DNA of 64,000 nucleotides from an uncultured Solirubrobacteraceae bacterium. GTDB taxonomy: Bacteria; Actinomycetota; Thermoleophilia; Solirubrobacterales; Solirubrobacteraceae. The DNA is taken from the NCBI GenBank assembly GCA_963734755.1, contig CAVTIF010000001.1:244885-308884 (forward strand), written 5' to 3'. Every line of letters starts with the position of its first letter. Position 1 is the stretch's first letter. A program made the position numbers and the translations under genes. Below are positions 1 through 64,000 of the stretch, piece by piece. The notes below the pieces were generated by a model. The model was given only the letters and a program-made list of their open reading frames with translations, made no database searches and was not told the origin of the DNA.

Positions 1-2
1 GC

Positions 3-560
3 GTTGGGGCGATCGCCGCCGAGATCGCGACGCAGTTGGGCGTACGACCGGAGAAGGTCAGGCGTTTGCGCGAGGCGGCGTCGCTGCACGACGTCGGCAA
101 GATCGCGATCCCCGATCGTGTGCTGCTGAAGCCCGGGAACCTGAGCGTGGATGAGCAGCGCATGATGGAGTCGCACACCGCGCTGGGCGCGCGCCTGCTG
201 TCGTGCAGCAGCTCGCCGGTGCTGCAGATGGCGGCGGTGATCGCGGCGACTCACCACGAGTGGTGGAACGGCACGGGGTACCCGAGCGGGCTGGCCGGCG
301 AGCGGATACCGCTGGTCGGCCGGGTGGTGGCCGTCGCCGACGTGTTCGACGCGCTGACCCACGAGCGCCCGTACAAGTCCGCGTGGCCGCCGAGCCAGGC
401 GATCGCCAGGATTCGCAGCGCATCCGGACGCCAGTTCGACCCGGCCGTCGTCGCGGCCTTCCTGACGTTGCTCCGCGACGCCCCTCCAACCGCGATCTTC
501 GCCCCTCAGGAGGAGCGGATTACGACGCGGCCTCGTCCGATGACCTCGATCTCCGTCTGA
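3..560 (+). CDS. HD-GYP domain c-di-GMP phosphodiesterase (5' part lies outside the window)
   Basis: Motifs LHDVGKI, HHEWWNGTGYP and VADVFDALTHERPYK; frame is open from the window edge. Confidence 0.9.
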   Translation, partial: VGAIAAEIATQLGVRPEKVRRLREAASLHDVGKIAIPDRVLLKPGNLSVDEQRMMESHTALGARLLSCSSSPVLQMAAVIAATHHEWWNGTGYPSGLAGERIPLVGRVVAVADVFDALTHERPYKSAWPPSQAIARIRSASGRQFDPAVVAAFLTLLRDAPPTAIFAPQEERITTRPRPMTSISV

Positions 561-1669
561 GGGGCACAGACGGCGATCTTCGAGGACTCGTCGCGCAACG
601 TGCGGCGCAGCAGCACGAACGCCACCGCGCCGAGCACTGCCGGTACCAGCAACGCGGTCGCGCGGTAGGCGAGCACGGCTGAGGTCGCGGGGGTGATCGC
701 CACGCCGTACAGGACCAACGTCCCGACCAGGCCGGCGTCGACGCCGCCGATCCCTCCGGGCACGGGGATCAATCCCCCGAGCTCGCCGACCAGGTAGGCG
801 ATCCAGATGACAGCCAGCGGCGGCGCAGGGCCGAACGCGCGGAACGACGTCCACAGGATCATCACGTCGAACGCCAGGTAGGCGAGCAAGCCGGCGACCA
901 ACAGCACGTTGCCCTCGCGCAAAAGTGCGACCGCCTCATCGACCCCGTCGGCGATCGCGGCCAGCGACTTCCAGATGAAGCTCGCGCGGCGCGAGGAAGC
1001 GCCGTCGCTGTCCGGGCTGAGGCGATCGTGCAGTCGCGCGGCGATACGCCCGGCGAGCAGCGCCCCGATGACCCCCATGATCGCGATGATCGCCGGCGCG
1101 ACCGTCAACGCCAGGTTCGTCTCGCCTGGGAACACTCTGACGCCCAGCGCCAGCCCGATGACGATCACGCCGAGCACGTTGGGCACGCTCGTCAGCAGGA
1201 AGAACGCGACCGTCCGCCGCGCGATGTCCTCGAGCGTCATCCCGCCGCGCCGCAGCGCCCATGCGCCGAGCGCCAGGCCGCCCGCGCCGCCCGTCGGAAA
1301 CAGCGCGTTGGCGCCGAGCTCGGACATGCCGATCTGGGTTGCCACACCCCACGACATGCGTCGGCAGAAGACCTCCCGGAACACGACCACGTATCCCATC
1401 CCGGAGAGCACCTTCAGCACGACGCCCAACAACAGCCACCCCGGGTCGGCTTTGGCGAGGTGCGTGCGCAGCCCGGCGAGGCCGGGCAGCAGTGTCACGA
1501 CTGCGATCACCGCGAGCACCAGGCCGCCAGCCACGAGCAGCCGCGATCGCAGCCGCCGCTGGCTGAGCTCCTCGGGAACCGCGAGGTCGCTCGCGCTGAC
1601 GTCCGCCGCGGGGAGTGGTTTCGCGGTCAGGCGCGTCGGTTTCGACGGATCGGAGTCGACCATCGTCAC
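506..1669 (-). CDS. Lysylphosphatidylglycerol synthase TM-domain (YbhN/UPF0104-like) membrane protein
   Basis: Multiple hydrophobic helices; family motif LIPVPGGIGGVDAGL. Confidence 0.8.
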   Translation of the reverse strand: MTMVDSDPSKPTRLTAKPLPAADVSASDLAVPEELSQRRLRSRLLVAGGLVLAVIAVVTLLPGLAGLRTHLAKADPGWLLLGVVLKVLSGMGYVVVFREVFCRRMSWGVATQIGMSELGANALFPTGGAGGLALGAWALRRGGMTLEDIARRTVAFFLLTSVPNVLGVIVIGLALGVRVFPGETNLALTVAPAIIAIMGVIGALLAGRIAARLHDRLSPDSDGASSRRASFIWKSLAAIADGVDEAVALLREGNVLLVAGLLAYLAFDVMILWTSFRAFGPAPPLAVIWIAYLVGELGGLIPVPGGIGGVDAGLVGTLVLYGVAITPATSAVLAYRATALLVPAVLGAVAFVLLRRTLRDESSKIAVCAPQTEIEVIGRGRVVIRSS

Positions 1670-1720
1670 GGTCGAGTCACTGTAGGTCAGCCGAGAGGCG
1701 GGCCAGCCGAGAGCAGTCGC

Positions 1721-2068
1721 TCAGTCCAGCTCGATCGCCCGCATCGTGTGCTCGTCGGGGAGCTTGTCCAGGATCCGGCGAAGGATCTCGCGCTCGGGCT
1801 CCTGCTCGCGCTGCAGGTCATTCAGTAGTAGCCGGACGGCGCTGTGGGTGATCTTCATCTGCTGCGGCGCGAGCGACACGGTCCGCAGCCCTTGCTCGTC
1901 GGCGGCCACGTCGAGGCCGGCGATCACCTCACGCGCCAGGCGGCGGATCTGCGGCTCGTGCGCCTCGTCGGAGATCAGCAGCCGCAGGGCGCTGGCCGCC
2001 ACGGGCACCTCGTCCTCGGCGAGGAACAGGTGGTAGGGGGGCTCAGGCTCCGGCGCGGTGTCGCTCAT
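1721..2068 (-). CDS. Hypothetical protein
   Basis: Coding-like ORF from ATG 2068 (MSDTAPEPEPPYHL...); no family recognised. Confidence 0.65.
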   Translation of the reverse strand: MSDTAPEPEPPYHLFLAEDEVPVAASALRLLISDEAHEPQIRRLAREVIAGLDVAADEQGLRTVSLAPQQMKITHSAVRLLLNDLQREQEPEREILRRILDKLPDEHTMRAIELD

Positions 2069-2504
2069 CGACCGGGACCTCCTCGATCGGAACGTCGACG
2101 GGGGCCGCGGCCCGCGCCTGCGCGCGTTCACGCTGGCCGCGCGCGATCCGTCCGCCGAGCGCGGCGAGCAGCATCCCGATGATCGCGGTGATTATCGCCA
2201 GGAATGGCGGGAAGCTGCCCAGCGAGACCTTCGCTTCGACGCCCGTGATCGCGTGGGTCAGGAGCAGCATGACGCCGTAGATGAAGCCCCCGACCAGGCC
2301 GCGGTCTGCGCCGCCCCAGCCGTCCTGATGCTCGAAGCCACCGAACACGGTGGCGATCGCGACGAACCCGCCGTAGCCGTAGTAGGCGCCGGGGGAGACA
2401 CCGATCAGGATCCCTGCGACTACGCCGGCGATCGCCGGGATCACGCCACCGATCACCACCTGCGCAGGGCGCGGACGATCACGCAACAGAACTGGGTCGT
2501 ACAT
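2043..2504 (-). CDS. Hypothetical membrane protein
   Basis: About 4 Gly-rich TM segments; short overlap with the next gene. Confidence 0.7.
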   Translation of the reverse strand: MYDPVLLRDRPRPAQVVIGGVIPAIAGVVAGILIGVSPGAYYGYGGFVAIATVFGGFEHQDGWGGADRGLVGGFIYGVMLLLTHAITGVEAKVSLGSFPPFLAIITAIIGMLLAALGGRIARGQRERAQARAAAPVDVPIEEVPVDERHRAGA

Positions 2505-2596
2505 CTCGCTCCTCCCCGAAATTACCGCCACCACCCTATCGCGCGGCCGGCGCTCGCAGCGCTGGCCGGTGCTGCGTCATAACCTTGACGGCGACG

Positions 2597-3661
2597 ATGG
2601 CGAGTCCTTCTGTGCCCTTCCGCCTTTCGGTACTCGACCAGTCGCCGATCTCGCGCGGGTCCTCTGGGCCGCAGGCGCTCGCGAACACGCTCGACCTCGC
2701 TCGCCTTGCCGATCGTCTCGGCTATCACCGCTACTGGGTCGCCGAGCACCACGGCGGGCCGATGCTCGCCGGCCCGAGCCCCGAGGCGCTGATCGGGCCG
2801 ATCGCCGCGGCAACCGAGCGCATCCGCGTCGGCAGCGGCGGCGTGATGCTGCCCCACTACAGCCCGTTCAAGGTCGCCGAGACGTACAGCCTGCTCGCGG
2901 GGCTGTTTCCGAATCGTGTCGACCTCGGCATCGGGCGCGCGGCGGGCACGGACCCGATGACGACGTTCGCGCTACAGCGCGACAGGCGCCAGGCCGCGCC
3001 CGACGATTTCCCCCAGCAGCTAGCCGAGCTGCTCGGTTATCTCGACGGCAGTCTCCCGGCAGACCATCCGTTTGCGCGTCTGGCAGAGATGCTCCCCGGC
3101 CGCCCACAGCGACCCGAGCCGTGGCTGCTCGGCTCCTCGCCGCAGAGTGCGCTGTGGGCTGCCGACCTGGGGCTGCCGTACGCGTTTGCGGACTTCATCA
3201 ACCCGGCCGGCGCGGAGATCGCGGCGCTGTATCGCAAACGCTTCGCCGAACATGAACACGCGGACGCCCGCCCGCAAACGGCGGTCGCCGTGTGGGTGAT
3301 CTGCGCCGACACCGACGAGCAGGCCACGCGGCTGGCGGCCAGCTCGCGGATGGCCTTCAAGCTGCTGCGGCGCGGCCAGCTGATCGCGGTGCCGCCGCCT
3401 GGCGAGGCGCTTGAGTTCCTGGCGCGAGACGACCAGGACGCCGCTCCCGGCGGCGAGCAGCGCCAGTCGCAGCGGCGTGCGGTGATCGGCTCGCCGCAGA
3501 CCGTGCGCGCGGGGCTGGATGAGGTCGTCGCGAGCTACGGGGCGGAGGAGGCGATCGTGGTCAGCATCACCTACGACCACGAGGCCCGCCGGCGTTCCTA
3601 CGAGCTGTTGGCCGAGGTGCTCGAGCTCGACCGCGTCGGCGCAGCTACCCTCGAGCGGTGA
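2597..3661 (+). CDS. LLM-class flavin-dependent oxidoreductase (luciferase-like)
   Basis: LSVLDQSP, RYWVAEHH, RIRVGSGGVMLPHYSP, RVDLGIGRA. Confidence 0.92.
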   Translation: MASPSVPFRLSVLDQSPISRGSSGPQALANTLDLARLADRLGYHRYWVAEHHGGPMLAGPSPEALIGPIAAATERIRVGSGGVMLPHYSPFKVAETYSLLAGLFPNRVDLGIGRAAGTDPMTTFALQRDRRQAAPDDFPQQLAELLGYLDGSLPADHPFARLAEMLPGRPQRPEPWLLGSSPQSALWAADLGLPYAFADFINPAGAEIAALYRKRFAEHEHADARPQTAVAVWVICADTDEQATRLAASSRMAFKLLRRGQLIAVPPPGEALEFLARDDQDAAPGGEQRQSQRRAVIGSPQTVRAGLDEVVASYGAEEAIVVSITYDHEARRRSYELLAEVLELDRVGAATLER

Positions 3662-4263
3662 GCGACTCGCCGGCCGTGCGCCGCGCGACTGTGCACGACA
3701 TACCGGCGCTGGCCGGGATGCTCGCTCGCGCGTTCCTGGACGATCCGGTCGCGAGCTGGGCGTGGCGGCCGGACGCTCTGCGACTGAACGCGCTCGAGCG
3801 CTTCCAGGCGGTCCGCCTACGTCAGCTGATCGCAGGCGAGGAGATCTGGACAACCGACGAGCTGACGTGCGCTGCCTTGTGGGCGCCGCCAGGAAGCTGG
3901 CACATGACGCTCCGCGAAACAGCGATGCTCGTGCCGTCCTTCTTGCATCCACGCCTGTTCGTGCGTATGCCCCTGGTGGCGCTTGGTTGGGAAAAACTTG
4001 AGCGCGCGCACCCTCGCCGTCCGCCTCACTTCTATCTCGCGGTGCTGGGCACCGAGCCGGAGGCGCAGGGTCGCGGCCTCGGCTCGGCGGTGCTGGGGTG
4101 CGTGCTCGAGCAATGCGACAGCGACGGCGTCGGCGCGTACCTGGAGTCCTCGAAGGAGCGCAACGTCGACTTCTACGCTCGCCACGGCTTTCGCGTGCTC
4201 GATGAGATCCGGCTGCTGCGCGGCCCGGTCATGTGGAAGATGTGGCGCGACCCGCGCGCGTGA
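3658..4263 (+). CDS. GNAT N-acetyltransferase
   Basis: YLAVLGTEPEAQGRGLGS, YLESS, NVDFYARHGF; GTGA overlap with the LLM gene. Confidence 0.9.
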   Translation: MSDSPAVRRATVHDIPALAGMLARAFLDDPVASWAWRPDALRLNALERFQAVRLRQLIAGEEIWTTDELTCAALWAPPGSWHMTLRETAMLVPSFLHPRLFVRMPLVALGWEKLERAHPRRPPHFYLAVLGTEPEAQGRGLGSAVLGCVLEQCDSDGVGAYLESSKERNVDFYARHGFRVLDEIRLLRGPVMWKMWRDPRA

Positions 4264-4334
4264 GGGACCACGAACGGGCGCTACGGGCCGACGCGCGCGA
4301 CGTGCTGCGCTTTTTGTGCAATTGACGCGTGCGC

Positions 4335-4360
4335 TGATCCGTGAGTGGCCGCCTTCCGTA
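4335..4360 (+). promoter_or_regulatory. Putative ECF (SigK-like) promoter TGATCC-N15-CCGTA
   Basis: Same motif and spacing recur before the sigma gene (7234) and the ferritin-like gene at 47.6 kb. Confidence 0.6.
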
Positions 4361-4400
4361 TTCACAGAAAAGAACACGGATGAAGGCGGAGGTGTAGAAG

Positions 4401-5125
4401 ATGTCAAGTCCACCCAGTGGTGACACGGTTACCCAGGCGGCGGAGGGTGAGCACGTGCAGCCCCGACCGACCGGCCTGGTCGAGCGCCTCGTGCGCGACG
4501 ACGTCGACCGCAAGCGGTTCCTGAAGATGGCCGGCACGGCAGGCGCGGCGAGCTTCGGTGCGTTCGTGACGGCGGCGTGCGGGAGCAGCAGCAGTAGCAG
4601 CACCTCGAGCACAGCTACGACCGCGACAGCAGCGGGCAGCGCGAGCGCCGTGAAGACCGACATCGGAATCCTCAACTACGCGCTGACGCTCGAGTACCTG
4701 GAGACGTGAGTTCTACAAGAAGGTAATCGCGGCAGACCTGTTCATCGGCAAGGTCGGAGCACTGATCAAGAGCTTCGGCGTCACGGAGGCCGACGCACGT
4801 GGAAGCGCTGAAGGGTGCCGTGGAGAAGCTGGGCGGAACGCCGTCGCCCAACCCGAACGGCAAATTCCCGATCAACTCCGCGACGCAGGTCGCGGAGCTC
4901 GCGTACACCGTCGAGAACCTCGGCGCTGCAGCGTATCTCGGCCAGGCACCGATGATCCAGAGCCCGGACGTGCTGGCGACGGCGCTGGCGATTCACTCGG
5001 TCGAGGCGCGCCACGCAGCGACGCTGGGCACGCTGGTGAAGAAGTCGATCACACCGGATGGCGCGTTCGCCAAGCCGGCTGACATGTCAACGGTCCTGGC
5101 GGCGGTCAAGCCGTTCCTGTCCTGA
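4401..5125 (+). CDS. Tat-signal ferritin-like (Ferritin_2) protein, frameshifted in this assembly
   Basis: DRKRFLK signal, ILNYALTLEYLE, ENLGAAAYLG, HSVEARHAA; split across frames near 4707 and 4790. Confidence 0.8.
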
Positions 5126-5151
5126 GCGCAGACGAAAAGGAGCTGAAAGTA

Positions 5152-5813
5152 ATGTCGAATGACACACTCACCGACATCGCGGCGGCCGGGCCGGTGGACG
5201 CCGAGCTGGGCGCCGTCGAGGTAAAGGGCATGACTCGCTCGAGCTTCATCCTGCGCGGCGCGATCGCGGCGGGCTCGGTGTACGGGGTCTCCACTGTGGC
5301 GCCGTTCGTCTCGCAGGCACTAGCGGCGGGCGGCAGTGGCGATGTCGAAATTCTCAACTTCGCGCTCACGCTCGAGTACCTGGAGTCGGCGTTCTACAAC
5401 GAAAAGGGCAAGGACGTCGGGCTTGAGCGGCCAGGCGAAGTCATACGCCAAGCAGTTCGGCGAACAGGAGGCACGACCACGTCGAGGCGCTGACCTCGAC
5501 GATCAAACAGCTCGGCGGCACGCCCGTGACGAAGCCGACGTTCGTGTTCCCGGTGACGAACCAGAGCTCGTTCCTGGCGCTGGCGTCGGTGCTGGAGAAC
5601 ACTGGGGTGGGCGCATACAACGGCGCGGCGCCGTCGATCTGCGAAGCAAGCAGGTGCTGGCCGCTGCCGGCAGCATCGTGCAGATCGAGGCGCCGCCACG
5701 CTGCTGCGATCGACCTGTTGATCGGCAAGAGCCCGACGCCGAACGGTGGATTCGACGTACCGCTGACCAAGGCGCAGGTGCTCGCGAGGGTGACTCCGCT
5801 GATCAAGAAGTAG
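5152..5813 (+). CDS. Second Tat-signal ferritin-like protein, frameshifted
   Basis: TRSSFILR, ILNFALTLEYLESAFY, LENTGVGAYNGA; several indels between 5410 and 5700. Confidence 0.8.
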
Positions 5814-5828
5814 CCCGGGAGCGACCGG

Positions 5829-5852
5829 TGATCCGTCAGAACCGCAACCGTA
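5829..5852 (+). promoter_or_regulatory. Possible ECF promoter TGATCC-N13-CCGTA upstream of tatA
   Basis: Both boxes match the motif but the spacer is 2 nt short; it lies in the indel-rich segment. Confidence 0.4.
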
Positions 5853-5902
5853 GCAGGATAGCCCCAGCGGCATCCAACTCGACTTAGGAGGAACACGACA
5901 CC

Positions 5903-6190
5903 ATGGGACTCGACAATCCGATCCACATCGCCTTTCTGCTGATCCTGCTGCTGCTCGTGTTCGGCGCCAAGCGCCTGCCGGAGATGGGCAAATCGCTGGG
6001 CAGCGGCATGCGCGGCTTCAAGGACGCGATCAGCGGCGAGAGCACGCGAGCCCGCGCGCTCGGCCGACGCAGCGCAGCTCGGTGCCGTGGCCAGTGCAGC
6101 AGCCGCGCGGCGGTCCCGCACCGGTCGCGAGCCGTCGGTCGCCACCCGCTGCGCGCCGGCGCTCAACGGACGCCCAGACGCGGATGACGG
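5903..6190 (+). CDS. tatA: Twin-arginine translocase TatA (3' end uncertain, probable indels)
   Basis: LLVFGAKRLPEMGKSLGSGMRGFKDAISG. Confidence 0.88.
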
Positions 6191-6197
6191 AGAGATC

Positions 6198-7173
6198 ATG
6201 GCTGTGGCCGTAGGCAGCATCGGACACGAAGACCGGCTGAGCCTCGTCGATCACCTGCAGGAGCTGCGCGTGCGCCTGATCGTCTCGCCTGGCGGTGCTC
6301 GCGGTGGCGTTCGGCGTTGTGCATGTGGCAGAACCACGCGCTGCTGAACATCATCAACAGGCCGCTCGCGCACCAGACGCAGAAGCAGGTGCGCGCGGGC
6401 AACGGGCCGCTCGGCGCGACGTACACCGTCCAGCAGAGCGCGCGCACGGTCGCAACCCAGCTGCAGGTGGTGGTCGCAGGCGCTGCGAGCGTCCGGGCAG
6501 CGGCGTCTCGCCGGCGACGAAGGGCGTCGCTTGCGCCCGTGAGCCCACAGCTGCGCGGCGCGATCAGCAGCCTGTCGGCGGCCCCGCAGGGCAACAAGCC
6601 GGTGACGCTGGGGATCGGCGAGCCGTTCAGCGACGACGATCGGCGTCGCGTTGATCTTCGCGTTCATCCTCGCGCTGCCGGTGCTGCTGTATGAGCTCTA
6701 CGGCTTCCTGCTGCCGGCGTTCAGCCCCGAGCAGCAGCGGGTCGCGACGCCGCTGATGCTGGCGATCCCGTTCCTGTTCGTGATCGGCGTGCTGTTCGGC
6801 TACTTCGTCGTGCTGCCGGCGGCGGTGCGCTTCTTCCAGAACTTCAACAGCGGCCAGTTCAACGTGCTGGTGCAGGCGAGCCAGTACTACCACTTCGCGG
6901 CGGTCATCCTGCTGGCGATGGGGCTCGTGTTCCAGGTACCGGTGGCGATCCTCGCGGCGACGCGCGCGGGGATCGTCACGACCGACCCAGCTGCGCCACA
7001 ACCGCCGCTACGCGATCGTCGCGTGCGGCGCGGTCGCGGCGTTCCTGCCGGGCGACGCGATCACGCTGCTGCTGGAGACGGTCCCGCTGTACCTGCTGTT
7101 CGAGCTGAGCGTGCTGCTCGCCAGGGTGATCGACCGGCGCGAGAGGCGCCGTGCTGCGCTCGATGGCGGCTGA
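6198..7173 (+). CDS. tatC: Twin-arginine translocase TatC, frameshifted in this assembly
   Basis: LSLVDHLQELRVRL, EPF, LYELYGFLLPAF, LGLVFQVPV, ETVPLYLLFELS across several frames. Confidence 0.85.
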
Positions 7174-7233
7174 TCGCCCTGAGCGTTGGTTTAGCCGCGG
7201 CGCCGGTCGCGGGAGGAGGCGCGGTGATCGCGG

Positions 7234-7259
7234 TGATCCGGATGGGTCTCGGTGCCGTA
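7234..7259 (+). promoter_or_regulatory. Putative autoregulatory ECF promoter TGATCC-N15-CCGTA
   Basis: Ends 3 nt before the sigma ATG at 7263, suggesting a leaderless transcript. Confidence 0.6.
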
Positions 7260-7262
7260 ACA

Positions 7263-7883
7263 ATGAGCGAGATGTTCAAACCGCTGCGCTCTTCCAAGGA
7301 TCGCTCCGCTGCAGGCCTGCGGCGTGCTCGCGGACGAGGAGCTCATGCAGCTCGTCTACGGGGGCCAGGCCGCCGCGTTCGAGGTTATCTATGACCGTCA
7401 TGCGGACGCTGCGTTCTCGCTGTCGTACCGCATGTGTGGCCAGCGGGCACTGGCGGAGGATGTGGTTCAGGAGGCGTTCCTGTCGCTGTGGCGCAGCGGT
7501 GCCCACTATGACCGCGCGCGTGGCAGCGTGCGCACGTGGGTGCTGGGCGTCGTGCACAACCGCGCGATCGACGCGCTGCGGCGGCGCACGACGCGCGACC
7601 GCGGGCTGGTCGCGAAGAGGGCATCGAGGAGCGGCTGGAGGCGCCGGAGCGCACGGAGGTCGAGTTCGCCCGCCGCGACGAGGCACGAGAGGTCCGCGAC
7701 GCGCTCGAGCAGCTGCCGAACGAGCAGAGCCGCGTGATCGAGCTCGCGTACTTCGGCGGCCTGACGCACGTGCAGATCGCGTCGATGTTGGACACGCCGG
7801 TGGGCACGGTGAAGGGGCGGATGCGCCTTGGCCTGGCGAAGATGCGGATGACGCTGGGTGATCCGGCGGAGGTCGTGCGATGA
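7263..7883 (+). CDS. ECF sigma-70 factor, SigK-like (frameshifts near 7320 and 7612)
   Basis: AEDVVQEAFLSLWR, VHNRAID, LAYFGGLTHVQIA, GTVKGRMRLGL. Confidence 0.85.
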
Positions 7884-8626
7884 ACGCTGAAGAGCCTCCG
7901 ATCATCCCCGAGGGCTGCGGTGGGAACGCGGCGCCGTACGTGCTGGGAGCCCTGACGGAGGATGAGCACGGGGTGTTCGTGGCCCACATGGAGTCGTGCG
8001 CGGTGTGCCGTGAGGAGGTGGCTGCGCTGCAGCTGGTGACGGCGGCGCTGCCGGCGTCGGCGCCCCAGGTGCACGCTCCCTCCGAGCTGAAGCGGCGGGT
8101 GATGTCGAGCGTCCACGAGGATGTTCGCCGGCGCGAGGCGGCCGAGTCGGCGCGCTCAGGCGCCCGTTCCGCCGGCCCCGGGTGGCGTTCGGCAGGCCGC
8201 GGGTGGTTGAGATGGCGCCCGGCGCTGGCGGTGACGGCGGTGGCGGCGCTCGCGGCGGTGGTGATCGCGCTGGTGGCGATCGGGTCGTCCACGTCGGGCA
8301 CGGGCGGCGGCGGCCGCGTGATCGAGGCTCAGGTGATTCCGGAGCGCGCGAGTGCGTCGCTGGAGGTGAGCGGCGGCGGACGAGCGGAGCTGAAGATCGC
8401 GGGCATGCCGCAGTCGGCGCCGGGTCGTGTGTATGAGGTGTGGGTGAAACGAGCGGGCGGCGCGTTGCCGACGGACGCGCTGTTCACGGTGTCTTCGGGC
8501 GGCGCGGCGACGGTGGCTGTGCCGGGCGGCGTGGACGGCGTGAAAGAAGTGATGGTGACCTCGGAGCCGAAGGGCGGCAGCCGCGCTCCGACGACGCTGC
8601 CGCTGATCATCGCGCGCGTCAGCTGA
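7880..8626 (+). CDS. Anti-sigma factor, RskA-like
   Basis: ZAS-like HMESCAVC, a TM helix and C-terminal YEVW...VTSEPKGGSRAPTT; ATGA overlap with the sigma gene. Confidence 0.88.
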   Translation: MNAEEPPIIPEGCGGNAAPYVLGALTEDEHGVFVAHMESCAVCREEVAALQLVTAALPASAPQVHAPSELKRRVMSSVHEDVRRREAAESARSGARSAGPGWRSAGRGWLRWRPALAVTAVAALAAVVIALVAIGSSTSGTGGGGRVIEAQVIPERASASLEVSGGGRAELKIAGMPQSAPGRVYEVWVKRAGGALPTDALFTVSSGGAATVAVPGGVDGVKEVMVTSEPKGGSRAPTTLPLIIARVS

Positions 8627-8796
8627 GAGGGTCTGGCGCGCGACGGTTGGAGGCTTGATGTGGGTTGCGCCGGGCAGCAAGTGCGTGTGCGTGTGGGTGC
8701 GTGTGTGTTTGTGTTTTCGCACTGCGGTAGCAAATGTATATACGGCGTAGATACGATGGCTATCGCTGCGCGTAGCGACAGTCCTACCTACCCCCT

Positions 8797-8862
8797 GCGG
8801 TGAACGGGCGGTGAACGGGCGGTGAACGGGCGGTGAACGGGCGGTGAATGGGCGGTGAACCG
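8797..8862. repeat. Tandem repeat, 6 x 11 bp (GCGGTGAACGG)
   Basis: Read directly: 4 perfect copies and 2 with 1-2 mismatches; intergenic. Confidence 0.95.
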
Positions 8863-8948
8863 ACGATGAGGATGGGCTCCGACGGGGGGATCGCGTAGGG
8901 GGTGACTGTGGGAGCCTCCTCCGCTGACATCCTGATACGGTTAACCAG

Positions 8949-9338
8949 ATGGCTAACCATGTCCTCCCGGAGAGCACGGTCCTGGACCGTACGTTTGCGG
9001 CGTGCTCGCATCCGATCCGCCGTGGGATATTGGAACGGCTGACGGACGGCGAGCTGAGCGTGGCGGAGGCGACGGGGAACTTTGGCGTGTCGAAGCCGGC
9101 GATTAGCAGGCATCTGAAGGTGCTGGAGGAGGCGGGGGCGATCGTGCGGGTGATTGACGGTCGCACGCACAGGCTGCGGATCCAGGAGCGCCGGCTGCGG
9201 GAGGCGGCGCAGTGGATGAGCTCCCAGCGTGAGCTGTGGGAGCACAAGCTGGACACGGTGGAGGAGTACCTGCGCGAGCAGAGAGACAACGGGCGAGGCG
9301 AGCGAATGGACAACGGATCAGAGAGGGAGCGGAGATGA
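8949..9338 (+). CDS. ArsR/SmtB family regulator
   Basis: HPIRRGILERL, SKPAISRHLKVLEEAG. Confidence 0.9.
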   Translation: MANHVLPESTVLDRTFAACSHPIRRGILERLTDGELSVAEATGNFGVSKPAISRHLKVLEEAGAIVRVIDGRTHRLRIQERRLREAAQWMSSQRELWEHKLDTVEEYLREQRDNGRGERMDNGSERERR

Positions 9339-9802
9339 GCGCGACGGATTCGACGACGGTGCGGCTGGAGCGCACGTTTGACGCGCGACGGGAGGAGGTG
9401 TTTGACGCGTGGACGAACCCGGAGGTGCTGCGGCGCTGGTGGTCTGTGACGCCGTCGGGCAGGACGCCGATTGCGGAGGTGGACTTGCGCGTGGGCGGCT
9501 CGTACAGGCTGTCGATGGAGAACGTGGAGGCGGGGACGAGGCACACGGTGCGGGGCGAGTACCGCGAGGTGCGCCGGCCGGAGCGCTTGGTGTACAGCTG
9601 GTGCTGGGAGGATGAGGACGGGCGGACTGGCCATGTGAGCATGGTGACGGTGGAGTTCGTGGGCGAGGGCGAGCGCACGACGGTGGTGCTGGAGCACTCG
9701 GAGCTGGAATCGGAGGAGTCGGCGGAGCGCCACAGCCACGGCTGGGAGGCGTGCATGCGGATGCTGGAGGCGCGGATGTTCGCGCCGCTGGCGCAAGCTT
9801 GA
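9335..9802 (+). CDS. SRPBCC/AHSA1 domain protein
   Basis: VFDAWTNPEVLRRWW, DLRVGGSYR, PERLVYSW, HGW. Confidence 0.9.
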   Translation: MSATDSTTVRLERTFDARREEVFDAWTNPEVLRRWWSVTPSGRTPIAEVDLRVGGSYRLSMENVEAGTRHTVRGEYREVRRPERLVYSWCWEDEDGRTGHVSMVTVEFVGEGERTTVVLEHSELESEESAERHSHGWEACMRMLEARMFAPLAQA

Positions 9803-9858
9803 CAAGTCGGCGAGTGAGCGGCAGCAAAGTGACGGCAAAACAACCAAGGGAGATCAGA

Positions 9859-10173
9859 ATGGCGACGTACCTGTTTGCGTATAAGGGCGGCAGCATGGCG
9901 GAGACGGACGAGGAGCGTGAGGCGGTGATGGCAGCGTGGGGCAAGTGGTTCGGCGAGTTGGGCGCGGCGGTGGTCGACGGCGGCAACCCGTTTGGCCCGG
10001 CGGCGACGGTGAGCGCGGGCGGCAGCGTGAGCGATGGCGCGTCGTCGAGCCTGACGGGCTACTCGGTGCTGACGGCGGAGGACCTTGCGGCGGCGAGCAC
10101 GATGGCGAAGGGCTGCCCGGTGCTGGCGGCGGGTGGCAGCGTGGAGGTGTATGAGACGTTCCCGGTGATGTAG
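9859..10173 (+). CDS. YciI-like protein
   Basis: AWGKWFGELG...GNPFG...GYSVL...CPVL...SVEVYE. Confidence 0.75.
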   Translation: MATYLFAYKGGSMAETDEEREAVMAAWGKWFGELGAAVVDGGNPFGPAATVSAGGSVSDGASSSLTGYSVLTAEDLAAASTMAKGCPVLAAGGSVEVYETFPVM

Positions 10174-10316
10174 GAGGAGGGTCGGCTGGACGGTCGGGCA
10201 GGGCGTGCCGCCAGGGATTCTCGGGTCCTGGGGAACCGGCGGCGGCCGCCCGATCGGTCCATGTGCTGGCGGCGCGCTGCGCGTAAATCCGGGCGCACGC
10301 CTATCTGGTTGCGCGC

Positions 10317-10556
10317 CTATGTGGGTTGCGCGCGACTTGCGGCGGGTGCGCTGACGAGCAGCTCGTGCTCGCCGACGCGGACGGTGTCACGGTGGCGCAG
10401 CTGGCGCCCGCGCCGGGTCTCGGGTTGGCCGTTGACGGACACGGGCTGGGCGGCGAGCAGCGCCTTGACATCGCTGCCGCTGTCGACGATCCCGGCGAGC
10501 TTGAGCAGCTGTCCGAGGCGGATGGTCTGGCCGCGGATCGGGATCTCGCGAATCAT
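10317..10556 (-). CDS. S4-domain RNA-binding protein (YaaA-like)
   Basis: IRLGQLLKLAGIVDSGSDVK...VNGQPETRRGRQL. Confidence 0.88.
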   Translation of the reverse strand: MIREIPIRGQTIRLGQLLKLAGIVDSGSDVKALLAAQPVSVNGQPETRRGRQLRHRDTVRVGEHELLVSAPAASRAQPT

Positions 10557-10566
10557 GTGCGCGAAT

Positions 10567-12078
10567 CTAGCGCCCCGCCGCGTTGCTGAGCGCGGGCTTG
10601 GCTGCTGGCGACGGCTTGACTGCCGCGGTGCTCTCCCGCGAGGAGCGCCGCGCGCGCAGCCGGCTGGCGGCGGCGAGGTGGTCGACGATCGGCTTGGGGT
10701 AGCGGACACGGCGCAGCTGCTGTGGTCCGAGACGCCAGGGTTCGTGCACGCTGGCGCCGGCGATGTGCGCGAGCTCGGGCAGGTAGCGACGCACGTACTG
10801 ACCGTGGGGGTCGAAGCGGTGGGCTTGGCGCAGCGGGTTGAGCACGCGGTTGGGGCGAGTGTCGTTGCCGGTGCCGGCGACCCATTGCCAGTTGCCGACG
10901 TTGCAGGCGACGTCGGCGTCGAGCAGCAGCTGGGCGAAGTGCGCGGCACCGGCGCGCCAGTCGACGTACAGGATCTTGGTGAGGAAGGAGGCGACGATCA
11001 GTCGTGCACGGTTGTGCATGAACCCCTCTTGCTGGAGCTGGCGCATGCCGGCGTCGACGATCGGATAGCCGGTTAGCCCTTCCTGCCAGGCGTGAAGCGC
11101 TTGCGGATCGTGCTGCCAGCGATCCCCACGCGGGCGGTAGTCAGCGTGCGGGAGGTCGGGCCGCGCGGCGAGCACCTGATGGTGGAAGTCGCGCCAGCAG
11201 AGCTGCCGGGCGAAGCTGTCGGCGTGGGAGTCGCTGCCTTCGTGTGGGTCGCGGCGGGCGTGGGCGTCGCTGCCTTTGTGCGGGTCGCTGTGGGCGTGGG
11301 CGTCGCTGCGGGCGCGGTTGTCGGCCCGCGCGAGCAGGGTGGCGGGCGAGAGGCAGCCGAAGTGCAGGTAGGGGCTTAGACGCGAGGTCCCGTCGTGCGC
11401 GAGCTGATCCCGTCGCAGGTCGTAGCTGGACAGGCCGCGGCTGAGCCAGTGCGTGAGCAACTTGCGTCCGGCTTCCTCTCCGCCGGGCGCGAGGTAGGGA
11501 GCGGGAGGCCCACTGGTGAGGCTGACGAGCGAAGGGAGCCGCGTTGAGCGAACCGCGGACGGCATTGAGATACGGCGCGGGGCGGGGAGCGGGGGGCGGG
11601 GCGGCTGCTGGCGCCAGACCCGCCAGTAGGGCGTGAACACGCGGTAGTGATCGCCGCCGGTGGGCGTCAGCTCGCCGGGCGTGACGACGGTGATGCCGTG
11701 AAACGCGCGCAGCTCGATCCGTGCTCGCCGGCAGGCGACCGCAAGACGCTGTTCTCGCTGGCGGGCGTAGGGTGTGCAGTCGGCACTGATGTAGATCGCG
11801 GAGAGCTGCGACTGGTCGGCGAGCCGCATGGCCTCCTCGACTACGTCTCCGTGCCGCAGCACGAGCCGCGCGCCGCGTTGGCGCAGGGAGCTGTTGAGGT
11901 CGCGCAGGCTGTCGAGCAGGAAGGCGACGCGGTTGGGGGCGCCGCAGCTACGGGCGAGCAGCTGACGGTCGAGCACGAACGCCGGCACGACACTGTCGGC
12001 CTCGCGCACGGCGGCGGCGAGCGCGGGCTGGTCGCGCACGCGCAGGTCGCGCGTGAACAGCACGAGTGCGCCGCTCAT
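10567..12078 (-). CDS. phr: Deoxyribodipyrimidine photolyase (class I cryptochrome/photolyase family)
   Basis: FTRDLRVRDQPAL, TSRLSPYLHFG, LCWRDF, GYPIVDAGMRQL, FMHNRARLIVASFL, NWQWVAGTG. Confidence 0.92.
   Translation of the reverse strand: MSGALVLFTRDLRVRDQPALAAAVREADSVVPAFVLDRQLLARSCGAPNRVAFLLDSLRDLNSSLRQRGARLVLRHGDVVEEAMRLADQSQLSAIYISADCTPYARQREQRLAVACRRARIELRAFHGITVVTPGELTPTGGDHYRVFTPYWRVWRQQPPRPPLPAPRRISMPSAVRSTRLPSLVSLTSGPPAPYLAPGGEEAGRKLLTHWLSRGLSSYDLRRDQLAHDGTSRLSPYLHFGCLSPATLLARADNRARSDAHAHSDPHKGSDAHARRDPHEGSDSHADSFARQLCWRDFHHQVLAARPDLPHADYRPRGDRWQHDPQALHAWQEGLTGYPIVDAGMRQLQQEGFMHNRARLIVASFLTKILYVDWRAGAAHFAQLLLDADVACNVGNWQWVAGTGNDTRPNRVLNPLRQAHRFDPHGQYVRRYLPELAHIAGASVHEPWRLGPQQLRRVRYPKPIVDHLAAASRLRARRSSRESTAAVKPSPAAKPALSNAAGR
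11222..11309. repeat. About 2.5 x 36-bp repeat inside the photolyase, giving a His/Asp-rich insertion
   Basis: GCGTGGG(A/C)GTCGCTGCC unit; protein DAHAHSDPHKGSDAHARRDPHEGSDSH. Confidence 0.8.
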
Positions 12079-12087
12079 CGCGGAGCG

Positions 12088-12255
12088 CGTTCGATCGGCC
12101 GCTCGTTCACCCGTTCGATCGGCCGCTGGTTCACCCGTTCGATCGGCCGCTGGTTCACCCGTTCGATCGGCCGCTGGTTCACCCGTTCGATCGGCCGCTG
12201 GTTCACCCGTTCGATCGGCCGCTGGTTCACCCGTTCGATCGGCCGCTGGTTCACC
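12088..12255. repeat. Tandem repeat, 7 x 24 bp (CGTTCGATCGGCCGCTGGTTCACC), plus a degenerate partial copy
   Basis: Read directly; fills the epimerase-photolyase junction. Confidence 0.97.
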
Positions 12256-13170
12256 CGTGCGACCGGCCGCGTTCTTCATCGAGGGCGCGCGTGAGCGCAT
12301 CGTCGAAGGGCGTCGCCGGAATCTGGAACGGCGCGGCACTGGAGGCGTCGGTGACGACGGTTGCGGTCCGCAGCCCCTCGACGAGCGGGCGGGCGACGTT
12401 GGTGTCGACGGGTGTGACGAGCCCGAGCCATAGCGCGGAGAGCCAGGGCGTGATGAACGGTACGGGCAGCTTGGGACGCGGGCGGATGCCCATCGCGAGG
12501 GCCATCCGGTCGAGCATCTCGCCGTAGGCGAGGATGTCTGGCCCGCCGATCTGCACCTCACGCCCGTTCGACTGGGCCACGTCGGGCGCACGCCGCAGGT
12601 ACTCGACGACGTCGTCGATCGCGATTGGCTGGGTGGCGGTTCTGAGCCAGCTGGGGGCGATCATCACGGGCAGGCGTCTGACTAGGTGGTGCAGGGTGCG
12701 GTAGGACTCACTGTCGGCGCCGACGACCATTGCGGCACGGAAGTAGGTCAGTGGCGGTCCCTCGGCGGCGAGCGTGGTGGCGGTCTGATGGCGGCTGCGC
12801 AGGTGCTCGGAGGTACTGTGGTCGCCGAGGCCGCCGAGGTACACGCTGCGCGGAACGTCCTCGCGTGCGAGCATGCGCGCGAAGTTGACGGCCCCCTGGT
12901 GCTCGCGCTCCTGGAAGCCCTGCCCGCCGGCCATGGCGTGGACGAGGTAGTAGGCGATGTCGACTCCCTCGCCGAGCCCGTCGAGGCTGGCCGCGTCGGT
13001 GACGTCGCCCTGGCGGACGTCGCAGCCGGCGCTCTCGAGGCTCGCCGCTCGAGCACGATCGCGCACGAGGCAGCGGACGCTGACACCGGAGGCGAGCAGC
13101 GCGTCGGTGAGACGACGGCCGATGAAGCCGGTTGCTCCGGTTACGAGCGCGGTGGTTGCGATCTGCCGAG
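12251..13170 (-). CDS. NAD(P)-binding epimerase/dehydratase-like protein (YbjT-like); start codon not evident
   Basis: TALVTGATGFIG, AYYLVHAM, VYLGGLG, TQPIAIDDV, QIGGPD; an in-frame TAA lies just upstream with no ATG/GTG/TTG after it. Confidence 0.8.
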
Positions 13171-13193
13171 GTTAGCTGCAGTGGCGCGGCGGT

Positions 13194-14072
13194 CTACTGG
13201 TGTGGGAAGGCTCCGCTGCCGCTGCCGCTGCCGGTGCCGTTGCGTCGCTCGGCGAGGTCGGGGCCTGTGGTCGTGGTGATTACCGCGGCACTGGCGCCGC
13301 CGAGCGCGCGCCGGACGAGCGCGGGCGCGAGCACGCGCAGCGCGGCGGCGACGGCGTATGGGCGGGGGACGTAGCGCTCGGGTCGGCGGCCGATCCCGGC
13401 TTGGTAGATCGCCTCGGCGGCGCGCTCGGGGGTGGAGACGAGCCAGCGTGTGAGCGGCTTGGCGGTGAGCTCGGACTGGGGGAAGCCCTCGGTGGAGATG
13501 AAGCCGGGGAGGACGAGCCCGACGTGCACGCCGTTGGCGCGCTCCTCGGCCCACAGCGAGTCAGACCAGCCGGCTAGCGCGAACTTGGAGGCGCTGTAGG
13601 CGCCGGAGCCGGCGCGCCCGACGCGGCCGGCGGTGGAGGAGACGTTGACGATCGCTGAGGGCGCGCTCGAGCGCAGCAGTGGCAAGAGTGCCTCGGTGAG
13701 GCGTAGCTGGGCGTCGAAGTTGATCGCCATGGTGCGCCGGACGTTCTCGTAGCCGCCGTCTGCGAATCGCGCTCGCCAGGCGGCGCCGGCGTTGTTGACG
13801 AGCAGGTCGAGTCGGCCGTGATGCTCTTGCACGTGCGCGCGGATGCGCTCTGGCGTGTCGTCGTCGAGCAGGTCGGCGGCGATGAAGCCGACGCGTCGCT
13901 CGCCGAGCTCGGTGGCGAGCTCGCGCAGACGCTCCTCCCGGCGGGCGACTAGCACGAGCGAGGCGCCGGGCTCGCGCGCGAGCCGTCGGGCGGTGGCTTC
14001 ACCGATCCCGCTGGATGCACCGGTCACGAGCATGACGCGGGATTGACCGGCTGGATGGATGCGCTGCGGCAT
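13194..14072 (-). CDS. SDR family oxidoreductase
   Basis: TGASSGIG, NNAG, YSASK. Confidence 0.92.
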   Translation of the reverse strand: MPQRIHPAGQSRVMLVTGASSGIGEATARRLAREPGASLVLVARREERLRELATELGERRVGFIAADLLDDDTPERIRAHVQEHHGRLDLLVNNAGAAWRARFADGGYENVRRTMAINFDAQLRLTEALLPLLRSSAPSAIVNVSSTAGRVGRAGSGAYSASKFALAGWSDSLWAEERANGVHVGLVLPGFISTEGFPQSELTAKPLTRWLVSTPERAAEAIYQAGIGRRPERYVPRPYAVAAALRVLAPALVRRALGGASAAVITTTTGPDLAERRNGTGSGSGSGAFPHQ

Positions 14073-14161
14073 GGCTTCCTCGGTTCAGGTTGGGGGCGTC
14101 GGCGGGATCGGTGCCTACGGTGACGGGCTCGGCTGCTCGCCGCGACCGGTTGTTTCCTGCC

Positions 14162-14243
14162 GCGACGGGCCTGGGTGCCTTCCGCTACCAGCTTGGGTGC
14201 GTGCAGCTACCAGCTTGGGTGGCTGTCGCTACCGGTTGGGGTG
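14162..14243. promoter_or_regulatory. Direct-repeat array with 22-bp period (GCTACCAGCTTGGGTG-like) between divergent genes
   Basis: Copies at 14162 (degenerate), 14184, 14206 and 14228. Confidence 0.55.
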
Positions 14244-14275
14244 CATGCCGGTTAGCCTTTCAGATCGGCAACACG

Positions 14276-15037
14276 ATGAGCTGGCCCGCCTCCAGCGACG
14301 CCCAGGGCGTCGCCTCTCCCCGCAAGCGTCAGGCGCTGGAGTTGTTCCGCGGGCTGCCACGCCGTTACGACGCGCTGTCGGCGGCGCTGAGCTTCTGGCA
14401 GGACCCGCGGTGGCGCCGCGCATTGGTGAGCGCGGTGGCGCCACAGCCGGGCGAGCGCGTGCTGGACGTTGCGACGGGTACGGGGATGGTCGCGGCGGAG
14501 CTGCTTTCGCGTTGCGAGTGCTCGGTCGTGGGCATAGATCAGAGCGCGGAGATGCTGGCGGCGGCGCGGGCGCGCTTCGCCGCGGCGCCGGGTGCTCACG
14601 TGGAGCTTGTGGAAGGGCAGGCGGAGGCGCTGCCGTTCGCCGACGAGAGCTTTGACGCGTTGACGGTCACGTACCTGCTGCGCTACGTCGAGGATCCGCG
14701 CGCGACGATGACGGAGCTTGCGCGGGTCGTGCGGCCGGGCGGACGCGTGGCATCGCTCGAGTTCGGCGTGCCACCGTGGCGGCCGGCGTACGTGGCGTGG
14801 CGGTTCTACACGGCGGTCGGGTTGCCGACGCTCGGGCGGCTGGCGTCTCGTGAATGGGCGGAGGTCGGGCGCTTCCTCGGCCCGAGCATCCGCGGCTTCT
14901 ACGAGCGCCATCCGTTGGAGAGCCTCGTCGGCTACTGGCAGCAGGCCGGCCTGGAGGACGTTCGGGTGCGGCGGATGAGCCTGGGTGGCGGCGTGGTCAT
15001 GTCGGCGCGCAAGCGCGAGCGCGAACACGGGGGCTGA
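14276..15037 (+). CDS. Class I SAM methyltransferase, UbiE/MenG-like
   Basis: YDALSAALSFWQDPRWRR, VLDVATGTG, AEALPF, ELARVVRPGG. Confidence 0.85.
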   Translation: MSWPASSDAQGVASPRKRQALELFRGLPRRYDALSAALSFWQDPRWRRALVSAVAPQPGERVLDVATGTGMVAAELLSRCECSVVGIDQSAEMLAAARARFAAAPGAHVELVEGQAEALPFADESFDALTVTYLLRYVEDPRATMTELARVVRPGGRVASLEFGVPPWRPAYVAWRFYTAVGLPTLGRLASREWAEVGRFLGPSIRGFYERHPLESLVGYWQQAGLEDVRVRRMSLGGGVVMSARKREREHGG

Positions 15038-15043
15038 GCGGCG

Positions 15044-15772
15044 ATGGCGACCCGCGAGCGCCCGGCCTTCTACGCGATCGGCCGCGGTCGCGCGGGCGAG
15101 GTGGTGACGCTGTTGCATCCGCCGTACACGGCGTGGCACCTGAGCTACTTCGCGCTCGGCGCGGCGGCTGCGCCGCGGCTGTACGTCGACCGTCTGCTGT
15201 GGGGTCTTGCGGCGTTCGCACTGGCGGTGGGCGTTGCGGCGCACGCGTTGGACGAGCTGCACGATCGTCCGCTGCGCACGAGCTTCCCTGACCGAACGCT
15301 GCTCGGCCTGGGCGTGGTGGCGCTGCTGGGTGCGGTGGCGATCGGGGTCGCGGGGGTGGTGACGGTGTCGGCGTGGCTGGCGCCGCTGGTGATCGCGGGC
15401 GCGGTGTTCCTGCCGGCGTACAACCTCGAGCTGGCGGGCGGGCGCTTCCACAGCGATCTGTGGTTCGCGGTCGGCTGGGGCGCGTTCCCGGCGTTCACGG
15501 GGTACTTCGTGAACGCGGAGAAGGTGGCGTTTGCAGGTGTGCTGATCGCGGCGGGCTGTCTGGTGATGAGCGTCGCGCAGCGGCGTCTGAGCTCGCCGGC
15601 GCGTGAGCTGCGCAGGCGCACGCTAGCGGTCAGCGGCACTCAGACGATGCGCGACGGAAGCACCGAGGCGCTGTCGCTGGATGGGTTGCTGCGCCCGCTG
15701 GACGGAGCGCTGGCGGCGCTGTCATTGGCGATCGTCGTGACGGCGTGCGCGCTTGTGGTCGCCCGTCTATGA
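15044..15772 (+). CDS. Membrane protein, possibly UbiA-superfamily
   Basis: About 7 TM helices; HALDELHDR resembles the UbiA first acidic motif. Confidence 0.6.
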   Translation: MATRERPAFYAIGRGRAGEVVTLLHPPYTAWHLSYFALGAAAAPRLYVDRLLWGLAAFALAVGVAAHALDELHDRPLRTSFPDRTLLGLGVVALLGAVAIGVAGVVTVSAWLAPLVIAGAVFLPAYNLELAGGRFHSDLWFAVGWGAFPAFTGYFVNAEKVAFAGVLIAAGCLVMSVAQRRLSSPARELRRRTLAVSGTQTMRDGSTEALSLDGLLRPLDGALAALSLAIVVTACALVVARL

Positions 15773-15989
15773 GACGCACGCTCTCGCGTACGTCTCGTGC
15801 AGTGTCCTCGAGCTCTCGCTGGGTCTCGTGCAAGCCGCCGCGGCGTACTACGCGGCCTATCCGCCGGAGGTGGACGGGCGTGTCGCGCGCAATCGCCGCG
15901 AGGCACACGACGCCCACAGTGGATTCCTCGCGGCGCGGGACGCTCTCGGCGGTTGAGACTGCCCGCGATGGGGATCTGCCGCGGTTGGG

Positions 15990-17129
15990 CTACCGATCGA
16001 GCAGATGGGCTCCCGGACCGGGGTGTACACGGAGCGCCTTGACGGGTGGATTGACGCCGGGCGCGAACAGGCCGAGCACACTGCCCCCGAAGCCGCCTCC
16101 GACTACCCGCGCGCCAACGGCGCCGGCGTCGCGCAGCCGCTGAACGGCGGCCTCGACGGCTGGGGTGGAGACCTCGAAGTCATCGCGCAGACTCTCGTGA
16201 GAAGCGGCGAGCAGGCGCCCGACGGCGGGCAGATCGTCGACTTCCAACGCCCTGACCGTGTGCTCCACACGCTCGTTTTCGCCGAACACATGGCGCGCTC
16301 GGCGGCGCAGCGGTTCGGGCAAGCGCTCGACGGCGGTGTGGTCGGCGTCGCGCAGGGACTCCACACCCAGCAGCCGGCACGCCCGCGCGCACTCGTCGCG
16401 GCGCTGGTTGTAGCCGGAGCTGGCATGGACGTGGCGCTCGCCGGAGTCGAGCACGACTAGCTGCCAGTCGCCGAGTCGCAGCGGGACCGGTTGGACGCTG
16501 AGCGTGCGGAAGTCGATGTACAGCGCCTTCTCACGCGCTCCGTACAACGACGCCAGCTGGTCGAGCAGGCCGGTGCGCGCGCCTACCCAGTCGTTCTCGA
16601 CCCGCGCGCACAGGCGTGCAAGCTCGGTTCGATTGACATCCCCGGTCTCCTCGGCCTCCCCGGCATCCCCGGCATGCCCGGTCTCCTCGGCATCCCCGGT
16701 CTCCCCGGCCTGGTCGCCGTCGTCGGGCGAGCCGAGCTCGATCAGCGCGAGACACAGCGCGACCTCGAGCGCGGCGGAGGAGGACAGCCCGGCGCCGGGC
16801 TCCAGCCCGCCGCTGATCTCCAGGCGGGCGCCGATGAGTGGGAAGCCCGCACGGGTGAGCTCGGCGACGGTTCCCCGGACGAACGCCCGCCATCCGGGCG
16901 CGGGCCCGGGCTCGGCAAGGCCGAACTCGTCGCGCTCGTCCAGATCGAGCGCGTACGCGCTGACGCGCTGACGCTCGGGCGAGTCCACGTCTGCCGCCTG
17001 TGCGTCGGCGCGCACGGTGACGCCGTCGGCGATCGCGAACGGCAGCGCGAGGCCTTGGTTGTAGTCGGTGTGCTCGCCGATCAGGTTGACGCGCCCGGGC
17101 GCGAATGCGGCGCTTCGCTTACGCGGCAC
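15990..17129 (-). CDS. galK: Galactokinase
   Basis: APGRVNLIGEHTDYN, PGAGLSSSAALE, GLLDQL, GARVVGGGFGG. Confidence 0.95.
   Translation of the reverse strand: MPRKRSAAFAPGRVNLIGEHTDYNQGLALPFAIADGVTVRADAQAADVDSPERQRVSAYALDLDERDEFGLAEPGPAPGWRAFVRGTVAELTRAGFPLIGARLEISGGLEPGAGLSSSAALEVALCLALIELGSPDDGDQAGETGDAEETGHAGDAGEAEETGDVNRTELARLCARVENDWVGARTGLLDQLASLYGAREKALYIDFRTLSVQPVPLRLGDWQLVVLDSGERHVHASSGYNQRRDECARACRLLGVESLRDADHTAVERLPEPLRRRARHVFGENERVEHTVRALEVDDLPAVGRLLAASHESLRDDFEVSTPAVEAAVQRLRDAGAVGARVVGGGFGGSVLGLFAPGVNPPVKALRVHPGPGAHLLDR
16638..16709. repeat. About 8 x 9-bp degenerate repeat inside galK, giving an acidic Gly-rich insertion
   Basis: (A/C)T(C/G)C(C/T)CGG(T/C) units; protein AGETGDAEETGHAGDAGEAEETGD. 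Confidence 0.8.
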
Positions 17130-18048
17130 TGGCGATCGCCTCGCGCAGCCTGGCGGCGGACTCCTCGGGCAGCGTGTCGGAGATGAACGTGCCGGCGCCC
17201 TGCTCGGAGCCGGCAAGGTACTTGAGCTTCTCTGCGGTGCGCAGCGGCGGGTAGAACTCGACGTGCAGGTGCCCGTGTCCGGTCCCCACCTCGGCGTCCC
17301 GGCTGGCTGTAGGCGCCTGGTGCACGGCCATCACGTAGGGGAACGGCCTGTCGAACAGCGCGTCGTAGCCGCGGACGAGCGTTTGCAGCGCGTCGGCCAG
17401 CAGGCGTAGCTCCTCGGGCTGGCAGTCGAGCAGGCTGGCGCGGTGCTCGCGCATGACGACGTGCGCTTCGTAGGCCCAGCGGGCTGCGTGTGGCACAAAC
17501 ACCACCACGCTGCCGTTCTCGTGCACTACCCGCTGTCCGTCTTGGAGCTCTCTGGCGAGCAGCGTGCACGGCGCACAGCCACCGAGGCGATCGTCGGCGG
17601 CGAGCTCGAGCTGCGGCACGGGCGGCACGAACGGATAGCCGTAGATCTGGCCGTGGGGGTGATGCAGCGTGACGCCGACCTCGACGCCGCGGTTCTCGAA
17701 GATGAACACGTAGTCGATGTCCTCGCGCGCGCCGAGCTCGGCGTAGCGATGGCGCCACACCCACATCAGGTCCTCGGCTCGCGCGGGTGCGAGCGTGCCG
17801 AACGACCCGTCGTGGTTGTCTGTGTAGACGACGACCTCGGCTGCGCCTTCGGGTGCCTCGAAGGCAGGGAAGCGATTGTCGAAGACGGCGATCTCGAACG
17901 CGGGGAACGGGATCTCGGTCTGTGGGCCTCCGGGGATGGTGGGACACAGAGGACAGTGGTCTCGCGAGGGCAGGAACGTGCGCTCCTGGCGGTGGATCGC
18001 GTACACGACGTGCTCGCCGTGCAGCTCCTCGAAGCGCAGCTCGCTCAC
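17119..18048 (-). CDS. galT: Galactose-1-phosphate uridylyltransferase
   Basis: FDNRFP, FENRGVEVGVTLHHPHGQIY, KLKYLAGSE. Confidence 0.95.
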   Translation of the reverse strand: MSELRFEELHGEHVVYAIHRQERTFLPSRDHCPLCPTIPGGPQTEIPFPAFEIAVFDNRFPAFEAPEGAAEVVVYTDNHDGSFGTLAPARAEDLMWVWRHRYAELGAREDIDYVFIFENRGVEVGVTLHHPHGQIYGYPFVPPVPQLELAADDRLGGCAPCTLLARELQDGQRVVHENGSVVVFVPHAARWAYEAHVVMREHRASLLDCQPEELRLLADALQTLVRGYDALFDRPFPYVMAVHQAPTASRDAEVGTGHGHLHVEFYPPLRTAEKLKYLAGSEQGAGTFISDTLPEESAARLREAIASAA

Positions 18049-18224
18049 GGCGCGTCGGGCTCGGCGTGTGTGTACAGAATCAGCGCGCGTCCGTCGTCTT
18101 TGGCGTGGCGGGTCACGGAGACGGGTCCCGTGTGCTCGTGCGGCGGCCCCGGCGTGCGATTCGCCTCTTCTGCGGCGGGTTCCGACCGGCGGCTCGGCTG
18201 CGGCTCGACGGGTTTCGTGGGCAT
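18045..18224 (-). CDS. Small hypothetical protein coupled to galT
   Basis: TGA overlaps the galT GTG; ...RHAKDDGRALILYT. Confidence 0.5.
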   Translation of the reverse strand: MPTKPVEPQPSRRSEPAAEEANRTPGPPHEHTGPVSVTRHAKDDGRALILYTHAEPDAP

Positions 18225-18416
18225 CTGTCGAGGGTATACCCAAGGCAACGTGCGTTTCGTCACGATGCGAAAAGGAGCCCGGATGGTGGGTTTCGCGAAA
18301 TCTAAGTACGCAATTTGCGTCAATGCGGGGATTGACTATAGGCGCGCGCGGCGCGAAGGTAGGTCATGACGCTGCGCCGCGGACACGCGGCCCGATCGAG
18401 CAAAAGGGAGGCCCAC

Positions 18417-19556
18417 ATGTCAGATACCACCCAGGCCCACGAAGCGGTGGAGCGCGTCGGGAGTTCCGAGCAGTCGTTGGTCGAGAGACCGGGGTTCGAT
18501 CGACGAGCGTTCCTGCAGCGCACGGCGCTGACCGGTGCGGCCGTCGGCGGCGTCAGCACCCTGCTGGCCGCGTGTGGATCGAGCGCCTCGAGCAGCGGCA
18601 GCGGCGGAGCGGTGGCGGTGTTCGGCTCGGTCCCGAAACTGAAATTCGTGTTCGTCAACCACGTGACGACGAACCCGTTCTTCGTGCCGACGCAGTACGG
18701 CGCGGCGGACGCGTGCAGCTTGCTCGGCTGCAGCTACCAGTGGACGGGCTCTGAAAGCAGCAACGTCAACCAGATGGTCAACGCGATCAACACTGCGATC
18801 ACGGGCGGGGCGGATGGCATCGCGGTCGCGCTGATCGATTTGCATGCGTTCAACGGCCCGGTGGAATCGGCGCTGAAGGCGGGCATTCCGGTTGTCGCGT
18901 ACAACGCGGACGCGCCGAGCAACAAGCGGCTCGCCTACATCGGTCAGGACTTGAAACTGGCGGGAGAAAAAATGGGCGAACGGATCGTGGCGGCGGTCGG
19001 GTCGGGAGACGTGGCGCTGTTCATCGCGACGCCTGGCTCGGCGAACCTGCAGCCACGCATCGAAGGCGCGGAAAAGGCGATCAAGGACTCGGGCAAGCCG
19101 ATCACCGTGCACACGGTCGCGACGGGTGCGGCGGTGCCGGGCGAGCTGTCGGCAATCGAAGCGTATTGGCAGGGTCACCAGAGCACCAAGGGCATGTACG
19201 CGGTCGACGGCGGCAGCACGGAAAGCCTCGCCAAAGTGATGCAGAAATTCGGCCTGGCGGGCAAAGGCGTGAAGGCCGGCGGCTTCGACCTGACCGAACA
19301 GACGCAGAAGTTGCTGCAGGAAGGCAACATCGAATTCACTATCGATCAGCAGCCTTACCTCCAGGGGTTCCTGCCGATCCTGCAGCTGTACATGTGGCAC
19401 GCGTCGGGCACGCTGACAGGGCCCGCGGAAACGGATACGGGCCTGAAGTTCCTGAACAAAGAAACGGTCGCGCCGTACGTCGAATCGAAGACCCGCTACG
19501 AGGGAACCTCCTCGGCGGTCAAAGTGGTGGCGATCAAGGCGGGCACGGCCGCGTAA
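18417..19556 (+). CDS. Sugar ABC transporter substrate-binding lipoprotein with Tat signal
   Basis: DRRAFLQR signal, LAAC lipobox, NPFF, IDQQPYLQGF. Confidence 0.9.
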   Translation: MSDTTQAHEAVERVGSSEQSLVERPGFDRRAFLQRTALTGAAVGGVSTLLAACGSSASSSGSGGAVAVFGSVPKLKFVFVNHVTTNPFFVPTQYGAADACSLLGCSYQWTGSESSNVNQMVNAINTAITGGADGIAVALIDLHAFNGPVESALKAGIPVVAYNADAPSNKRLAYIGQDLKLAGEKMGERIVAAVGSGDVALFIATPGSANLQPRIEGAEKAIKDSGKPITVHTVATGAAVPGELSAIEAYWQGHQSTKGMYAVDGGSTESLAKVMQKFGLAGKGVKAGGFDLTEQTQKLLQEGNIEFTIDQQPYLQGFLPILQLYMWHASGTLTGPAETDTGLKFLNKETVAPYVESKTRYEGTSSAVKVVAIKAGTAA

Positions 19557-19558
19557 CC

Positions 19559-20692
19559 ATGGCGACCGTGGCAGGGGGGTCGGCCTCCCCAGAGAGACCG
19601 ACCCCTCCCGTCGATCCCCAACCCGCCCGGGATTCCTCCAGGCGGGAGGGCAGCAGTCTGCTGGAACGGATCATCGCGCTGCGCGAGGGCAGCATCATCG
19701 TCGTCACGCTGATCGTGGCGATCTACTTCTCGGTCAACACGGGCGCGTTCTTCACGAGTGCGAACTTCAAGACGCTGCTGCCGTATGTCGCGCCGTTCGC
19801 GATCCTCGGCGCTGGCGAGGTGTTCGTGATGATCCTCGGCGAGATCGACCTGTCGATCGGCGGCACGTACCTGCTGGCGCCGTACCTGTTCTACAAAGTG
19901 GCCAGCGGCGGCTTCCCGCTGGTGCCGAGCGTGATCGTGGCGCTGCTGGCGTGCGTGGCCGTCGGCCTGGTCAACGGCTTCTTCACGGCGGTGGTCGGCA
20001 TCAACTCGTTCGTGACGACGCTGGGCATGCTGTTCGTGCTCGAGGGTCTGACGCTGATCCTGTCCAACGGCCAGCCGGTCGCGACACCGGGCGCGCAGGG
20101 ACAGAAAGTCACGCATACGGTCACACACGTCGTCAACGGCGTGCACATCTCGCTACATGAAGTGAGCAGCGAGGTAGGCACGTTCGGAAAGGTGTTCGGG
20201 GCGGGCACGTACTCGGAGATCCTCTGGGCGGTGGCGATCGTGGTCGTGCTGCAGGTGGTCCTTACGTTCACGCGCTGGGGCCTGTACACGGTGGCGGTCG
20301 GGTCGAACAAGCTCGGCGCCTCAGAGGCGGGTGTGCGCGTGCGTCTGGTGACGGTCCGCAATTTCATCTTGTGCGCACTGGCGGGCGGTCTGGTGGGCAT
20401 CCTCGAGGCGGTGCGCTCGGCCACCGTCCAGCCGGACACGGCCGGGGCGAACGAAATCCTGTTCTATGGGATCGCCGCAGCGGTGATCGGCGGCACCCTG
20501 CTCGCGGGCGGCGCGGGCACGGTCGTGGGTGCGCTGATCGGCGCGCTGTTCCTGGGCATCCTCAGGGATGGGCTGATCCTGCAGGGCGTGAGCGCCAACT
20601 ACCTGCTGTTCTACACAGGCTTGGCAATCATCGTGGCGATGTCCGCCAACGTGTACGTGCAGCGTGTAAGGCAGGGGGCACATCGTGGCTGA
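19559..20692 (+). CDS. Sugar ABC transporter permease
   Basis: GEIDLSIG, AVGSNKLGASEAG, IAAAVIGGTLLAGGAGT. Confidence 0.92.
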   Translation: MATVAGGSASPERPTPPVDPQPARDSSRREGSSLLERIIALREGSIIVVTLIVAIYFSVNTGAFFTSANFKTLLPYVAPFAILGAGEVFVMILGEIDLSIGGTYLLAPYLFYKVASGGFPLVPSVIVALLACVAVGLVNGFFTAVVGINSFVTTLGMLFVLEGLTLILSNGQPVATPGAQGQKVTHTVTHVVNGVHISLHEVSSEVGTFGKVFGAGTYSEILWAVAIVVVLQVVLTFTRWGLYTVAVGSNKLGASEAGVRVRLVTVRNFILCALAGGLVGILEAVRSATVQPDTAGANEILFYGIAAAVIGGTLLAGGAGTVVGALIGALFLGILRDGLILQGVSANYLLFYTGLAIIVAMSANVYVQRVRQGAHRG

Positions 20693-21512
20693 CCAGGCAC
20701 CCCCACCGGAGCAGATCGTCGGGCCGACCTCAGCGCCGGACGACGTGCTGCGCGTGGAACACATCTCTAAGCGCTTCGGCCCGGTGACGGCGTTGCGCGA
20801 CGTCAACTTGCACCTGAAAAAGGGCGAGGTGCTCGGTCTGCTCGGTGACAACGGCGCGGGCAAGTCGACGCTGATCAAGATCATCAGCGGCTTTCAGAAG
20901 CAGGACGCCGGGACGATGCTGCTGCACGGGCAGCCGTATGAACCGAAAGGCGTGGACGATGCCCGGGCGAAAGGCATCGACACCGTCTACCAGGACCTGG
21001 CGCTGATCGACGAACTGTCGGTTTACCACAACCTGTTCCTGCGCCGCGAGAAGGTGCACCGGCCGCTGCCGTTCCTGGCCAATCGCGAGATGAAGCTGCA
21101 GGCGCGCAAGGCGTTGGATGAGATCGGGATCAACATCCCGCGCATCGACGTGGCCGTGGCCCGCCTATCTGGCGGGCAGCGCCAGGCGATCGCGGTCGCG
21201 CGGACGGTGAACTCAGAGTCGGACATCATCCTGCTGGACGAGCCGCTGGCGGCGATGGGCGCGAAGGAGGGGTCGATGATCCTCGACCTGGTCGCGCGCC
21301 TGAAGCAGGAGGGGCGGGTCTCGATCATCATGATCCTGCACAACTATGTGCACGTGCTGGAGGCGTGCGACCGGGTGAGCATGATCCAGGACGGCGCGAT
21401 CGCGCTGGACAAGCCGACGGCGGAGACGTCGGTCGAGGAGCTGACGGACATCGTCGTCAACGAGTACCGCAGGGCGCGTATGGAAACCCACGAAACGCCG
21501 GCGTCGGGCTGA
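20685..21512 (+). CDS. Sugar ABC transporter ATP-binding protein
   Basis: Walker A GDNGAGKST, LSGGQRQ, ILLDEP. Confidence 0.93.
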   Translation: MADQAPPPEQIVGPTSAPDDVLRVEHISKRFGPVTALRDVNLHLKKGEVLGLLGDNGAGKSTLIKIISGFQKQDAGTMLLHGQPYEPKGVDDARAKGIDTVYQDLALIDELSVYHNLFLRREKVHRPLPFLANREMKLQARKALDEIGINIPRIDVAVARLSGGQRQAIAVARTVNSESDIILLDEPLAAMGAKEGSMILDLVARLKQEGRVSIIMILHNYVHVLEACDRVSMIQDGAIALDKPTAETSVEELTDIVVNEYRRARMETHETPASG

Positions 21513-21645
21513 TAAGGCGTGCGCTCGCCGCGCCGCAACCCGGCGTGCGGGGCCCGGACGGCTCGCTACACTCGGCCGGTCGACCAAGCCGGTCGGCGGC
21601 AAAGCCGGTCGGGCAACGGTGCAGGCGAGCTCGAGTGAGGTTCAG

Positions 21646-22731
21646 ATGGCCACCTCGTCATCCGAAGGTACGCGTATTTCGCCGCGACGACTGGGGACGC
21701 TGACGATCGTCGCGATCGGCGGCGTGTGTCTCGTGCTCACGCTCGCGCTGGCCGCATATCTGTACGACCATTCGCGGCGGGACGTGATCGCGAACGGGGT
21801 TCGCATCGACGGCGTGGCGGTCGGCGGCCTGCACGCGGCGGCGGCGAAGACGAAGGTCAAACACGACCTGCTCGCGCGCTTGAACCGGCAGGTCACGGTC
21901 CGCTCGGGCTCCCACACGTGGACGCTCGACGCGCGTCAGGCGCATCTGAACGTCGGCGTGGGCAACATGGTCGACCAGGCAGTGAGCGCGAGCCGGCAGG
22001 GCTCGATCGTGACGCGCACCGTGCGCGGCGTGTTCGGCGGCAGTGTGAATCGCAACATCCCGCTGGTCGTCACGTACTCCCACCAGGCCGTGCGCGAGGT
22101 GACCGCGCAGGTACGGGCGGGCGTGAATCGTCCGCCGCGCAACGCGACAGTGCAGCCGGGCGCGAGCGGCCTCGAGCAGGTTCCTGGGCAGCCCGGCCTG
22201 ACGGTCGAAAACGCGTCCCTCGGCGCGCGCGTGGAGGCCGCGCTGGTCGGCGCGACGGCGAGTCGCACTGTGCGCGTCCCGACGCACAGGGTGCAGCCGG
22301 CTGTCACGACGGCGCAGTTGGCGGCGAAGACTCCTGCGTACATCGTGGTCGACCGCAGCGACTTCCGCCTGCGCTTCTACGAGCACCTGAAGCTGGCGAA
22401 AACGTTCGAAATCGCGGTCGGCATGGAAGGGCTGGAAACGCCCCCTGGACTGCACCACATCGAATGGAAGCAGGTCGACCCGCCGTGGTACGTGCCGAAG
22501 AAAGCGTGGGCTGGCTCGCTTGCAGGTACGGTCGTCCCACCCGGCCCGGCCGATCCGCTGAAGGCGCGCTTCATGTCCTTCGAAGGCGGCGCTGGGATCC
22601 ACGGCATCGACCCGAGCGAGTACTCATCGATTGGCCACGACGCTTCACACGGCTGCGTGCGCATGCGCATCCCGGACGTGATCGACCTGTACAGCCACAC
22701 GCCGGTGGGCACGCCCGTCTACATCATCTAA
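21646..22731 (+). CDS. L,D-transpeptidase (YkuD) with peptidoglycan-binding region
   Basis: IAVG...TPPG, GIHG...SHGCVRM. Confidence 0.9.
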   Translation: MATSSSEGTRISPRRLGTLTIVAIGGVCLVLTLALAAYLYDHSRRDVIANGVRIDGVAVGGLHAAAAKTKVKHDLLARLNRQVTVRSGSHTWTLDARQAHLNVGVGNMVDQAVSASRQGSIVTRTVRGVFGGSVNRNIPLVVTYSHQAVREVTAQVRAGVNRPPRNATVQPGASGLEQVPGQPGLTVENASLGARVEAALVGATASRTVRVPTHRVQPAVTTAQLAAKTPAYIVVDRSDFRLRFYEHLKLAKTFEIAVGMEGLETPPGLHHIEWKQVDPPWYVPKKAWAGSLAGTVVPPGPADPLKARFMSFEGGAGIHGIDPSEYSSIGHDASHGCVRMRIPDVIDLYSHTPVGTPVYII

Positions 22732-24204
22732 TAGTGCTTTGGTAGCTTGTTACTCTTGTTGTGGTGGCCAGTGGAGGGGTAGTTCGTCGAGGTCGATTGT
22801 TTGTTGGCAGGTGGTGCATTGGCCGGTCCAGCACTTGAAGATTGGCTGGAGCAGGAGGACTGCCTGGGGGAGGCTCAGGCCGGCCGCGGGTGATTTGGGT
22901 TCTGCCGCTCCAGGGTCAGGAACCCGTGAGCGGCGGTGACAAGCGCGGTGTGGTGGTACCAGCCGAGATAGGAGCGGCCCTCGTAATGGTCGAGGCCGAG
23001 TTCGCCCTTGAGCTGTTTGTAGTCCAGCTCGATCTTCCAGCGCAGGCGGGCCAGCCGCGCGAGCTGCTCGGGATCGCTGTCGGCGGGGAGGTTTGAGATC
23101 CAGTAGTCGCCCGGCTTCTCGTGGCCCTCGGGCCACTCGGCGATCAGCCACTCTTCTCGGGGTGGCCACGGCGTTCGCTTCTCGGCGCGGTTGGACGCGC
23201 GCACGCGCACGAAGCAGAAGCGCGAGGTGACCGGCTGCTCCTCTGGCCCGTCGCGGAACGGCACGGTCTGGAACTGCTCGCTGGGGAGGCCGACGATCAG
23301 CTGGGCTATCGCCACTGGCTCGCGGTCGGGACGTGGCCGGCTGCGCGGGCGGCCTGTGTCACCCTGGCGCTGCGGGACCGTGAAAGTCGTCTCGGGTGTG
23401 AACACCTTCGTCTCGGCGCCGACGGAAAGCACATACTCGAGCTCGGCGTGATGCAGGCGCTCGCGCAGCACGGTGTTATCACCGTAGGCTTGGTCGCCGA
23501 GCACCGGCGCCCTGGGCACATCCCAGCCGGCGGCACGCTCTATCAGATCCACCCCCAGCTCGGGCTTGGTCTGAAACCCAACCTCGGCGGGGATTTTCGC
23601 TCGCCGGCGACCCTCGGGGTCCTCACACCACTCCTCGGGCAGATATAGCGCCCACCCCAACGGCACCGTCCCCTGCTCGCCGACGGCGTGCACGGAGACA
23701 CCGATCTGGCAGTTGCCGATCTTTCCCAGCGTCCCGGAGTACTGGCGCTTGACCCCCGGCGAGTGCTTGCCGTCCTTGGGGAATCCCGTGTCGTCCAACA
23801 CCCACGCCTGCACGTCGATCTGCGGCGCGACCCGCTCGGCCACGGCGCGCACCACCAGCGCCGGATCCCACGTGCTCACCGCCAAGAAATTCTGCAAGCT
23901 CTCATAGTCAGCCTCGCCGCCCAGCCGCGCGACCATCGGCTCAAGCGACTTCCGCGGCCCCTGCTCAATCAAACCCCGCAGATACACCCCGCCATTCACC
24001 AGCTGCACCGGCCGGTTCACCGCCTCGCCCAACACCTCGACACCGAACACCTCCAGCCGCTCACGAACCGCCGAGGGACTATCCACCTCCGAGGAGCCAG
24101 CCACCACCACAGCCACCATCATGACCTCCCGCGTCGAACTCCTCTCCGCCAGAAGAGTTCGCCACAACCACCACAACCCCTACCAAACAGCTACCAAAGC
24201 ACTA
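22732..24204 (-). mobile_element. Complete IS701-family insertion sequence, 1473 bp
   Basis: Perfect 16-bp IRs TAGTGCTTTGGTAGCT (22732-22747 and 24189-24204); 4-bp target duplication CTAA (22728-22731 and 24205-24208). Confidence 0.95.
22875..24176 (-). CDS. IS701-family DDE transposase (true start probably downstream of 24176)
   Basis: WVLDDTGFPKDGKHSPGVKRQYSGTLGKIGNCQ, DQAYG, RWKIELDYKQLKGELGLDHYEGR. Confidence 0.93.
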   Translation of the reverse strand: MWWLWRTLLAERSSTREVMMVAVVVAGSSEVDSPSAVRERLEVFGVEVLGEAVNRPVQLVNGGVYLRGLIEQGPRKSLEPMVARLGGEADYESLQNFLAVSTWDPALVVRAVAERVAPQIDVQAWVLDDTGFPKDGKHSPGVKRQYSGTLGKIGNCQIGVSVHAVGEQGTVPLGWALYLPEEWCEDPEGRRRAKIPAEVGFQTKPELGVDLIERAAGWDVPRAPVLGDQAYGDNTVLRERLHHAELEYVLSVGAETKVFTPETTFTVPQRQGDTGRPRSRPRPDREPVAIAQLIVGLPSEQFQTVPFRDGPEEQPVTSRFCFVRVRASNRAEKRTPWPPREEWLIAEWPEGHEKPGDYWISNLPADSDPEQLARLARLRWKIELDYKQLKGELGLDHYEGRSYLGWYHHTALVTAAHGFLTLERQNPNHPRPA

Positions 24205-24259
24205 CTAAGTGGCTGCGCCCAAAGGCGAGCCGCCCCGCGAGAGGCGATCCGGCGCGCCG

Positions 24260-24430
24260 TCAGGCTGACGGTGGGCGGCGGGACTCCAGATACGCGTGGT
24301 TCTGCCGGCGCTCGCCGCGGATCTGGATCGCGACGTAGATCAGGATCACGTTGACGATCACGCCGATCCCCCCGAAGGTGACGATCAGCCCGATGGTCTT
24401 GACTACCGCTTCGTCGGCCGCGATGAGCAC
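24260..24430 (-). CDS. Small membrane protein
   Basis: One long hydrophobic helix followed by a basic tail. Confidence 0.55.
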   Translation of the reverse strand: MLIAADEAVVKTIGLIVTFGGIGVIVNVILIYVAIQIRGERRQNHAYLESRRPPSA

Positions 24431-24516
24431 GACCGAGAGCCTAGCAACGCGTCGCGTGTCGGTGTCGTAGGCTAGGGCGAACCGCCGTCGATCGCCAGAC
24501 TGACGGACAAGCACCC

Positions 24517-24605
24517 GGAGAGGTGCCGGAGCGGTTGAACGGGCGCGACTGGAAATCGCGTAGCGGGGGAAACCTCGCTCGAGGGTTCGAATCCCTCCCT
24601 CTCCG
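24517..24605 (+). tRNA. tRNA-Ser (anticodon GGA), CCA not encoded
   Basis: Acceptor stem GGAGAGG/CCTCTCC, anticodon loop CT-GGA-AA, long variable arm, GGTTCGAATCC. Confidence 0.95.
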
Positions 24606-24642
24606 TCCACCATCTCACGAAGATCGACGCAGCAAACTGGAG

Positions 24643-25104
24643 TTAGCCGGACGTCGGGAAGCGTCGTCCCTCATCGCCGGTCCACAGTCCACGGCGCTTG
24701 ATCTCTGGCACGAGATAATCGTCGTACATGCGGTAGTGGATGTCGCGGAGGCGTAGAGCCGACTCGGGCTGAGTCATGACGTTGAACATGCGCGCCTCGA
24801 CGTAGCGATCCTTGCGGGCCGTGTGGAAGACGGTGTGGCGGAGTTCGCGCAGGCTGTTGTACAGGCTGGCGTCGAGGGAATCGAGTTCGGACAGGTCGAC
24901 CCCTTTTTCTTTGCAACCCTCAATCACGGAGAACAGCAGTCCGTACCAGAGGTAGAGATAGATGCCGAACGGTTCGACCGTGATGTGCAGCAGTTGATCT
25001 TCGGGCACCGTTAATGCTTCAGCCATAGCTTCGTCGGCCCGCTCGCGCAGCAAGTCGGCACGCATCCATTGGCGGTGCAGCACGCCCAGGGTTTCGAGGC
25101 TCAA
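24643..25104 (-). CDS. Hypothetical helical protein with HEPN-like Rx4H motif
   Basis: LRELRHTVFH (R-HTVF-H) late in an all-helical 153-aa ORF. Confidence 0.55.
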   Translation of the reverse strand: MSLETLGVLHRQWMRADLLRERADEAMAEALTVPEDQLLHITVEPFGIYLYLWYGLLFSVIEGCKEKGVDLSELDSLDASLYNSLRELRHTVFHTARKDRYVEARMFNVMTQPESALRLRDIHYRMYDDYLVPEIKRRGLWTGDEGRRFPTSG

Positions 25105-25338
25105 GCCGCTGAGAGGAATGTGCGTCGCCTTTTCGGTTGCCTAGCGGGCCGGGAGATCAGAGAATCCCAGTTCAGCGGTAGTCGTGGATGAGCGGTCGAT
25201 CCCATGTGCGGTGGCATGTCCGCCGAGCGCTGTATAGACGCCGTTCCTAGCGACGCGCTCGAAGCCAGCGGCCAGTGCAAAGCCCCTGGAGGACCGAGGC
25301 GAACCGATCGTCGTGAGACACGCGGTATCTTGTCCGTG

Positions 25339-25559
25339 ATGGCTGAGCAGCTTGATCTGACGATAGTCTAGAGTCGGGTGAGGAAGGCTGGATCGTCGCA
25401 TCGATCCCCGAGGTAGCTGGGGTCTTCAGCCAGGGTCAGACGCGCGAGGAAGCGCGCGCAAACGTCATCGACGCGTTGCGGCTCATGCTCTCTCCCGAGC
25501 CCAGCGGCGCGGACGATCAACGCGAGCGTGAAGCGCTGCACCTGACGATCGCTGCATAA
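25339..25559 (+). pseudogene. hicB: HicB-family antitoxin with a 1-nt deletion near 25370
   Basis: Restored frame reads MAEQLDLTIV(Y)ESGEEGWIVASIPEVAGVFSQGQTREEARANVIDAL; absent from the ORF track. Confidence 0.8.
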
Positions 25560-25750
25560 AGCGGCGCGATTTGGAGCGCCACCTGCGCGCTCATGGGCGC
25601 CGGCAGGTCGATGAGGGCGGCAACCACGCGCGATGGGCCGGCCCGCAGGGCGAGCGATCGGTGGTTCCACGGCACCGCGAGATCGATTTCGGACTGGCGC
25701 GCAAGATCTGCCGCCAACTCCAGGTTCCGCCGCCAGGCGGCGCACGTTGA
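25556..25750 (+). pseudogene. hicA: HicA-family toxin whose start codon reads ATA
   Basis: (I)KRRDLERHLRAHG...EGGNHARW...VVPRHREIDFGLARKICRQL. Confidence 0.8.
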
Positions 25751-25810
25751 CATGCTCAACCAAAGCGCTGAGCGTGTAGCCCCCTGATGTGCTCCCAGGC
25801 AGGGTCATGT

Positions 25811-25836
25811 TTCGAGAGTCGTCCCTCCCACCCCGT
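25811..25836 (+). repeat. att-like copy A of the tRNA-Ser 3' end
   Basis: TTCGA-GAGTC-G-TCCC-TCCCACC-CCGT; last 15 nt match the tRNA 13/15. Confidence 0.75.
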
Positions 25837-25884
25837 TTTGATCGAAGTGCGAACCCTGGCCGCATCGAGGGCGAGCGGCGCTGG

Positions 25885-26337
25885 TCAGGCGGGGACGTCC
25901 ACGGCGATGTTCGTGCGGCGGGTTAGGCCGACGAGCAGGTTGATGTCGTTTGGGTCGCCGGTGATGATGGTCACCGCGCAGATGCGGCTGCGTTCCTCAG
26001 CGATCGCCACGACCTGTGCATCGGTCGTCGAGATGTCGTGGCGCGAGAGCGCAAGGGCCTCGGTCCGCAGTACGCCGGCCCGCGTGGCGGCCTCGACGGT
26101 CAGCGGCGCGTAGACATCGTGCTCTGCGCCGATGGCCTTGATCAGGCGATCGACGAGTGCATCGGAGCGCCGCTGGCCAGATCGCACCTCAGTAAGAACG
26201 GGAATCGGAATCAGGAGCGCTCCATTGATACGCAGTTTGAACAGTTCGAGATACGCAACGAGCAGATCTCGGTTGGCGGCCAGCGCGCTGACGCCGCCGC
26301 TGTCGAGCAGGAAGTCGCGGCGAGGACGGTTGGTCAC
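25885..26337 (-). CDS. PIN-domain (VapC-like) toxin
   Basis: LLDSG, VLTEV, TTDAQVVAIA, ITGD. Confidence 0.8.
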   Translation of the reverse strand: MTNRPRRDFLLDSGGVSALAANRDLLVAYLELFKLRINGALLIPIPVLTEVRSGQRRSDALVDRLIKAIGAEHDVYAPLTVEAATRAGVLRTEALALSRHDISTTDAQVVAIAEERSRICAVTIITGDPNDINLLVGLTRRTNIAVDVPA

Positions 26338-26516
26338 TCAGGCCAGGCGTCCGAGCGGCGCTGAAGCTCCGGCAGGTGCTTCGAGCCATCGGCACCCTCA
26401 GCGACGAGTTCGTCGCGCAGTTGCTGGAGGCGAGCACGCTGCGCGTCGCGGAGCTTGGGATCATCCACTGGCTGCGGCTCGACATGCGTTGTGATGGCGG
26501 CCTCCATTGAGTTCAT
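26334..26516 (-). CDS. Probable antitoxin
   Basis: 60-aa ORF coupled (GTGA overlap) upstream of the PIN gene. Confidence 0.6.
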   Translation of the reverse strand: MNSMEAAITTHVEPQPVDDPKLRDAQRARLQQLRDELVAEGADGSKHLPELQRRSDAWPE

Positions 26517-26697
26517 TGTATCCAGGGTCTCGGTAGTTGGATTGGCGTTCTTGACTGACGCACAAGGCTACGCACACAGTCACGGAGCAGCGGGTTGGCG
26601 GTCTGCTTGACGGATCGCAGCGACTGCTCGCCGCCGCGCCTCTCGCCCGACGGGCTCCATCAACTCCTCCAGTAGCCGATCCAAGGCGACGACGTGG

Positions 26698-26723
26698 TTC
26701 GCAGGTCGTCCCGGCTTCCCCGT
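26698..26723 (+). repeat. att-like copy B
   Basis: TTCGC-AGGTC-G-TCCC-N7-CCGT, preceded by a ~110-bp segment homologous to those at C and E. Confidence 0.75.
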
Positions 26724-26761
26724 GCCTCAGGTTGCGCCTTCTTAGGGAAAAGCGCGGCCTG

Positions 26762-26779
26762 CTTTACGATATAGTAAAG
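26762..26779. promoter_or_regulatory. Palindromic operator upstream of the AbrB-VapC pair
   Basis: CTTTAC-N6-GTAAAG ending 3 nt before the start. Confidence 0.55.
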
Positions 26780-26781
26780 GC

Positions 26782-27000
26782 GTGCCGCGAATCTCTAGCA
26801 AGCATCAGGTCACGCTGCCGGTGGCAGCACTAGAGCGTGCGGGGCTCAAGGACGGCGACGAGGTCGCGATCGAAGCGGAGGGAGTGGACCGTATCGTGGT
26901 TCGTCGGATCGACAAGGACGTCAAAGCTGCCTTGGGTGTGTTCGACGGCTTGTATGAGGCGGGATACCTGGAGCGATTGCGCTCCGGGGAGCGGGCGTGA
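26782..27000 (+). CDS. vapB: AbrB/MazE-family antitoxin (VapB-like)
   Basis: ISSKHQVTLPVAALERAGLKDGDEV. Confidence 0.85.
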   Translation: MPRISSKHQVTLPVAALERAGLKDGDEVAIEAEGVDRIVVRRIDKDVKAALGVFDGLYEAGYLERLRSGERA

Positions 27001-27401
27001 GCGGCTGCGTTCTCGACACCGATGTGGTGATCGCAGCGTTGGACCGCAAGGACTTCCACCATGCTGATGCGGCTGAGGCCGTGACAGCGATGATCGAGGA
27101 AGGTACGACGCTGCTGCTCTCGCTGATCAACTATGCGGAGACGCTAGTCAAGCCGGCCGAGGATGAGACTGCCATGCGGGCCGCACTGGATGCGGTGAGC
27201 GCTCTAGGAATAGAGCTGATTGCTCCCACGCCTGCTATTGCCCGCGACGCTGCACGGCACCGGGCTCTGAACATCAGCCTCGCGGACGGGTTTGCGATCG
27301 CAACAGCGCAGGCGCGGCACGCCAACCTGGCCACATTCGATCGTCGTGTTCGACGGGCTTTGCTGAAGGTGGGGGTGGAGCTTGCGTCACAGATGACTTG
27401 A
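26997..27401 (+). CDS. vapC: VapC/PIN toxin
   Basis: VLDTDVVIA, YAETL, SLADGFAIA, ATFD. Confidence 0.88.
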   Translation: MSGCVLDTDVVIAALDRKDFHHADAAEAVTAMIEEGTTLLLSLINYAETLVKPAEDETAMRAALDAVSALGIELIAPTPAIARDAARHRALNISLADGFAIATAQARHANLATFDRRVRRALLKVGVELASQMT

Positions 27402-27525
27402 GCCAACAATCTGATTGGGAGTTGCCACTGGCAATCCGGAGATCGCTTTGGCTGCTCGCTCGCGCGCCCTCCGCCCCGCAGGCTCCGTCAGAAGCCCGAG
27501 CAGCCGCTCCAGGTTGGCGCCGGGG

Positions 27526-27551
27526 TTCGCAGGTCGTCCCGATCTCCCCGT
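27526..27551 (+). repeat. att-like copy C
   Basis: TTCGC-AGGTC-G-TCCC-GATCTCC-CCGT. Confidence 0.75.
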
Positions 27552-27659
27552 TTTCGCCTGGGAGACCCTGCGCGAGTTCCGAAAGGTGCCCTACGAAAGC
27601 GTGCCCTGCTCTGGGTCGTCCATCTCTTGTGCAGCCGCCGTATCAGAGGCCAGGGATAT

Positions 27660-27685
27660 TTCGAGGGTCGTCCCGCGATCCCCGT
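27660..27685 (+). repeat. att-like copy D (134 bp after C, leaving an empty unit)
   Basis: TTCGA-GGGTC-G-TCCC-GCGATCC-CCGT. Confidence 0.75.
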
Positions 27686-27746
27686 TTTCGCCGGGGTTGA
27701 GGTCTTTGTTCGAACCGTGCCGCGACACGTGGCATATGCTTTCCGT

Positions 27747-27956
27747 GTGGCGATCAGCGAGGAACGTCGTCGGCTTGCTCGAGAAAGCGAGCAGCGGCTC
27801 GCAGCGACGGCACCCGAGACCAGTCGTGGTGCTGCGGCCTTGCTTCGGGAAGTGATGCCGCGGTTGTCGGGCGAGCGTCAACGCCAGCTCGCCGAGGAGA
27901 TGGCGCGTCGCTTCGAGTCGCGCGCCGATGCGCATTCGCGGCCTTCATCCGTCTGA
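27747..27956 (+). CDS. Small hypothetical protein
   Basis: Helical 69-aa ORF from GTG. Confidence 0.4.
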   Translation: MAISEERRRLARESEQRLAATAPETSRGAAALLREVMPRLSGERQRQLAEEMARRFESRADAHSRPSSV

Positions 27957-28226
27957 TCGTCCCTGGTCTCTCTCCCGGCGTGCTCGGTCTCTCAGCGCTG
28001 CGAGCTGGGACAGGGTCTCATCGAGCGCTGCACCGGCGTCTTGGTGGCCACTTGCGGTCAACACCCCGAGTGCCTCGGCCTCGCTGAGTATCTCGATTGC
28101 GGCGATCGTGTAGACGATCTGCACGTACGCGAGGTCAGCGCCTGCTTGCAGCAATTCTCTCGCCAGCCTCACGACCTCTTCGGTCAGGTCGCGAGCGAGC
28201 CGCATGGTCTCATCTGGATAGCTCAT
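27945..28226 (-). CDS. Small hypothetical protein
   Basis: 93-aa helical ORF with an RBS-like GAGG upstream. Confidence 0.55.
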   Translation of the reverse strand: MSYPDETMRLARDLTEEVVRLARELLQAGADLAYVQIVYTIAAIEILSEAEALGVLTASGHQDAGAALDETLSQLAALRDRARRERDQGRSDG

Positions 28227-28702
28227 CGATCAAGCATCCTCAGAGCCCCGGTTGTTTTTGATCAGCCGATCGTTTGTTTCGTGGGATTGAGTTCGACGCC
28301 GATCGGATGAGCTTAAGGCAGCCGCTCGTTTCGTCTGTGCGTCGATGTGGCGAGTTCCTGGGCTTTGTTGCTTTGGATTGCTGACGATCCGAGGGTGCCC
28401 ATCCACGCCCACTACATCCCGCGATTGCGGTCAGCAACAACGGAAGGACGGCTCGCCAAAGGGCGCGAGAAGATCTTTTTGTCGTCGGGCATGTCCAGGG
28501 CGCCTAGTCCGTAGCCGATATCGACAGGCTCGCCCACCAGCCTTATGTCAATAACCAGCTAATGCCGAATCTAATGGCAGGACTCTTGGCTAGCCCCAAC
28601 GGCTGTTGAAAACTCCGCCTCAGTCGCCACGAATGATTCTCGGCGACTGTCCTCCAGCCGGACCGCTCCTCATGGAGCTGACGGATCAGAGGCCACGGAG
28701 AT

Positions 28703-28728
28703 TTCGAGGACTTTCCCGCCATCTGCGT
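28703..28728 (+). repeat. att-like copy F (degenerate)
   Basis: TTCGA-N5-T-TCCC-N7-GCGT; the upstream ~36 bp closely match those before copy D. Confidence 0.65.
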
Positions 28729-28773
28729 GCCACTCGACATCAAAGCCGTTTGTCGCTTCACGCCTTGTCAAGC

Positions 28774-30122
28774 TCAGCGAGTGATTCTGAAGCCTATGAC
28801 GGAAGGCGGAGCGCTTCCGCCAGCGTTAGCGGCGGTTAGGCGTGCCGTGTAGTTGCCTGGTCTGAGTGGTCGCCGGCCGATGCGGCCGGTGAACGAGATC
28901 CGATCTCCTCCGCCTGGCTCTGACCGTCGCTTTAGCGAGGCGAGGGCGACAGTGCGCCGGCATCTCTTGGCGCTTGCGCGCCGAAGCGCCCGGGTGGGCG
29001 GGAGGCAGAGATGACCGCGCTTGAAGCCTGTCGTGAGGTGGCTGAGCATGACCGTGACGTCTGCCGTGGTGCTGAGGTTGAACAGGAACGCTGATCCAGA
29101 CACGGTTTTCGCGTTGGTCGCTGTCGGTGCTCGAGCGACGCGAAAGCGCCTGTGGGTCATTCGCGCACGAGAGAGTACAGGTGCAGATACCGCTGATGGT
29201 GGGGCTGCGCGCACGTGTCGGATTGCGGCACTCCGGGTGTGCTGAGGCCTGCTTCATATCGGGAGGCGTAGATCCCAGGGGGAGGCGCTGGAGCGGTGAA
29301 CGGCCCGCCCTGTTCCCAGATCGCGACCGCTCTGCCGTCCGGCCCGATGGCGACCTCCGGGGCGCCGCCTTCGGGGCCGGAGATTTCAACGCCGGGCTGC
29401 CATCCTCCGCCAGCCGTCGGGCGGATCGCGCCTCGCACGGTCGTCGGGTAATGGCGAAACACGGAGCACTCCCAAACCGCCGCAGCCGTGCCCGCCGCGT
29501 TCTCCGCTAGTCGGACGGTTTGGGCGCTTCGATCGGACCCGGAGATCACTGATGGCGCTTGCCAGGAGCCGTCGGCGCCGCGTACCGCCGTCTCGACGAC
29601 ACCACCGTCCGAGATTTCTCCAGTCGCAGCCTGGGAGCGGTGAACCCAGGCGGCTGTGGCGTCCCCCTGCGCGTCTACGGCGAGTTGGAGACTGGAGTCG
29701 AGCTCGTTCGCCACATACCGGACCCTGGTGAGGCTGATCGTCACCGGGGTCAGCCAACCGCTGCCGGCGGTCCGCAGCGAGCTTTCGATCATACGATTTT
29801 CGCCGTTGCTCGCCATCCATAGAGCAGTGGCGTTGCCATCGGCGTCGAGGGCAACGCCAGGTTCACCGACGCTTGCAGCGCTCGTGAGCGTGACCGGTGC
29901 TTGCCAGCTGGCTCCGGCAAGTCGGGATGCAGCTTTGATGCTCTCCTGGTCTTTGACGATCAGGGCGCATGGGACGCTTGAAGGTGGCCGCGGGCACGGG
30001 ACGGTTTCTGGTTCATACACGCCCCACACCGCCGCGACTTCACCCCCTGCACGCATGGCAATGCGCGGCTCGCTGTGGCAGGCCATCGCCGACTTTCGCG
30101 ATCTGGACTCCGAACTTCTCAT
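28774..30122 (-). pseudogene. Fragment of a repeat-rich secreted/surface protein, 5'-truncated and frameshifted near 29200
   Basis: Repeated WQAPV...VALDADGNATALW units; C-terminal Ig-like tail ...RPGNYTARLTAANA. Confidence 0.55.
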
Positions 30123-30161
30123 GGCGCGCGAAATCGCTAGCCTCGGCTCGGTCGTAGGCGA

Positions 30162-30599
30162 TCACGGCCGGCACGTCGGGATGTTCGAGCGTGTATTGCA
30201 GGGCGACCGCAGCCTCCACTCGCTGCATGATTGCCTGAGGACAAATTCGAAACGACCCCCTCTCTCGAACCGCGCGCGGAGTCGCGGTCGCAGCAGGAAC
30301 CCGAGATAGTCGGCCAGGATGGAGGTCGCGCCCTCATCTGCACCTGACCCGCCGTAGCCCCACCCCGCTTCCGGCGCGGCGAGGCCAAAGACCGGGGCTG
30401 GCCGGTGGCCACCTTCCAAGGCAAGCTCGACTCGCGTCGAGCGGTCGGTGCTGACCCCAACATAAGCGCCGTCGGTGGAGCGTCGCCGAGGTACGAATCG
30501 CACTCGCCATTCGCGCGCGCCGGTTTGGCTCTTCCTCACAACTCGGGTCGAACCCGCAGTATTCCCCATACGGAGAAGGTCCGTGGGTAGGGCATGCAA
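30162..30599 (-). pseudogene. Possible DUF6166-like remnant
   Basis: GWGYGGSG...SILADYLG resembles the family motif as remembered. Confidence 0.35.
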
Positions 30600-30727
30600 G
30601 CCCTGTCTCGATCAGTAGTTCGAGCAAGCGAGGTTACTTGGTGAGTCCGACGGCTCCAAGATAAGGTCGTGGTCGGGCAGGTCCGAGTCGCTCCTGACAT
30701 ATCTGCGCTCCGCAGAGTCCACAAACA

Positions 30728-31090
30728 TCACCGCGACCTCGAGACGAAAACCAGGCGGTTAGGCCAAGCTTGCGGGTCGGGCCGTGTCTCGAACGTGCCA
30801 TCCAGCGCGCGCACGATTGCGCCAAACTCGTGGTGGCGGATGCCCACCACCACCACGCAGCCGTGGTGAGATTTCCCAGCCTCCAACCACTCGTGACAGA
30901 TGCGCGGGAAATCCGCGACGTCAAACGTCACCATGATGCGCCGTTGGACGTTGGCGAGTTCCATCAGCTCCTCGTCCGGACAGCCGTCGAGGTCGCGCTC
31001 CTCGGCAACCGCAAGCACGTCGTGCTCACGTGCTCTCAGAGCTGCACCGATCCGACGGCCCGACACGTGTGCATCAAGTAGCAGACGCAA
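30728..31090 (-). CDS. DUF5615 PIN-like toxin
   Basis: MRLLLDAHVS...HDV...DEELM...MVTFDVADF. Confidence 0.82.
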   Translation of the reverse strand: MRLLLDAHVSGRRIGAALRAREHDVLAVAEERDLDGCPDEELMELANVQRRIMVTFDVADFPRICHEWLEAGKSHHGCVVVVGIRHHEFGAIVRALDGTFETRPDPQAWPNRLVFVSRSR

Positions 31091-31099
31091 ACTTGTCGT

Positions 31100-31525
31100 T
31101 TAGTCGAGTTGGATCGGGATGATGTCAGCGTCCGGGTACTCCACGCGGAGCTCCGTCAGCGGTCGCCGGTTCAGCGCGATGAAGTCGTCGATCTCCTGCG
31201 GAAAGCGCCCGTAGTAGCTGAGCGCGGTCCGCAGCTCGCGTTCGCCGAGGTCGGTCTCCGCGATTACCCGATCGAGACTCTCGCTGAAGTCCTTGTACGC
31301 CTCAATCACCTGCCACACGTCTAGGCTCGTGCCAATCAACCAGGCGCGACGATTGTAGTCATCACCGCGAAACGCAATCCCGGGAACCGTCCGAGCCTTC
31401 AGTGCCTCCTCTGCCAGCGCCTCCACTACGCTGCCCTTGCTGCGCTTCGTGCGCTTGGCCTCTGCTGTGACGAGACGATCGGTCTCGTCCGAGAGACGCA
31501 GGCTGAATGGTGCTGACTTGGCCAT
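31100..31525 (-). CDS. RHH + DUF433 antitoxin
   Basis: N-terminal SLRL RHH strand; PGIAFR...RRAWLIGTSLDVWQVI...ALSYYGRFPQEID. Confidence 0.8.
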   Translation of the reverse strand: MAKSAPFSLRLSDETDRLVTAEAKRTKRSKGSVVEALAEEALKARTVPGIAFRGDDYNRRAWLIGTSLDVWQVIEAYKDFSESLDRVIAETDLGERELRTALSYYGRFPQEIDDFIALNRRPLTELRVEYPDADIIPIQLD

Positions 31526-31776
31526 GGCTACGATTGTAGTCGATGTATTACGCGGTACTGCATGGTGCTTCCGGCCCACGGTCTGCGCGAGCATCTCAGA
31601 GTCGCCCGACCCCCGTCGGCCGCGCGCTTTCGTAGCCTCCTCGGCCGGGTACAACCGTGCTCACACTCCTTCGTCATAAGGCAGCAGAAACCAAGTCGTA
31701 GGCGATCCAGGCCCCCGGCTTAATTCGTCGTGGTGATCGCAAGATGATCATCGGCTGATATGCGATACTTAAGTGG

Positions 31777-32232
31777 ATGCTTCAGTATCCACTTGCCCGG
31801 CTGACGCCCCCGGAGCCGCCGATCGATGTGGTCTTCCACGCGCTCTCGGATGCAAATCGGCGTGCGATGATCGACCTCCTGATCGACGGGCCCGCATCGG
31901 TGAGCGAGCTCGCACGGCCGCTCGCCATCTCGCTACCGGCGGTCGTCCAGCACCTGCGCGTGCTCGAGGCGAGCGGTCTGGTGCGCTCGCACAAGACGGG
32001 GCGCGTGCGCACGTGCGAGATCGAGCCGATCGCGCTGAGCACGGTCGAGCGCTGGATCAGCGAGCGGCGCGCGACATGGGAGGCCAGGCTCGACCGGCTC
32101 GGTGCTTTTCTGGCCGAGGAGACCGATGAGGCGGAGCCCTCCACACAGTCCAAGAAGACAAGACCGAAAGGAGATCGAAATGAGCGACAGGTCAGCGACA
32201 CATTCGACGTTTGTGATCGAGCGCGACTATGA
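31777..32232 (+). CDS. ArsR family regulator
   Basis: FHALSDANRR, SLPAVVQHLRVLEASGLV, KTGRVRTC. Confidence 0.9.
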   Translation: MLQYPLARLTPPEPPIDVVFHALSDANRRAMIDLLIDGPASVSELARPLAISLPAVVQHLRVLEASGLVRSHKTGRVRTCEIEPIALSTVERWISERRATWEARLDRLGAFLAEETDEAEPSTQSKKTRPKGDRNERQVSDTFDVCDRARL

Positions 32233-32641
32233 CGCATCACCCGCACGCGTGTTCGCGGCGTGGGCGGACGTGAATGCGAAGGGCCAGTGGTTCGGGCCGG
32301 GCGGGGACCAGGGGCACGCCCTCGACTTCCGCGAGGGTGGCCGAGAGCATTTCGAGGCGGCGGTTGCGGGCGCCGTCTACTCCTACGACGCGATCTACGA
32401 AGACATCGTCCCCGACGAGCGGATCGTTTACACCTACAACATGCGTCGAGACGGCATGCGGATGTCTGTATCGGTGACAACCGTCGAGTTGCTCGTCGAT
32501 GGCGGCCAAACACACATGCGCTACACCGAGCAGGGCGTGTTCCTCGATGGCGAGGACACGCCCGAGCTGCGCGAGCACGGGACGGGGGAGATGCTCGACA
32601 AGCTCGGCGAGACGCTCACACAGGGGGCTGCGACGGTATGA
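32180..32641 (+). CDS. SRPBCC family protein
   Basis: HSTFVIERDYDASPARVFAAW, DFREGG, IVYTY. Confidence 0.9.
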   Translation: MSDRSATHSTFVIERDYDASPARVFAAWADVNAKGQWFGPGGDQGHALDFREGGREHFEAAVAGAVYSYDAIYEDIVPDERIVYTYNMRRDGMRMSVSVTTVELLVDGGQTHMRYTEQGVFLDGEDTPELREHGTGEMLDKLGETLTQGAATV

Positions 32642-34230
32642 GTGCGGACGCGAGCGCAACCGGTGCGGCGGCCAGGCTGTCGCGCCCGATCGAGCGCAGC
32701 GGCGCCGAGGGCGGGAGCGATCGCTCGCGCTGGCTCGCGCTCTACGTGCTGTGCATGGGGATGTTGATGATCGTGCTCGACGTGACGATCGTGAACGTCG
32801 CGCTGCCGTCGATCCAGGAAGACCTGCATTTCTCGACGTCGAGCCTCGCGTGGGTCGTCAACGCGTACCTGATCGCGTTCGGAGGGCTGCTGCTGCTCGC
32901 CGGACGCCTGGGTGACCTGGTGGGCCGCCGGCGCATCTTCCTTGCGGGCATCGTGCTGTTCACGAGCGCCTCGCTTCTGTGCGGCGCCGCTCAGGCCGCA
33001 TGGTGGCTCGTGGCCGCGCGGTTCGTCCAGGGCGTCGGCGGCGCGATGACCTCGGCGGTGATCCTCGGGATGATCGTGACGATGTTCCACGACGCGCGCG
33101 AGCAGGCTAAGGCGATCGGCGTGTTCGCGTTCGTCGCCTCGGCGGGCGGCTCCGTGGGCCTGATCGCGGGCGGCATCCTCACGCAGTCGCTTGACTGGCA
33201 CTGGATCTTCTTCGTGAACCTGCCGATCGGCATCGCGACGGTGCTCGCGGCGCGGCGGCTGGTCCCCGACGAGCCGGGCATGGGCCTGCGCGAGGGCGCG
33301 GACGTCCCGGGCGCTGTGCTGATCACGAGCGCGCTGATGCTCGGCGTCTACACGATCGTAGGCCCGGCGGCGAAACACGGCTGGGGCTCGCGGGAAGCGC
33401 TGCTGCTCGGCGCTGGCTCGATCGCGCTGCTCGCCGGGTTCCTGTGGCGCGAGACGCGGGCCGCGAGTCCGCTGATGCCGCTTCGGATCTTCCGCTCGCG
33501 GCCGGTTGCAGCTGCGAACGGGATCCAGATCCTGTCGGTCGCCGGGATGTTCGGGATGTTCTTCCTCGGCGCGTTGTACCTGCGGCGTGTGCTTGGCTAC
33601 GACGCGCTCGAAATCGGTCTCGCGTTCCTCCCCGTGACGATCGCCATGGGGACGCTTTCAATCCGCTATTCAGAGCGCATCCTGATGGCGCTGGGCGCGC
33701 GGCGTGCGCTGCTTTTCGGGCTCACGCTCGTGCTCGCCGGCCTCGTCGTGTTCGCGCTTACGCCTGTGCACGCGAATTACGTGAGGCAGGTCGCACCGTC
33801 AATGCTGCTGCTCGGTCTTGGTGCTGGTATCGCGTTCCCCACCCTGATGAACCTCGCGATGTCGGGCGCGACGCCGCAGGACGCAGGTCTCGCCTCGGGC
33901 CTCGTCAACACCACCGCACAGGTCGGCGGCGCACTCGGCCTGGCGGTGCTCGCGACGCTCTCGACCTCGCGCAGCAGCACGCTGATCGCGGCCGGGCATC
34001 CGCTCGCGTTGGCGCTGACCGCCGGCTACCACCTCGCGTTCTGGGTAGCCGCCGCGCTCGTCGGCTGCGCGCTAGTCGTCGTGCTCGTGGCGGTCGAGCC
34101 CGGCCGTGCGCCCGCGGCAGCGCACGACCCGGCGCATGCGCACGGCGAGAAAGACGCGCACGCCCAGGGGCCCGCGCAGCACGAGGCGAATGCGCATGGC
34201 AGCTCGTCTGTGGAAGGCGCGAACGCGTGA
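32638..34230 (+). CDS. MFS DHA2 (EmrB/QacA-like) efflux transporter
   Basis: LDVTIVNVALPSI, GRLGDLVGRRR, WHWIFFVNLPIG; about 14 TM helices. Confidence 0.93.
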   Translation: MSADASATGAAARLSRPIERSGAEGGSDRSRWLALYVLCMGMLMIVLDVTIVNVALPSIQEDLHFSTSSLAWVVNAYLIAFGGLLLLAGRLGDLVGRRRIFLAGIVLFTSASLLCGAAQAAWWLVAARFVQGVGGAMTSAVILGMIVTMFHDAREQAKAIGVFAFVASAGGSVGLIAGGILTQSLDWHWIFFVNLPIGIATVLAARRLVPDEPGMGLREGADVPGAVLITSALMLGVYTIVGPAAKHGWGSREALLLGAGSIALLAGFLWRETRAASPLMPLRIFRSRPVAAANGIQILSVAGMFGMFFLGALYLRRVLGYDALEIGLAFLPVTIAMGTLSIRYSERILMALGARRALLFGLTLVLAGLVVFALTPVHANYVRQVAPSMLLLGLGAGIAFPTLMNLAMSGATPQDAGLASGLVNTTAQVGGALGLAVLATLSTSRSSTLIAAGHPLALALTAGYHLAFWVAAALVGCALVVVLVAVEPGRAPAAAHDPAHAHGEKDAHAQGPAQHEANAHGSSSVEGANA

Positions 34231-34307
34231 GCCAACCCCGACGCGTCCAGAAGCGGAGCTCTCGATCGTCCGCTCCGAGGTCAAGCAGCGCTTCGACCAG
34301 CCGTTGG

Positions 34308-34336
34308 ATCGCACCGGCTCGTCCCAGGAACGCCGT
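34308..34336 (+). repeat. att-like copy H (degenerate)
   Basis: TCG-TCCC-N7-CCGT with the 5' part displaced by 3 nt; 142 bp before copy E. Confidence 0.5.
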
Positions 34337-34452
34337 GCGAGGGTTGAACCGCCTAAGCCGCGTTGCGGATCGCTGTGGCCGCCCGTCGTCGCGCCTCTCC
34401 TCCCACGGGCTCCAACAGCGCCTCAAGCAGCCGGTCCAGGTTCGCGGCGGGG

Positions 34453-34478
34453 CTCGCAGGTCGTCCCGATCTCTCCGT
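34453..34478 (+). repeat. att-like copy E
   Basis: CTCGC-AGGTC-G-TCCC-GATCTCT-CCGT; ends in CTCTCCGT, identical to the tRNA end. Confidence 0.75.
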
Positions 34479-34572
34479 TGAGGCTTTTCTTGCTGGGGCT
34501 TTCGGGGCTGTGCGAGGGAACGATTGCTAGTCGCTGTCATCAGCAAGGACGCGCCCGAGCGATGATGCCTGC

Positions 34573-34842
34573 TCAGTCGCGGTAGGCGCGACCGCGCGGG
34601 AGCACGCGAGTCACAGTGACGACACGGGCCTGGGTATCAAGGAGAACGAGCGCCCGCCAGTCGCCTATCCGCAGTCGCCACTCTGGCGCGCCCGTGAGCT
34701 TGCGCAGCGGTCCAGCCATGTGCGGGTCTTCGGCGAGCGCGCCTAGCGCACTCTCGACACGTTTACGGACTTGCGGGTCCAGCCGGCGCAGATCGCGCTG
34801 TGCTGTGCGGGTGAGCTGGACGCGCCACGGTGCGTCACTCAC
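34573..34842 (-). CDS. relE: RelE/ParE-family toxin
   Basis: AQRDLRRLD...KLTG...WRLRIGDWR...VLPRGRAY. Confidence 0.9.
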   Translation of the reverse strand: MSDAPWRVQLTRTAQRDLRRLDPQVRKRVESALGALAEDPHMAGPLRKLTGAPEWRLRIGDWRALVLLDTQARVVTVTRVLPRGRAYRD

Positions 34843-35075
34843 TCTGAGTCTCGCAGCGCCTCACCCAGCGACGCGGTGCGACCGGCTGCTAGGTCGGCCC
34901 TGCCCTCGGCGGCTGCCGCCTCGTCCTCGTCAGCCCACGACTCATCGTCGGCAGGGGCGTCGCGGAAGGCTGCGATTACGGGGTCCGTGCGCATATCGAG
35001 CAGGCGAAGGGCCTCGCCGGCCTCTTTCTCGGAAAGCGTCTCGATCCGCTCGCGTAGCTTCTCCTTCGCCGTCAT
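34839..35075 (-). CDS. Antitoxin partner of RelE
   Basis: Acidic 78-aa ORF coupled to relE; ...EGRADLAAGRT. Confidence 0.7.
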   Translation of the reverse strand: MTAKEKLRERIETLSEKEAGEALRLLDMRTDPVIAAFRDAPADDESWADEDEAAAAEGRADLAAGRTASLGEALRDSE

Positions 35076-35193
35076 ACCCATCCGAACAGTAGCGCGCGTC
35101 GAGCGTGGCGCGCGAGCGAGCGATGGAGTGCACGACCCAGCAGAAGCAGCGCTTCGCGCGATACCCAGCCAAGCCGACCAGAGCAAAATCACG

Positions 35194-35689
35194 GTGGTCA
35201 CTGAGCTGTAGTCCGTGAGCGCGTGGCGTGCAACTCGCGAATACGCTTCCACACAAGGTACGTGTTCGAGCTTCGGAATCGGCGCGGTAGCCAGGAGCGG
35301 CGTCAGCCCGAAACGCGCAGGCTCGTGATCGGGCGGAGTGATGCCAATCGAGTCCTGACGCCCTCGTGATCGATGAGCCGGTGGAGCCGACTACGTGGCT
35401 CCTCGTTACGGGGTGGGATTCCATGGCTGCCGAGCGTAAGATGTTGGAGAGATCATGATGCCGTCCCATCTAGATCCGTTGCCCGGCGATTTCGATGAGG
35501 AGCTCGACAGCCCGGACCCCGCTGACGTGCAGGTGGTGCAGCCGTCTCGTGAGCACCATCTGATCGTGGCAGTTCACGCTCGAGGGCGAGGATGCGGTGG
35601 CATTGCAACGGATCGCTGAGGACCAAGGCGAGGGGCCGGGCGAGGTGGTCGGGTCACTGATCCGAGCAGCTTCCGTCAAAGCCGCCTGA
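35194..35689 (+). pseudogene. Decayed BrnT-like toxin plus coupled small antitoxin-like gene
   Basis: Reframed RRLVIGRSDANRVLTLVI...WLLVTGWDS; ATGA overlap at 35455; indels in both genes. Confidence 0.5.
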
Positions 35690-35762
35690 TCGCAGGGTCC
35701 AGCGCCGAGCTGTCTTGCCGTATGCCTAAACCGTAAGGATCGTGAAGCTGGCCCGAGCAGCT

Positions 35763-35781
35763 TTCGCAGGTTATCCGGATC
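35763..35781 (+). repeat. Partial att-like copy I
   Basis: TTCGCAGGTTATCCGGATC matches copy C 16/19; lacks the CCGT end. Confidence 0.45.
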
Positions 35782-36082
35782 GGAGGTCGCGATGGCGTCG
35801 ACCAGCCGGCTCACGCCGACAGCGATGCACGCATCGATTGTGCGGGCCCCAGAGGTTGCTCTGCGTAAGCGACCCGCGGCCCGCGCCGATCGTGCCACTC
35901 GGCCGGACCTGGGCTCGCACGTCGGCCGGCACCTCGCCAAAATCGGCGTTGTCCTCGGCCAGCAACTCCAAGCCGCGAGCGATTCTCAGCTCACGTAGGA
36001 CTGCGGCGTTGACGAATGCGACTGGCTTCCACCGGACCCGGCGAGGCGTTGCTCGGTCTCATTCAGCACGGACTCGTCAAAG

Positions 36083-36107
36083 CGGCGGTCCCTTACTGCG
36101 ACCGCCG
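36083..36107 (-). terminator. Hairpin at the methyltransferase stop
   Basis: CGGCGGTC-N9-GACCGCCG. Confidence 0.4.
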
Positions 36108-36108
36108 T

Positions 36109-36990
36109 CTATTCGTTGTCTGGCCGTTCCGTCTGTTGGCGTCTCTCAAATACGGCGAAGGTGATGTCAACGCCGGGGTGAACGTGGTCGCGAGAGCGCA
36201 AAGATGCGCGATGATAGATCCCATCGTGCTCTGTGCAGATGGTCCCGAGCGTTGACGCTGTCCCGCCGCTCCCATCGAGCAGGAGTAGGCGGGGAGCGGC
36301 GTGCGCGAGTGCCGCCTCGAACTCGAAGCGCTGGTTCTCCTCGGTGTGCGGTGTGTCCTGGAAAAGCATGTCCACGCGGCGGTTCTCGAGCGCCGGCAGG
36401 AGTAGCTCCGTTGTCGAGCCGACGAACCGATGCCAGGGGTGCCGCAATTGCTGGCGGACTATGCTGCCGGCGCTGGCGAGAGTATCGAAGGACATCAGCT
36501 CCCCGGGATGGCCTTCTTGGCAGTTGCGCTCGAGTGCTCGCAGTAGTACGAGCGACCCCAGGCCAAGGTAGATCCCGGTCTCTACAACCATCTGGGGCTT
36601 GCATGCGCGCGCAATCACGTACCAGGCGAGCCGGTTACCGAGGGGCAGTCGGCGCTTGACGTCGAACCGCCCGCGCAGGTGGCGACTGAGGAGCTCATTG
36701 AGCTCGGGATCTTGGTGAGTCTCGGCCGCATAGCCCTCCAGCTCTCTGACTGGGCGGTCGAGAGCAGCGGCAAGTCCGGCGACGACCTCCCGCTCATTAG
36801 CTAGTTCGAAGGAAAAGCTCTCGATCTCGGGATCGAAGAGTACGTAAGCAAGTTGGCGGCGCAGACTGACGTCTGCGTTGAAGCTGCGCATCAGCTGATA
36901 CTTGGTGCGCCAGCGAAAGCGGCCCAGGCGATGCGTCCGAAAACGCCACTCGGGGCCGATCAACCTCTTGATCGTCTCCTTGATATGCAA
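36109..36990 (-). CDS. Class I SAM methyltransferase (Methyltransf_24-like)
   Basis: VVETGIYLGLGS, MSFD, MLFQDTPHT. Confidence 0.78.
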   Translation of the reverse strand: MHIKETIKRLIGPEWRFRTHRLGRFRWRTKYQLMRSFNADVSLRRQLAYVLFDPEIESFSFELANEREVVAGLAAALDRPVRELEGYAAETHQDPELNELLSRHLRGRFDVKRRLPLGNRLAWYVIARACKPQMVVETGIYLGLGSLVLLRALERNCQEGHPGELMSFDTLASAGSIVRQQLRHPWHRFVGSTTELLLPALENRRVDMLFQDTPHTEENQRFEFEAALAHAAPRLLLLDGSGGTASTLGTICTEHDGIYHRASLRSRDHVHPGVDITFAVFERRQQTERPDNE

Positions 36991-37078
36991 TGGAACTCCT
37001 TCGACATGCGTTAGCGGCCCCTCGGAGAGGGGCTGTGGACATGGACTCTTCGCGGCGATTTAGCCGCGCCGGGTCAAC

Positions 37079-37426
37079 TCACAGTCGAAGGACAGCCGAT
37101 GCAACAGGGCCGGCGCGAGCCCTTGCTCCTGATGCGCCAGAGGCGGCAAAGCGGTCGCTCGCCGGGAAACGCGCGACAGTGCGTACGCGCCTTAGCACGC
37201 CCGGTGGCCGCATCTTGCACCAGCCGAGGGCCGCGAGGGTTGCTATCGCGTCGGCCGCGATGCATAGCGCGGCCTTCTCTTGTTCCTCGTGACAGCAGTC
37301 GCACATCGCGCCGTGGACATCCAGGGCCAATAGGCCAAGTACGAGGATCAATCCCACGAGTGCGACGAGGCGACGGCGCCCAGCCACCACGCTGTTGATG
37401 TCTGCCAGCCGCAGCACGGCCAGCAT
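37079..37426 (-). CDS. Small Cys/His-containing membrane protein (DUF2946-like?); start uncertain
   Basis: TM helix, HGAMCDCCHE...C, C-terminal RARAGP..AVLRL. Confidence 0.4.
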   Translation of the reverse strand: MLAVLRLADINSVVAGRRRLVALVGLILVLGLLALDVHGAMCDCCHEEQEKAALCIAADAIATLAALGWCKMRPPGVLRRVRTVARFPASDRFAASGASGARARAGPVASAVLRL

Positions 37427-37470
37427 TCTAACTGGCGGGCAGCCGCCGTCTCGGACGGTTCGGCAGCGGC

Positions 37471-37794
37471 CTAGCGATCGGGTAGGTCGAGTACCAACAG
37501 CAGAGCGTCGTCGATGGCCTGCAGTTCGTCACGTGTCAGGTGTCCACTTCGTTCACCGAGCGCCCGCGCGTCGACAGCTCCGACCATCTCGCACAGAACC
37601 TGCGTCGGCTGGTCTCCGATCGTGACTTCTGGATGAAAGCTGGCTGCGAACGCCGAGCGCGACGTCGGGCAGATCACGACGGTGGAGAGGGCGAGTAGAT
37701 CGTCAGCTTGGACGATCACCGCGTAACGTCGGCCCTCTTGAACGTGACCGCGCTTACCTGGGAGCTTGATCTGATGGATATCACCACGGACCAC
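37471..37794 (-). CDS. mazF: PemK/MazF-family toxin
   Basis: VRGDI...GHVQEGRRYAVIVQ...VICPTS. Confidence 0.88.
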   Translation of the reverse strand: MVRGDIHQIKLPGKRGHVQEGRRYAVIVQADDLLALSTVVICPTSRSAFAASFHPEVTIGDQPTQVLCEMVGAVDARALGERSGHLTRDELQAIDDALLLVLDLPDR

Positions 37795-38032
37795 GTAGTG
37801 TCTCCATGAGATCGGCGATCTCACGCGCTTCTTGCACGTAGTGCTCGTTCTGCATCAGGCTCCTCACCTCGGCTGCGAGTCCGCCCCGCCGACGCTCGCG
37901 CTCGGCTGTCTCGGTGATCGCCTGTCGCGCTGCCTCAGCGCGACTCAAACCTCGCCTCCGTGCAATCTCATCGAGCGCGCTCAGACCATCGCGACCGAGG
38001 CGCAAGGACAGCGGGTGGGGGGCGGACGCCAC
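37781..38032 (-). CDS. RHH/CopG-family antitoxin
   Basis: LSLRL...LDEIARRRGLSRAEAARQAI; overlaps the mazF start. Confidence 0.78.
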   Translation of the reverse strand: MASAPHPLSLRLGRDGLSALDEIARRRGLSRAEAARQAITETAERERRRGGLAAEVRSLMQNEHYVQEAREIADLMETLRGPW

Positions 38033-38039
38033 CCGCTGA

Positions 38040-38062
38040 GTGTAGCGCGAAACGCACTACAC
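38040..38062. promoter_or_regulatory. Inverted-repeat operator upstream of the RHH-MazF pair
   Basis: GTGTAG-N11-CTACAC, 8 nt before the start. Confidence 0.5.
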
Positions 38063-38116
38063 GCACGCCACGTTATGGCCCCGAGGCGAGCCGATCGCTG
38101 CTGAGCTCGGTTACAG

Positions 38117-39361
38117 TCAGCTGAGCGTGAGTTTGAGCGTTTCTCCTTTGGCGGGCGCGGCGGGCCGCTTGAAGGCGATCGTGAGCTTCGGCGGTGCGGC
38201 GGTGATGTCGACGGTGAACTGCAGGTAGCCGTAGTCGACGATCGGCTTCTTGCGCAGCTCGAATCCGGCCCATTTGACCGGCAGTTTCACTTTTTTGGGG
38301 TGGCCGAGGCCGTAGCCGCCGCTGCCGGCGATCAGGTAGGGGATGTCGTGACCGCCGGTGACGCGGTGCCAGCGCTCGTACAGGTGGGCGTGGCCGGAGA
38401 TCACGGCGTCTGGCCAGAGGCCGGTGGCTTCGAACGCGTGATCGAGGTCGGTTGTGAGGTACGCGCTGCCGCCGTGCGTGTCGTCGATCGATGCGGGCGG
38501 GTGATGGCAGGCGATGATCACGGCGCGTTCTTTGGCCTCTCGTTCGGGCTTCAGGCGGGCGAGCTCGCGCTTGAGAAATTCCAGCTGGCCGGTTCCGATC
38601 CTGGCGGCGGCTTCGGCGTTCTGGAGTTTGTTTGGCGAGATGATGCCTGGCCCCTCGAGCACGTTCGTGTACAGGCCGATGATCGACACGAACGGGGCGT
38701 CGAGCGTGAAGTAGACGCCCGGCTGGTCCATCGTTTCTCGCTGGATGCCTCCCGAGTCGGGTGACTGGCCGGGGACCTTGGCGCAGAAGTTGGTCAGGAA
38801 GCCGGTCAGGCTGGGCTCGGTCGATTGTTCTTTGTGGCGTCGGTCGATGACGATGCCGTCGTGATTGCCGGGGATCGCGAAGATCGGCCGGTCGTAGGCG
38901 CGGAACGGGCTGTAGAACTGTTCGTAGTACTTTTTGTCTTCGCCGAAGAAGTAGACGACGTCGCCGAGGTGAAACAGGAACTCGGGCGAGGGCCCGCTGG
39001 CGGTGAGGTCGCTGATCATCGAGTCGATCACCGATTCCTGGTGGGGGGCGGTCGACTGATTGACATCGCCTGTGTCGCCGACGGCGTGGAAGGAGATCTT
39101 TTTGCTCTCGGTGATCTGCTCGACGGCTTGCGCTCCGATCACGTCGGCGAGCGCCATGCGCGGCTCAACGAGCCGTGGTGGCGGCACTTGCAGCAGTTCT
39201 TCTTCTTCGCCCGGCTTCAGGCCTTCGCCGTCGAGCTGAAAGGTCTGCGCGGTCGAGCCGGGGCGCGGATCGGCGAAGATCCGCGCCGCTTCCTGGCCGC
39301 TTCGAGAACTCCGTTGGCTGTGCATCGATCCCCCTGGCGGTAGTCGTTGCGGCAGAGCCAA
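38117..39361 (-). CDS. Calcineurin-like metallophosphoesterase
   Basis: GDTG, HLGDVVY, PGNHD, HHP, SGHAHLYER. Confidence 0.9.
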   Translation of the reverse strand: MALPQRLPPGGSMHSQRSSRSGQEAARIFADPRPGSTAQTFQLDGEGLKPGEEEELLQVPPPRLVEPRMALADVIGAQAVEQITESKKISFHAVGDTGDVNQSTAPHQESVIDSMISDLTASGPSPEFLFHLGDVVYFFGEDKKYYEQFYSPFRAYDRPIFAIPGNHDGIVIDRRHKEQSTEPSLTGFLTNFCAKVPGQSPDSGGIQRETMDQPGVYFTLDAPFVSIIGLYTNVLEGPGIISPNKLQNAEAAARIGTGQLEFLKRELARLKPEREAKERAVIIACHHPPASIDDTHGGSAYLTTDLDHAFEATGLWPDAVISGHAHLYERWHRVTGGHDIPYLIAGSGGYGLGHPKKVKLPVKWAGFELRKKPIVDYGYLQFTVDITAAPPKLTIAFKRPAAPAKGETLKLTLS

Positions 39362-39538
39362 CGTGTCGACCTTGCCGCTCGCGTCACGGTTACGTATCTC
39401 ACGATTTCTTCACCCGCCGGTGGGCGGGGTCGGAGCGACCCTATACCTACGGTCCCAGAGTGTCAACTAACCGAATTTGCCGGCTGGAGTGAACAGGATG
39501 TGAATCGCGCTGACCCGAGCGTGGCACTGTCCCGTTGC

Positions 39539-39922
39539 TCAGCTCGTGATCGCGCCGACCTGATCTGAGTAGAAGGCGACCCTGTCCTTGATCTGGGCGA
39601 CCGCGGGGAACGGCTCGCGGTACCTCCACACGGCATTCACCCCGCGCTGTCCGCCGATCGCGATCGAGTAGTAGCTGCAATCGCCCTTGTACGGGCAGTA
39701 GGTCGTGTGGTCGCTCGCCTCGAGCAGCGACATGTCGACGTCTGCGAGCGGGATGTACTGCACCGGCCGGTAGTCGGCCTCACGCAGCGTGAGCGCGTCA
39801 TGCGTGTCGGCGATCGTGAGGCCTGCGACGGTCACGAGGACGCGCGCTGCGTTCGGCTCGATCGTGATCGGGTGCTCTGGCCCAGGCTGCATGACCGGCT
39901 TGGTCGTCTGCTCGTTTGCCAT
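39539..39922 (-). CDS. DUF427 domain protein
   Basis: YIP..DVDM, TYCPYKGDCSYYS, VWRY..P. Confidence 0.88.
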   Translation of the reverse strand: MANEQTTKPVMQPGPEHPITIEPNAARVLVTVAGLTIADTHDALTLREADYRPVQYIPLADVDMSLLEASDHTTYCPYKGDCSYYSIAIGGQRGVNAVWRYREPFPAVAQIKDRVAFYSDQVGAITS

Positions 39923-40082
39923 CGTGCTCGCTGCCTTTCTGTATTTTCGATTATGAGGGGTTGCGGTCGGTTTGCCGGCGCGCGTCGCCAGGGTTGCGTC
40001 GGGCGGTGGCGGACGTCGGCGGTCACACCCGCCGTGCGGCCTCCGTCGACCGCGATGACCGGCTCGTCGCTACGCTTGACGG

Positions 40083-40589
40083 ATGGACCAGGCCGAGCTG
40101 CGCGCTGTCCAGGCACCGATCAAGGAGCGCTACAAGGGCGAGCCGCAGGCGGCGCGGATAACGCTGTCGGCGACGGGCAGTCTGGGCGAGGGCGTGTCGT
40201 GCTCGGTGCGGACGGGCCGGGCGATCGCGCAGGCCGGACTGCACCCGGCGTCAGGTGGCGACGGCTCGGAGCTGTGCTCTGGCGACATGCTGCTCGAGGC
40301 GCTGGTCGCGTGTGCCGGAGTGACGCTGCGGGCTGTCGCGACGTCGCTGGGGATCGCGGTCAGCTCTGGCGAGGTGTGCGCCGAGGGCGACCTCGACTTT
40401 CGCGGGACGCTGGGAGTCGACCGCGATGCGCGGGTCGGGTTCTCGGCGATCCGCCTGTCGTTCGACCTCGACTCGGATGCCGATGAGGAGCAGTTGGCGA
40501 CGCTCGAGCGCCTGACGGAGCGCTACTGCGTCGTCTACCAGACGCTCGCGAGCGCGCCGGCACTGACCACGACGATCGACCGTGCGTAG
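40083..40589 (+). CDS. OsmC family protein
   Basis: CSGDMLLEALVACAGVT, RYCVVYQTL. Confidence 0.9.
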   Translation: MDQAELRAVQAPIKERYKGEPQAARITLSATGSLGEGVSCSVRTGRAIAQAGLHPASGGDGSELCSGDMLLEALVACAGVTLRAVATSLGIAVSSGEVCAEGDLDFRGTLGVDRDARVGFSAIRLSFDLDSDADEEQLATLERLTERYCVVYQTLASAPALTTTIDRA

Positions 40590-40612
40590 GCGCGGGCGGC
40601 TGGCGGCGCGCC

Positions 40613-40641
40613 TTGACTAGCTCCAGTGCCTGGGCTAAGTT
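40613..40641 (+). promoter_or_regulatory. Housekeeping sigma-70-type promoter for the aryl-ligase operon
   Basis: TTGACT-N17-TAAGTT; overlapped by a long imperfect inverted repeat at 40619-40672. Confidence 0.6.
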
Positions 40642-40850
40642 TTGTGTAAGAACGGAAAGCCCCGGCTGGAGCTGTGCTCCTGCGGGGACATGGGACATAG
40701 GCCACGGACGGAATATGTGCAACGTGATCACCCGCCCAACCATGACGGACGATCCCCAAGCCGGCTCCGCGTCGAGGATCGAGAGCTGGCTGTACGCCAT
40801 GGGTTCCCACGCGACAGAGGCTTGCGCCGGATTGCGCACGAGGTAGAGAG

Positions 40851-41579
40851 ATGATCGTGGCCGACCGCCTGACGGAGCTCCATTTCAACGCGCAGCACGA
40901 GGCTACGGCCGAGCTCGAGCGCGTGGAGGTCGCGCGTCTGGACCCATTCCTTCGGGGCTTGCTGTTCACCGATGGAACGGTGTCTCGCGTGCTGGAGGCG
41001 CAGACGCTGACGCCGGTCACGCTGGAGGCGGTCGAGCAGGCGCGGACCACAGCGCCCGCGCGCGCCGCCCGCTACCTGGACGTGGGTGAGGGCGAGGAGT
41101 GCGTCAGGCGACGCGTGGTGATGACGATCGCCGGCCCTTCCCCGTCGGTGTGGGCGGAGTCCTACGTCCTCCCAAGCAGGCTGCCCGCGGATTTTGTCGG
41201 CGTGCTCGACAGCAGCTCACATGGCATCGGCGGCTCACTGCGGCAGCTCAAGCTGGAGAGCTGGCGCGAGCTGCTGTGGTTCGGGCTCGGTGCCCCGCCG
41301 CCATGGTCGGAGGATCAGGCGACGGCGATCGCCCTGACACGCGTCTACCGGATCATCACCAAGCGCTTGCCGGCGCTGCTGATCTCTGAGGCGTTCGCGG
41401 TCGAGCTGCATCTCGGCGAGTATCGGCTGGCGGGTGCGAGCAGGCCGCTCGCCGACCCGGCGGGCGCGAGCAGGCCGCTCGCCGACCCGGCGGGTGCGAC
41501 CACGCAGCCACGCTTGCGGACGAGGATCATCGTCGGCGATCGCAGTGCCCGCGGCGGCGCGGCATCGGCTTCGGACTGA
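40851..41579 (+). CDS. Chorismate pyruvate-lyase family protein (Rv2949c/UbiC-like fold)
   Basis: LLFTDGTVSRVLEA, RRVVM...VWAESYV...RLP...IG..L...KLESWRELL; 30-bp duplication near the C-terminus (41430-41489). Confidence 0.75.
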   Translation: MIVADRLTELHFNAQHEATAELERVEVARLDPFLRGLLFTDGTVSRVLEAQTLTPVTLEAVEQARTTAPARAARYLDVGEGEECVRRRVVMTIAGPSPSVWAESYVLPSRLPADFVGVLDSSSHGIGGSLRQLKLESWRELLWFGLGAPPPWSEDQATAIALTRVYRIITKRLPALLISEAFAVELHLGEYRLAGASRPLADPAGASRPLADPAGATTQPRLRTRIIVGDRSARGGAASASD

Positions 41580-41580
41580 G

Positions 41581-44427
41581 ATGAGCGTTGCCGAGCGCCG
41601 AAACGCCAGCCAGCTAGTCGACCGAAACCTAGAAGCCGGGCGTGGCGCCAACATCGCCTACCTCACGCGCGGCGAGTCGCTGAGCTATGAGGGGCTGTAC
41701 CGCCGGGTCAACCGCATGGGCCACCTGCTGCAGGGCCTTGGGCTGCGGCGCGAGCAGCGGGTGCTGCTGGTGCTCGACAACACGATCGTGTTTCCGGTCG
41801 CGTTCCTCGGTGCGATGCGGATCGGGGCGGTGCCGGTGCCGGTCAGCGTGCGCGAGACGGACGAGAACTTCAGGCATTTCATCGAGGACTCGGGCGCGCA
41901 GCTGATCGTGTGCGACGCCGCGATGCTGGCGAAACTGCGTGCCGCCCTCCGCGGCCTCGACGTGCGCTATCTCGCTCGCGGCGCAGACGATGGAGCGATC
42001 GAGCTGGAAGCCGCGTTGACGGCCCAGGAGGATGAGCTGCAGGCCGTTGCGACGAACGCCGGCGACATGGCGTTCTGGCTGTACACGTCCGGCTCGACCG
42101 GCAAGCCGAAGGGCGTCGTCCATCTGCACCACACGATCGACGTGACCGGCGAGGCGTTCGGGCGTCAGGTGCTCGGGATGCGCGAGGGCGACCGCGTGTT
42201 CTCGACGACGAAGCTGTATCACGCGTACGGGCTCGGCAACTGCCTCTCCTACACGCTGTACGTGGGCGCGACGGCGGTCCTGCTCGACGGCTCCCCGACG
42301 CCCGAGCGGCTGCTAGCGACGTTGCGCGAGCTGCGCCCGACGATGTACTTCTCGGTGCCCGCGCTGTACCGGCAGCTGGTGGCCGACCGGGATGCTGACG
42401 GGGCGTTCGAGTCCGTGCGCCTGTGTGTGTCGGCCGCCGAGCCGCTGCCGGTACGGACCTACGAGCAGTGGCGCGAGCGCTTCGGGCTGGAGATTGTGGA
42501 CGGGATCGGGTGCACGGAGATGGTCGTGTCCTTCTGCTCTAACCGGCCCGGCGAGGTCGTCCCGGGAACGACCGGTCGCGCGCTGCCGGGCTATGACATA
42601 CGGCTGACCGACGAGCAGGGCGAGGAGCTGGCGGGCGTGGCGGAGGGCACGATGGAGGTACGCGGAGGCTCCCGTGCCGCGTGCTACTGGAATCAGCCCG
42701 AGCGTACGAGGCGCAACATGCGCGGCGAGTGGTTCGTGACCGGCGACCGTTTCTTGCGTCGCGCGGACGGCACGTACGCCTACCTCGGTCGCGCTGATGA
42801 CATGTTCAAGGTCGGCGGCCTGTGGGTGTCTCCGGTGGACATGGAGCAGGTGCTGCTGGAACACCCTGCGGTGGCGGGCGTGGCGGTCGTCGGCGTGAGC
42901 ATCGACGACTACAGCCGCCTGGCGGCGTTCGTCGAATGCGCGGATGAGGTGAGCGGCGATGACGAGCTGCGGCACGCGTTGCGCTCGTGGTGCGTGGAGC
43001 GTATGCACGACCACGAATACCCGCATCTGATCCGCTTCGTTGACGAGCTGCCGCGAACCCACAACGGCAAGCCCCAGCGCTTCAAGCTGCGGGCGATGAT
43101 CGAAGCCGAGCAGACCTCGAGTGAGCATGCGTCCGGCTCGCTGGCGGACACGCTGGCCGGCCTGCCGCGGGCTGATCGCGACGCGGCTGTGATGGACGTC
43201 GTGCTCGCGCAGATGGCCGCGGTCCTCGGCGAGAGCCCGTTCGTCGCGGCCGACGCCGGGCGCGCGTTCGAGGAGCTCGGATTCGACTCGTTGAGCGCGG
43301 TCGAGCTGCGCAACCGCTTGGGCAACGCTGCGGATCTCGCGCTGCCCTCGACGCTGATCTTCGACTACCCGACGCCGCAGGCCGTCGCCGAACTGCTGCG
43401 CCGGCGGTTGGAAGGGGTCGAGGAGGATTCACCCGAGTGGGGCCGCGCGAACGGACGAGCCGTGGGGGCCGCCGGCGGTGGGAGTGCCGAGCAGGCCTCG
43501 TACACGGTCCGGGCGCTCGACGCGGTTGCGCGGCGCCCGACGCCACCGCGGATGCCCGCGGCTCCGCTGCGGGTGCGCGTCAAGACCTCGCCGTTGCTGC
43601 ACGGCGTTGTGCCGCCGCGCTTGGCGGTGAGCAGGGCCGCGCGCCGTGGGGATGAGATCTGGGAGCACAGCGTCGAAGCGCGCGAGCAGGCGCTGGCCGC
43701 GATGGAGACGATCGTCGCTGGCACCTCCCGCGCAGATGAGCTGGACGCGCTCGCGCGCCGGCACGTGATCGAGGTAGGGATCGGCAGGGCGCTGTTCTGG
43801 CAGCGGCCGTGGTCGGCGAAAGTCGACGCGGTGTCAGCCGCGCGCATACGCCACGCGCTGTCGAGGAACCGCGGGGTGCTGCTCAGCGCCTGCCATGTGG
43901 GCGCGTACTATCGCCTGCAGTGCGCTCCCCCGTTCGAACAGCAGGTCACGTACATCGTCCCCGGCCCGTGGTACTTCGAGCCGCCGAGCGCTGACTACTG
44001 GGGGCGGCGCCTGGCGCGCTGGCACAAAGGGGTGAAGAGCCACCCGGTCCCCGCGAAAGGGTCCTTCCGGATCATCCAGGCGCTGCTCGAGCGGGGTGAG
44101 CCGGTGTTCCTGTTCTTCGATATGCCCGGGCCGCGCGAGACGCGTTTCCTGGGCAAGCGGGCGACGCTCGCGGAAGGCAGCGCGCAGCTGGCCGTGCGCG
44201 CCGACGCACTCGTGCTTCCGCTGCGCGCGCGACGTGTCGGGCACGAGGTGTGGGTGGACGTGGAGGCGTCGATCGACCCGCGCGAGCTCGGCGGCGTGGA
44301 CGATCTCCACGATACGCTCGCCGCGCTGCACGAGCGTTGGATCCTCGAGGATCCGGCCGCGATGGAGGATCCGCGCAACATCGGCTGGGAGCACGGCGCC
44401 ACGGCCGAGGCCTGGGTCAGCCCCTGA
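41581..44427 (+). CDS. Three-domain fusion: benzoate-CoA-ligase-type adenylation domain, PKS-type ACP, LPLAT/HtrB-like acyltransferase
   Basis: FWLYTSGSTGKPKG, YHAYGLGN, DGIGCTE, DDMFKVGG; ELGFDSLSAVELRNRL...IFDYPTP; LLSACHVG, FFDMPG, FLG...LA..ADALVLP. Confidence 0.85.
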   Translation: MSVAERRNASQLVDRNLEAGRGANIAYLTRGESLSYEGLYRRVNRMGHLLQGLGLRREQRVLLVLDNTIVFPVAFLGAMRIGAVPVPVSVRETDENFRHFIEDSGAQLIVCDAAMLAKLRAALRGLDVRYLARGADDGAIELEAALTAQEDELQAVATNAGDMAFWLYTSGSTGKPKGVVHLHHTIDVTGEAFGRQVLGMREGDRVFSTTKLYHAYGLGNCLSYTLYVGATAVLLDGSPTPERLLATLRELRPTMYFSVPALYRQLVADRDADGAFESVRLCVSAAEPLPVRTYEQWRERFGLEIVDGIGCTEMVVSFCSNRPGEVVPGTTGRALPGYDIRLTDEQGEELAGVAEGTMEVRGGSRAACYWNQPERTRRNMRGEWFVTGDRFLRRADGTYAYLGRADDMFKVGGLWVSPVDMEQVLLEHPAVAGVAVVGVSIDDYSRLAAFVECADEVSGDDELRHALRSWCVERMHDHEYPHLIRFVDELPRTHNGKPQRFKLRAMIEAEQTSSEHASGSLADTLAGLPRADRDAAVMDVVLAQMAAVLGESPFVAADAGRAFEELGFDSLSAVELRNRLGNAADLALPSTLIFDYPTPQAVAELLRRRLEGVEEDSPEWGRANGRAVGAAGGGSAEQASYTVRALDAVARRPTPPRMPAAPLRVRVKTSPLLHGVVPPRLAVSRAARRGDEIWEHSVEAREQALAAMETIVAGTSRADELDALARRHVIEVGIGRALFWQRPWSAKVDAVSAARIRHALSRNRGVLLSACHVGAYYRLQCAPPFEQQVTYIVPGPWYFEPPSADYWGRRLARWHKGVKSHPVPAKGSFRIIQALLERGEPVFLFFDMPGPRETRFLGKRATLAEGSAQLAVRADALVLPLRARRVGHEVWVDVEASIDPRELGGVDDLHDTLAALHERWILEDPAAMEDPRNIGWEHGATAEAWVSP

Positions 44428-44465
44428 CGCACTCGGAGCTCGAGCATCACCGCTCGGGAGTCAGC

Positions 44466-45745
44466 TCAGAAGTCTGGCGTGGCGGGCAGCCCGACGTAGT
44501 TCTCGGCGAGCGTGCGCGCGGCGGCGTCCGAGCGTGCGAGGTAGTCCAGTCGCGCGAGCTGCAGCCGCCGCTGGAAGACGCCGCCGCCGAGGTCGTGCAG
44601 CAGCTGGGTCATGTAGTTGGAGAAGTCCTGCGCCTGCCACACGCGGCGCAGCGCGGTCTCGGAGTACGCATCGAGCGCTGAGCTCGAGCCGCCGGTGTGC
44701 CAGTCGGCGATCGCGCCGGCCAGCAGGCGGGCGTCGTTGACCGCCAGGTTGAGGCCCTTGGCGCCGGTGGGGGGGACGATGTGCGCGGCGTCGCCGAGCA
44801 GGAACAGCCGCCCGTGCTGCAGCGGCTCGCACACGAAGCTGCGCATCGGCGTTATGCCCTTCTCGATCAGCGGGCCTTCGTTCACGCGCCAGCCGTCACT
44901 GGCGAGCCGCACTTGCAGCTCCGCCCAGATCCGCTCGTCGGGCCAATCCTCGATCCGCTCGTCGGCCGGCACCTGCAGGTACAGGCGGCTGATGCTCGGC
45001 GAGCGCATCGAGTACAGCGCGAAGCCGCGCTCGTGCCACGCGTAGATCAGCTCGTCGGTGGCGGGCGCCGCTTCTGCGAGGATGCCGAGCCAGCTGAACG
45101 GATACACGTACTCGTGCTCGCTGAGCACGCCGGCCGGGATCGACGGGCGGCAGACGCCGTGGAAGCCGTCGCAGCCGGCGATCAGGTCGCACTCGAGCTC
45201 CTGCGGTGCGCCGTCGTGTGTGTATGTGATGCGAGGCCGCTCGCCGTCGAGTCCGTGGACCGCGATGTCGCGCCCGTGGACCGCGATGTCGAGCTCGTTG
45301 ACCGCGATGTCGCGCCCGTGGACCGCGATGTCGAGCTCGTTGACCGCGCCGTCGAGCCCGTGGACGGCGACGTCGAGACCTCGAACTGCAGCGCACCACC
45401 GTTGCGCAGGCGGGCTGCGATCAGGTCCTTGACGACCTCCTGCTGGCCGTAGATCGTGATCCCCCGGCCGGTCAGCTCGGTCATGTCGATGTGCTGGGTG
45501 CTCCCGGGGTGGCGCAGGTATATGCCGCGGTGCTCGAGGCCCTCGCGCGCAAGCCGCTCGCCGACGCGGAGCTCGTGCAGCAGCGCGACGGTGTTGTGCT
45601 CGAGCAGTCCGGCGCGCACGCGCTGCTCGACGTATGCGCGCGAGCGACTCTCGATGACCACCGACTGGATGCCCGAGCGTTCGAGCATCAGCGCGAGCGT
45701 GAGGCCGGCCGGTCCGGCGCCGACGATGCCGACCTGCGTCCTCAA
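44466..45745 (-). CDS. pobA: 4-hydroxybenzoate 3-monooxygenase; 1-nt frameshift near 45378 and a 35-aa repeat insertion
   Basis: RTQVGIVGAGPAGL, RVRAGLLE, YGQQEVVKDL, IAGCDGFHGVCR, GDAAHIVPPTGAKGLNLA, AENYVGLP. Confidence 0.9.
45253..45378. repeat. 6 x 21-bp tandem repeat inside pobA
   Basis: Alternating units encoding VHGRDIA / VNELDIA. Confidence 0.92.
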
Positions 45746-45835
45746 GGGCCGAGCATATAACACGCCACACGGTGCTTTGGAGGGCGTATCGTTCGGCGAT
45801 CACCGAACAGTCTTCGAGCGGGCAGGAGGAGAACA

Positions 45836-46723
45836 GTGAGCGCAACTGAGTCAGAGCTCTCGACGAGCGCCAACGACGAGGCGATCCGAGCGTGGGATGG
45901 GCCGCTGTATGACCGTTTCGTCCGCTTCCGCGAGATCCTGACCACTGGGCTCGGCGCCCACGGTGAGGAGGCGCTGCGCATGTATCCGCCGATAGCGGGG
46001 CAGCGGGTGCTCGACATCGGCTGCGGCTTCGGCGACACGACCCAGCGGATCGCCGCACTGGTCGGTGCGGATGGCGAGGCGGTCGGCGTGGACGCGGCGC
46101 CACGCTTCATCGAGGACGCGATCCGCGAGGCGGACGAGCAGCACGTGGCGAACGCCCGCTTCCTGGTCGCCGACCCGCAGGAGTCGCTACTGGGGGAGGG
46201 TGGCTTCGATCTCGCGTTCTCGCGCTTCGGCACGATGTTCTTCGCCAACCCGGTCGCCGCGATGCGCAACGTGCGCCACGCGCTGGTGCCCGGCGGGCAG
46301 CTGTTGATGGTCGTGTGGCGCCGGCGGATGGACAACGAGTGGATGTACCGCGCGCAGACGATCGTCGAGGGGATCGTGGAGCGCCCGGAGGAGTACGACG
46401 AGCCGACCTGCGGGCCGGGGCCGTTCTCGATGGCCGACGCGGACACCACGAGCGACGTCCTGCTGGGCGCTGGCTTCGCCGATGTGACGCTGCGCCGCTG
46501 CGATCTGCCGATCGTGATCGGCCGCGACCTCGACGAAGCGATCGAGCTGGTGATGGCGCTCGGCCCGGCCGGTGAGATCCTGCGCCTGGCCGGCGACCGG
46601 GCGGCCCACCTGCACGGTCGCGTCGAGGCGGCCCTGCGCGAGGGCCTCGGTGAACTTGCGGTCGACGGGGAGCTGCGAGCCCGGGCGTCCACGTGGATCG
46701 TGTCGGCGAGCGTGCCGAGCTAG
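45836..46723 (+). CDS. Class I SAM methyltransferase
   Basis: VLDIGCGFG, FSRFGTMFF.NP, PGPFSMAD. Confidence 0.9.
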   Translation: MSATESELSTSANDEAIRAWDGPLYDRFVRFREILTTGLGAHGEEALRMYPPIAGQRVLDIGCGFGDTTQRIAALVGADGEAVGVDAAPRFIEDAIREADEQHVANARFLVADPQESLLGEGGFDLAFSRFGTMFFANPVAAMRNVRHALVPGGQLLMVVWRRRMDNEWMYRAQTIVEGIVERPEEYDEPTCGPGPFSMADADTTSDVLLGAGFADVTLRRCDLPIVIGRDLDEAIELVMALGPAGEILRLAGDRAAHLHGRVEAALREGLGELAVDGELRARASTWIVSASVPS

Positions 46724-46801
46724 CGACGGCTGCGGTGATCGGCGGCACGTGCGCTCGCCGCCGATCACCGCATTTATACCTGCCGTCGGTCTCGTCTGAG
46801 C

Positions 46802-47647
46802 TCAGCCTTTCAGCGAGTGAAATTCACCGAGCGGGTTCGCCAGCATCGGTGTGAACGGTTCGAACTTGTACGGCTTGGTCGTGTCGAACCCGGCTTTTTC
46901 GGCGGCTGACTTTTCGGCGAACGGCAGCAGCGCCTGGACCGCTTGGCCGATGTTCTTCAGCAGCAGCGTGCGCTCGTAGCCGTTGTTGTTCGGCGGGTCG
47001 ACCGACTCGGCCGTCTTCTGAATGCCGGTGATCTGCTCGATTGGGCCACCGTCGCTGCCGGCGACGCCCGGCCCGACGACCCGCGCGAGCGTGCGGTGGT
47101 CGGACTCGATGCCCATGATCCTGGCGGCGGTGACGCGCAGGTCGGCGGTGCTGAAGTCGCGTACGCCGATGAGATACGCGGCGATGAACGCGTCCTCGAG
47201 CGTCACGAGGATGTTCAGCGTCGTCTGTGCGTCGGCGAACATCTTCGGCGGGTAGTAGAACATCGTGAACGGTGTTGGCTTCTTGGTCAGGCTTTGCTCG
47301 AGCAGGTAGTGGGACATCTCCTCCTGCACAGCCGCCTTCAGGTAACCCTGGTCGTCGGCCTCGAGGTTCTTGAAGAACGGCGCGGTGTTGATGATGTTGG
47401 TGTACGTCGTGACCGCCAGCGCCTCGGCGATCTGGGCTGCTTTGAGGATCTGCAGGTCGCCGTGCGTCAGCCCCTTCGGCCTGCCCTTGGCGAACGCCGC
47501 GGCGGGACCGAGCACCCCAAGGCCGGTGGCGCCCGCGCCGGCGACGGCGGCTCCCTTGAGGAACCCCTTGCGCGTCGTCGGTGCGCTCCAGCTGTCGCCG
47601 GTCGCGGTCGCTGCTGCAACTTCGGATCGGTCGTGCGTGCTGTCCAT
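46802..47647 (-). CDS. Tat-signal ferritin-like protein (third in the window)
   Basis: TRKGFLKGA, EALAVTTY, QEEMSH, LEDAFIAAY, IESDH. Confidence 0.8.
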   Translation of the reverse strand: MDSTHDRSEVAAATATGDSWSAPTTRKGFLKGAAVAGAGATGLGVLGPAAAFAKGRPKGLTHGDLQILKAAQIAEALAVTTYTNIINTAPFFKNLEADDQGYLKAAVQEEMSHYLLEQSLTKKPTPFTMFYYPPKMFADAQTTLNILVTLEDAFIAAYLIGVRDFSTADLRVTAARIMGIESDHRTLARVVGPGVAGSDGGPIEQITGIQKTAESVDPPNNNGYERTLLLKNIGQAVQALLPFAEKSAAEKAGFDTTKPYKFEPFTPMLANPLGEFHSLKG

Positions 47648-47795
47648 CTCTCTGGCTCCTTTGATCTCAACTGCGGCGTGCCGTGATCACGCCGGTGCGG
47701 GCACCGGGCGCGATGCCTGGGGACGACGGCACACACCGCCCCGAGACTCCTGCCTGTGCGGCCGCCCCATCAACCACGGCCGCGTGTATCTGTGA

Positions 47796-47821
47796 TTCGC
47801 GCGCGGGCCCAAAACGGATCA
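47796..47821 (-). promoter_or_regulatory. Putative ECF promoter TGATCC-N15-GCGAA
   Basis: Same layout as at 4335, including the downstream TCACAG; faces the ferritin-like gene. Confidence 0.6.
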
Positions 47822-47860
47822 CTGTGAGCCTGCTCGCCACGCAGCGGTTACGCTGGCGAA

Positions 47861-48559
47861 ATGGCCAGCGACGCCACGGCCGCAGCGCAGCCGCTGTCGG
47901 CGACGACCGGGTTCGTGTCGGCTCTGACTGCTGAAGAGCGGGCCGAGCTGCAGCGGCGCGCCCGCAGCCGGCGCTTCAAGAGTGGCGCGACGATCTTTCA
48001 CGAGGGCACCGCCTCCGACTGCGTGATCGCGATCGTGCGTGGGCGCGTCAAGGTCTCGACGGCCACCGCCTCGGGCAAGGAGGTGCTGCTGGCGATCCGC
48101 GGCCCGGGGGACTTGCTCGGTGAGCTGTCGGCGATCGACGGGATCGCGCGCTCGGCGAGCGTCAGCGCGCTCGAGCCGGTAGAGATTCTGGTCATCCCGA
48201 GCGGGGAGTTTCGGGCGTTCCTCGAACTCAGCCCGCGCGTCGCGTTGCTGCTGCTTGAGGTGATCGGCTCGCGACTGCGCGACGCCGACCGCAAGCTGGT
48301 CGAGTTCGCTGCCTATGACACGGTCGGCCGCGTCGCCGCGCGTCTGGTCGAGCTGGTGCAGGAGCACGGCCAGTCCGGCGCAGTCGGCTATGAGATAACG
48401 CTGCCCCTGTCGCAGGAGGAACTGGCAGGTTTCACCGGCGCCTCGCGCGAGGCGGTCGCCAAGGCATTGCGCACGATGCGTGAGCTCGGATGGCTGATCA
48501 CCGAGCGACGGCGGGTCACGGTCATCGACCTGGAGGCGTTGCGCAGGCGTTCGATGTAA
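47861..48559 (+). CDS. Crp/Fnr family regulator
   Basis: IFHEG, GELSAIDG..RSA, LSQEELAGFTGASREAV. Confidence 0.93.
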   Translation: MASDATAAAQPLSATTGFVSALTAEERAELQRRARSRRFKSGATIFHEGTASDCVIAIVRGRVKVSTATASGKEVLLAIRGPGDLLGELSAIDGIARSASVSALEPVEILVIPSGEFRAFLELSPRVALLLLEVIGSRLRDADRKLVEFAAYDTVGRVAARLVELVQEHGQSGAVGYEITLPLSQEELAGFTGASREAVAKALRTMRELGWLITERRRVTVIDLEALRRRSM

Positions 48560-48771
48560 GCGACGCCCTTGCCGTGTCGAGCGCCGAGTCGTGGATGCGC
48601 GCCGCGGTCGCGTCGTCGGAGACGGGCGCCGGGAGCGTGTCGAAGTACACGTTGGGGAAGTGCACGACGACATGGTCACGGGGCGCGTGTGGGGCGTAAC
48701 GTGACGCTCACAATTAAACAACCACCGCCGAGTCCGGGTCCGAAGCTCGGCAGCGGCTAGAGGAGAGCACC

Positions 48772-49851
48772 ATGTCAGCCACTGATGCAGCGCCCCCGAT
48801 CGACGAAGGCCGCCTGAACCAGTTCATGGGCCAGTTCGTGCAAGACCTCGGAGCGGCATTGAGTGTCGCGACGGTTGTGATTGGCGACAAGCTCGGCCTG
48901 TACAAGGCGATGGCCGACAGCCAACCGGTGAGCGCCGCGGAGCTCGCCGCGCGCACAGGAACCGACGAGCGCTACGTGCGCGAGTGGCTGTCCGCACAGG
49001 CGGCCGGCGGCTACGTCACCTACGACGCGCCGAGCGAGCGCTTCACGCTACCTCCCGAGCAGTCGATGGCGCTCGCGCAGGATGACAGCCCGGCGTTCAT
49101 CCCCGGAGCGTTTCAGCTGGCCGCGTCGGTGATCAAGGACGAGCCGAAGATCGAGGCCGCGTTCCGCTCCGGCGAGGGCGTCGGCTGGCACCAGCACGAC
49201 GGCGACCTGTTCTGCGGCACCGAGCGCTTCTTCCGGCCCGGGTACGTCGCCAACCTCGTCTCCAGCTGGATCCCCGCGCTCGATGGCGTGCACGAGAAGC
49301 TCATCGCGGGCGCGTCCGTCGCGGACATTGGTTGCGGCCACGGTGCCTCGACGGTGATCCTCGCGCAGTCCTATCCGAACTCGAAGTTCGTCGGCTACGA
49401 CTACCACCCGGAATCGATCGAGCACGCGCAGGCGCGCGCCCGCGACGCCGGCGTCGCGGATCGCGCCAGCTTCGAGATCGCCTCGTCCAAGGACTTCCCC
49501 GGCGAGGGCTATGACCTGGTGGCGATGTTCGACTGCCTGCACGACATGGGCGACCCGGTCGGCGCCGCCGCGCACGTCCACAAGGCGCTCAACCCGGACG
49601 GCACATGGCTGATCGTCGAGCCGTTCGCCAACGACCGGCTCGAGGACAACCTCAACCCGGTCGGGCGTCTGTTCTACAGCGCCTCCACGATGATCTGCAC
49701 CCCCGCGTCACGCGACCAGGAGGTCGGCCTGGCGCTCGGCGCACAGGCCGGCGAGGCGCGTCTGCGCGACGTCGTCGAGCAGGGCGGCTTCACCCGCTTC
49801 CGCCGTGCGACCGAGACGCCATTCAACCTGGTGCTCGAGGCGCGGCCGTAA
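48772..49851 (+). CDS. wHTH + class I SAM methyltransferase (Rv2258c-like)
   Basis: GDKLGLY, ERYVREWL, ADIGCGHG, FDCLHDMGDP, GAQAGE. Confidence 0.9.
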   Translation: MSATDAAPPIDEGRLNQFMGQFVQDLGAALSVATVVIGDKLGLYKAMADSQPVSAAELAARTGTDERYVREWLSAQAAGGYVTYDAPSERFTLPPEQSMALAQDDSPAFIPGAFQLAASVIKDEPKIEAAFRSGEGVGWHQHDGDLFCGTERFFRPGYVANLVSSWIPALDGVHEKLIAGASVADIGCGHGASTVILAQSYPNSKFVGYDYHPESIEHAQARARDAGVADRASFEIASSKDFPGEGYDLVAMFDCLHDMGDPVGAAAHVHKALNPDGTWLIVEPFANDRLEDNLNPVGRLFYSASTMICTPASRDQEVGLALGAQAGEARLRDVVEQGGFTRFRRATETPFNLVLEARP

Positions 49852-49869
49852 CGGCGCCGTGATACTCGC

Positions 49870-51330
49870 TCAGCGCCCCCTCGCACGTGCGCCGGCGCGC
49901 GCGAGTGACGGGGCGCGGCGGGCGATCGTCCGCGCCAGGCGGTCGCTCAGCGCCGGGTGAACGGGGGCCAGCCCGTCGAGCGTCGCTGCGCCGTCCTCGC
50001 GTCGGCCGTCCTGGACGGCGAACAGCGCCCACTCGCCCGGTACGCCCTTGAGGACGTGAGTGCCGTGCGGCTGAAACTCGATGTCCGATCCGACGACGAG
50101 GTCCTTGACGGTGCTCGACACGAGGATCTCACCGCTCGACGCCAAGCTCATCACGCGCGCGCCGATGTGGACGGCGATCCCGCCGAGGTCGCCGTCCAGC
50201 AGTCGGCACTCGCCGCTGTGCAGGCCAGTTCTGATCTCGATTCCCAGCTCGAGCAGCTGATCGCGGATCGCGCCCGCGCAGCGAATCGCACGCGCGGGGC
50301 CGTCGAACGTCGCGAGGAAGCCGTCGCCGGTGTGCTTGACCTCACGTCCGTCGAAGCGCTGCAGCTGCCCGCGAACTAGCGTGTCATGGCGGTTCAGCAG
50401 CTCGCGCCAGCGGCGGTCGCCGAGCTCGGCCGCGCGGTCGGTCGAGCCGACGATGTCGGTGAACAGCACCGTGGCGAGCAGGCGGTCCGGCTCGCGTGCT
50501 GCGCGCCCGCCCGTGAGCGCCTGCTCAATCTCCTCGGCGATCCGGTCGGCGTCGTGCGTGAACGGCGCGTGGTCGATCCCGTCGAGTTCCAAAAGGCGCG
50601 CGCCTGGGATGTGCTCGGCGGCATAGCGTGCGTTCTCGACCGGGATCGAGCTCCCGGTGTGGTGGATCACCAGCGTCGGCGCGGTGATCGTCCTCAGCAC
50701 GTGGCGCACGTCGCCCTGGACGAACGAGTCCCACATCGCCAGCGCCATCCCCGGGCTCATCGACGCACGTTCGAACGCTCCGTACAGGCGCCTGGCCAGC
50801 GCGCTTGCAGCGAGGCTCGGTGCGACCAGCTCGAGCGACGCGCCCTCTCCCCAGCAGGCGATCGCCTCACGCGAGCGGCGATCGACCTCCAGCCAGTGCT
50901 CGCCGCCAGGGTTCTGCTGCGCGTCGAGCAGCCCGCACACCCATGCCTCGTACATCACCAGTGCTGCCGTGCGTTGCGGGTAGGTCGCGGCGAACAGCGC
51001 CGCCATCATGCCCCCCTCGGAGTAGCCGAGCAGCGCCGCGCGCTCGGATTCGACCGCGTCCATCACCGCGCGGATGTCATCCATCCGCTCCTCCAGCGTC
51101 GGCATGCGGGTCGCCGGATCGGACAGGCCGACGCCGCGCTTGTCGAACACGATCACGCGCGCGAACTCCGCCAGGCGCCGCAGGAACCGAGTCAACGTCG
51201 GGTCCGTCCACTGGAAGTCCAGATGCGACACCCAGCCGAACGTGAACACCAGGTCGATCGGCCCGTCGCCCACCACCTGATACGCGATGTTCAGCTCGCC
51301 GCTGCGTGCGTACTGGGTCTTGGGTTGCAT
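49870..51330 (-). CDS. Alpha/beta hydrolase - class III adenylate cyclase fusion (LipJ/Rv1900c-like)
   Basis: FDKRGVGLSD, GYSEGG; ATVLFTDIVGST, TGDGFLA, GIAVHIGARV. Confidence 0.92.
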   Translation of the reverse strand: MQPKTQYARSGELNIAYQVVGDGPIDLVFTFGWVSHLDFQWTDPTLTRFLRRLAEFARVIVFDKRGVGLSDPATRMPTLEERMDDIRAVMDAVESERAALLGYSEGGMMAALFAATYPQRTAALVMYEAWVCGLLDAQQNPGGEHWLEVDRRSREAIACWGEGASLELVAPSLAASALARRLYGAFERASMSPGMALAMWDSFVQGDVRHVLRTITAPTLVIHHTGSSIPVENARYAAEHIPGARLLELDGIDHAPFTHDADRIAEEIEQALTGGRAAREPDRLLATVLFTDIVGSTDRAAELGDRRWRELLNRHDTLVRGQLQRFDGREVKHTGDGFLATFDGPARAIRCAGAIRDQLLELGIEIRTGLHSGECRLLDGDLGGIAVHIGARVMSLASSGEILVSSTVKDLVVGSDIEFQPHGTHVLKGVPGEWALFAVQDGRREDGAATLDGLAPVHPALSDRLARTIARRAPSLARAGARARGR

Positions 51331-51416
51331 CCGCCGGCCCCCGCAACTGTACTGCCGCTCGCTGATTGCGACCCTGTGGGGAGAGCCGGCAGGTCCCCGG
51401 TAAACTACCTCGCTCT

Positions 51417-51490
<74 letters not shown>

Positions 51491-51567
51491 TTTTTGCCGG
51501 TGGCGTGATCAGCCAGTATTCATCGCGGTTTACACGGCTTTTGTGCTGGCTGACAACCCTGATCAGT

Positions 51568-51682
51568 GGCAACAGCGGGGGCAACAGGGCAACACATGGG
51601 ATGTTGCCCCGAACAATCATGATTTGCAGGACTTTAGTCCTGCACCGCAAACCCCTTATGCATGGCAACAGTGGTGGCAAAC
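51568..51682. repeat. GGCAACA direct repeats, candidate arm-type sites for integrase 1
   Basis: Copies at 51568, 51580, 51588 and 51664, plus a variant near 51676. Confidence 0.6.
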
Positions 51683-52807
51683 GGACAGCCAAATGGGGGG
51701 TCGCTCAAGCGCACCTCCCACCCGGGGGTGTATCGCCGCGGCTCCGCTTTCGTCGCCATATACCGGCGCGAGGGACGCCAGCACAAGGAGTCAGCCGCGA
51801 CGTTCGCCGAGGCTCGCGCGATCAAGCTCGCACGGGACGCCGAAACACCGGCTCTACGGATGGGACCGACTCTGCACGACTACGCACTGAAGTGGGTGTC
51901 CGGCCACGCCGGGAGTGGGCACGACTCCATCCGTGAGCGCACGCGAGAGGAATACAACCGGCTGCTCGTCACCTTCGCGCTGGCGTACTTCGAGACTGAT
52001 GTCCGGCTCTGTGACCTCGACCGCCGCGTCCTGCAAGGCTTCATCAGCTGGCTGACCGATCAACCCGGGCGCGAGGGGCCGCGCCTCTCTGACCGCTCGA
52101 TCCGCAATGCGCTGACCCCGCTACGCATGTGCCTGCAGGCGGCCGCCACAGAAGGACTGATCGGCAAAGAGCTCGACGAGACCCTCATGCTGCCAAAACG
52201 CCGGGGCGGACGACGCTGGGAATTCACCGAGCGCAGATTCCTGACCCGTCCAGCGCTCAGCAGGCTACTCGGAGAGATACCACCCGCACACAAACCACTG
52301 TTCGTGCTGCTCGCCGCCACTGGACTGCGCATCTCCGAGGCGATCGCGCTGCGCTGGTGCGACCTCGACCTCGACCTACCCACACCACACCTGCGGGTAC
52401 GAAGAGCAATCGTCAACGGCACGCTCGGCGCACCCAAGTCCCGTCACGGCGCACGCGCCATCCCCCTCTCGGCCGAGCTCGCCGAACGACTCAGCGCTCT
52501 GCGACCAGCCGGCGCCGACCCTGAGGACCTCGTATTCCAAAACACTCGCGGAAAGCCGATCAAACCCGACAACCTCCGCAACCGCGTTTTGAAGCCCGCG
52601 GCAAAACGCGCCGAACTGACTGGGATCGGACTGCACACACTCCGCCACACATGCGCCTCGTTGCTGATCGCCGAAAACGCCAGCATGCTGCGCCTCCAAC
52701 GCTGGATGGGCCACCACTCCGCCGCCTACACCCTCGAAACCTACGGGCACCTACTCGACGGAGAGCTCGGCACCCCACTCGAGCTCAAACACCTCGGCGT
52801 CTCTTAG
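51662..52807 (+). CDS. Tyrosine recombinase/integrase, apparently intact
   Basis: TGLRISEA..LRW, PK, HTLRHT, WMGHHS...LETYGH. Confidence 0.93.
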   Translation: MATVVANGQPNGGSLKRTSHPGVYRRGSAFVAIYRREGRQHKESAATFAEARAIKLARDAETPALRMGPTLHDYALKWVSGHAGSGHDSIRERTREEYNRLLVTFALAYFETDVRLCDLDRRVLQGFISWLTDQPGREGPRLSDRSIRNALTPLRMCLQAAATEGLIGKELDETLMLPKRRGGRRWEFTERRFLTRPALSRLLGEIPPAHKPLFVLLAATGLRISEAIALRWCDLDLDLPTPHLRVRRAIVNGTLGAPKSRHGARAIPLSAELAERLSALRPAGADPEDLVFQNTRGKPIKPDNLRNRVLKPAAKRAELTGIGLHTLRHTCASLLIAENASMLRLQRWMGHHSAAYTLETYGHLLDGELGTPLELKHLGVS

Positions 52808-52948
52808 GGAAACGCCCGTGTTGGGACTTTGTGCAGCGCTCGCGCTGTCGCCGGTCCCTCCGATTGGCTGATCGAAAACGCCGACCAAACAGGTCTCTTC
52901 AGGTAGCTGAACCACGGTCGGCTACCGTGGGCCACAAAGGATTCTGAA

Positions 52949-53302
52949 ATGTGGCACCCGTCCCTAGATACGTACGAGACCGACCTCGACTTCGCCGAGA
53001 CCCTTGCCGCGCTGATGGGCCTGGTCGGACGACATGTCTCGGTTACAACGGCAGACCGAGAGGGAAAGCCGATCCTCGTGGCGCGCCTGGAGGGGACTCT
53101 TCGGAGGGCAGCTGATGTCTCAATCCTCCGACGCTCGGACGCGGAGGCACAGTTCTTCTACGTCACCGACAATGAGGCGGACGAGCGGCCCATTGGCTTC
53201 ATGCTCCACGCTGGGGTCTTTGGTGGCGGTCAGCGTGACAACGATCAGCGCGTACGGTTTCTACAGGGCGGGGTCCTCGTAGACGTGTGCGCCGAGGACT
53301 AG
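52949..53302 (+). CDS. Hypothetical protein
   Basis: 117-aa ORF in the element cargo. Confidence 0.55.
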   Translation: MWHPSLDTYETDLDFAETLAALMGLVGRHVSVTTADREGKPILVARLEGTLRRAADVSILRRSDAEAQFFYVTDNEADERPIGFMLHAGVFGGGQRDNDQRVRFLQGGVLVDVCAED

Positions 53303-53326
53303 CCGCGAACCGCGAGGCATTGCTGT

Positions 53327-55145
53327 ATGGATGAAGGGTCACCTAACCCCGACCAGCTGATTCGGCAGATCCGCTTTTCGCTGTCGGAGCTGCCTGCTCG
53401 CAACGGTCATCACGAGTTCGAGGAGGCTTGCCGCCATCTCGCGCATGCACGGATAGCGGTGAACATTCTGCCGGCGACTGGCCCTGTCTCGTCAGGCGGC
53501 GACCAGGGGCGGGATTTCGAGACTTTCCACAGCTATCTCGCCGAGACGTTGAGTGATCGCGGGTGGTTCACGGGGCTCGTCCCATCGGGTCGATCGTCGG
53601 CCTCTGCACGCTCCAGAAGGGATCGGTTGCCGGCAAGGTCCTCAATGATGTCGAGAAGATCTGCCGTGCCGATCAGCCGCCTGAGCGGATCTATGCCTTC
53701 CTCGGAGCCGACATGCCCGTCGCTCAGCGTCACAGACTGATCGAGAAGGCCAAGGTCAAGTATCACGTGGAGCTGGAGGTTCTGGATGCAAACGCAATCG
53801 CTGAGCAGCTTTGCGACTTCGATACCTACTGGATCGCGGTGCGCTATCTATCGCTCCCCGAGCAGTTCGCCCCGCCACGCCCCGCGACCGACGGACCCGA
53901 GCAGCCAGAGTGGTACATCGATCTGCTGTCGTACTGGCGCAAGCCAGATTCCGAGCCGCAATCACTGGCCGACCTAATCGCGATTCGCGAGGGCTTGCGC
54001 CGCGCGACTTTCGATCCAGACTCGCGAGCCGACCTCCCGTTCTGGCTCGATCTGGTCCGCCCGCTTGCCGACCAGAATGCCGATCGCGATCTGCTTCAGC
54101 GTGCACGCTATGAGATGGTCGTCGCCAGCATCCGCGGGCTGGGCGACCTTCGAGCGGTCGACACGCTGGCCGACGCGTTCCTCGGCGCGTCCGTCAGGAC
54201 GACAGACCCGTCGCGCCTCGAAGACGCCTCGATCGTTCTCTCCTACGCAGGGACCGCGGCCTCGATCGGCCACTCCGATCTGGATTTGGGCATTCTTGGC
54301 GACCACCGACGAGCCCTTCGGAGCCGCGTTGCAGAGCTGCTGGCCGACGATCCACCGCCGGTCCGCAAGACACGACTCCTCCAGGTCGCCGGGCATCTTT
54401 CGCTCTCCCCCGACAGCGCGCGGCTATCCCGAGACACCGAGGATCGCGCCCCGAGCCAGGTCGCGATGCTCGATCAACCCAGGGAACCGATCGCCCCGCC
54501 CGAAGCCGTAGGGATGTCAGACATCGTTGATGTCGACGACGCTCTGCGGTATTGGACAGAGCTGGCCACGCTCATCCCCGACACACCGCTATTCCCGGTC
54601 GAGGACTTCGCCGAGATCGTGCAGTACCTCACCCCAGTACTGATCGACGCGGACGGTTGGGAGGATCTCGTCACCTCATTGGACGAAGCGATTGGACGTG
54701 TCGCTGGAGCCGCGCGCGTTGGGGAAGGATGTCGCGACCGTGGCGTTGCCCTCAGAGCCGCCGGTCGCCCGCTCGACGCTCTTCACGAGATCCACCGAGC
54801 CAAGCTCGAATGGTGGACAGGTGACACTCTGCGCGGTGCTTTGCTCGCGATGACCCTCATCGCGCAGCTCTACCGCGATTTGAAGCTGCCGCTCGCCGCC
54901 AAGCAATACGCCCTTGCCGTGGCTGGCGCGGCGCAATCCGTGGGTGACGACGAGGTCGCCGACCTCGTGCCTACCGGGATGCTCCTTGCCTCTGAGATCA
55001 GCTACCAGGCCGGAGACTGGCTCGCGGCGCTGGAGGAGCTCGATCGGGGTGATCGCGATGCACGCACTTGGACAGGAGGGATCCCCGACAGTCAGCGGGT
55101 TGGCACAGCGGGCGACGTTCACTGCCGCCATGTGCCTTCGCGGGG
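53327..55145 (+). pseudogene. Restriction-endonuclease-like N-terminus plus long helical/TPR-like region; frameshift near 53580, 3'-truncated
   Basis: HHEFEE..R...GPVSSGGDQGRDFETF; coding signal breaks where the opposite-strand SAS fragment begins. Confidence 0.6.
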
Positions 55146-55584
55146 CGCGGACGATCGTCCAAGACTTCAGCAGTCTGCGCCGCACGCGATACACGTGGGG
55201 TACGCTCGGCACCACCGCGCGCACGCCGCCGATGTCCTGCATCTGCGTGACGTTCCCGCGCTCGCGGTCGAGCTTGCCAACGAGCGTGTCCTGGCGCTTG
55301 AGGCGCTGCGCGACCTCTACCCGCCCATCGACTTGCGCCTCGGCCTTCGAGACGTGGTAGCGCAGGTTCGCAGCCACCATCGACAACGGTCGCGCGTGCA
55401 GGCTTCGCCACCACTCAAACGCCTCACGGGCCGCCTCTATGGAAGCCTCATCGGTTGCGCGAAGCGCGCGCTCCGCGCCTTCGACGTCTACCCGTCGGCG
55501 CAGCTCCAGGAGGAACATCCCGGCACGGTTAACCTGCCCCTTGGAGAGCCGCGGAGCCGACACATCCCTCGCTCTCTGCTTCAC
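55145..55584 (-). pseudogene. RelA/SpoT-domain small alarmone synthetase, 3'-truncated
   Basis: VAQRLKRQDTLVGKL...TQMQDIGGVRAVV; ends at TIVR before the expected D-Y...GYR motif. Confidence 0.75.
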
Positions 55585-57198
55585 CGAGCAACCCTATCGG
55601 CGGCTTCGGGCAAGGTCGACGTGAATGCCGCCGTGAACACCTGCGCCTGCTCAGACGCCGGGCGCGCGTGCAGGTAGCGGCTCGTTGTGGCAAGCGCGCT
55701 GTGCCCCATTGCCTTCTGGATCGTGACGACGTCAACTCCATTGGCGGCCAGGAGTGACCCGAACGTATGCCGCAGGTCGTGGAAGCGCAGCGGCCGAACG
55801 CCGGCCGCGATCTGCGCGCGCCGGTAGCGGCGGCGCAGCGCCGAGTCATCCAGTGTGCGGCCGTAGACGTTGCAGAACACGAGGTCATCCGGCGCCGTGT
55901 ACCGCTCGCGCCGGCTCATGCGCTCGAGCGCGGCGGCAGCCTGGTCGGCCAGCGGCACGTTCTGCCGGACACTCGCCCCGACTGTCGTGGAGCCTCGAGT
56001 GCGCTCATAGCGCGAGCGTCGATCGTCAACGCGGACCTCCCGTGGCGAAGATCCACGTCGCGCCAGCGCAACGCCAACAATTGGTGTGATGGTTACGACC
56101 AAGGGCTACCAAGCAGGAGCGCAGCGCGTGGCGGACACGTACGGCATTGTCATCTGTGAGCTTCGAGCGCCGAACGAGGCGGATCTCGCTGGCCGAGTCC
56201 ACACTGTCCGAGTTCAGTTTGTACCTCGACTGCCCCAGGTGACTGACCTGGACGTGAAAACCACCGAGAAGTTGGGTCCGGATGTCGATTTCAATGGACC
56301 GCTTGGCGAGTTCTTCCTCGACCTTGAAGACGGAACTACCGAGGCGCTCGGCGACTGGCTGCCGAGGCGCAGTCCGGCGTATGGGGAGCCGACGACGGAC
56401 AAGCTCGGCGTCCTGCTCGTCGTCGGCTCGCCGTGCGGCCGTCTCGCCGCCGGTCATCGCGGGACGCGACGGGTCGCGGTGCTCGCCGGCAGCAAGCGCG
56501 CGAGCGACGGCCTCGACCTCCTCCGGCGTGTAGAACACGAGCGCGTCCGGGTGACGTTCGCGCCGCCGGTCGGCGTCGCTGGCAGGGTTTGCCGGCAGCG
56601 CGAACGTGGAGGGCTTGCGGCCGTAGTTGAAGACGGCGGACGCCACGCAGCGGTACTTGTTCACCGTGCGAGGAGACGCACTCGACGCACTCACGGTCGC
56701 CAGCACATCCTCGACCTCCCGCGTGGTGATCTTGGATGCCGGCCGATCGCCAAGGCCCGCCATCACGTACCCCTTGGTCGTGCCGCTCCCCCGCCTGTAG
56801 GCCACGCCGGGCTCGGCCAGGATGCTTTCGTGGTCGCGCAGCGTCGACGGCTTCGCGCCGCGCACGTTCTCGAGCCAGCCGAGATAGGCGTGGGCGACCT
56901 CACGGAACGTGACGCCGCGTGTCCGGCGTTCCTGCTCGATACGGTCGCGGTCGGCCGCTTCGGTCAGCATACTCGCCCGCGATCCGGGCGGCGGTACGAT
57001 CGCCGCGCGTTCGCTGTAGGAGCCATCTGGCACGCGGCCACTGCGCGCACGCCAACCGCCGCTGCTGGGATCGCGCTCAAGCCACGCCGGCCCGATGCGG
57101 CGCTTGATCTGACGGCCGTAGTGGCGGAACTTCGCCTCATAGAACGGCTGCCCGCCCTGCTCGCGGACGATGACGTTGGTGTTCGGTGTGGTACCCAT
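55581..57198 (-). pseudogene. Second tyrosine integrase, interrupted at its catalytic Arg motif
   Basis: N-terminal half to DAELVR; LALRWRDVD, RFHDLRHT, MGH and SRYLH after a ~300-bp foreign insert; additional indel. Confidence 0.8.
56085..56385 (+). pseudogene. Mrr-like restriction endonuclease fragment inserted in integrase 2
   Basis: VMVTTKGYQAGAQRVADTYGIVICELR. Confidence 0.55.
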
Positions 57199-57217
57199 GC
57201 CGACATCGTACAAGGCT

Positions 57218-57422
57218 TGGGTACCACATGGGTACCACTTTCTACGACAGTGGCGTGTGGGTACCACTTTGGGTACCAAACGGGCCGAATCTCAAGTGAG
57301 AAAGCCAGTTTTAGTCGGCCTAGATTGCCCCAATCTACGCGGTTCGGCGTTGGGCGATCGGCGTCGTGCGGACCATCAGATGCGATCGCCAAACCGAACA
57401 AATGGGTATCTTTTGGGTATCT
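57218..57422. repeat. Paired TGGGTACCA/TGGGTATCT repeats, candidate arm-type sites for integrase 2
   Basis: Pairs at 57218/57229, 57258/57270 and 57403/57414, next to attR. Confidence 0.65.
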
Positions 57423-57437
57423 CCGTTCACAAAGGCC

Positions 57438-57483
<46 letters not shown>

Positions 57484-57556
57484 TGTCGGTGGGGCAGCCG
57501 GTCGGCGGTCAAATGCTTCGCATCGCGTGCCTTCCGGTCGCGCAGGGCACCCGACC

Positions 57557-58249
57557 CTAGCGGCGATCGCCGCCGAGCGAGACCAGGTTCAGCGACGCGC
57601 CGCCGTCGATCGCGATGGCCTGCCCATTGATTTGGCCAGCCTGCTCGCCGGCGAGGAACGCGATCGCTGCGGCGATCTCCTCGGGCTCCACGGGCCGCCC
57701 GCTCGGCAGCAGGCCGAAGGCTCGATCGCGCACCTGCTCGGGCATCGCGAGAACCTGCTCGGTGGCGACCAGGCCGGGCAGGATCGCGTTGACCGTGATG
57801 CCGCGCGCCGCGTTCTCGGCGGCAAGCGTGCGAACCATCCCCAGCTGTCCCGCCTTCGAGGCGGCGTAGGCGACCTGGCCGGGCAGGCCGCCTAGCGCTG
57901 CGACGCTCGAGACGACCACGATCCGGCCATAGCCGCGCTCGCGCATCCCGCCCAAATACGCCTGGATGGTGCGAAACGCGCCGGTGAGGTTGACGTCGAT
58001 GTCGCGCTGCCACTGCTGCGCGGTCATCTCGTGGGCCGAGGCGATCGTCGTCGTGATGCCTGCGTTGGCAACGCACACGTCGACCTCGAGCGCGGGGAAC
58101 TCGTCGCGCGCGACGTCCAGGGCGATGTCGCAGCCCTCGCGCAGATCGACAGTCGTGACGGCGAAGCCGTCCGCTCTCAGCCTGGCGGCGCTCGCCGCGC
58201 CGATCCCACGAGCGGCGCCCGTAACCAGCGCGCGGCGTGTCTCGGTCAC
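57557..58249 (-). CDS. SDR family oxidoreductase
   Basis: TGAARGIG, ANAG, YAASK, NAILPG. Confidence 0.92.
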   Translation of the reverse strand: MTETRRALVTGAARGIGAASAARLRADGFAVTTVDLREGCDIALDVARDEFPALEVDVCVANAGITTTIASAHEMTAQQWQRDIDVNLTGAFRTIQAYLGGMRERGYGRIVVVSSVAALGGLPGQVAYAASKAGQLGMVRTLAAENAARGITVNAILPGLVATEQVLAMPEQVRDRAFGLLPSGRPVEPEEIAAAIAFLAGEQAGQINGQAIAIDGGASLNLVSLGGDRR

Positions 58250-58283
58250 AATTGGGCCCCGACGAGCATCGAAGGAGGGAACG

Positions 58284-59015
58284 ATGACAGACCGCTGGTT
58301 TTCGCAGGAGGAGCTCGAGCAGCTTTCGCGGCCGACGATGGACAGGGCGATCGAGGCGATCGACGCCGGCGAACTGGAGGAGGCGCGGCGCCTGTGCGCC
58401 GAGATGAAGCACGAGTGGCAGATGCTCCACGACCTGATGGCCGCGGGCGTCCTGGACCTCGTGTCGTTCATCCAGCAGCGTCTCGGCGAGGATGGCGTCG
58501 CTGAGGCCTGGACCGAGAGCATGGGGCGTGGCTGGCGTCGCCACCACGACGCGATCGTCGCGCTCGATCGGCGCGACCTGGTCGGCCTGCTGGCGGCCAC
58601 GTGGCGCGCGCACTCGTGCTCGGGGGTGGGGCCAAACCCGGGCAGCTTCACGATCGTCGAGGACGACGAGAAGGTGACGTTCACGATGAACCCGTGCGGT
58701 TCCGGACAGCGGCTCGTCCGCAACGGCGCCTATGACGGGCTGCCCGACGGCGGGCGCACGCGGGAGGCGCACGACTGGTCGTTCGGCCGCAAGGGCTTCC
58801 CGCTTTACTGCACGCACTGCAGCTTCATGAACGAGTCGCTGCCGATCCAGTGGTCCGGGTATCCGCTCTACCCGTCCGACCCGCCCGAGGACTACGCCAA
58901 GGACCCGTGCACCTGGTACTGGTACAAGGATCCCGACGCCATCCCCGAGCGCCACTACAGTCGCTACGGCGCCATCAGGCCGGGCGGATCCGGCGGCGGG
59001 GCAGATCCCGCCTGA
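58284..59015 (+). CDS. Conserved-looking hypothetical protein with Cys/His motifs
   Basis: Strong RBS (GGAGG); HD, AHSC, NPCGSG, YCTHC, DPCTW. Confidence 0.75.
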   Translation: MTDRWFSQEELEQLSRPTMDRAIEAIDAGELEEARRLCAEMKHEWQMLHDLMAAGVLDLVSFIQQRLGEDGVAEAWTESMGRGWRRHHDAIVALDRRDLVGLLAATWRAHSCSGVGPNPGSFTIVEDDEKVTFTMNPCGSGQRLVRNGAYDGLPDGGRTREAHDWSFGRKGFPLYCTHCSFMNESLPIQWSGYPLYPSDPPEDYAKDPCTWYWYKDPDAIPERHYSRYGAIRPGGSGGGADPA

Positions 59016-59056
59016 CGCGAGCCGCCCCGCTCAACTGTCGATCTTGGAGGTTCAGA

Positions 59057-59170
59057 ATGAGGCTCGAAGGCAAGGTTGCACTGATCACGGGCGCCACCGG
59101 CGGTATGGGCAGGCGCCTCGGCGCGGCTGTTCGCGAAAGAGTGCGCGACCGTCATGATCGCTGCGCGTCA
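59057..59170 (+). pseudogene. N-terminal remnant of an SDR
   Basis: MRLEGKVALITGATGGMG followed by a frameshift and abrupt loss of similarity. Confidence 0.65.
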
Positions 59171-59190
59171 CAAACAATCAAGGTCTTTGG

Positions 59191-59805
59191 ATGAGCGGTT
59201 TGGGCGATACGAGCGCGGGACACGGCAAGGTCGTAGTGAACAGGTGTATGTCGCTCGACGGCTTTATTGCCGCTGCCGGCCATGTGATGGATTGGGGCGC
59301 TGGTCGCCAGCTCGCCGACTTCGTCGGCCCGGACGAGTTCCATGAGATCGTGGCGGCGACCGGCGCCATGCTCGTCGGCCGGCGGACCTCCGACGTCGGA
59401 GACAGGATGCAGGCGGAGAAGCCGGGCAGTGTCGATTACCCCTTTTCGGGACCCGTATTCGTACTCACCCATCGGCCACCCGAGCCACCGAATCCGGGTA
59501 TCACGTACCTCACCGGTGACATCGGGGACGCGGTCGCCACGGCGCGCCGCGCTGCAGGCGCCAAGAACGTGGAGATCCTCGGCGCCGACGTAGCGGCCCA
59601 GTGCCTGCAGCGGGGCCTTGTCGAGGAGATCCTGGTGTACGTACTGCCGGTACTGCTCGGCGACGGCATCCGATTCTCCCCGCCGAGCCTCCCCCGGATC
59701 GACCTGGAACCGGTCAGCGCCACGCGGTCGGGAAGCGTCACTATCCTCCGGTTTCGCGTCTGCAGGGGCAGATGGCCGACCTCAACCGTCCGCCGGGCCG
59801 ACTAG
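59191..59805 (+). CDS. Dihydrofolate-reductase-fold (RibD C-terminal) protein
   Basis: MSLDGFIA, LVGRRT, VFVLTH, LPVLLGDG. Confidence 0.85.
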   Translation: MSGLGDTSAGHGKVVVNRCMSLDGFIAAAGHVMDWGAGRQLADFVGPDEFHEIVAATGAMLVGRRTSDVGDRMQAEKPGSVDYPFSGPVFVLTHRPPEPPNPGITYLTGDIGDAVATARRAAGAKNVEILGADVAAQCLQRGLVEEILVYVLPVLLGDGIRFSPPSLPRIDLEPVSATRSGSVTILRFRVCRGRWPTSTVRRAD

Positions 59806-59886
59806 GCTCTGGTGCTGGGCTGGGCTGGGCCTAGCGCGATAAGCACTTTGACTGTATATTAGGCGAGATGGGGTTTGATGTAACAA

Positions 59887-61737
59887 ATGAATCACGATGT
59901 GAAAGGCGCAAACGAACCTCCAGAGCTGGGCGACTCACCGAGTCGGCTCGACGCCATTTACCGGCGACCACTTTCGGCTCGTCGTACGGGGCCGCTCTAC
60001 AACGCCTTCTCATATCCAACAAAGATCTCTCCGGAGACGATCGCCCTATACGTCGCGACTCACACTAAGCCAGGTGACACCGTGCTAGATGTCTTCGCCG
60101 GAAGTGGCACCACGGGCCTCGCGGCGAAGCTGTGTGATACTCCCACTGATGCGATGTTGACGCAGGCCCGTCACGCAGGGTTAGACCCGGTATGGGGTCC
60201 TCGCAAGGCTGTCCTCTATGAGCTCGGTGTCCTTGGGGCGTTTGTGTCGCGGGTCATGTGCAATCCGCCGGACCCCGGCCGCTTTGTCACGGCTGCAAAC
60301 GAAGTCCTCGAGAATGTGTCTCGGACGCATGGCTGGATATATGAGACCTTGGACGACGAGGGGCAAGCCGGTGAACTCCGGCATATCGTATGGTCGGACG
60401 TGCTGGCATGTCCGGAGTGTGAGGCCACAATTCCCTATTGGGATGCCCGAGTACGATTCTCCCCGCTGCACCTAGCCGATTCCTTCTCGTGCCCATGCTG
60501 CGGTATCGAAATATCGCCGGACGACTGCGAGCGCGTGATGCACAGGGTGTTCGACCCCTTGCTTGCCAGGGAGGTGGAGCGCAAACAACGCGTCCCCGCG
60601 ATCGTCTACGGAATAACGGCTGGCCGTCGTTGGCGGCGAGCGGCCACGGAGGACGACATCCAGCTCGCGGCCCGTGTCGCGGGAGAGCCTGTGTCGTCTG
60701 TTGCTCCGCGCAGAGAGGTTGAGTGGGGCGATCTCCACCGATCTGGCTACCACCGGGGGATCACTCACGTACATCACTTCTACACGCCGCGTAACTTCCT
60801 CGCTCTGGACGCTCTGTGGGCGGCGATCGACGGCCAGCCGGAAGACCTTCGCGACGCGTTGCGCCTGCTCGTACTGAGCTTCAACGCCTCGCACGCGACC
60901 GACATGACAAGGGTCGTTGTTAAGAGGGGGCAGGCAGATTTCGTGCTGACCGGCGCCCAAAGCGGGGTGCTGTATATCAGTGGCCTTCCGGTTGAGAAGA
61001 ACGTGTTTAAGGGTGTCGCACGGAAGCTCGGCACACTCAGGGATGCGTTTAGCTTGATTTTCGACAGCTGCAGCCAGGTTGATGTGGTGAATCAGAGCAG
61101 CACTTCATTGGCCATCCCGGATGCTTCCATTGATTACGTGTTCACAGATCCGCCATTTGGAAGCTACATTCCATACGCTGAGTTGTCTCAGCTCAATGAG
61201 GTCTGGCTTGGAACGACGACAGACCGACGGGAAGAGGTCATTGTGAGCCGCGGCCAGGAGAAGAGCGTCGAGGACTACGGCGAACTCATGGCAACCGTCT
61301 TTTCAGAGGTCGTGCGTGTCATGAAGGACGACGCGAGGATGACACTCATATTTCACTCGGCACACTCGTCGGTGTGGCGTGCCCTTACGGATGCAGTTGG
61401 GCAGTCCGGCCTAGCCATCAAAGGCGCAAGCGTTCTCGCAAAGGCTCAGGCAAGCTTCAAGCAGGTTGTATCCAGCGGCAGTGTCAAAGGCGATGCCGCG
61501 ATTCTATTGACGAAGGCCGAGCCACGAGTTGAGCGCGGTGATGTGCGGAGCCGGTCAGTCGACGAAATCGTTCGCAAGGTCGTGTCGGCGGCCGTTCATA
61601 GTCGGCATCCTGAGGAGCTGAGCCGTGAGCGCATGTTTTCGCGCTTCGTTACTACGTGCCTCACTGAGGGTGTACCTGTAACGGTCGATGCGGCGCACTT
61701 TTATGGCTTGAAGGCGGTCGGCGAGGCTTTGCGGTGA
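59887..61737 (+). CDS. Amino (N6/N4) DNA methyltransferase with a Zn-ribbon insertion
   Basis: Motif I DVFAGSGTTG, CPEC...CPCC, motif IV FTDPPF. Confidence 0.85.
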   Translation: MNHDVKGANEPPELGDSPSRLDAIYRRPLSARRTGPLYNAFSYPTKISPETIALYVATHTKPGDTVLDVFAGSGTTGLAAKLCDTPTDAMLTQARHAGLDPVWGPRKAVLYELGVLGAFVSRVMCNPPDPGRFVTAANEVLENVSRTHGWIYETLDDEGQAGELRHIVWSDVLACPECEATIPYWDARVRFSPLHLADSFSCPCCGIEISPDDCERVMHRVFDPLLAREVERKQRVPAIVYGITAGRRWRRAATEDDIQLAARVAGEPVSSVAPRREVEWGDLHRSGYHRGITHVHHFYTPRNFLALDALWAAIDGQPEDLRDALRLLVLSFNASHATDMTRVVVKRGQADFVLTGAQSGVLYISGLPVEKNVFKGVARKLGTLRDAFSLIFDSCSQVDVVNQSSTSLAIPDASIDYVFTDPPFGSYIPYAELSQLNEVWLGTTTDRREEVIVSRGQEKSVEDYGELMATVFSEVVRVMKDDARMTLIFHSAHSSVWRALTDAVGQSGLAIKGASVLAKAQASFKQVVSSGSVKGDAAILLTKAEPRVERGDVRSRSVDEIVRKVVSAAVHSRHPEELSRERMFSRFVTTCLTEGVPVTVDAAHFYGLKAVGEALR

Positions 61738-63791
61738 TCGCGACGCATAGTTCGAGCGTCCGCGACGATGCAGCGACCAAGAAGCGACTCGGGCAGTATT
61801 TCACGAGCGAAAATCTCGCCAGACTCCTAGCGAGCGTCGGAGACGCGCACCGCGCCACCTCGATCCTTGATCCGATGGTAGGCGGCGGAGACATGCTTGC
61901 CGGTGCCGTGGCGTCAGGGGCGCGCCCACGAGTGCTCGCAGGTATCGAGATCGACGACCGATGCGTAGCGATTGCGCGCGCGCGCCTGAAAGGGCCGTTG
62001 GCACCCAGTCGGCTTGTACACGGAGACGCGTTCTCGTTGTCGACACTGCGAGAGCTGCCCTCGCTCGCGTGGGATCTCGTGATTACCAATCCGCCGTATG
62101 TCCGATACCAGAGCACGAGTAGCGGGGATGCAGCCCGGTTCCCGAGTGCAAGCGAGGTGCGTGCTGGGCTGCTGCGAGCACTAGACCATTGTGATGCGCT
62201 TTCAGATGACGATCGCGCGCTGTTTCGTCACCTGACGGCGACTTACTCGGGGCTGGCTGATCTGGCAGTACCCGCATGGCTGTTGTGCGCCGCTCTTGTG
62301 GCGCCCGGCGGGACGTTGGCGATGATTGTTCCGGACACTTGGCTAAGTCGCGATTACGCGGGCCCAATTCAGTACGTTCTCGCTCGCTGCTTCGAGGTTC
62401 GCTTCGTCGTCCGAGACTCCGATGCTGCCTGGTTCTCGGACGCTCTCGTGCGCACGACGCTCGTTGTTGCCGATCGGGTTACCCTCCGTCGCAGCGCCTT
62501 TGAGCAATCCGCCGATGCGGGCTTCATGGATGTCTCGCTCAGACGTGAGGCGGGTGACACGCGGAGCCTAGTGGGCGCCCTTTATCCTGACGCGAGCGAC
62601 CCGGACCGTGCATTTGCGACCGACGCCCACCGTTGGCGAGCGGCACGCAGCGGACCGGCGTCAGGGGCTCTCGACGCGGTGTGGGTGCCAGCTACCCACA
62701 CCGCATCCCTACTTAGTAGCGCGGCGCGGGGTCGGAGGTGGTTGGAGGCTGCTGAGGGTCTCACCGGTCGGCGTCCGCCGACTGTGGTGGCGCCTACATT
62801 GCCTCTGCGTGTGAAGCGGGTGATCGGTCGGAACAACCCAGAGTTTGTCGGCCTCGACACACTTGGATGGAAGGTGGGACAAGGCCTGCGTACAGGCGCC
62901 AACGCATTCTTTTACGGCGAGGCAACGGCCGAGCGCGCGAACAGAGTCGAGCTTGTGATGTCTCCCCGCCTCGGGGGACCTGTGCTGGGCGTCTCGGCAG
63001 ATGTCGCTCTCCCGGTCGTGAGGAACCAGGGTGATCTGCCAGAGTCTTTTACACTTCGGCCAGAGGCCGTGCCAGGGCGCGTGCTGGTGTTGTCCGAGTA
63101 CGCATTGCCAGAGGACGCGGAGCGTGATCGTGAGACATCTTCGTACCGCGTAATGGAGGAAGAGCTGGCTGGCTTCGTACGCGGGGCGGCGCGAATGAAT
63201 ATCGGGTCAGCAGCCAACCCCAAAATAGTCTCGCAGCTCTCCGCCGTCATAACGAACGTCCGCTCCGCAAAACGCAATGGCTCGCTAGTGCCAGCCCGTT
63301 ATTGGTATCAGCTGCCGGATCTCGCCGCACGACATCGTCCGGAGCTCTTCGTGCCACGGATAAATCATGGTCACCCGGTGACCTTCTTGAACTTCAAGCG
63401 AGTCACTGTGGTCGACGCGAACTTCTCGACGCTGTGGCGTGCGACCGAGAGCGGTCCCGCTAGCTCCCTCGCGATGCTCGCCCTTTTGAACAGCGCGTGG
63501 GTTCGGTCGGTCCTTGAGCTTTCGGCGACGGTGCTGGGCGGCGGCGCTCTCAAGGTAGAGGCGAGCCATCTACGTCGCCTCCCAATTCCGGTGATGAGTG
63601 ATGACACTTGGCGTCAGCTTGATCAGCTCGGCAAAAGGCTCGCTCGCCGGCCGCGCCGGCGCGGCGAGGCTCTTCTAAGGCAAATCGACGATGCCGTTAC
63701 GAGCGAGCTGACATCGCGCTGCAGCGCGTCTCCACTGGGTTCGGACTTGCGCGAGATAGCCGCCGCCGCCGCGGCCGGACGCCGTCGGTGA
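61734..63791 (+). CDS. Gamma-class N6-adenine DNA methyltransferase (Eco57I/TaqI-like) with C-terminal TRD
   Basis: LGQYFT, DPMVGGGDML, VITNPPYVRYQ; GTGA overlap with the upstream methyltransferase. Confidence 0.87.
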   Translation: MIATHSSSVRDDAATKKRLGQYFTSENLARLLASVGDAHRATSILDPMVGGGDMLAGAVASGARPRVLAGIEIDDRCVAIARARLKGPLAPSRLVHGDAFSLSTLRELPSLAWDLVITNPPYVRYQSTSSGDAARFPSASEVRAGLLRALDHCDALSDDDRALFRHLTATYSGLADLAVPAWLLCAALVAPGGTLAMIVPDTWLSRDYAGPIQYVLARCFEVRFVVRDSDAAWFSDALVRTTLVVADRVTLRRSAFEQSADAGFMDVSLRREAGDTRSLVGALYPDASDPDRAFATDAHRWRAARSGPASGALDAVWVPATHTASLLSSAARGRRWLEAAEGLTGRRPPTVVAPTLPLRVKRVIGRNNPEFVGLDTLGWKVGQGLRTGANAFFYGEATAERANRVELVMSPRLGGPVLGVSADVALPVVRNQGDLPESFTLRPEAVPGRVLVLSEYALPEDAERDRETSSYRVMEEELAGFVRGAARMNIGSAANPKIVSQLSAVITNVRSAKRNGSLVPARYWYQLPDLAARHRPELFVPRINHGHPVTFLNFKRVTVVDANFSTLWRATESGPASSLAMLALLNSAWVRSVLELSATVLGGGALKVEASHLRRLPIPVMSDDTWRQLDQLGKRLARRPRRRGEALLRQIDDAVTSELTSRCSASPLGSDLREIAAAAAAGRRR

Positions 63792-64000
63792 CGGTCGCTG
63801 AGTCGGTCGACGTTGGTGCCGTCGGCACTTTCGCCCGCTCTGCCACAGAGATCCTCGCTACTGGGCCAAATGAGGAGGTGCTCAAGCAGAACTTTCTGAC
63901 GCATCTTCCCCTGATGTTTCCGACGAGGCCGGGCTGGATCGCTCGGCACACTCGCGGGGCTGACGCTCAGACGGCCTACGGCGATGCCGACCGGACGCGG
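63788..64000 (+). CDS. Third, coupled gene of the methyltransferase operon (partial; possible endonuclease)
   Basis: GTG overlaps the upstream TGA; open to the window edge (MTVAESV...NEEVLKQNFLTHLPLMFP...W); absent from the ORF track. Confidence 0.6.
   Translation, partial: MTVAESVDVGAVGTFARSATEILATGPNEEVLKQNFLTHLPLMFPTRPGWIARHTRGADAQTAYGDADRTR

Follow-up and report, generated by a model that had tools for sequence, protein, structure and literature searches.

A predicted SigK-like ECF sigma regulon of Ferritin_2 proteins and a second TatA/TatC in a soil Solirubrobacteraceae genome

In the 3.43 Mb genome (G000) of a soil actinobacterium of the family Solirubrobacteraceae, an initial annotation of 64,000 nucleotides, the whole stretch analysed and referred to below as the window, drew attention to a promoter-like motif standing before an ECF sigma factor gene, before ferritin-like genes and before tatA. 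Do these genes make up one autoregulated regulon, and is the motif the promoter that joins them? The core of the annotation's proposal, in which an autoregulated SigK-like ECF sigma factor shares its promoter with ferritin-like genes bearing Tat-signal-like motifs and with a dedicated tatA/tatC pair, is supported by the sequence comparisons presented here. We consider it highly probable that a SigK-like sigma factor and an RskA-type anti-sigma form a switch acting through TGATCC-N16-CG(T/A)A promoters on Ferritin_2/FeMP cargo and a second TatA/TatC. The regulatory logic, that of an autoregulated ECF sigma factor with a small regulon, is of an ordinary type; this set of targets, by contrast, appears to be undescribed.

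Promoter sites in the window, the genome and its relatives

The features of the locus are collected in Table 1. The hairpin and T-run behind the GNAT gene suggest that a new transcription unit begins at that point, and terminator-like hairpins are found on both sides of the unit. No sigma-70-type promoter is predicted between positions 4200 and 9000.

Table 1. Features of the predicted regulon, in window coordinates
Feature	Coordinates	Strand	Remarks
GNAT gene	3658-4263		upstream of the regulon locus
Terminator-like hairpin and T-run	4293..4315	+	3' of the upstream GNAT gene
P1, TGATCC-N16-CGTA, TGATCCGTGAGTGGCCGCCTTCCGTA	4335-4360	+	40 nt upstream of ferritin-like gene 1
Ferritin-like gene 1 (Ferritin_2)	4401..5125	+	DRKRFLK signal motif, then lipobox-like AAC/GSS
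Ferritin-like gene 2 (Ferritin_2)	5152..5813	+	TRSSFILRG signal motif
P2, TGATCC-N14-CGTA, TGATCCGTCAGAACCGCAACCGTA	5829-5852	+	upstream of tatA
tatA paralogue	5903..6187	+	PF02416 54.2 bits (cut-off 21); TIGR01411
tatC paralogue	6198..7175	+	PF00902 93.9 bits (cut-off 25.1)
P3, TGATCC-N16-CGTA, TGATCCGGATGGGTCTCGGTGCCGTA	7234-7259	+	predicted autoregulatory site, precedes the sigma gene
SigK-like ECF sigma gene	7272..7883	+	conserved start at 7272
RskA-type anti-sigma gene (rskA), intact	7880..8626	+	one transmembrane helix, RskA_C domain
GT-rich terminator-like hairpin	8681..8715	+	3' of rskA
Ferritin-like gene 3 (Ferritin_2, 281 aa, intact)	46802..47647	-	TTRKGFLKG signal motif, ligands E/ExxH/E/ExxH
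P4, TGATCC-N16-CGAA, TGATCCGTTTTGGGCCCGCGCGCGAA	47821-47796	-	148 nt upstream of ferritin-like gene 3

The four sites that had been claimed, at 4335, 5829, 7234 and 47821, are all present. Their spelling with N15-CCGTA picks out the right sites but is better read as TGATCC-N16-CGTA, of which P1 and P3 are perfect examples. The shorter spacer reported for the tatA site is confirmed; in CGTA terms, it measures 14 nt, 2 nt less than the 16 of every orthologous tatA promoter, and ECF sigma factors are in general intolerant of a 14-nt spacer. P4 lies between ferritin-like gene 3 and a divergently oriented gene for a Crp/Fnr-family regulator; its CGAA in place of CGTA and its distance from the start codon count against it. 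A TCACAG downstream of the -10 element, common to the 4335 and 47821 sites and noted in the annotation, is not kept in relatives.

With the loose pattern TGATCC-N13-16-SCGWA, the window contains five matches where 0.44 are expected, and none of 100 shuffles reaches five. The fifth match (49355-49379, TGATCCT..., N15) falls inside a methyltransferase gene and is probably due to chance. One-mismatch matches at 21331, 27104 and 33335 were set aside as being in line with expectation: six such matches are present against 2.4 expected, and 4 of 100 shuffles reach six.

Genome-wide, TGATCC-N15-CCGTA occurs twice, both times in this locus. TGATCCR-N15-CGWA has eight matches, and the three that fall outside a coding mask covering 85.5% of the genome are exactly P1, P3 and P4; they precede the sigma gene and both of the transcription units that hold the genome's Ferritin_2 genes, of which there are exactly three. 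The enrichment looked for in a genome scan is thus seen in the placement of the sites outside coding sequence and in the genes behind them but not in their number. The N16 total is not above the totals at other spacers, and the counts follow a 3-nt (codon) periodicity, which indicates that many matches stem from codon usage. A site at C1:1336084-1336109, in front of a group-2 sigma gene, is a weak candidate for an extra target: of 17 orthologous loci, only 3-4 keep the motif, and immediately downstream of the site there is a consensus sigma-70 promoter.

The motif recurs at orthologous loci. It is found upstream of the sigma operon in all 18 assessable relatives (directly in 13, by way of an upstream tatA or ferritin gene in 2 and as TGATCT-N16-CGTA in 3), and the sigma start codon follows CGTA by 10-12 nt throughout. 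TGATCC-N16-CG[TA]A also precedes 5/5 orthologues of ferritin-like gene 3, N16 promoters stand at tatA or tatC in five relatives (G001, G006, G009, G011 and G022) and in four Solirubrobacteraceae MAGs, and ferritin-gene promoters with the motif occur in G002, G012 and G020 as well. Sites equivalent to P1 are present in loci L032, L043 and L040-L042 and degenerate in L022 and L044. Altogether, 420 kb of relatives' loci, picked by protein homology, contain 44 unique sites against 1.3 expected. Despite shuffled gene order, 26 of 30 Ferritin_2-centred loci carry the motif, some of these clusters being unlinked to the sigma gene. The cassette itself is variably present in the genus: in G013, the sigma promoter directly follows the GNAT gene. 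Of the 27 genomes that have the anti-sigma, 17 encode Ferritin_2 proteins, as do 3 of the 13 in which it is missing or matches weakly (Fisher p = 0.04), and a second TatC is present in 10 of 20 Ferritin_2-positive and 2 of 20 Ferritin_2-negative genomes (p = 0.014). Judged from these comparisons, a conserved regulon of an ECF sigma factor and putative Tat cargo appears to be real in this lineage.

The predicted switch and its exported products

The sigma gene product contains regions 2 and 4 only (Sigma70_r2, 68.5 bits; Sigma70_r4_2, 53.4 bits), as do ECF (group 4) members of the sigma-70 family, and the intact orthologue from G006 scores 100.6 bits with TIGR02937 (cut-off 42.9). The best solved relative is SigK of Mycobacterium tuberculosis (4NQW, E = 6.6e-27), followed by RpoE (2Q1Z, E = 7e-20). 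The cut-off of the NCBIfam SigK model NF007228 (226 bits) is not reached, the intact orthologue scoring 146.2 bits and the fragments in the window 68 and 69. The redox cysteine pair of SigK is absent: A and T align with C150 and C200 of the 4NQW chain, which are 50 residues apart, as are C133 and C183 in M. tuberculosis numbering, and the window sequence agrees. ECF18 proteins have this pair in 94% of cases and ECF19 proteins in 56% (PMC7509140).

Translation had been proposed to begin at 7263, with the ATG that follows the -10 box by 3 nt; this is unlikely, since the orthologues keep the in-frame second ATG at 7272. The conserved start, MF(N/K)PLR, lies 12 nt after CGTA, which points to a leaderless or near-leaderless mRNA. 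An RskA-type anti-sigma gene immediately downstream, as is characteristic of ECF18/ECF19, overlaps the sigma gene at 7880-7883, and TGATCC and CGTA, 16 nt apart and upstream of the sigma factor's own gene, form a promoter of the ECF11/18/19 type. The anti-sigma matches RskA_C (PF10099) with 42.7 bits (cut-off 29.4) and NF052375 with 104.6 bits (cut-off 100). Its N-terminus carries a ZAS-like C-x23-H-x3-C-x2-C arrangement (C13...H-MES-C-AV-C), and zf-HC2, at 19.5 bits, stays below its cut-off of 22.2. A search of the PDB with the anti-sigma gave no match.

We propose that an envelope or redox cue would inactivate the membrane-bound anti-sigma, and that the freed sigma factor would guide RNA polymerase to the TGATCC-N16-CG(T/A)A promoters. 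The redox or metal stress suggested in the annotation is a putative stimulus. P3 would drive sigma-rskA, giving positive autoregulation through the near-leaderless or leaderless transcript, P1 would drive ferritin-like genes 1 and 2, and P4 would drive the unlinked ferritin-like gene 3. If the P2 sequence is correct, this promoter probably has little or no activity, in which case transcription of tatA-tatC would come from P1 by read-through. The expected output is three exported Ferritin_2/FeMP proteins, of the dinuclear-metal, desiccation type, and a second TatA/TatC translocase.

The three cargo proteins score 75.6, 38.2 and 40.4 bits with PF13668 (cut-off 24.7), the dinuclear-site ligands E75, E110, H113, E151, E181 and H184 are invariant, and a profile of the proteins matches RvFeMP-1 with E = 1.9e-19. 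By homology, the cargo is of the dinuclear-metal 'FeMP' kind, that is, akin to desiccation-type phosphatases and not to iron-storage ferritin. The annotation's di-iron description is a putative one: the only characterised members of the Ferritin_2/FeMP family are dinuclear-metal phosphatases. Desiccation or UV induces members of the family, which bear secretion signals (PMC11616004).

As for the export by Tat suggested in the annotation, Tat-signal-like motifs are indeed present (RKRFLK, TRSSFILR and TRKGFLK), but the twin-arginine pattern S/T-R-R-x-F-L-K is not. The motifs mostly have R-K, R-S or R-L, with one Arg and the Phe alone invariant; among the orthologues compared, RR is found only in G004, and no NCBIfam Tat-signal model matches the cargo. 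Because the second Arg is mostly missing and about half of the Ferritin_2-bearing relatives are without a second TatC, we regard both the Tat route of the cargo and its need for a dedicated translocase as putative. The TatA and TatC matches themselves are above their cut-offs, and the tatC of the locus is the genome's second, the housekeeping copy lying on contig C2. By eye, the paralogue retains the HLxELR and PExxR motifs with the signal-binding glutamates of TatC, and so gives no obvious sign of altered recognition. More speculatively, and in our view doubtfully, the ECF-controlled TatA/TatC paralogue may be a stress-inducible route that co-evolved with single-arginine (R-K/S/L-x-F-L-K) FeMP-type proteins, by which Solirubrobacterales and related soil bacteria would place desiccation-type enzymes at the envelope through a Tat variant of relaxed or altered recognition.

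Frameshifts and alternative readings

At least ten frame-breaking indels of 1-2 nt fall within 4401-7883. They affect the sigma gene (about 7323 and 7611), tatC (at least six relative to the G006 orthologue), perhaps tatA, ferritin-like gene 1 (about 4708 and 4792) and ferritin-like gene 2. As a result, the organism may lack a working module. In that event, the regulon would be real in the lineage and dead in this genome, with the sigma gene, tatC and two cargo genes as pseudogenes and the promoters as relics, which we judge possible though on balance unlikely. In favour of decay, the indels lie in 4401-7883 while rskA, ferritin-like gene 3 and the neighbouring GNAT gene remain intact; for coding-phase switches, the locus ranks among the top 2% of the genome; the spacer of P2 is short by 2 nt; and the presence of the cassette varies within the genus, as G013 shows. 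Decay is harder to reconcile with fragments that are, without exception, 68-94% identical in protein to the orthologue, with perfect consensus at P1 and P3, and with a locus in which neither an in-frame stop nor a large deletion is seen. Moreover, the indels are nearly all single-base insertions in non-homopolymer context and resemble consensus error in a long-read MAG; close relatives are themselves long-read MAGs (MFD), and in G006, too, the orthologue of gene 2 appears broken.

The motif could also be a promoter read by a sigma factor other than the product of 7272-7883. The promoter preferences of ECF11, ECF18 and ECF19 are very similar (PMC5507510, PMC7509140), and the genome contains at least five further ECF sigma genes. 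These are, however, at most 34% identical to the sigma factor described here, which is the only SigK-like one, and in every relative examined the motif directly precedes the sigma operon; the presence of Ferritin_2 also tracks that of the anti-sigma; we think another reader improbable. More improbable still is the view that the sites match by chance or are bound by a transcription factor. The unremarkable genome-wide N16 count and its codon periodicity would suit chance. Against this view stand the excess of sites (44 against 1.3) in independently chosen loci, a spacer fixed at 16 and rarely 17, and sites that are always oriented towards the gene and keep their fixed distance to the sigma start codon; the two boxes are asymmetric and form no palindrome. 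We infer that the motif is a promoter and that the sigma factor encoded beside it is its reader.

Relation to known systems

Ferritin_2/FeMP is a widespread stress-associated family for which a first biochemical activity was reported only in 2024; PMC11616004 gives no regulator for its bacterial members. In the searchable literature, we found no description of the regulation of these proteins in bacteria and nothing relevant that links ECF or RskA with ferritin-like proteins, Tat or desiccation. The locus ties the family to a specific sigma/anti-sigma pair whose promoter can be read from sequence, which offers a handle on the inducing condition and on the complete set of targets among uncultured actinobacteria of soil. 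It also provides a naturally occurring example of cargo sharing its regulation with a putative Tat translocase of its own, and of single-arginine Tat-like signals.

SigK binding sites are reportedly conserved across Actinobacteria (PMC7509140). The locus resembles M. tuberculosis SigK-RskA (ECF19; ECF18 in some papers) in the sigma factor's best solved relative, in the RskA C-terminal domain of an anti-sigma encoded directly downstream with stop/start overlap, and in the small autoregulated regulon of exported proteins, there mpt70/mpt83 and the sigK locus. It differs in that the sigma orthologue falls short of the SigK cut-off (146 against 226 bits) and has no C133/C183 pair, that the anti-sigma carries a ZAS-like HxxxCxxC, and that the targets are Ferritin_2 proteins with tatA/tatC, whereas MPT70/83 are of the fasciclin type.

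The nearest published promoter consensus, and an identical one, is that of ECF11 (Rhodobacter sphaeroides RpoE, Pseudomonas syringae PSPTO_1043, Shewanella oneidensis RpoE2). For the RpoE/ChrR type, TGATCC-N16-CGTA has been validated by ChIP-seq, TSS mapping or primer extension, and reporter fusions (PMC5507510, PMC4336711). Among solved structures, RpoE (2Q1Z) ranks second as a relative of the sigma factor. Autoregulation is common to both systems, and one member of the RpoE2 regulon of Shewanella, the periplasmic glutathione peroxidase, is an exported stress enzyme. Unlike the soluble ZAS-cupin ChrR, the anti-sigma here is of the membrane RskA type, and among the motif matches in this genome, none precedes a photolyase, cfa or amine-oxidase core regulon.

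The cargo shares PF13668, a profile match and the invariant E/ExxH/E/ExxH ligands with Ferritin_2/FeMP proteins such as tardigrade RvFeMP-1, Deinococcus radiodurans DRB0118 and plant PCC13-62; its signals are Tat-like where theirs are of the Sec type, and its activity is putative. A parallel for the pairing of cargo and translocase is provided by phoD-tatAd-tatCd of Bacillus subtilis, where a stress regulon co-expresses an exported phosphoesterase with its own TatA/TatC beside a second Tat system. That system differs in being under PhoPR two-component control and in its cargo, which has an unrelated fold and a canonical twin-arginine signal.

Gene content and promoter sites

Pfam and NCBIfam matches agree with the gene calls of the initial annotation, and the features are collected in the table below. 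The genome, G000, has exactly three Ferritin_2 genes, all inside the window, and two TatC genes, so that the tatC of the locus is a paralogue of the housekeeping gene on another contig. The organism falls within the Solirubrobacteraceae, and its closest named relatives are metagenome-assembled genomes (MAGs). Terminator-like hairpins are found 3' of the upstream GNAT gene, just ahead of site P1, and 3' of the anti-sigma gene rskA, and the interval from one to the other has no predicted sigma-70-type promoter. Beyond rskA, the ArsR-family and AHSA1/SRPBCC ORFs share about 100 nt, read in two different frames, which could be another frameshift or a miscalled start.

All four promoter sites claimed at the outset were found at their coordinates. 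The spelling first given to the motif, TGATCC-N15-CCGTA, stands as far as the sites are concerned, but TGATCC-N16-CGTA is the better form. Within the window, the looser pattern TGATCC-N13-16-SCGWA has five matches against 0.44 expected, a number reached in none of 100 shuffles, and the strict TGATCC-N15-CCGTA has just two occurrences in the 3.43-Mb genome, both of them at the sigma/ferritin locus. The fifth loose match, at 49355, lies within a methyltransferase gene and is probably due to chance. Site P4 is situated 40 nt from the start codon of a Crp/Fnr-family regulator gene that is divergent from ferritin-like gene 3.

Positions of genes, promoter sites and other features in the window
Feature	Position	Strand	Remarks
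P1, 5' of ferritin-like gene 1	4335	+	exact TGATCC-N16-CGTA
Ferritin_2 gene 1	4401-5125	+	Pfam/NCBIfam
Ferritin_2 gene 2	5152-5813	+	Pfam/NCBIfam
P2, 5' of tatA	5829	+	spacer 14 only
tatA	5903-6187	+	Pfam/NCBIfam
tatC	6198-7175	+	Pfam/NCBIfam
P3, 5' of sigma gene	7234	+	exact TGATCC-N16-CGTA
ECF sigma factor gene	7272-7883	+	Pfam/NCBIfam; between tatC and anti-sigma gene
Anti-sigma gene (rskA)	7880-8626	+	Pfam/NCBIfam; RskA C-terminal domain and ZAS-like HxxxCxxC motif
GT-rich imperfect repeat, GTGCGTGTGCGTGTGGGTGCGTGTGTGTTTGTGTTT	8681-8715		3' of rskA; scored terminator-like
ArsR-family regulator ORF	8949-9338
AHSA1/SRPBCC ORF	9236-9802
Ferritin_2 gene 3	46802-47647	minus	Pfam/NCBIfam; 40 kb from the other genes
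P4, 5' of ferritin-like gene 3	47821	minus	-10 box CGAA
Crp/Fnr-family regulator gene	47861-48559	+	cNMP_binding and HTH_Crp_2

Distribution and conservation of the motif

A genome scan does not bear out over-representation of the motif by count. TGATCCR-N15-CGWA has eight matches in G000 in total, other spacer lengths are no rarer, and the counts across spacer lengths follow codon periodicity. The notable feature of the motif is the position of its matches, not their number: outside a coding mask that covers 85.5% of G000, the N16 matches are the three in the window only, 5' of the sigma gene and of the two Ferritin_2 transcription units. Outside the window, a further intergenic match (C1:1336084-1336109, minus strand), a perfect TGATCCG-N15-CGTA, precedes a group-2 (SigB/HrdB-like) sigma gene, whose consensus TTGACA-N17-TATAAT promoter follows about 65 nt downstream of the match; no more than 3-4 of 17 orthologous loci retain this ECF-type motif. 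An intergenic TGATCCG-N16-CGAA with a 17-nt spacer (C1:958262-958288) lies 17 nt 5' of an Rrf2-family regulator-like ORF, which starts VHVTAKADYAVRAVVELA.

Conservation was assessed in loci from 40 relatives. These were chosen by protein homology, with the anti-sigma factor, ferritin-like gene 3 and the Ferritin_2 family as references, and the motif played no part in the choice. It is present at the sigma operon in 18 of 18 assessable loci, as had been called for as a check. In 13 relatives TGATCC-N16/17-CGTA stands immediately 5' of the sigma gene, in two the motif precedes a tatA-sigma-rskA or ferritin-tatA-sigma-rskA operon, and in three TGATCT-N16-CGTA precedes tatA-sigma-rskA. The conserved start of the sigma factor (MFNPLR and similar) lies 10-12 nt past CGTA, so the sigma mRNA has no leader or almost none. 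The ATG 3 nt past the -10 box, taken as the start in the initial annotation, is probably not the one used. Several genomes have N16 sites of their own for tatA and tatC, among them four named Solirubrobacteraceae MAGs that share the layout P-ferritin genes-P-tatA-tatC-P-sigma-rskA, where P is a motif site.

The motif also lies upstream of all five orthologues of ferritin-like gene 3, despite differing neighbour genes, and at 26 of 30 Ferritin_2-centred loci, including clusters on contigs other than that of the sigma gene. Altogether, 420 kb of relatives' loci contain 44 unique sites, against 1.3 expected from the background rate of G000. Ferritin_2 genes occur in 17 of 27 genomes with the anti-sigma gene and in 3 of 13 without it or with a weak match only (p = 0.04). 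Of 20 Ferritin_2-positive genomes, 10 have a second TatC, as do 2 of the 20 that are negative (p = 0.014). Overall, we consider it very likely that the regulon is real in this lineage.

At two loci from other families of the order (L038 4370-4492 and L039 9143-9220), the sigma gene has no ferritin-like neighbour and is paired, through back-to-back TGATCC-N16-CGTA promoters, with a divergent gene for a secreted protein (SSHREAPL...), which by eye we take to be DUF4331-like. This pairing implies that the cargo of this type of sigma factor differs between lineages.

State of the locus in G000

Relative to the intact orthologues in the related genome G006, at least ten frame-breaking indels of 1-2 nt fall in 4401-7883, across five consecutive genes: ferritin-like genes 1 and 2, tatA (with some doubt), tatC and the sigma gene. 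Single inserted bases outside homopolymers make up most of them, and GACG/CGAC is a frequent context. Indels lie at about 4708, 4792, 6285, 6313, 6480, 6520, 6635, 6986, 7323 and 7611. The neighbouring GNAT gene and rskA are intact, as is ferritin-like gene 3, and for coding-phase switches the locus falls among the top 2% of G000. The frame breaks may represent genuine decay of the locus. Alternatively, local consensus error in a long-read MAG may account for them, given that the ferritin-ferritin-tatA-tatC cassette varies in presence across the genus and that G013 lacks it. In that relative (L035 10494-11111, set against window 3658-7259), the GNAT gene has the sigma promoter and gene directly 3' of it, so that the cassette separating the two promoters is polymorphic in the genus, by insertion or deletion.

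Cargo, proposed export and comparison with known systems

The ligand pattern E/ExxH/E/ExxH is invariant across the three ferritin-like proteins, and a profile of these and their relatives matches the tardigrade ferritin-like metabolite phosphatase RvFeMP-1 (E = 1.9e-19). Their family, PF13668, which also holds the Deinococcus desiccation protein DRB0118 and the plant protein PCC13-62, was found in 2024 to include dinuclear-metal phosphatases, not iron-storage proteins (PMC11616004), so the earlier label 'di-iron ferritin-like' is not established. The signal peptides are Tat-like, mostly with one arginine (RKRFLK, TRSSFILR, TRKGFLK), and only R and F are invariant. In the gene 1 product (window 4500-4580) and its orthologues (L041, L042, L043, L044), RKRFLK is followed by a lipobox-like AAC|GSS and a Ser/Thr-rich linker, which suggests a lipid-anchored form; genes 2 and 3 encode AxA-type cleavage sites. 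From the resemblance to Tat signals and the genetic link to tatA/tatC, we infer Tat export of the cargo. A dedicated translocase is not a requirement, since a second TatC is missing from about half of the relatives that carry Ferritin_2 genes.

In the mechanism we propose, a cue would lift RskA-type inhibition of the sigma factor, which, once freed, would boost its own operon from P3 and use P1 and P4 to drive the ferritin-like genes; tatA-tatC would be a further target in relatives, from P2. In G000, P2 has lost two spacer bases, so that tatA-tatC, if the sequence is right, would need read-through from P1.

The literature that could be searched yielded no description of the target set, FeMP-type Ferritin_2 proteins with a Tat paralogue. 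The switch itself is of a standard kind, an ECF sigma/anti-sigma pair under autoregulation, with a promoter type already published. The nearest solved structure to the sigma factor is Mycobacterium tuberculosis SigK (4NQW, E = 6.6e-27), and Rhodobacter RpoE comes second (2Q1Z, E = 7e-20). The sigma factor scores 146 bits on the curated NCBIfam SigK model, below the cut-off of 226, and lacks the redox cysteine pair that SigK has; we therefore regard it as SigK-like and not as a SigK orthologue. The window motif is the same, letter for letter, as TGATCC-N16-CGTA, the consensus that ChIP-seq and reporter assays gave for PSPTO_1043, an RpoE/ChrR-type ECF sigma factor of Pseudomonas syringae (PMC5507510), and the targets of Shewanella RpoE2, whose transcription starts have been mapped, have this promoter also (PMC4336711).

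What the first reader, a model, noticed from the sequence alone, without database searches (positions are those of the whole stretch)
24584..35790. tRNA-Ser-anchored array of integrase-less gene cassettes separated by att-like repeats
Seen: the tRNA-Ser 3' end (TTCGA-A-TCCC-N7-CCGT) recurs downstream as TTCG(A/C)-N5-N-TCCC-N7-CCGT, i.e. with a fixed 5-nt insertion in the T-loop. Copies are at 25811, 26698, 27526, 27660, 28703 and 34453, with degenerate ones at 34308 and 35763. They cut the island into units of about 1230, 887, 828, 134, 1043, 5608, 142 and 1310 bp. Most units carry one small module (HEPN+HicBA, PIN TA, AbrB-VapC, RelE TA). Two units are empty and hold only the conserved ~135-bp end. 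No recombinase lies in the array. Known: tandem integration at tRNA 3' ends leaves att scars, and integron arrays accumulate TA cassettes. Inference: these are non-autonomous mini-elements stacked one at a time at the tRNA by a recombinase acting in trans, an integron-like platform that uses a tRNA as the entry site.
Basis: partly seen in the sequence, partly recalled or inferred. Interest (0 to 1): 0.88.

Follow-up and report, generated by a model that had tools for sequence, protein, structure and literature searches.

The report
Serine-recombinase att arms framing toxin-antitoxin cassettes
The repeats downstream of tRNA-Ser are real attachment-site arms, each also carrying the last ~40 codons of a large serine recombinase gene. 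They frame small recombinase-less toxin-antitoxin modules that related species hold in other orders and at other tRNAs. This is a new variant of the known stacking of mobile islands at a tRNA.

Summary
A core, GGGTTCGCAGGTCGTCCCGAyCTCCCCGT, occurs five times in direct orientation after tRNA-Ser(GGA). There are also one degenerate and one truncated copy. It occurs nowhere else in the 3.4 Mb genome except beside tRNA-Ser(GCT) and beside a recombinase stump.

The repeat is not a decayed tRNA scar, an integron attC or an RNA. It is homologous to the 3' end of large serine recombinase (LSR) genes of this genus.

In relatives, intact LSRs abut tRNA genes and read antisense into them. One complete 16.6 kb element has the layout tRNA-Ser | LSR ... 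tail-core. Joining its two ends in silico restores an in-frame LSR with the conserved tail.

The cassettes (PIN, AbrB-VapC, ParE, MazEF) recur in congeners in different order. They sit at tRNA-Ser(GGA, GCT, CGA) and tRNA-Gln, and the arm's 3' end covaries with the anchoring tRNA.

This genome holds no intact cognate LSR, only pseudogenes.

The closest known systems are the Dehalococcoides ssrA islands and SCC composite islands (LSR-driven tandem accretion with integrase-less units). Whether the units move in trans or are retained stumps is unresolved.

The parts
24516..24609 (+). tRNA-Ser(GGA). Its 3' end (GGGTTCGAA TCCCTCCCTCT CC GT) is the attB-type (B) arm and the entry point.
   Evidence: ARAGORN and Rfam tRNA, 56 bits. 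Orthologous tRNA in 15 congeners with different downstream content.
24610..25836 (.). Unit 1. Contains a HEPN-like ORF 24643-25104(-) and frameshifted ORFs 25141-25789(-). Ends in the type-B core at 25808-25836. It may be two units, because G223 has only the 25340-25719 part after its tRNA-Ser(GGA).
25837..26726 (.). Unit 2. PIN toxin 25885-26337(-), small antitoxin 26334-26516(-), then the type-A LSR tail plus core at 26602-26726.
   Evidence: Pfam PIN; nhmmer E=8e-33. The whole unit is 92% identical in G242. It is also in G201 and G002, and directly after the tRNA in G003.
26727..27555 (.). Unit 3. AbrB/MazE-type antitoxin 26782-27000(+), VapC PIN toxin 26997-27401(+), then the type-A tail plus core at 27430-27555.
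   Evidence: Pfam; nhmmer E=5e-32. The same cargo lies after tRNA-Ser(GGA) in G004, after tRNA-Gln in G223 and in a tRNA-Ser(CGA) array in G194.
27556..27686 (+). 'Empty' unit: only a type-B tail plus core (27630-27686).
27687..28728 (.). Unit 5. Small ORFs 27732-27956(+) (weak RelB-like match) and 27945-28226(-). Ends in a degenerate type-B tail plus core at 28657-28728.
   Evidence: 88% identical block follows a core in the tRNA-Ser(GGA) array of G285. NCBIfam E=0.015. Repeat family D2.
28729..34483 (.). Unit 6 (5.7 kb). DUF5615 PIN-like 30728-31090(-), RHH protein 31100-31654(-), ArsR regulator 31777-32232(+) and an MFS transporter ending at 34230(+). There is a possible degenerate tail near 34270-34340. 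Ends in the type-A tail plus core at 34356-34483.
   Evidence: Pfam; nhmmer E=2e-33. Pieces are shared with G009 after its tRNA-Ser(GGA).
34484..35275 (.). Unit 7. ParE toxin 34573-34842(-) and antitoxin 34839-35075(-). Ends in a truncated type-B tail/core at 35218-35275.
   Evidence: Pfam ParE. The cargo is 80% identical to a block just left of a core in G201. The truncated copy matches cores in G194 and G009.
35275..36081 (.). Distal units without a clean arm. 35275-35715 is 84% identical to DNA just downstream of this genome's own tRNA-Ser(CGA). 35723-36081 follows cores in G001 and G223.
37471..38032 (-). MazF toxin (37471-37824) and RHH antitoxin (37781-38032). A homologous module sits directly right of a core in the tRNA-Ser(GCT) array of G003.
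   Evidence: Pfam; blastn 76%. No core was found to its left in the window.

Best explanation
What the repeats are. Each repeat is the P arm of a tRNA-targeting large serine recombinase (LSR) element of the AICE-like kind common in this Solirubrobacteraceae genus. An arm holds an attP-type half-site (GGGTTCGCA, then 16 nt, then the invariant CC). On the opposite strand it holds the last 35-45 codons of the LSR gene (consensus GRxANPxAxLDRLLExLMEPVGRxARRRAAxAIR).

How a full element behaves. attP lies inside the 3' end of the LSR gene. Integration at the 3' end of a tRNA leaves the layout tRNA | LSR body ... cargo ... tail-core |. The integrated LSR then ends in tRNA-antisense codons, and its native tail sits at the far end of the element.

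How the window array formed. Several such insertions occurred at tRNA-Ser(GGA), each pushing older ones outward. All LSR-bearing parts are gone. What remains are small modules, mostly toxin-antitoxin pairs, each closed on its right by a tail-core arm.

Why they look like cassettes. The modules are shared with other species in other orders and at other tRNAs, so they behave as cassettes.

Likely route of movement (inferred). A full element that lands at the tRNA can excise using a more distal arm. That arm also restores the element's LSR reading frame, so the modules in between travel with it. Alternatively an LSR acts on them in trans.

Current state. This genome has no intact cognate LSR, so the array is static unless an element arrives.

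Shown: the homology, the site geometry, the tRNA linkage and the cassette sharing. Inferred: the order of events and any present-day mobility.
For: 1. The repeat equals an LSR 3' end. The intact 612-aa LSR of G184 (Resolvase, Recombinase and Zn_ribbon_recom domains) ends in core plus tail. An orphan copy lies 18 nt past its stop codon.
2. Database homologs diverge after a conserved GGFSxExxV motif. Some continue into this tail. Others continue into tRNA-antisense peptides such as ...RAGLEPAPPD or ...MRGLEPPPGYPDTDLNRARLPIPPHPR.
3. G240 carries tRNA-Ser(GCT) | LSR ... 16.6 kb ... tail-core. Joining its ends gives an in-frame 646-aa LSR with the conserved tail. A join in G227, at tRNA-Ala, gives the same result.
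4. Site geometry. In the tRNA (B arm) the GGGTTCGAA motif lies 11 nt from the CC centre. In the repeat (P arm) it lies 16 nt away, and in P' 14 nt. This is the 5-bp ZD-motif shift described for serine integrases (PMC3783163; sequences).
5. Of 38 copies at 29 loci, 19 lie downstream of a same-strand tRNA-Ser and 4 downstream of tRNA-Gln. The arm's last bases covary with the tRNA: Ser ...CTCYCCGT, Gln ...CGCCCAGT, Ala ...CTCCCCAC.
6. In this genome the core occurs only in the tRNA-Ser(GGA) array and next to tRNA-Ser(GCT). A weaker copy overlaps an LSR stump.
7. Cassette sharing and reordering among congeners.
8. The closest precedent has the same architecture: LSR adjacent to attL on the reverse strand, tandem islands, and 15 islands without an integrase (PMC3146451).
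Against: - No LSR in the window and no intact cognate LSR in the genome. Only pseudogenes exist, at C2:363355-364662, 445168-446263, 528647-530150 and 555869-556489.
- Canonical serine integrases do not insert into an occupied attL-type site without a directionality factor, so how stacking occurs is unexplained.
- The exact crossover is inferred from symmetry and frame only.
- Two recurrent right-flank families do not fit the simple P'/B' geometry (see notebook).
- All comparisons are between species, so vertical descent with loss cannot be separated from transfer for most cassettes.
Confidence: 0.55

Rival explanations
1. Same origin, but the units are immobile stumps. Each is the right end of a once-complete LSR element. 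It was left behind when the rest was lost and kept because its toxin-antitoxin pair penalises loss. Under this view, sharing between species reflects descent, differential loss and homologous recombination between the 75-90% identical arms, not site-specific movement of cassettes.
For: - The complete G240 element carries a HEPN-type module directly left of its tail-core arm, so TA-like genes do sit at that end.
- Most window units are TA modules.
- Several arms are degenerate or truncated: 28703, 35218-35275, 34308.
- There is no intact LSR in the genome.
- G003 shows an ordinary deletion inside the unit 2 / unit 3 pair.
Against: - The same cargo with the same approximate left and right limits occurs at different tRNAs: Ser-GGA, Ser-CGA and Gln.
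- Unit 2 is 92% identical in G242, above the 71-87% identity of the flanks shared with other congeners.
- 'Empty' tail-core units recur in several genomes.
- The tails stay open and conserved at the protein level although no LSR is attached.
Confidence: 0.3
2. The repeat is a small conserved gene or a regulatory or structured nucleic-acid element (mini-ORF, sRNA or REP-like repeat) that merely accompanies TA modules. It would have nothing to do with recombination.
For: A conserved open frame of about 45 codons reads out of each type-A copy.
Against: - The peptide is the C-terminus of full-length LSRs.
- No Rfam family matches.
- Single-strand folding is no better than shuffles, z from -1.2 to +1.05, and no structure is shared.
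- The copies are linked to tRNAs and covary with them.
- The copies have a fixed orientation regardless of cargo orientation.
Confidence: 0.05
3. The repeats are classical tyrosine-integrase island scars, that is decayed partial duplicates of the tRNA-Ser 3' end, or an integron-type array with attC sites.
For: The position downstream of a tRNA and the resemblance to its 3' end.
Against: - The 5-nt gap is fixed in all copies across species rather than random decay.
- About 85 nt of LSR coding sequence is attached to the core.
- No tyrosine recombinase lies in the island. The nearest are at window positions about 52-56 kb, in a separate tRNA-Arg island.
- There is no attC-like hairpin.
Confidence: 0.03

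Closest known systems
Dehalococcoides ssrA-specific genomic islands (DsiB, a CcrB-like large serine recombinase; PMC3146451)
   Same: A large serine recombinase gene sits on the reverse strand next to attL at the 3' end of a t(m)RNA gene. Tandem islands lie downstream, separated by att repeats. Many islands lack an integration module and were proposed to be cis-mobilizable.
   Different: - There the repeat is a 20-bp exact copy of the ssrA end. Here it is an attP-type arm with the 5-bp shift plus about 85 nt of LSR coding tail.
- The targets here are several tRNAs (Ser, Gln, Ala, Asp), not ssrA.
- The units here shrink to single TA modules of 0.13-1.3 kb.
- No second small recombinase was seen.
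- The recombinases were not compared directly.
SCC composite islands at rlmH/orfX in staphylococci (CcrAB/CcrC) and CIME/tandem accretion in ICESt1/ICESt3
   Same: Recombinase-less units bounded by att repeats stack beside a conserved gene's 3' end. They are thought to move with, or by, a neighbouring autonomous element. (From my own knowledge; the SCC parallel is also drawn in PMC3146451.)
   Different: - The host phylum and target differ.
- In SCC the repeat copies the target gene's end, not the recombinase gene's end.
- CIMEs of ICESt use a tyrosine integrase.
Serine-integrase attP/attB geometry (A118/LI integrase model, PMC3783163)
   Same: The outer motif sits 5 bp closer to the centre in the B arm (tRNA) than in the P arm (repeat). 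The inner (RD) part keeps its register.
   Different: This is inferred from sequence alone. The absolute positions are 1-2 bp off the LI integrase numbers (11/16 against 10/15 spacer nt). The central dinucleotide is not proven.
SSV-type 'suicidal' integrases of archaea (att site inside the integrase gene; PMC8371274)
   Same: The att site lies within the recombinase's own reading frame and the target is a tRNA gene, so integration splits the gene.
   Different: [quoted passage not shown]
- Here a bacterial serine recombinase loses only its last 35-45 residues and gains tRNA-antisense codons, so it probably stays active.
Mycobacterial AICEs with serine recombinases at tRNA-Leu; tycheposon islands at tRNAs in Prochlorococcus
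   Same: [quoted passage not shown]
   Different: No cassette arrays with recombinase-tail arms are described there. 474 of the 501 tycheposons carry tRNA-associated tyrosine recombinases, and their islands are bounded by partial tRNAs.

Membership tests
Large-serine-recombinase attachment sites | A cognate LSR gene (Resolvase, Recombinase and zinc-ribbon domains) lies next to the site in autonomous copies. | tested here: met
   G184, G240 and G227 carry intact LSRs contiguous with the core or with the tRNA. This is not met in the window itself.
Large-serine-recombinase attachment sites | attB half-sites carry the outer (ZD) motif 5 bp closer to the centre than attP half-sites. | tested here: met
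   tRNA: GGGTTCGAA, 11 nt, CC. Repeat: GGGTTCGCA, 16 nt, CC. The gap is fixed in 38 copies. The rule is taken from PMC3783163.
Large-serine-recombinase attachment sites | Partners share a short identical crossover dinucleotide. | tested here: inconclusive
   CC is invariant in the tRNA-Ser arrays, and the tRNA-Gln arms and tRNA both have CA at that position. The position is inferred from symmetry and reading frame only.
Large-serine-recombinase attachment sites | Recombination by the enzyme. | not testable with these tools
Tandem accretion / cis-mobilizable elements (ssrA-GI, SCC and CIME type) | Units bounded by direct att repeats, lacking a recombinase, at the site used by an autonomous relative. 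| tested here: met
   Direct arms delimit the units. There is no recombinase in the island. An autonomous element occupies tRNA-Ser(GCT) in G240.
Tandem accretion / cis-mobilizable elements (ssrA-GI, SCC and CIME type) | Units are actually mobilised (excision or transfer). | not testable with these tools
   The only evidence is indirect: the same units in different order and at different tRNAs.
Integron | An IntI tyrosine integrase with attI and Pc at the head of the array. | tested here: not met
   No PF00589 hit lies in the island. The tRNA is preceded by an IS701-type transposase.
Integron | attC sites that fold as imperfect single-stranded hairpins. | tested here: not met
   DNA folding z-scores range from -1.2 to +1.05 and no structure is shared.
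Tyrosine-integrase tRNA islands | An exact partial copy of the tRNA 3' end at the distal border, and a tyrosine integrase. | tested here: not met
   All copies carry the 5-nt gap and differ in the acceptor part. No tyrosine integrase is present.

The most novel reading that the evidence does not exclude
Solirubrobacteraceae may run an LSR-based cassette system. Single defence or TA modules carry a 'ticket' made of a P half-site plus the recombinase's C-terminal exon-like tail. Any LSR element that lands at the tRNA can then pick the modules up, because excision through a distal arm restores its own reading frame. The swap of the LSR C-terminus (native tail in the circle, tRNA-antisense codons in the chromosome) would act as a built-in directionality or activity switch. 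That would be a bacterial, serine-recombinase counterpart of the archaeal split-integrase principle.
Probability: 0.3. Interest if true: 0.8.

Novelty: new variant of a known kind. Interest (0 to 1): 0.62.

Why it matters
- It gives a natural, multi-genome illustration of the attP/attB half-site rule of serine integrases on tRNA targets. LSRs are reported to use such targets only rarely.
- It shows a bacterial recombinase whose att site lies inside its own reading frame, so that integration exchanges the C-terminal tail. A 2021 review states that recombinases which disrupt their own gene are exclusive to archaea.
- It explains how dense TA/defence islets at tRNA genes can form without a resident integrase.
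- It offers a family of tRNA-specific LSRs with defined att arms that could be tested as integration tools.

Tried and rejected
- Rfam scan of the island: only the tRNA matched.
- Single-strand folding of three copies on both strands: no better than shuffles.
- An apparent GTTCEP frame that first suggested a DUF2283-like or other gene end was a wrong frame. The LSR frame reads GRPAN....
- An iterated nhmmer profile built from 52 copies did not recover further degenerate copies in the window.
- No core was found left of the MazEF module at 37300-37480.
- Searching this genome for an intact cognate LSR with three queries found only pseudogenes and distant LSRs of 23-28% identity.
- The two recurrent right-flank families could not be assigned to P' or B' (notebook).
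- Pfam and NCBIfam gave no names for the unit 1 and unit 5 ORFs beyond weak hints.

Full report
**1. Observation**

tRNA-Ser(GGA) lies at 24516-24609.

Repeat finding and nhmmer show two classes.
- Type A is about 125 nt. It lies at 26602-26726, 27430-27555 and 34356-34483 (E<1e-31).
- Type B is shorter. It lies at 25808-25836, 27630-27686 and, degenerate, at 28657-28728.

- A truncated type-B copy at 35218-35275 was missed.
- 34308 is weak.
- 35763 lies in a segment that congeners carry to the right of their cores, so it is probably not a copy.

In the whole 3.43 Mb genome the core occurs only in three places.
- In this array.
- About 840 nt downstream of tRNA-Ser(GCT) on contig 2, with an inverted partial copy beside it.
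- In weaker form, overlapping a truncated recombinase gene at C2:555869-556489.

No serine or tyrosine recombinase lies between 24.6 and 39.5 kb.

**2. What the repeat is**

On the minus strand the type-A copies encode a conserved peptide with consensus GRxANPxAxLDRLLExLMEPVGRxARRRAAxAIR.

A congener, G184, has an intact 612-aa large serine recombinase (LSR) with Resolvase, Recombinase and Zn_ribbon_recom domains. Its C-terminus is this peptide, and an orphan copy of the repeat lies 18 nt past its stop codon.

Database homologs share a GGFSxExxV motif and then end in one of two ways.
- With this tail.
- With typical tRNA-antisense translations, such as ...RAGLEPAPPD or ...MRGLEPPPGYPDTDLNRARLPIPPHPR.

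So members of this family sit beside tRNA genes and read into them. The tail is what the gene carries when it is not joined to a tRNA.

**3. A complete element**

In G240, tRNA-Ser(GCT) is followed 44 nt later by an LSR on the opposite strand. After it come a Replication-relaxation protein, an FtsK/TraB-like ATPase and other genes. A tail-core repeat lies 16.5 kb downstream.

The two ends share CTCTCCG. Joining them in silico gives an in-frame 646-aa LSR ending ...GRRANPVAVLDRLLEELIEPVGRAARRRAVAAIRQTDRQLAAP*.

A second case, G227 at tRNA-Ala, also gives the tail in frame, when joined at the dinucleotide before the shared CAC.

Related 500-aa LSRs abut tRNA-Asp in G140 and G146.

attP therefore lies inside the 3' end of the LSR gene, and integration exchanges the last 35-45 residues.

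**4. The 5-nt 'insertion'**

In the tRNA the motif GGGTTCGAA is followed by 11 nt and then CC. In the repeat GGGTTCGCA is followed by 16 nt and then CC.

In clean attL sites the other arm (P') has GATCGAAAC or GTTCGAACC 14 nt from that CC.

This is the relation described for serine integrases. The zinc-ribbon-domain motif occupies positions 16-24 in attP half-sites and 11-19 in attB half-sites (PMC3783163).

The gap is fixed in all 38 copies collected from 29 loci. The tRNA 3' end is thus the B arm and the repeat core is the P arm. That position is inferred, not shown.

**5. tRNA linkage and covariation**

Of the 38 copies, 19 lie downstream of a same-strand tRNA-Ser (GGA, GCT or CGA). Four lie downstream of tRNA-Gln(TTG), one of tRNA-Ala and one of tRNA-Val. 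For 13 copies no same-strand tRNA was found in the 8-20 kb of upstream sequence held.

The last bases of the arm follow the anchoring tRNA.
- tRNA-Ser arrays: ...CTCYCCGT.
- tRNA-Gln arrays: ...CGCCCAGT (the tRNA ends ...CCCCCAG).
- tRNA-Ala: ...CTCCCCAC.

Chance linkage to tRNA-Ser or tRNA-Gln would be about 2% by my estimate (7 genes, 17 kb, one strand, 3.4 Mb).

**6. Cassettes**

Units recur in other species in other contexts.
- Unit 2 (PIN pair plus arm) is 92% identical in G242 and is also present in G201 and G002. In G003 it follows the tRNA-Ser(GGA) after about 90 nt, so unit 1 is extra in the window.
- Unit 3 (AbrB-VapC) follows tRNA-Ser(GGA) in G004. It follows tRNA-Gln in G223, where it has its own tail-core arm. 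It also follows a core in a tRNA-Ser(CGA) array in G194.
- Unit 5 follows a core in G285.
- The ParE pair precedes a core in G201.
- The MazEF pair follows a core in G003.
- Window 35275-35715 has an 84% identical paralogue just downstream of this genome's own tRNA-Ser(CGA).

Spacings of 0.7-1.3 kb between cores, and 'empty' tail-core units, recur in several genomes.

**7. Mechanism and its limits**

The simplest reading is LSR-driven tandem accretion at the tRNA, with loss of the LSR-bearing parts. Two routes for the small units remain open.

- Movement in trans or as hitchhikers. A full element excises through a distal arm, which also restores its LSR frame.
- Retention of right-end stumps, because their TA pairs penalise loss.

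Features favouring movement:
- the conserved, open tails;
- the shared limits of the same cargo at different tRNAs;
- the 92% identical unit.

Features favouring stumps:
- the degenerate arms;
- the HEPN-type module next to the arm of the complete G240 element;
- the absence of any intact cognate LSR here. Only pseudogenes remain, at C2:363355-364662, 445168-446263, 528647-530150 (beside tRNA-Asp) and 555869-556489.

How a unit enters an already occupied attL-type site is unexplained, because canonical serine integrases do not use such sites. Two recurrent right-flank families also do not fit the simple geometry.

**8. Comparison with known systems**

The closest system is the family of Dehalococcoides ssrA islands. 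There a CcrB-like LSR sits on the reverse strand next to attL. Tandem islands lie downstream of the tmRNA gene, and 15 islands without an integration module were proposed to be cis-mobilizable (PMC3146451). SCC composite islands work similarly.

LSR integration into tRNA genes is reported as rare (PMC3218068).

An att site inside the recombinase's own gene is known for archaeal SSV-type tyrosine integrases, and a review states that this is exclusive to archaea (PMC8371274).

The array is not an integron. It has no IntI and no attC-like folding. It is also not a set of tyrosine-integrase scars.

**9. Verdict**

The finding is a new variant of a known kind: LSR tandem accretion with recombinase-less units. 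Three features are distinctive.
- The arms carry the recombinase's own coding tail.
- The attB/attP shift is visible on tRNA targets.
- The cargo is reduced to single TA modules shared across several tRNAs.

Noticed in passing
own genome C2:528647-530150, C2:363355-364662, C2:445168-446263, C2:555869-556489: Four frameshifted or truncated large serine recombinase genes lie on the 724 kb second replicon. One sits beside tRNA-Asp(GTC), and one has its 3' end overlapping a copy of the repeat. No intact member of the family remains in the genome.
   Followed up: partly
own genome C1:2450994-2451085 and about 700 nt downstream; window 35275-35715: The region just downstream of tRNA-Ser(CGA) carries an 84% identical paralogue of window 35275-35715. 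It begins with the same TTTTGG...GTTGTTGCTCGAAC flank that follows many cores elsewhere. That tRNA probably also hosts cassette remains without a clean arm.
   Followed up: partly
window 22875-24176 (-): An IS701-type DDE transposase (DDE_5, E=2e-65) is inserted just upstream of tRNA-Ser(GGA). Congeners have the L,D-transpeptidase gene (21619-22731) next to the tRNA instead.
   Followed up: partly
L004 9527-9620 (G008): ARAGORN calls a 94-nt 'tRNA-Ala(cgc)' that abuts a repeat copy on the other strand. It may be a miscall caused by the tRNA-like core, or a real tRNA-like remnant.
   Followed up: no
joined G300 locus (L057+L036), about 20000-20255: A tail-core arm abuts tRNA-Pro(TGG) in inverted orientation, with the 3' end of the tRNA facing the right end of the core. 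This is a different junction type from all the others.
   Followed up: no
joined G240 locus (L051+L037), 3440-20015: A complete 16.6 kb element. It carries the LSR, a Replication-relaxation protein, a 723-aa FtsK/TraB-like ATPase and an 800-aa Cys-rich repeat protein. It also carries an XRE-HTH protein with an HExxH motif and a HEPN-like module next to the right arm. This is an AICE-like layout, read from ORF translations without domain scans.
   Followed up: partly
window 30728-31654 (-): A DUF5615 (PIN-like) gene is paired with a 184-aa protein that has only a weak RHH match. DUF5615 usually pairs with DUF433 (from my own knowledge), so this may be an unusual antitoxin partner.
   Followed up: no
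window 17500-39500: G+C is 61-67% across this stretch, against 69-72% in the flanks. The low-GC zone therefore begins about 7 kb upstream of the tRNA, not at it.
   Followed up: no

Follow-up and report, generated by a model that had tools for sequence, protein, structure and literature searches.

What are the short, startless reading frames that run out of each attachment-like repeat behind a tRNA-Ser(gga) gene in this Solirubrobacteraceae genome? A preliminary description of the 64,000-nucleotide stretch analysed here (the window) read them as the C-terminal end of an attP-spanning gene. The reading we favor, with a probability of roughly 0.8, is that these mini-ORFs were once the final ~40 codons of large serine recombinase (LSR) genes, from which they have become detached, and that the frame of those genes crosses their own attachment site.

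Seven minus-strand joints (A, B, C, D, F, E, and the decayed X) open with a common core, ACGGGGnnnnnGGGAC, from which two startless peptide types run on (Table 1). The peptides reported previously are present in the sequence where they had been placed, and the type 1 copies B, C, and E align without gaps across 37 codons; copy X, also of type 1 and absent from the earlier account, sits directly downstream of E on the minus strand. In its plus-strand form the core, GGTCGTCCCnnnnnCCCCGT, stands at the head of all type 1 and type 2 copies. At 0–1 mismatch it occurs five times, in the array only, and at up to three mismatches the window holds 12 matches versus 5.8 expected from shuffles, none of which reached 12. 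The frames are open for 26–61 codons, and conservation sets in abruptly at the att core. As had been noted for the one copy traced upstream, the peptides lack an in-frame start: stops lie 1–16 codons upstream of most copies, and no ATG, GTG, or TTG is conserved across the copies read. One point against our explanation is that the arms to the left of the joints sort by spacing into two classes that do not reconcile.

Table 1. Anchor tRNA, cassettes, joints, and tail copies in the window and on contig 2
Feature	Position	Strand	Content	Support or context
tRNA-Ser(gga)	24517..24605	+	anchor; attB-type arm is the T-arm plus 3' strand of the acceptor stem	ARAGORN, Rfam
Joint A	25756..25836	-	core and type 2 tail, TGWEGRLSKHDPAWEHIRGLHAQRFG then stop	E = 4.8e-16 against type 2 profile
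Cassette 1	25837-26723		PIN-like toxin and small partner	closed by joint B
Joint B	26580..26723	-	core and type 1 tail, TGKPGRPANHVVALDRLLEELMEPVGREARRRAVAAIRQADRQPAAP then stop	E = 1.7e-26
Cassette 2	26724-27551		MazE/AbrB antitoxin and PIN toxin	closed by joint C
Joint C	27387..27551	-	core and type 1 tail	E = 3.3e-25
Joint D	27552..27685	-	134-bp tail-only unit, type 2 tail TGIAGRPSKYPWPLIRRLH...	E = 1.6e-17
Joint F	about 28543..28728	-	degenerate core and type 2 tail TQMAGKSSKSPWPLIRQLHEERSGW...	E = 3.5e-16
5.6-kb unit			ArsR-SRPBCC-MFS operon	closed by joint X
Joint X	34231..34336	-	decayed type 1 tail TAFLGRAGAIQRLVEALLDLGADDRELR...	directly downstream of E on the minus strand
Joint E	34353..34478	-	tail-only unit, type 1 tail, TERSGRPASPAANLDRLLEALLEPVGGEARRRAATAIRNAA then stop	E = 1.3e-24
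Copy G	contig 2:711226-711384			0.7 kb behind tRNA-Ser(gct)
Copy H	contig 2:555808-555927			tail of the contig 2 element at tRNA-Asp

Toxin–antitoxin pairs make up most of the array cargo behind tRNA-Ser(gga). As judged by sequence comparison, the cassettes are modular, with their boundary at the core. Other genomes carry cassettes 1 and 2 apart from each other, and for each there is one genome in which it directly follows tRNA-Ser(gga). At joint B the homology with cassettes of G116 and G075 stops exactly at CCCCGT in the core. A further observation counts against our explanation: in G004, a cassette 2 homologue lies between tRNA-Ser and tRNA-Arg without a tail.

The company that the tails keep elsewhere points to their identity. 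The tail is homologous to the ends of LSR proteins and continues their frame. For example, an intact LSR of G034 with Resolvase, Recombinase, and Zn-ribbon domains ends in ...NSLLEDLMDPVGRRARRSALRAIRKAT and a stop, with the tail in frame, and a second tail follows directly after its own in the same frame. Three LSR clades carry the tail in frame, and an LSR C-terminus is joined to it in this way in at least ten database proteins, including P0017, P0018, P0036, P0040, P0051, P0062, P0074, P0083, and P0091; in 71 of the 80 strongest database matches the tail is the extreme C-terminus. All three domains are present in both L076 (G015, 651 aa) and L009 (G034). Homologous enzymes also meet tRNA genes: an intact LSR in G015 reads through antisense tRNA-Asp, and an LSR fragment in G004 reads into tRNA-Ser(gct). 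Structure prediction renders residues 11–43 of the joint B tail as one long helix. The suggestion that the -AA end of E resembles a ClpX tag does not extend to the family, since only about 3 of the 17 tails read (E, the second G034 tail, and L014) end this way; others end in -RAKV, -RKAT, -RRGQS, -QPAAP, -ARA, and so on, and a conserved ssrA-like -AA/-LAA degradation tag was accordingly rejected.

The peptides are not chance frames. With a profile built from four copies, type 1 turns up in 25 of the 61 related genomes, with a best match outside this genome of E = 1.8e-23, and in 107 predicted proteins from a set of 1.8 billion representatives; type 2 is present in 19 of the genus's 41 genomes. 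Both types are spread widely through this Solirubrobacteraceae-like genus, where they lie antisense and immediately 3' of tRNA-Ser genes. The proposed link to tRNA-type att sites is borne out by the profile matches: 22 of 23 type 2 and 19 of 41 type 1 matches lie no more than 15 kb from an antisense tRNA-Ser-like gene, on its 3' side. Most copies are orphans with no LSR nearby. We found no published description of such tails.

A second contig of the same genome presents an element that, from its sequence, splits its ORF across its joints, with the site empty in relatives; at least one element thus behaves in this manner. The contig 2 LSR reads ...GRGSYIGRMAGATG into antisense tRNA-Asp, while tail H (KTGATGQSANLE...AIRAKV, then a stop) lies 27 kb upstream on the same strand. 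A 15-nt repeat, CGGGAGCGACGGGAC, marks both ends of this 27-kb insert, and H follows one copy. In G026 and G033 the site is empty, and the H-side flank abuts tRNA-Asp directly. Joining the ends in silico puts H in frame with the LSR, as ...RMAGATG followed by QSANLEALLAGLLEHLMDPVGRQARRRAAEAIRAKV and a stop. Followed across the joint, G000 and G015 share 82% similarity in the flank, 64% in the tail, and none thereafter. A weakness of the contig 2 example is that its LSR carries frameshifts, which may be real decay or long-read assembly errors.

The geometry of the cores fits a recombinase half-site. Each core can be aligned with ACGGAGAGGGAGGGATTCGAACCC, the antisense 3' end of tRNA-Ser(gga), such that ACGG and GGGA coincide in position between the cores and the tRNA arm. 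The CGAAC motif has its first base at index 22 in seven cores (A, B, C, D, F, E, and G), against index 17 in the antisense strands of tRNA-Ser(gga) and tRNA-Ser(gct); in essence, the core copies the tRNA arm plus 5 extra bases, such that CGAAC lies 5 nt further from the joint in every core. This offset matches the rule for LSR half-sites, under which attB has its outer motif 5 bp nearer the centre than attP does (PMC11722253). The exact crossover position is one that we infer.

Counting against our explanation, the window itself contains no LSR gene, and across 30 genomes of the genus none came closer than 1.5 kb to tRNA-Ser(gga); this genome has its nearest ones outside the window. Circularising each window cassette in silico joined no ORF to its tail. 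With neither a recombinase in the cassettes nor an ORF completed by circularisation, the window copies are relics, orphaned or in-trans sites. The cassettes were presumably placed by tail-type LSRs. The earlier proposal of a recombinase tail that spans attP and is complete only in the circle therefore stands for the family, through the relatives and the contig 2 circle, and fails for the window's seven units.

Might the conservation reside in nucleic acid rather than protein, the ~110 nt serving as a structured RNA or as a long site for recombination or regulation, with the frame incidental? The first 28 nt of the repeat, a putative att arm, are indeed its best conserved part at the DNA level, and the window copies are startless. 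Nevertheless, we consider this account very unlikely, because the remainder evolves as coding sequence. Over 13 type 1 copies dN/dS (NG86) is 0.35, and first, second, and third codon positions account for 756, 732, and 1327 differences; past the att arm the ratio is 0.30 in the tail frame and above 1 in the other two, and third positions vary about twice as often as first or second. The many synonymous differences first remarked upon thus translate into a ratio well away from 1. No conserved RNA fold emerged from the 13 aligned repeats (RNAalifold -5 kcal/mol, covariation term 0.02), so that RNA structure does not explain the conservation better, and Rfam returned nothing but tRNA above threshold between positions 24000 and 36000. 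LSR att sites, at ~40–50 bp, are also shorter than the conserved stretch (PMC11722253). The signal is weaker among this genome's LSR-less copies alone, whose dN/dS is higher (0.33–0.93), as expected if these copies now drift. Coding-type evolution would equally suit a set of independent small genes, such as regulators or antitoxins with a non-canonical start, and both the open frames and the setting among toxin–antitoxin modules are compatible with that view. It is nonetheless highly improbable: stops directly upstream, the want of a conserved start, and conservation that begins at the att core all speak against it, the peptides have no Pfam match, and the same sequence serves as the in-frame end of LSRs.

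A further account reverses the direction of exchange. The tails could be a repeated chromosomal target of the host, like REP13E12 for the mycobacterial prophage phiRv1, with the LSR gaining a tail by reading into it. The prevalence of orphaned copies fits this idea, and tail-adjacent LSRs, for instance that preceding the tandem tails of G034, could have acquired theirs on insertion. We regard it as unlikely, since the contig 2 tail ends a 27-kb insert far from the LSR and is missing at the empty site of G026 and G033. The graded loss of similarity between G000 and G015, the P-type rather than B-type spacing of the tail arm, and the in-frame tail in three LSR clades all argue against it as well.

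On the preferred reading, that the mini-ORFs are detached LSR ends, the following scheme can be envisaged. Several LSR clades in this lineage would use tRNA 3' ends (Ser, Asp) as attB, and their attP would cross the end of their own ORF. The P' arm would comprise the last codons of the LSR body (...GRGSY..MAG / ...SI..KLAG) and the P arm the codons T-G-x-x-G-R-P-A-N (ACGGGGnnnnnGGGACGACCTGCGAAC), a copy of the tRNA arm with 5 extra base pairs, after which ~27 further codons would encode one long helix. Integration would cut the ORF: the body would read into the antisense tRNA and gain a short substitute ending, while the far joint would retain the P arm and tail, now a mini-ORF bounded by stops and lacking a start. 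Accretion at one tRNA, together with LSR loss or in-trans movement of LSR-less units, could then build an array in which every unit closes with core and tail. Tails would still align as peptides because their divergence took place within expressed LSR genes, and the fixed frame across the core means that an incoming LSR could regain a tail. One difficulty must be weighed against this scheme. Recombination of attP with attL or attR lies outside the repertoire of canonical LSRs, and an array would therefore require relaxed specificity or multi-unit circles. As for what the tail does, it might act as a switch, like the mycobacteriophage repressors cited in the earlier description, but this reading is not supported.

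More speculatively, soil Actinomycetota of this Solirubrobacteraceae-like kind might possess an integron-like platform for gene capture run by LSRs. Small recombinase-less cassettes, mostly with toxin–antitoxin or defence-type cargo, would enter at one fixed place, a tRNA 3' end, each bearing a one-sided P arm that doubles as an exchangeable C-terminal helix; an LSR C-terminus that reports circle, naive tRNA, or older cassette could bias directionality. We hold this extension as tentative and, on balance, doubtful.

If confirmed, these findings would mean that tRNA 3' ends serve certain bacterial serine integrases as attB, with the T-loop as outer recognition motif, and that LSR genes span attP such that the swap of ~40 C-terminal residues acts as a built-in sensor of integration state. 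To our knowledge, an integration-driven C-terminal swap is so far known only for the tyrosine integrases of the archaeal SSV type and, affecting a different gene, from the immunity of mycobacteriophages. Tail scars would delimit accreted islands to the base, and recombinase-less cassette arrays could form around a serine enzyme. Startless C-terminal mini-ORFs beside tRNA genes offer a cheap island marker in metagenome-assembled genomes, while natural attP/attB pairs (tRNA-Ser, tRNA-Asp) with an optional tail provide testable material for engineering integrase directionality.

Several known systems resemble parts of this arrangement. CALINs are clusters of attC sites without an integrase, and toxin–antitoxin cargo is typical of chromosomal integrons. 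Like these, the present array comprises small, mostly recombinase-less cassettes with toxin–antitoxin cargo, each closed by a repeat. Here, however, the repeat is a piece of coding sequence rather than a folded attC-type site, and the recombinase linked to the tails is a serine enzyme, not an IntI tyrosine recombinase; with no conserved hairpin in the 13 repeats, integron or CALIN identity was rejected. In Actinomycetota, AICEs are known to accrete at tRNA genes (PMC9513070). The large serine integrases (phiC31, Bxb1, Listeria A118/LI, SPbeta) share with the linked enzymes the Resolvase–Recombinase–Zn ribbon set, and with their sites the short, dyad-like form and an element-side arm whose outer motif lies 5 bp further out. 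They differ in that attB here is the 3' end of a tRNA gene and attP lies within the 3' end of the recombinase ORF, so that integration swaps ~40 C-terminal residues; nor are tandem recombinase-less arrays expected of strictly directional integrases.

Stacking of this kind is familiar from staphylococcal SCC/SCCmec elements at rlmH, where the Ccr enzymes are large serine recombinases and tandem pseudo-SCC units lack ccr. There too, units accumulate at one fixed site between repeated recombination sequences, and many, without a serine recombinase of their own, are presumed to have moved in trans. However, the target is protein-coding rather than a tRNA gene, ccr genes do not span the site, and the units are far larger. 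In mycobacteriophages BPs, Brujita, and Charlie, attP reportedly lies inside the repressor gene and confers integration-dependent immunity; as here, integration alters the C-terminus of a phage protein through an attP within the 3' end of its gene. That gene encodes a repressor, though, the enzyme is a tyrosine integrase, and the part removed is an ssrA-like degradation tag, whereas the -AA end is not conserved among our tails. A likeness in gene architecture is offered by the SSV1-type integrases of archaeal fuselloviruses, whose gene is said to contain attP and to be split on integration into a tRNA gene: the ORF spans attP, and integration leaves a fragment at the far joint. Those enzymes are archaeal and belong to the tyrosine rather than the serine superfamily, and the split breaks their catalytic protein, whereas the LSR here would lose only a C-terminal helix, leaving the body of the enzyme intact.

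Downstream of its tRNA-Ser(gga) gene the window (67% G+C; contig 1:244885-308884 in a genome assembled in three contigs) carries repeats of the motif GGTCGTCCCnnnnnCCCCGT, and from each repeat the minus strand reads into a startless mini-ORF, or tail, opened by a short att-like core. Translation of the minus strand from each motif reproduced the peptides of the preliminary description, which are of two types. Type 1, at joints B, C and E, reads T-G-x-x-G-R-P-A-N-(5)-L-D/E-R-L-L-x-x-L-x-E-P-x-G-R-x-A-R-R-R-A-x-x-A-I-R, and type 2, at joints A, D and F, reads T-G-x-x-G-R/K-x-S-K-x-P-W-x-x-I-R-x-L-H-x-x-R-F-G. No conserved start codon occurs in any window tail, and stops lie shortly upstream of most copies. 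The adjacency of E to a seventh, decayed tail, X, matches that of the D-C pair, and we therefore recognize two tail-only units, D and E, the latter of about 140 bp.

Features of the tail array and of its further copies in the same genome
Feature	Position	Strand	Remarks
tRNA-Ser(gga)	24517-24605	plus	array anchor
Motif GGTCGTCCCnnnnnCCCCGT	25817, 26704, 27532, 27666, 34459	plus	repeats downstream of tRNA-Ser(gga)
Degenerate motif copies	~28709 and 34317	plus	downstream of tRNA-Ser(gga)
Cassette 1	25837-26723		unit between joints
Cassette 2	26724-27551		MazE/AbrB + PIN
X, seventh tail	34231-34336	minus	decayed type 1, TAFLGRAGAIQRLVEALLDLGADDRELR...; directly downstream of E; abuts MFS transporter gene end
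Copy G	contig 2		behind tRNA-Ser(gct)
Copy H	contig 2		

An IS701-type transposase ORF (433 aa, 22875-24176, minus) lies immediately upstream of tRNA-Ser(gga), which makes the sequence to the left of the anchor likewise non-native. Within cassette 1, the PIN-like toxin gene (25885-26337, minus) is in frame with tail A (up to 25836), from which just its TGA stop (25885-25887) and 16 codons divide it. At ~35700-35790 the minus strand weakly resembles a tail (..DPDNLRKLLGPA..) where it overlaps a 156-aa minus-strand ORF, and repeat family D4 joins 35751-35772 with the tails of C and E; the resemblance may be chance, or a final scar at the end of the array.

Several lines of evidence bear on whether the tails exceed chance and are coding. 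Among 13 gap-free type 1 copies, codon positions 1, 2 and 3 differ 756, 732 and 1327 times, respectively, and dN/dS is 0.35, falling to 0.30 past the first ten codons and standing at 1.2-1.3 in the remaining two frames. An RNAalifold consensus of 13 tails yielded no supported RNA structure, Rfam matched only the tRNA in the 24-36 kb section of the window, and the six peptides have no significant match in Pfam. Given these outcomes, the two results that would have spoken against conserved peptides, a dN/dS near 1 and conservation through RNA or DNA structure, did not emerge. The tail of B is predicted to form a single long helix (residues 11-43, mean pLDDT 83), and the -AA ending flagged in the preliminary description is not conserved among tails. 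A search of 61 relatives with a four-sequence profile detected type 1 in 25, almost all belonging to the same genus, and the profile also matched 107 proteins of a 1.8-billion-protein library; type 2 occurs in 19 of 41 genomes from the genus.

The identity of the tails is indicated by the proteins to which they are joined. Of the 80 strongest library matches, 71 have the motif at their extreme C-terminal end. Most N-terminal portions of the matches are spurious frames of high-GC sequence, but several are genuine C-terminal parts of large serine recombinases (LSRs) that run in frame with the tail, namely in P0017, P0018, P0036, P0040, P0051, P0062, P0074, P0083 and P0091. The related genome G034 encodes an LSR (Resolvase, Recombinase and Zn-ribbon domains) whose sequence ends ...LLEDLMDPVGRRARRSALRAIRKAT at a stop codon, and a second tail comes after it in that same reading frame. 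Fusion to an LSR-type end also occurs among type 2 tails, as in G005 (...AESGPLEPLSDTSGSIVVKPAGREGRLSKRD...) and G026 (...PARMAGAGRVSKSPW...). For the family, the proposal that the tail is the C-terminus of a recombinase is thereby borne out, as is the anticipated linkage of homologues to tRNA-like att sites: 22 of 23 type 2 tails, and 19 of 41 of type 1, have an antisense tRNA-Ser-like gene no more than 15 kb away, with the tail on its 3' side. IS5/DUF772-type transposase N-termini and ribbon-helix-helix antitoxins, considered as sources of the GRP.. peptides, were dropped for want of profile support. At one type 1 locus (G008 contig 4:966923-967120) a 94-nt 'tRNA-Ala(cgc)' called by ARAGORN overlaps the tail end in the same orientation and probably represents either a miscall or a remnant with tRNA-like features.

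Contig 2 of the source genome provides, at 528-556 kb, a complete illustration of a recombinase gene split at a tRNA. Here an LSR, frameshifted in the assembly, reads ...NDHDPDFRGRGSYIGRMAGATG into antisense tRNA-Asp(gtc), and tail H (...KTGATG-QSANLEALLAGLLEHLMDPVGRQARRRAAEAIRAKV, then a stop) lies ~27 kb upstream on the same strand, with an identical 15 nt, CGGGAGCGACGGGAC, at both joints of the element. In the flank past H lies the fossilized 3' end of a different LSR, and in G026 and G033 this flank, 92-95% identical, adjoins tRNA-Asp directly; these genomes thus display the empty site, and in silico excision of the 27 kb restores their arrangement. Against G015, the source genome has an identity of 82% for the flank and 64% for the tail, and past the tail there is none. 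In the in silico circle the LSR runs in frame into tail H, and the junction would be expected to read ...GGGCGTATGG-CGGGAGCGACGGGAC-AAAGTGCGAACC.... Homologues of this LSR, intact or partial, enter antisense tRNA-Asp in G015 and G018, and that of G004 enters tRNA-Ser(gct), reading ...GRGSYFEQMAERAGFEPAMES to a stop. An LSR fragment sits directly upstream of H in the +1 frame, and programmed frameshifting from it into H was considered, as was a reading of H as a plain orphan. The empty-site comparison shows that the fragment formed part of an older flank, already resident at the site, and that H is the tail of the distal LSR.

Relative to G015, G026 and G033, the tRNA-Asp(gtc) adjoining the LSR (contig 2:528448-528526) carries a 5-nt duplication (CCCGT CCCGT) at the boundary of T-arm and acceptor stem, which shifts the stop of the LSR frame (RDSNPRPLP, stop); either a genuine defect or an error of assembly could account for it. 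A further tRNA-Asp was called, over 94 nt, at contig 1:1825300-1825393. Each of two LSR genes (contig 2:~444300-446000 and 528527-530200) has several frameshifts, and the near-identical library protein P0077 has a comparable frame problem. The assembly, probably long-read, may contain indel errors, and these frameshifts may be such errors rather than marks of pseudogenes.

The geometry of the cores is consistent with an attachment site lying within the recombinase frame. When antisense tRNA-Ser(gga), ACGGAGAGGGAGGGATTCGAACCC, is set against core C, ACGGGGAGATCGGGACGACCTGCGAACCCC, ACGG and GGGA fall in register, and the T-loop CGAAC begins at index 17 in tRNAs and at index 22 in all cores. In attB sites of large serine integrases, the zinc ribbon binds an outer motif that lies 5 bp nearer the centre than its attP counterpart (PMC11722253). 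[quoted passage not shown] On the opposite side, the LSR body would contribute, at its end, an inverted motif copy (GGTTCG within G-S-Y) and, together with the core arm, would form a ~50-bp dyad centred near the joint. The left (P') arms of the joints could not be brought under one consensus: they form two spacing classes, with GGTTCG at -19/-21 or at -31. Other readings of the core fare less well: the inverted repeat that might liken copy C to an integron attC (GGCTGCTCG / CGAGCAGCC) is lost in E, and the tRNA-like or tmRNA-like character is real as likeness to a tRNA 3' end, explained as an att arm, with no T-arm fold.

The window's own copies are a different matter. The window contains no LSR gene, 30 relatives have none within 1.5 kb of tRNA-Ser(gga), and when each of the seven window units was circularized in silico, nothing beyond short open stretches preceded the tail; neither a recombinase body nor a plausible start appeared. 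The window tails are accordingly orphaned, and the preliminary picture of a gene that spans attP and is complete only in the excised circle holds for the contig 2 element, where body and tail H join in frame, but for none of the seven window units. These tails either remain from elements that have lost their LSR or constitute P arms of units that were mobilized in trans. Pairwise dN/dS among this genome's copies is higher, at 0.33-0.93, compatible with relaxed constraint.

Modular behavior is evident in cassettes 1 and 2: homologues are present in 41 of 101 genomes from the genus, and never side by side in those. Directly behind tRNA-Ser(gga) stands cassette 1 in G003 and cassette 2 in G004, and homology of cassette 1 to the copies in G116 (92%) and G075 stops exactly at ...TCCCCGT. 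The G004 copy of cassette 2, between tRNA-Ser and tRNA-Arg, is tail-less, so some units lack a tail. There a VapBC pair stands alone in the ~1.3 kb from tRNA-Ser(gga) to tRNA-Arg; in the window, 27 kb (24605-51416) separate tRNA-Ser(gga) from tRNA-Arg(acg), and much of this interval may be accreted DNA if both tRNA-Arg genes correspond. Just upstream of the MazE/AbrB-type antitoxin gene, the palindrome CTTTACGATATAGTAAAG (26762-26779), kept in the G004 homologue as TTTACGATATGGTAAAGG, probably serves the toxin-antitoxin promoter as its operator.

Set beside known large serine recombinases, the tail-linked enzymes are ordinary in domain content and site geometry, but unusual in having a tRNA as target, in carrying attP within the recombinase ORF, and in their outcome, a tail swap with arrays of recombinase-less units. 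A full-text literature search turned up no account of a serine integrase whose own ORF contains attP. The nearest precedents are the SSV-type tyrosine integrases of archaea, with a gene that divides at a tRNA; the integration-dependent immunity of mycobacteriophages; SCC composite islands; and AICEs, which accrete at tRNA genes (PMC9513070).
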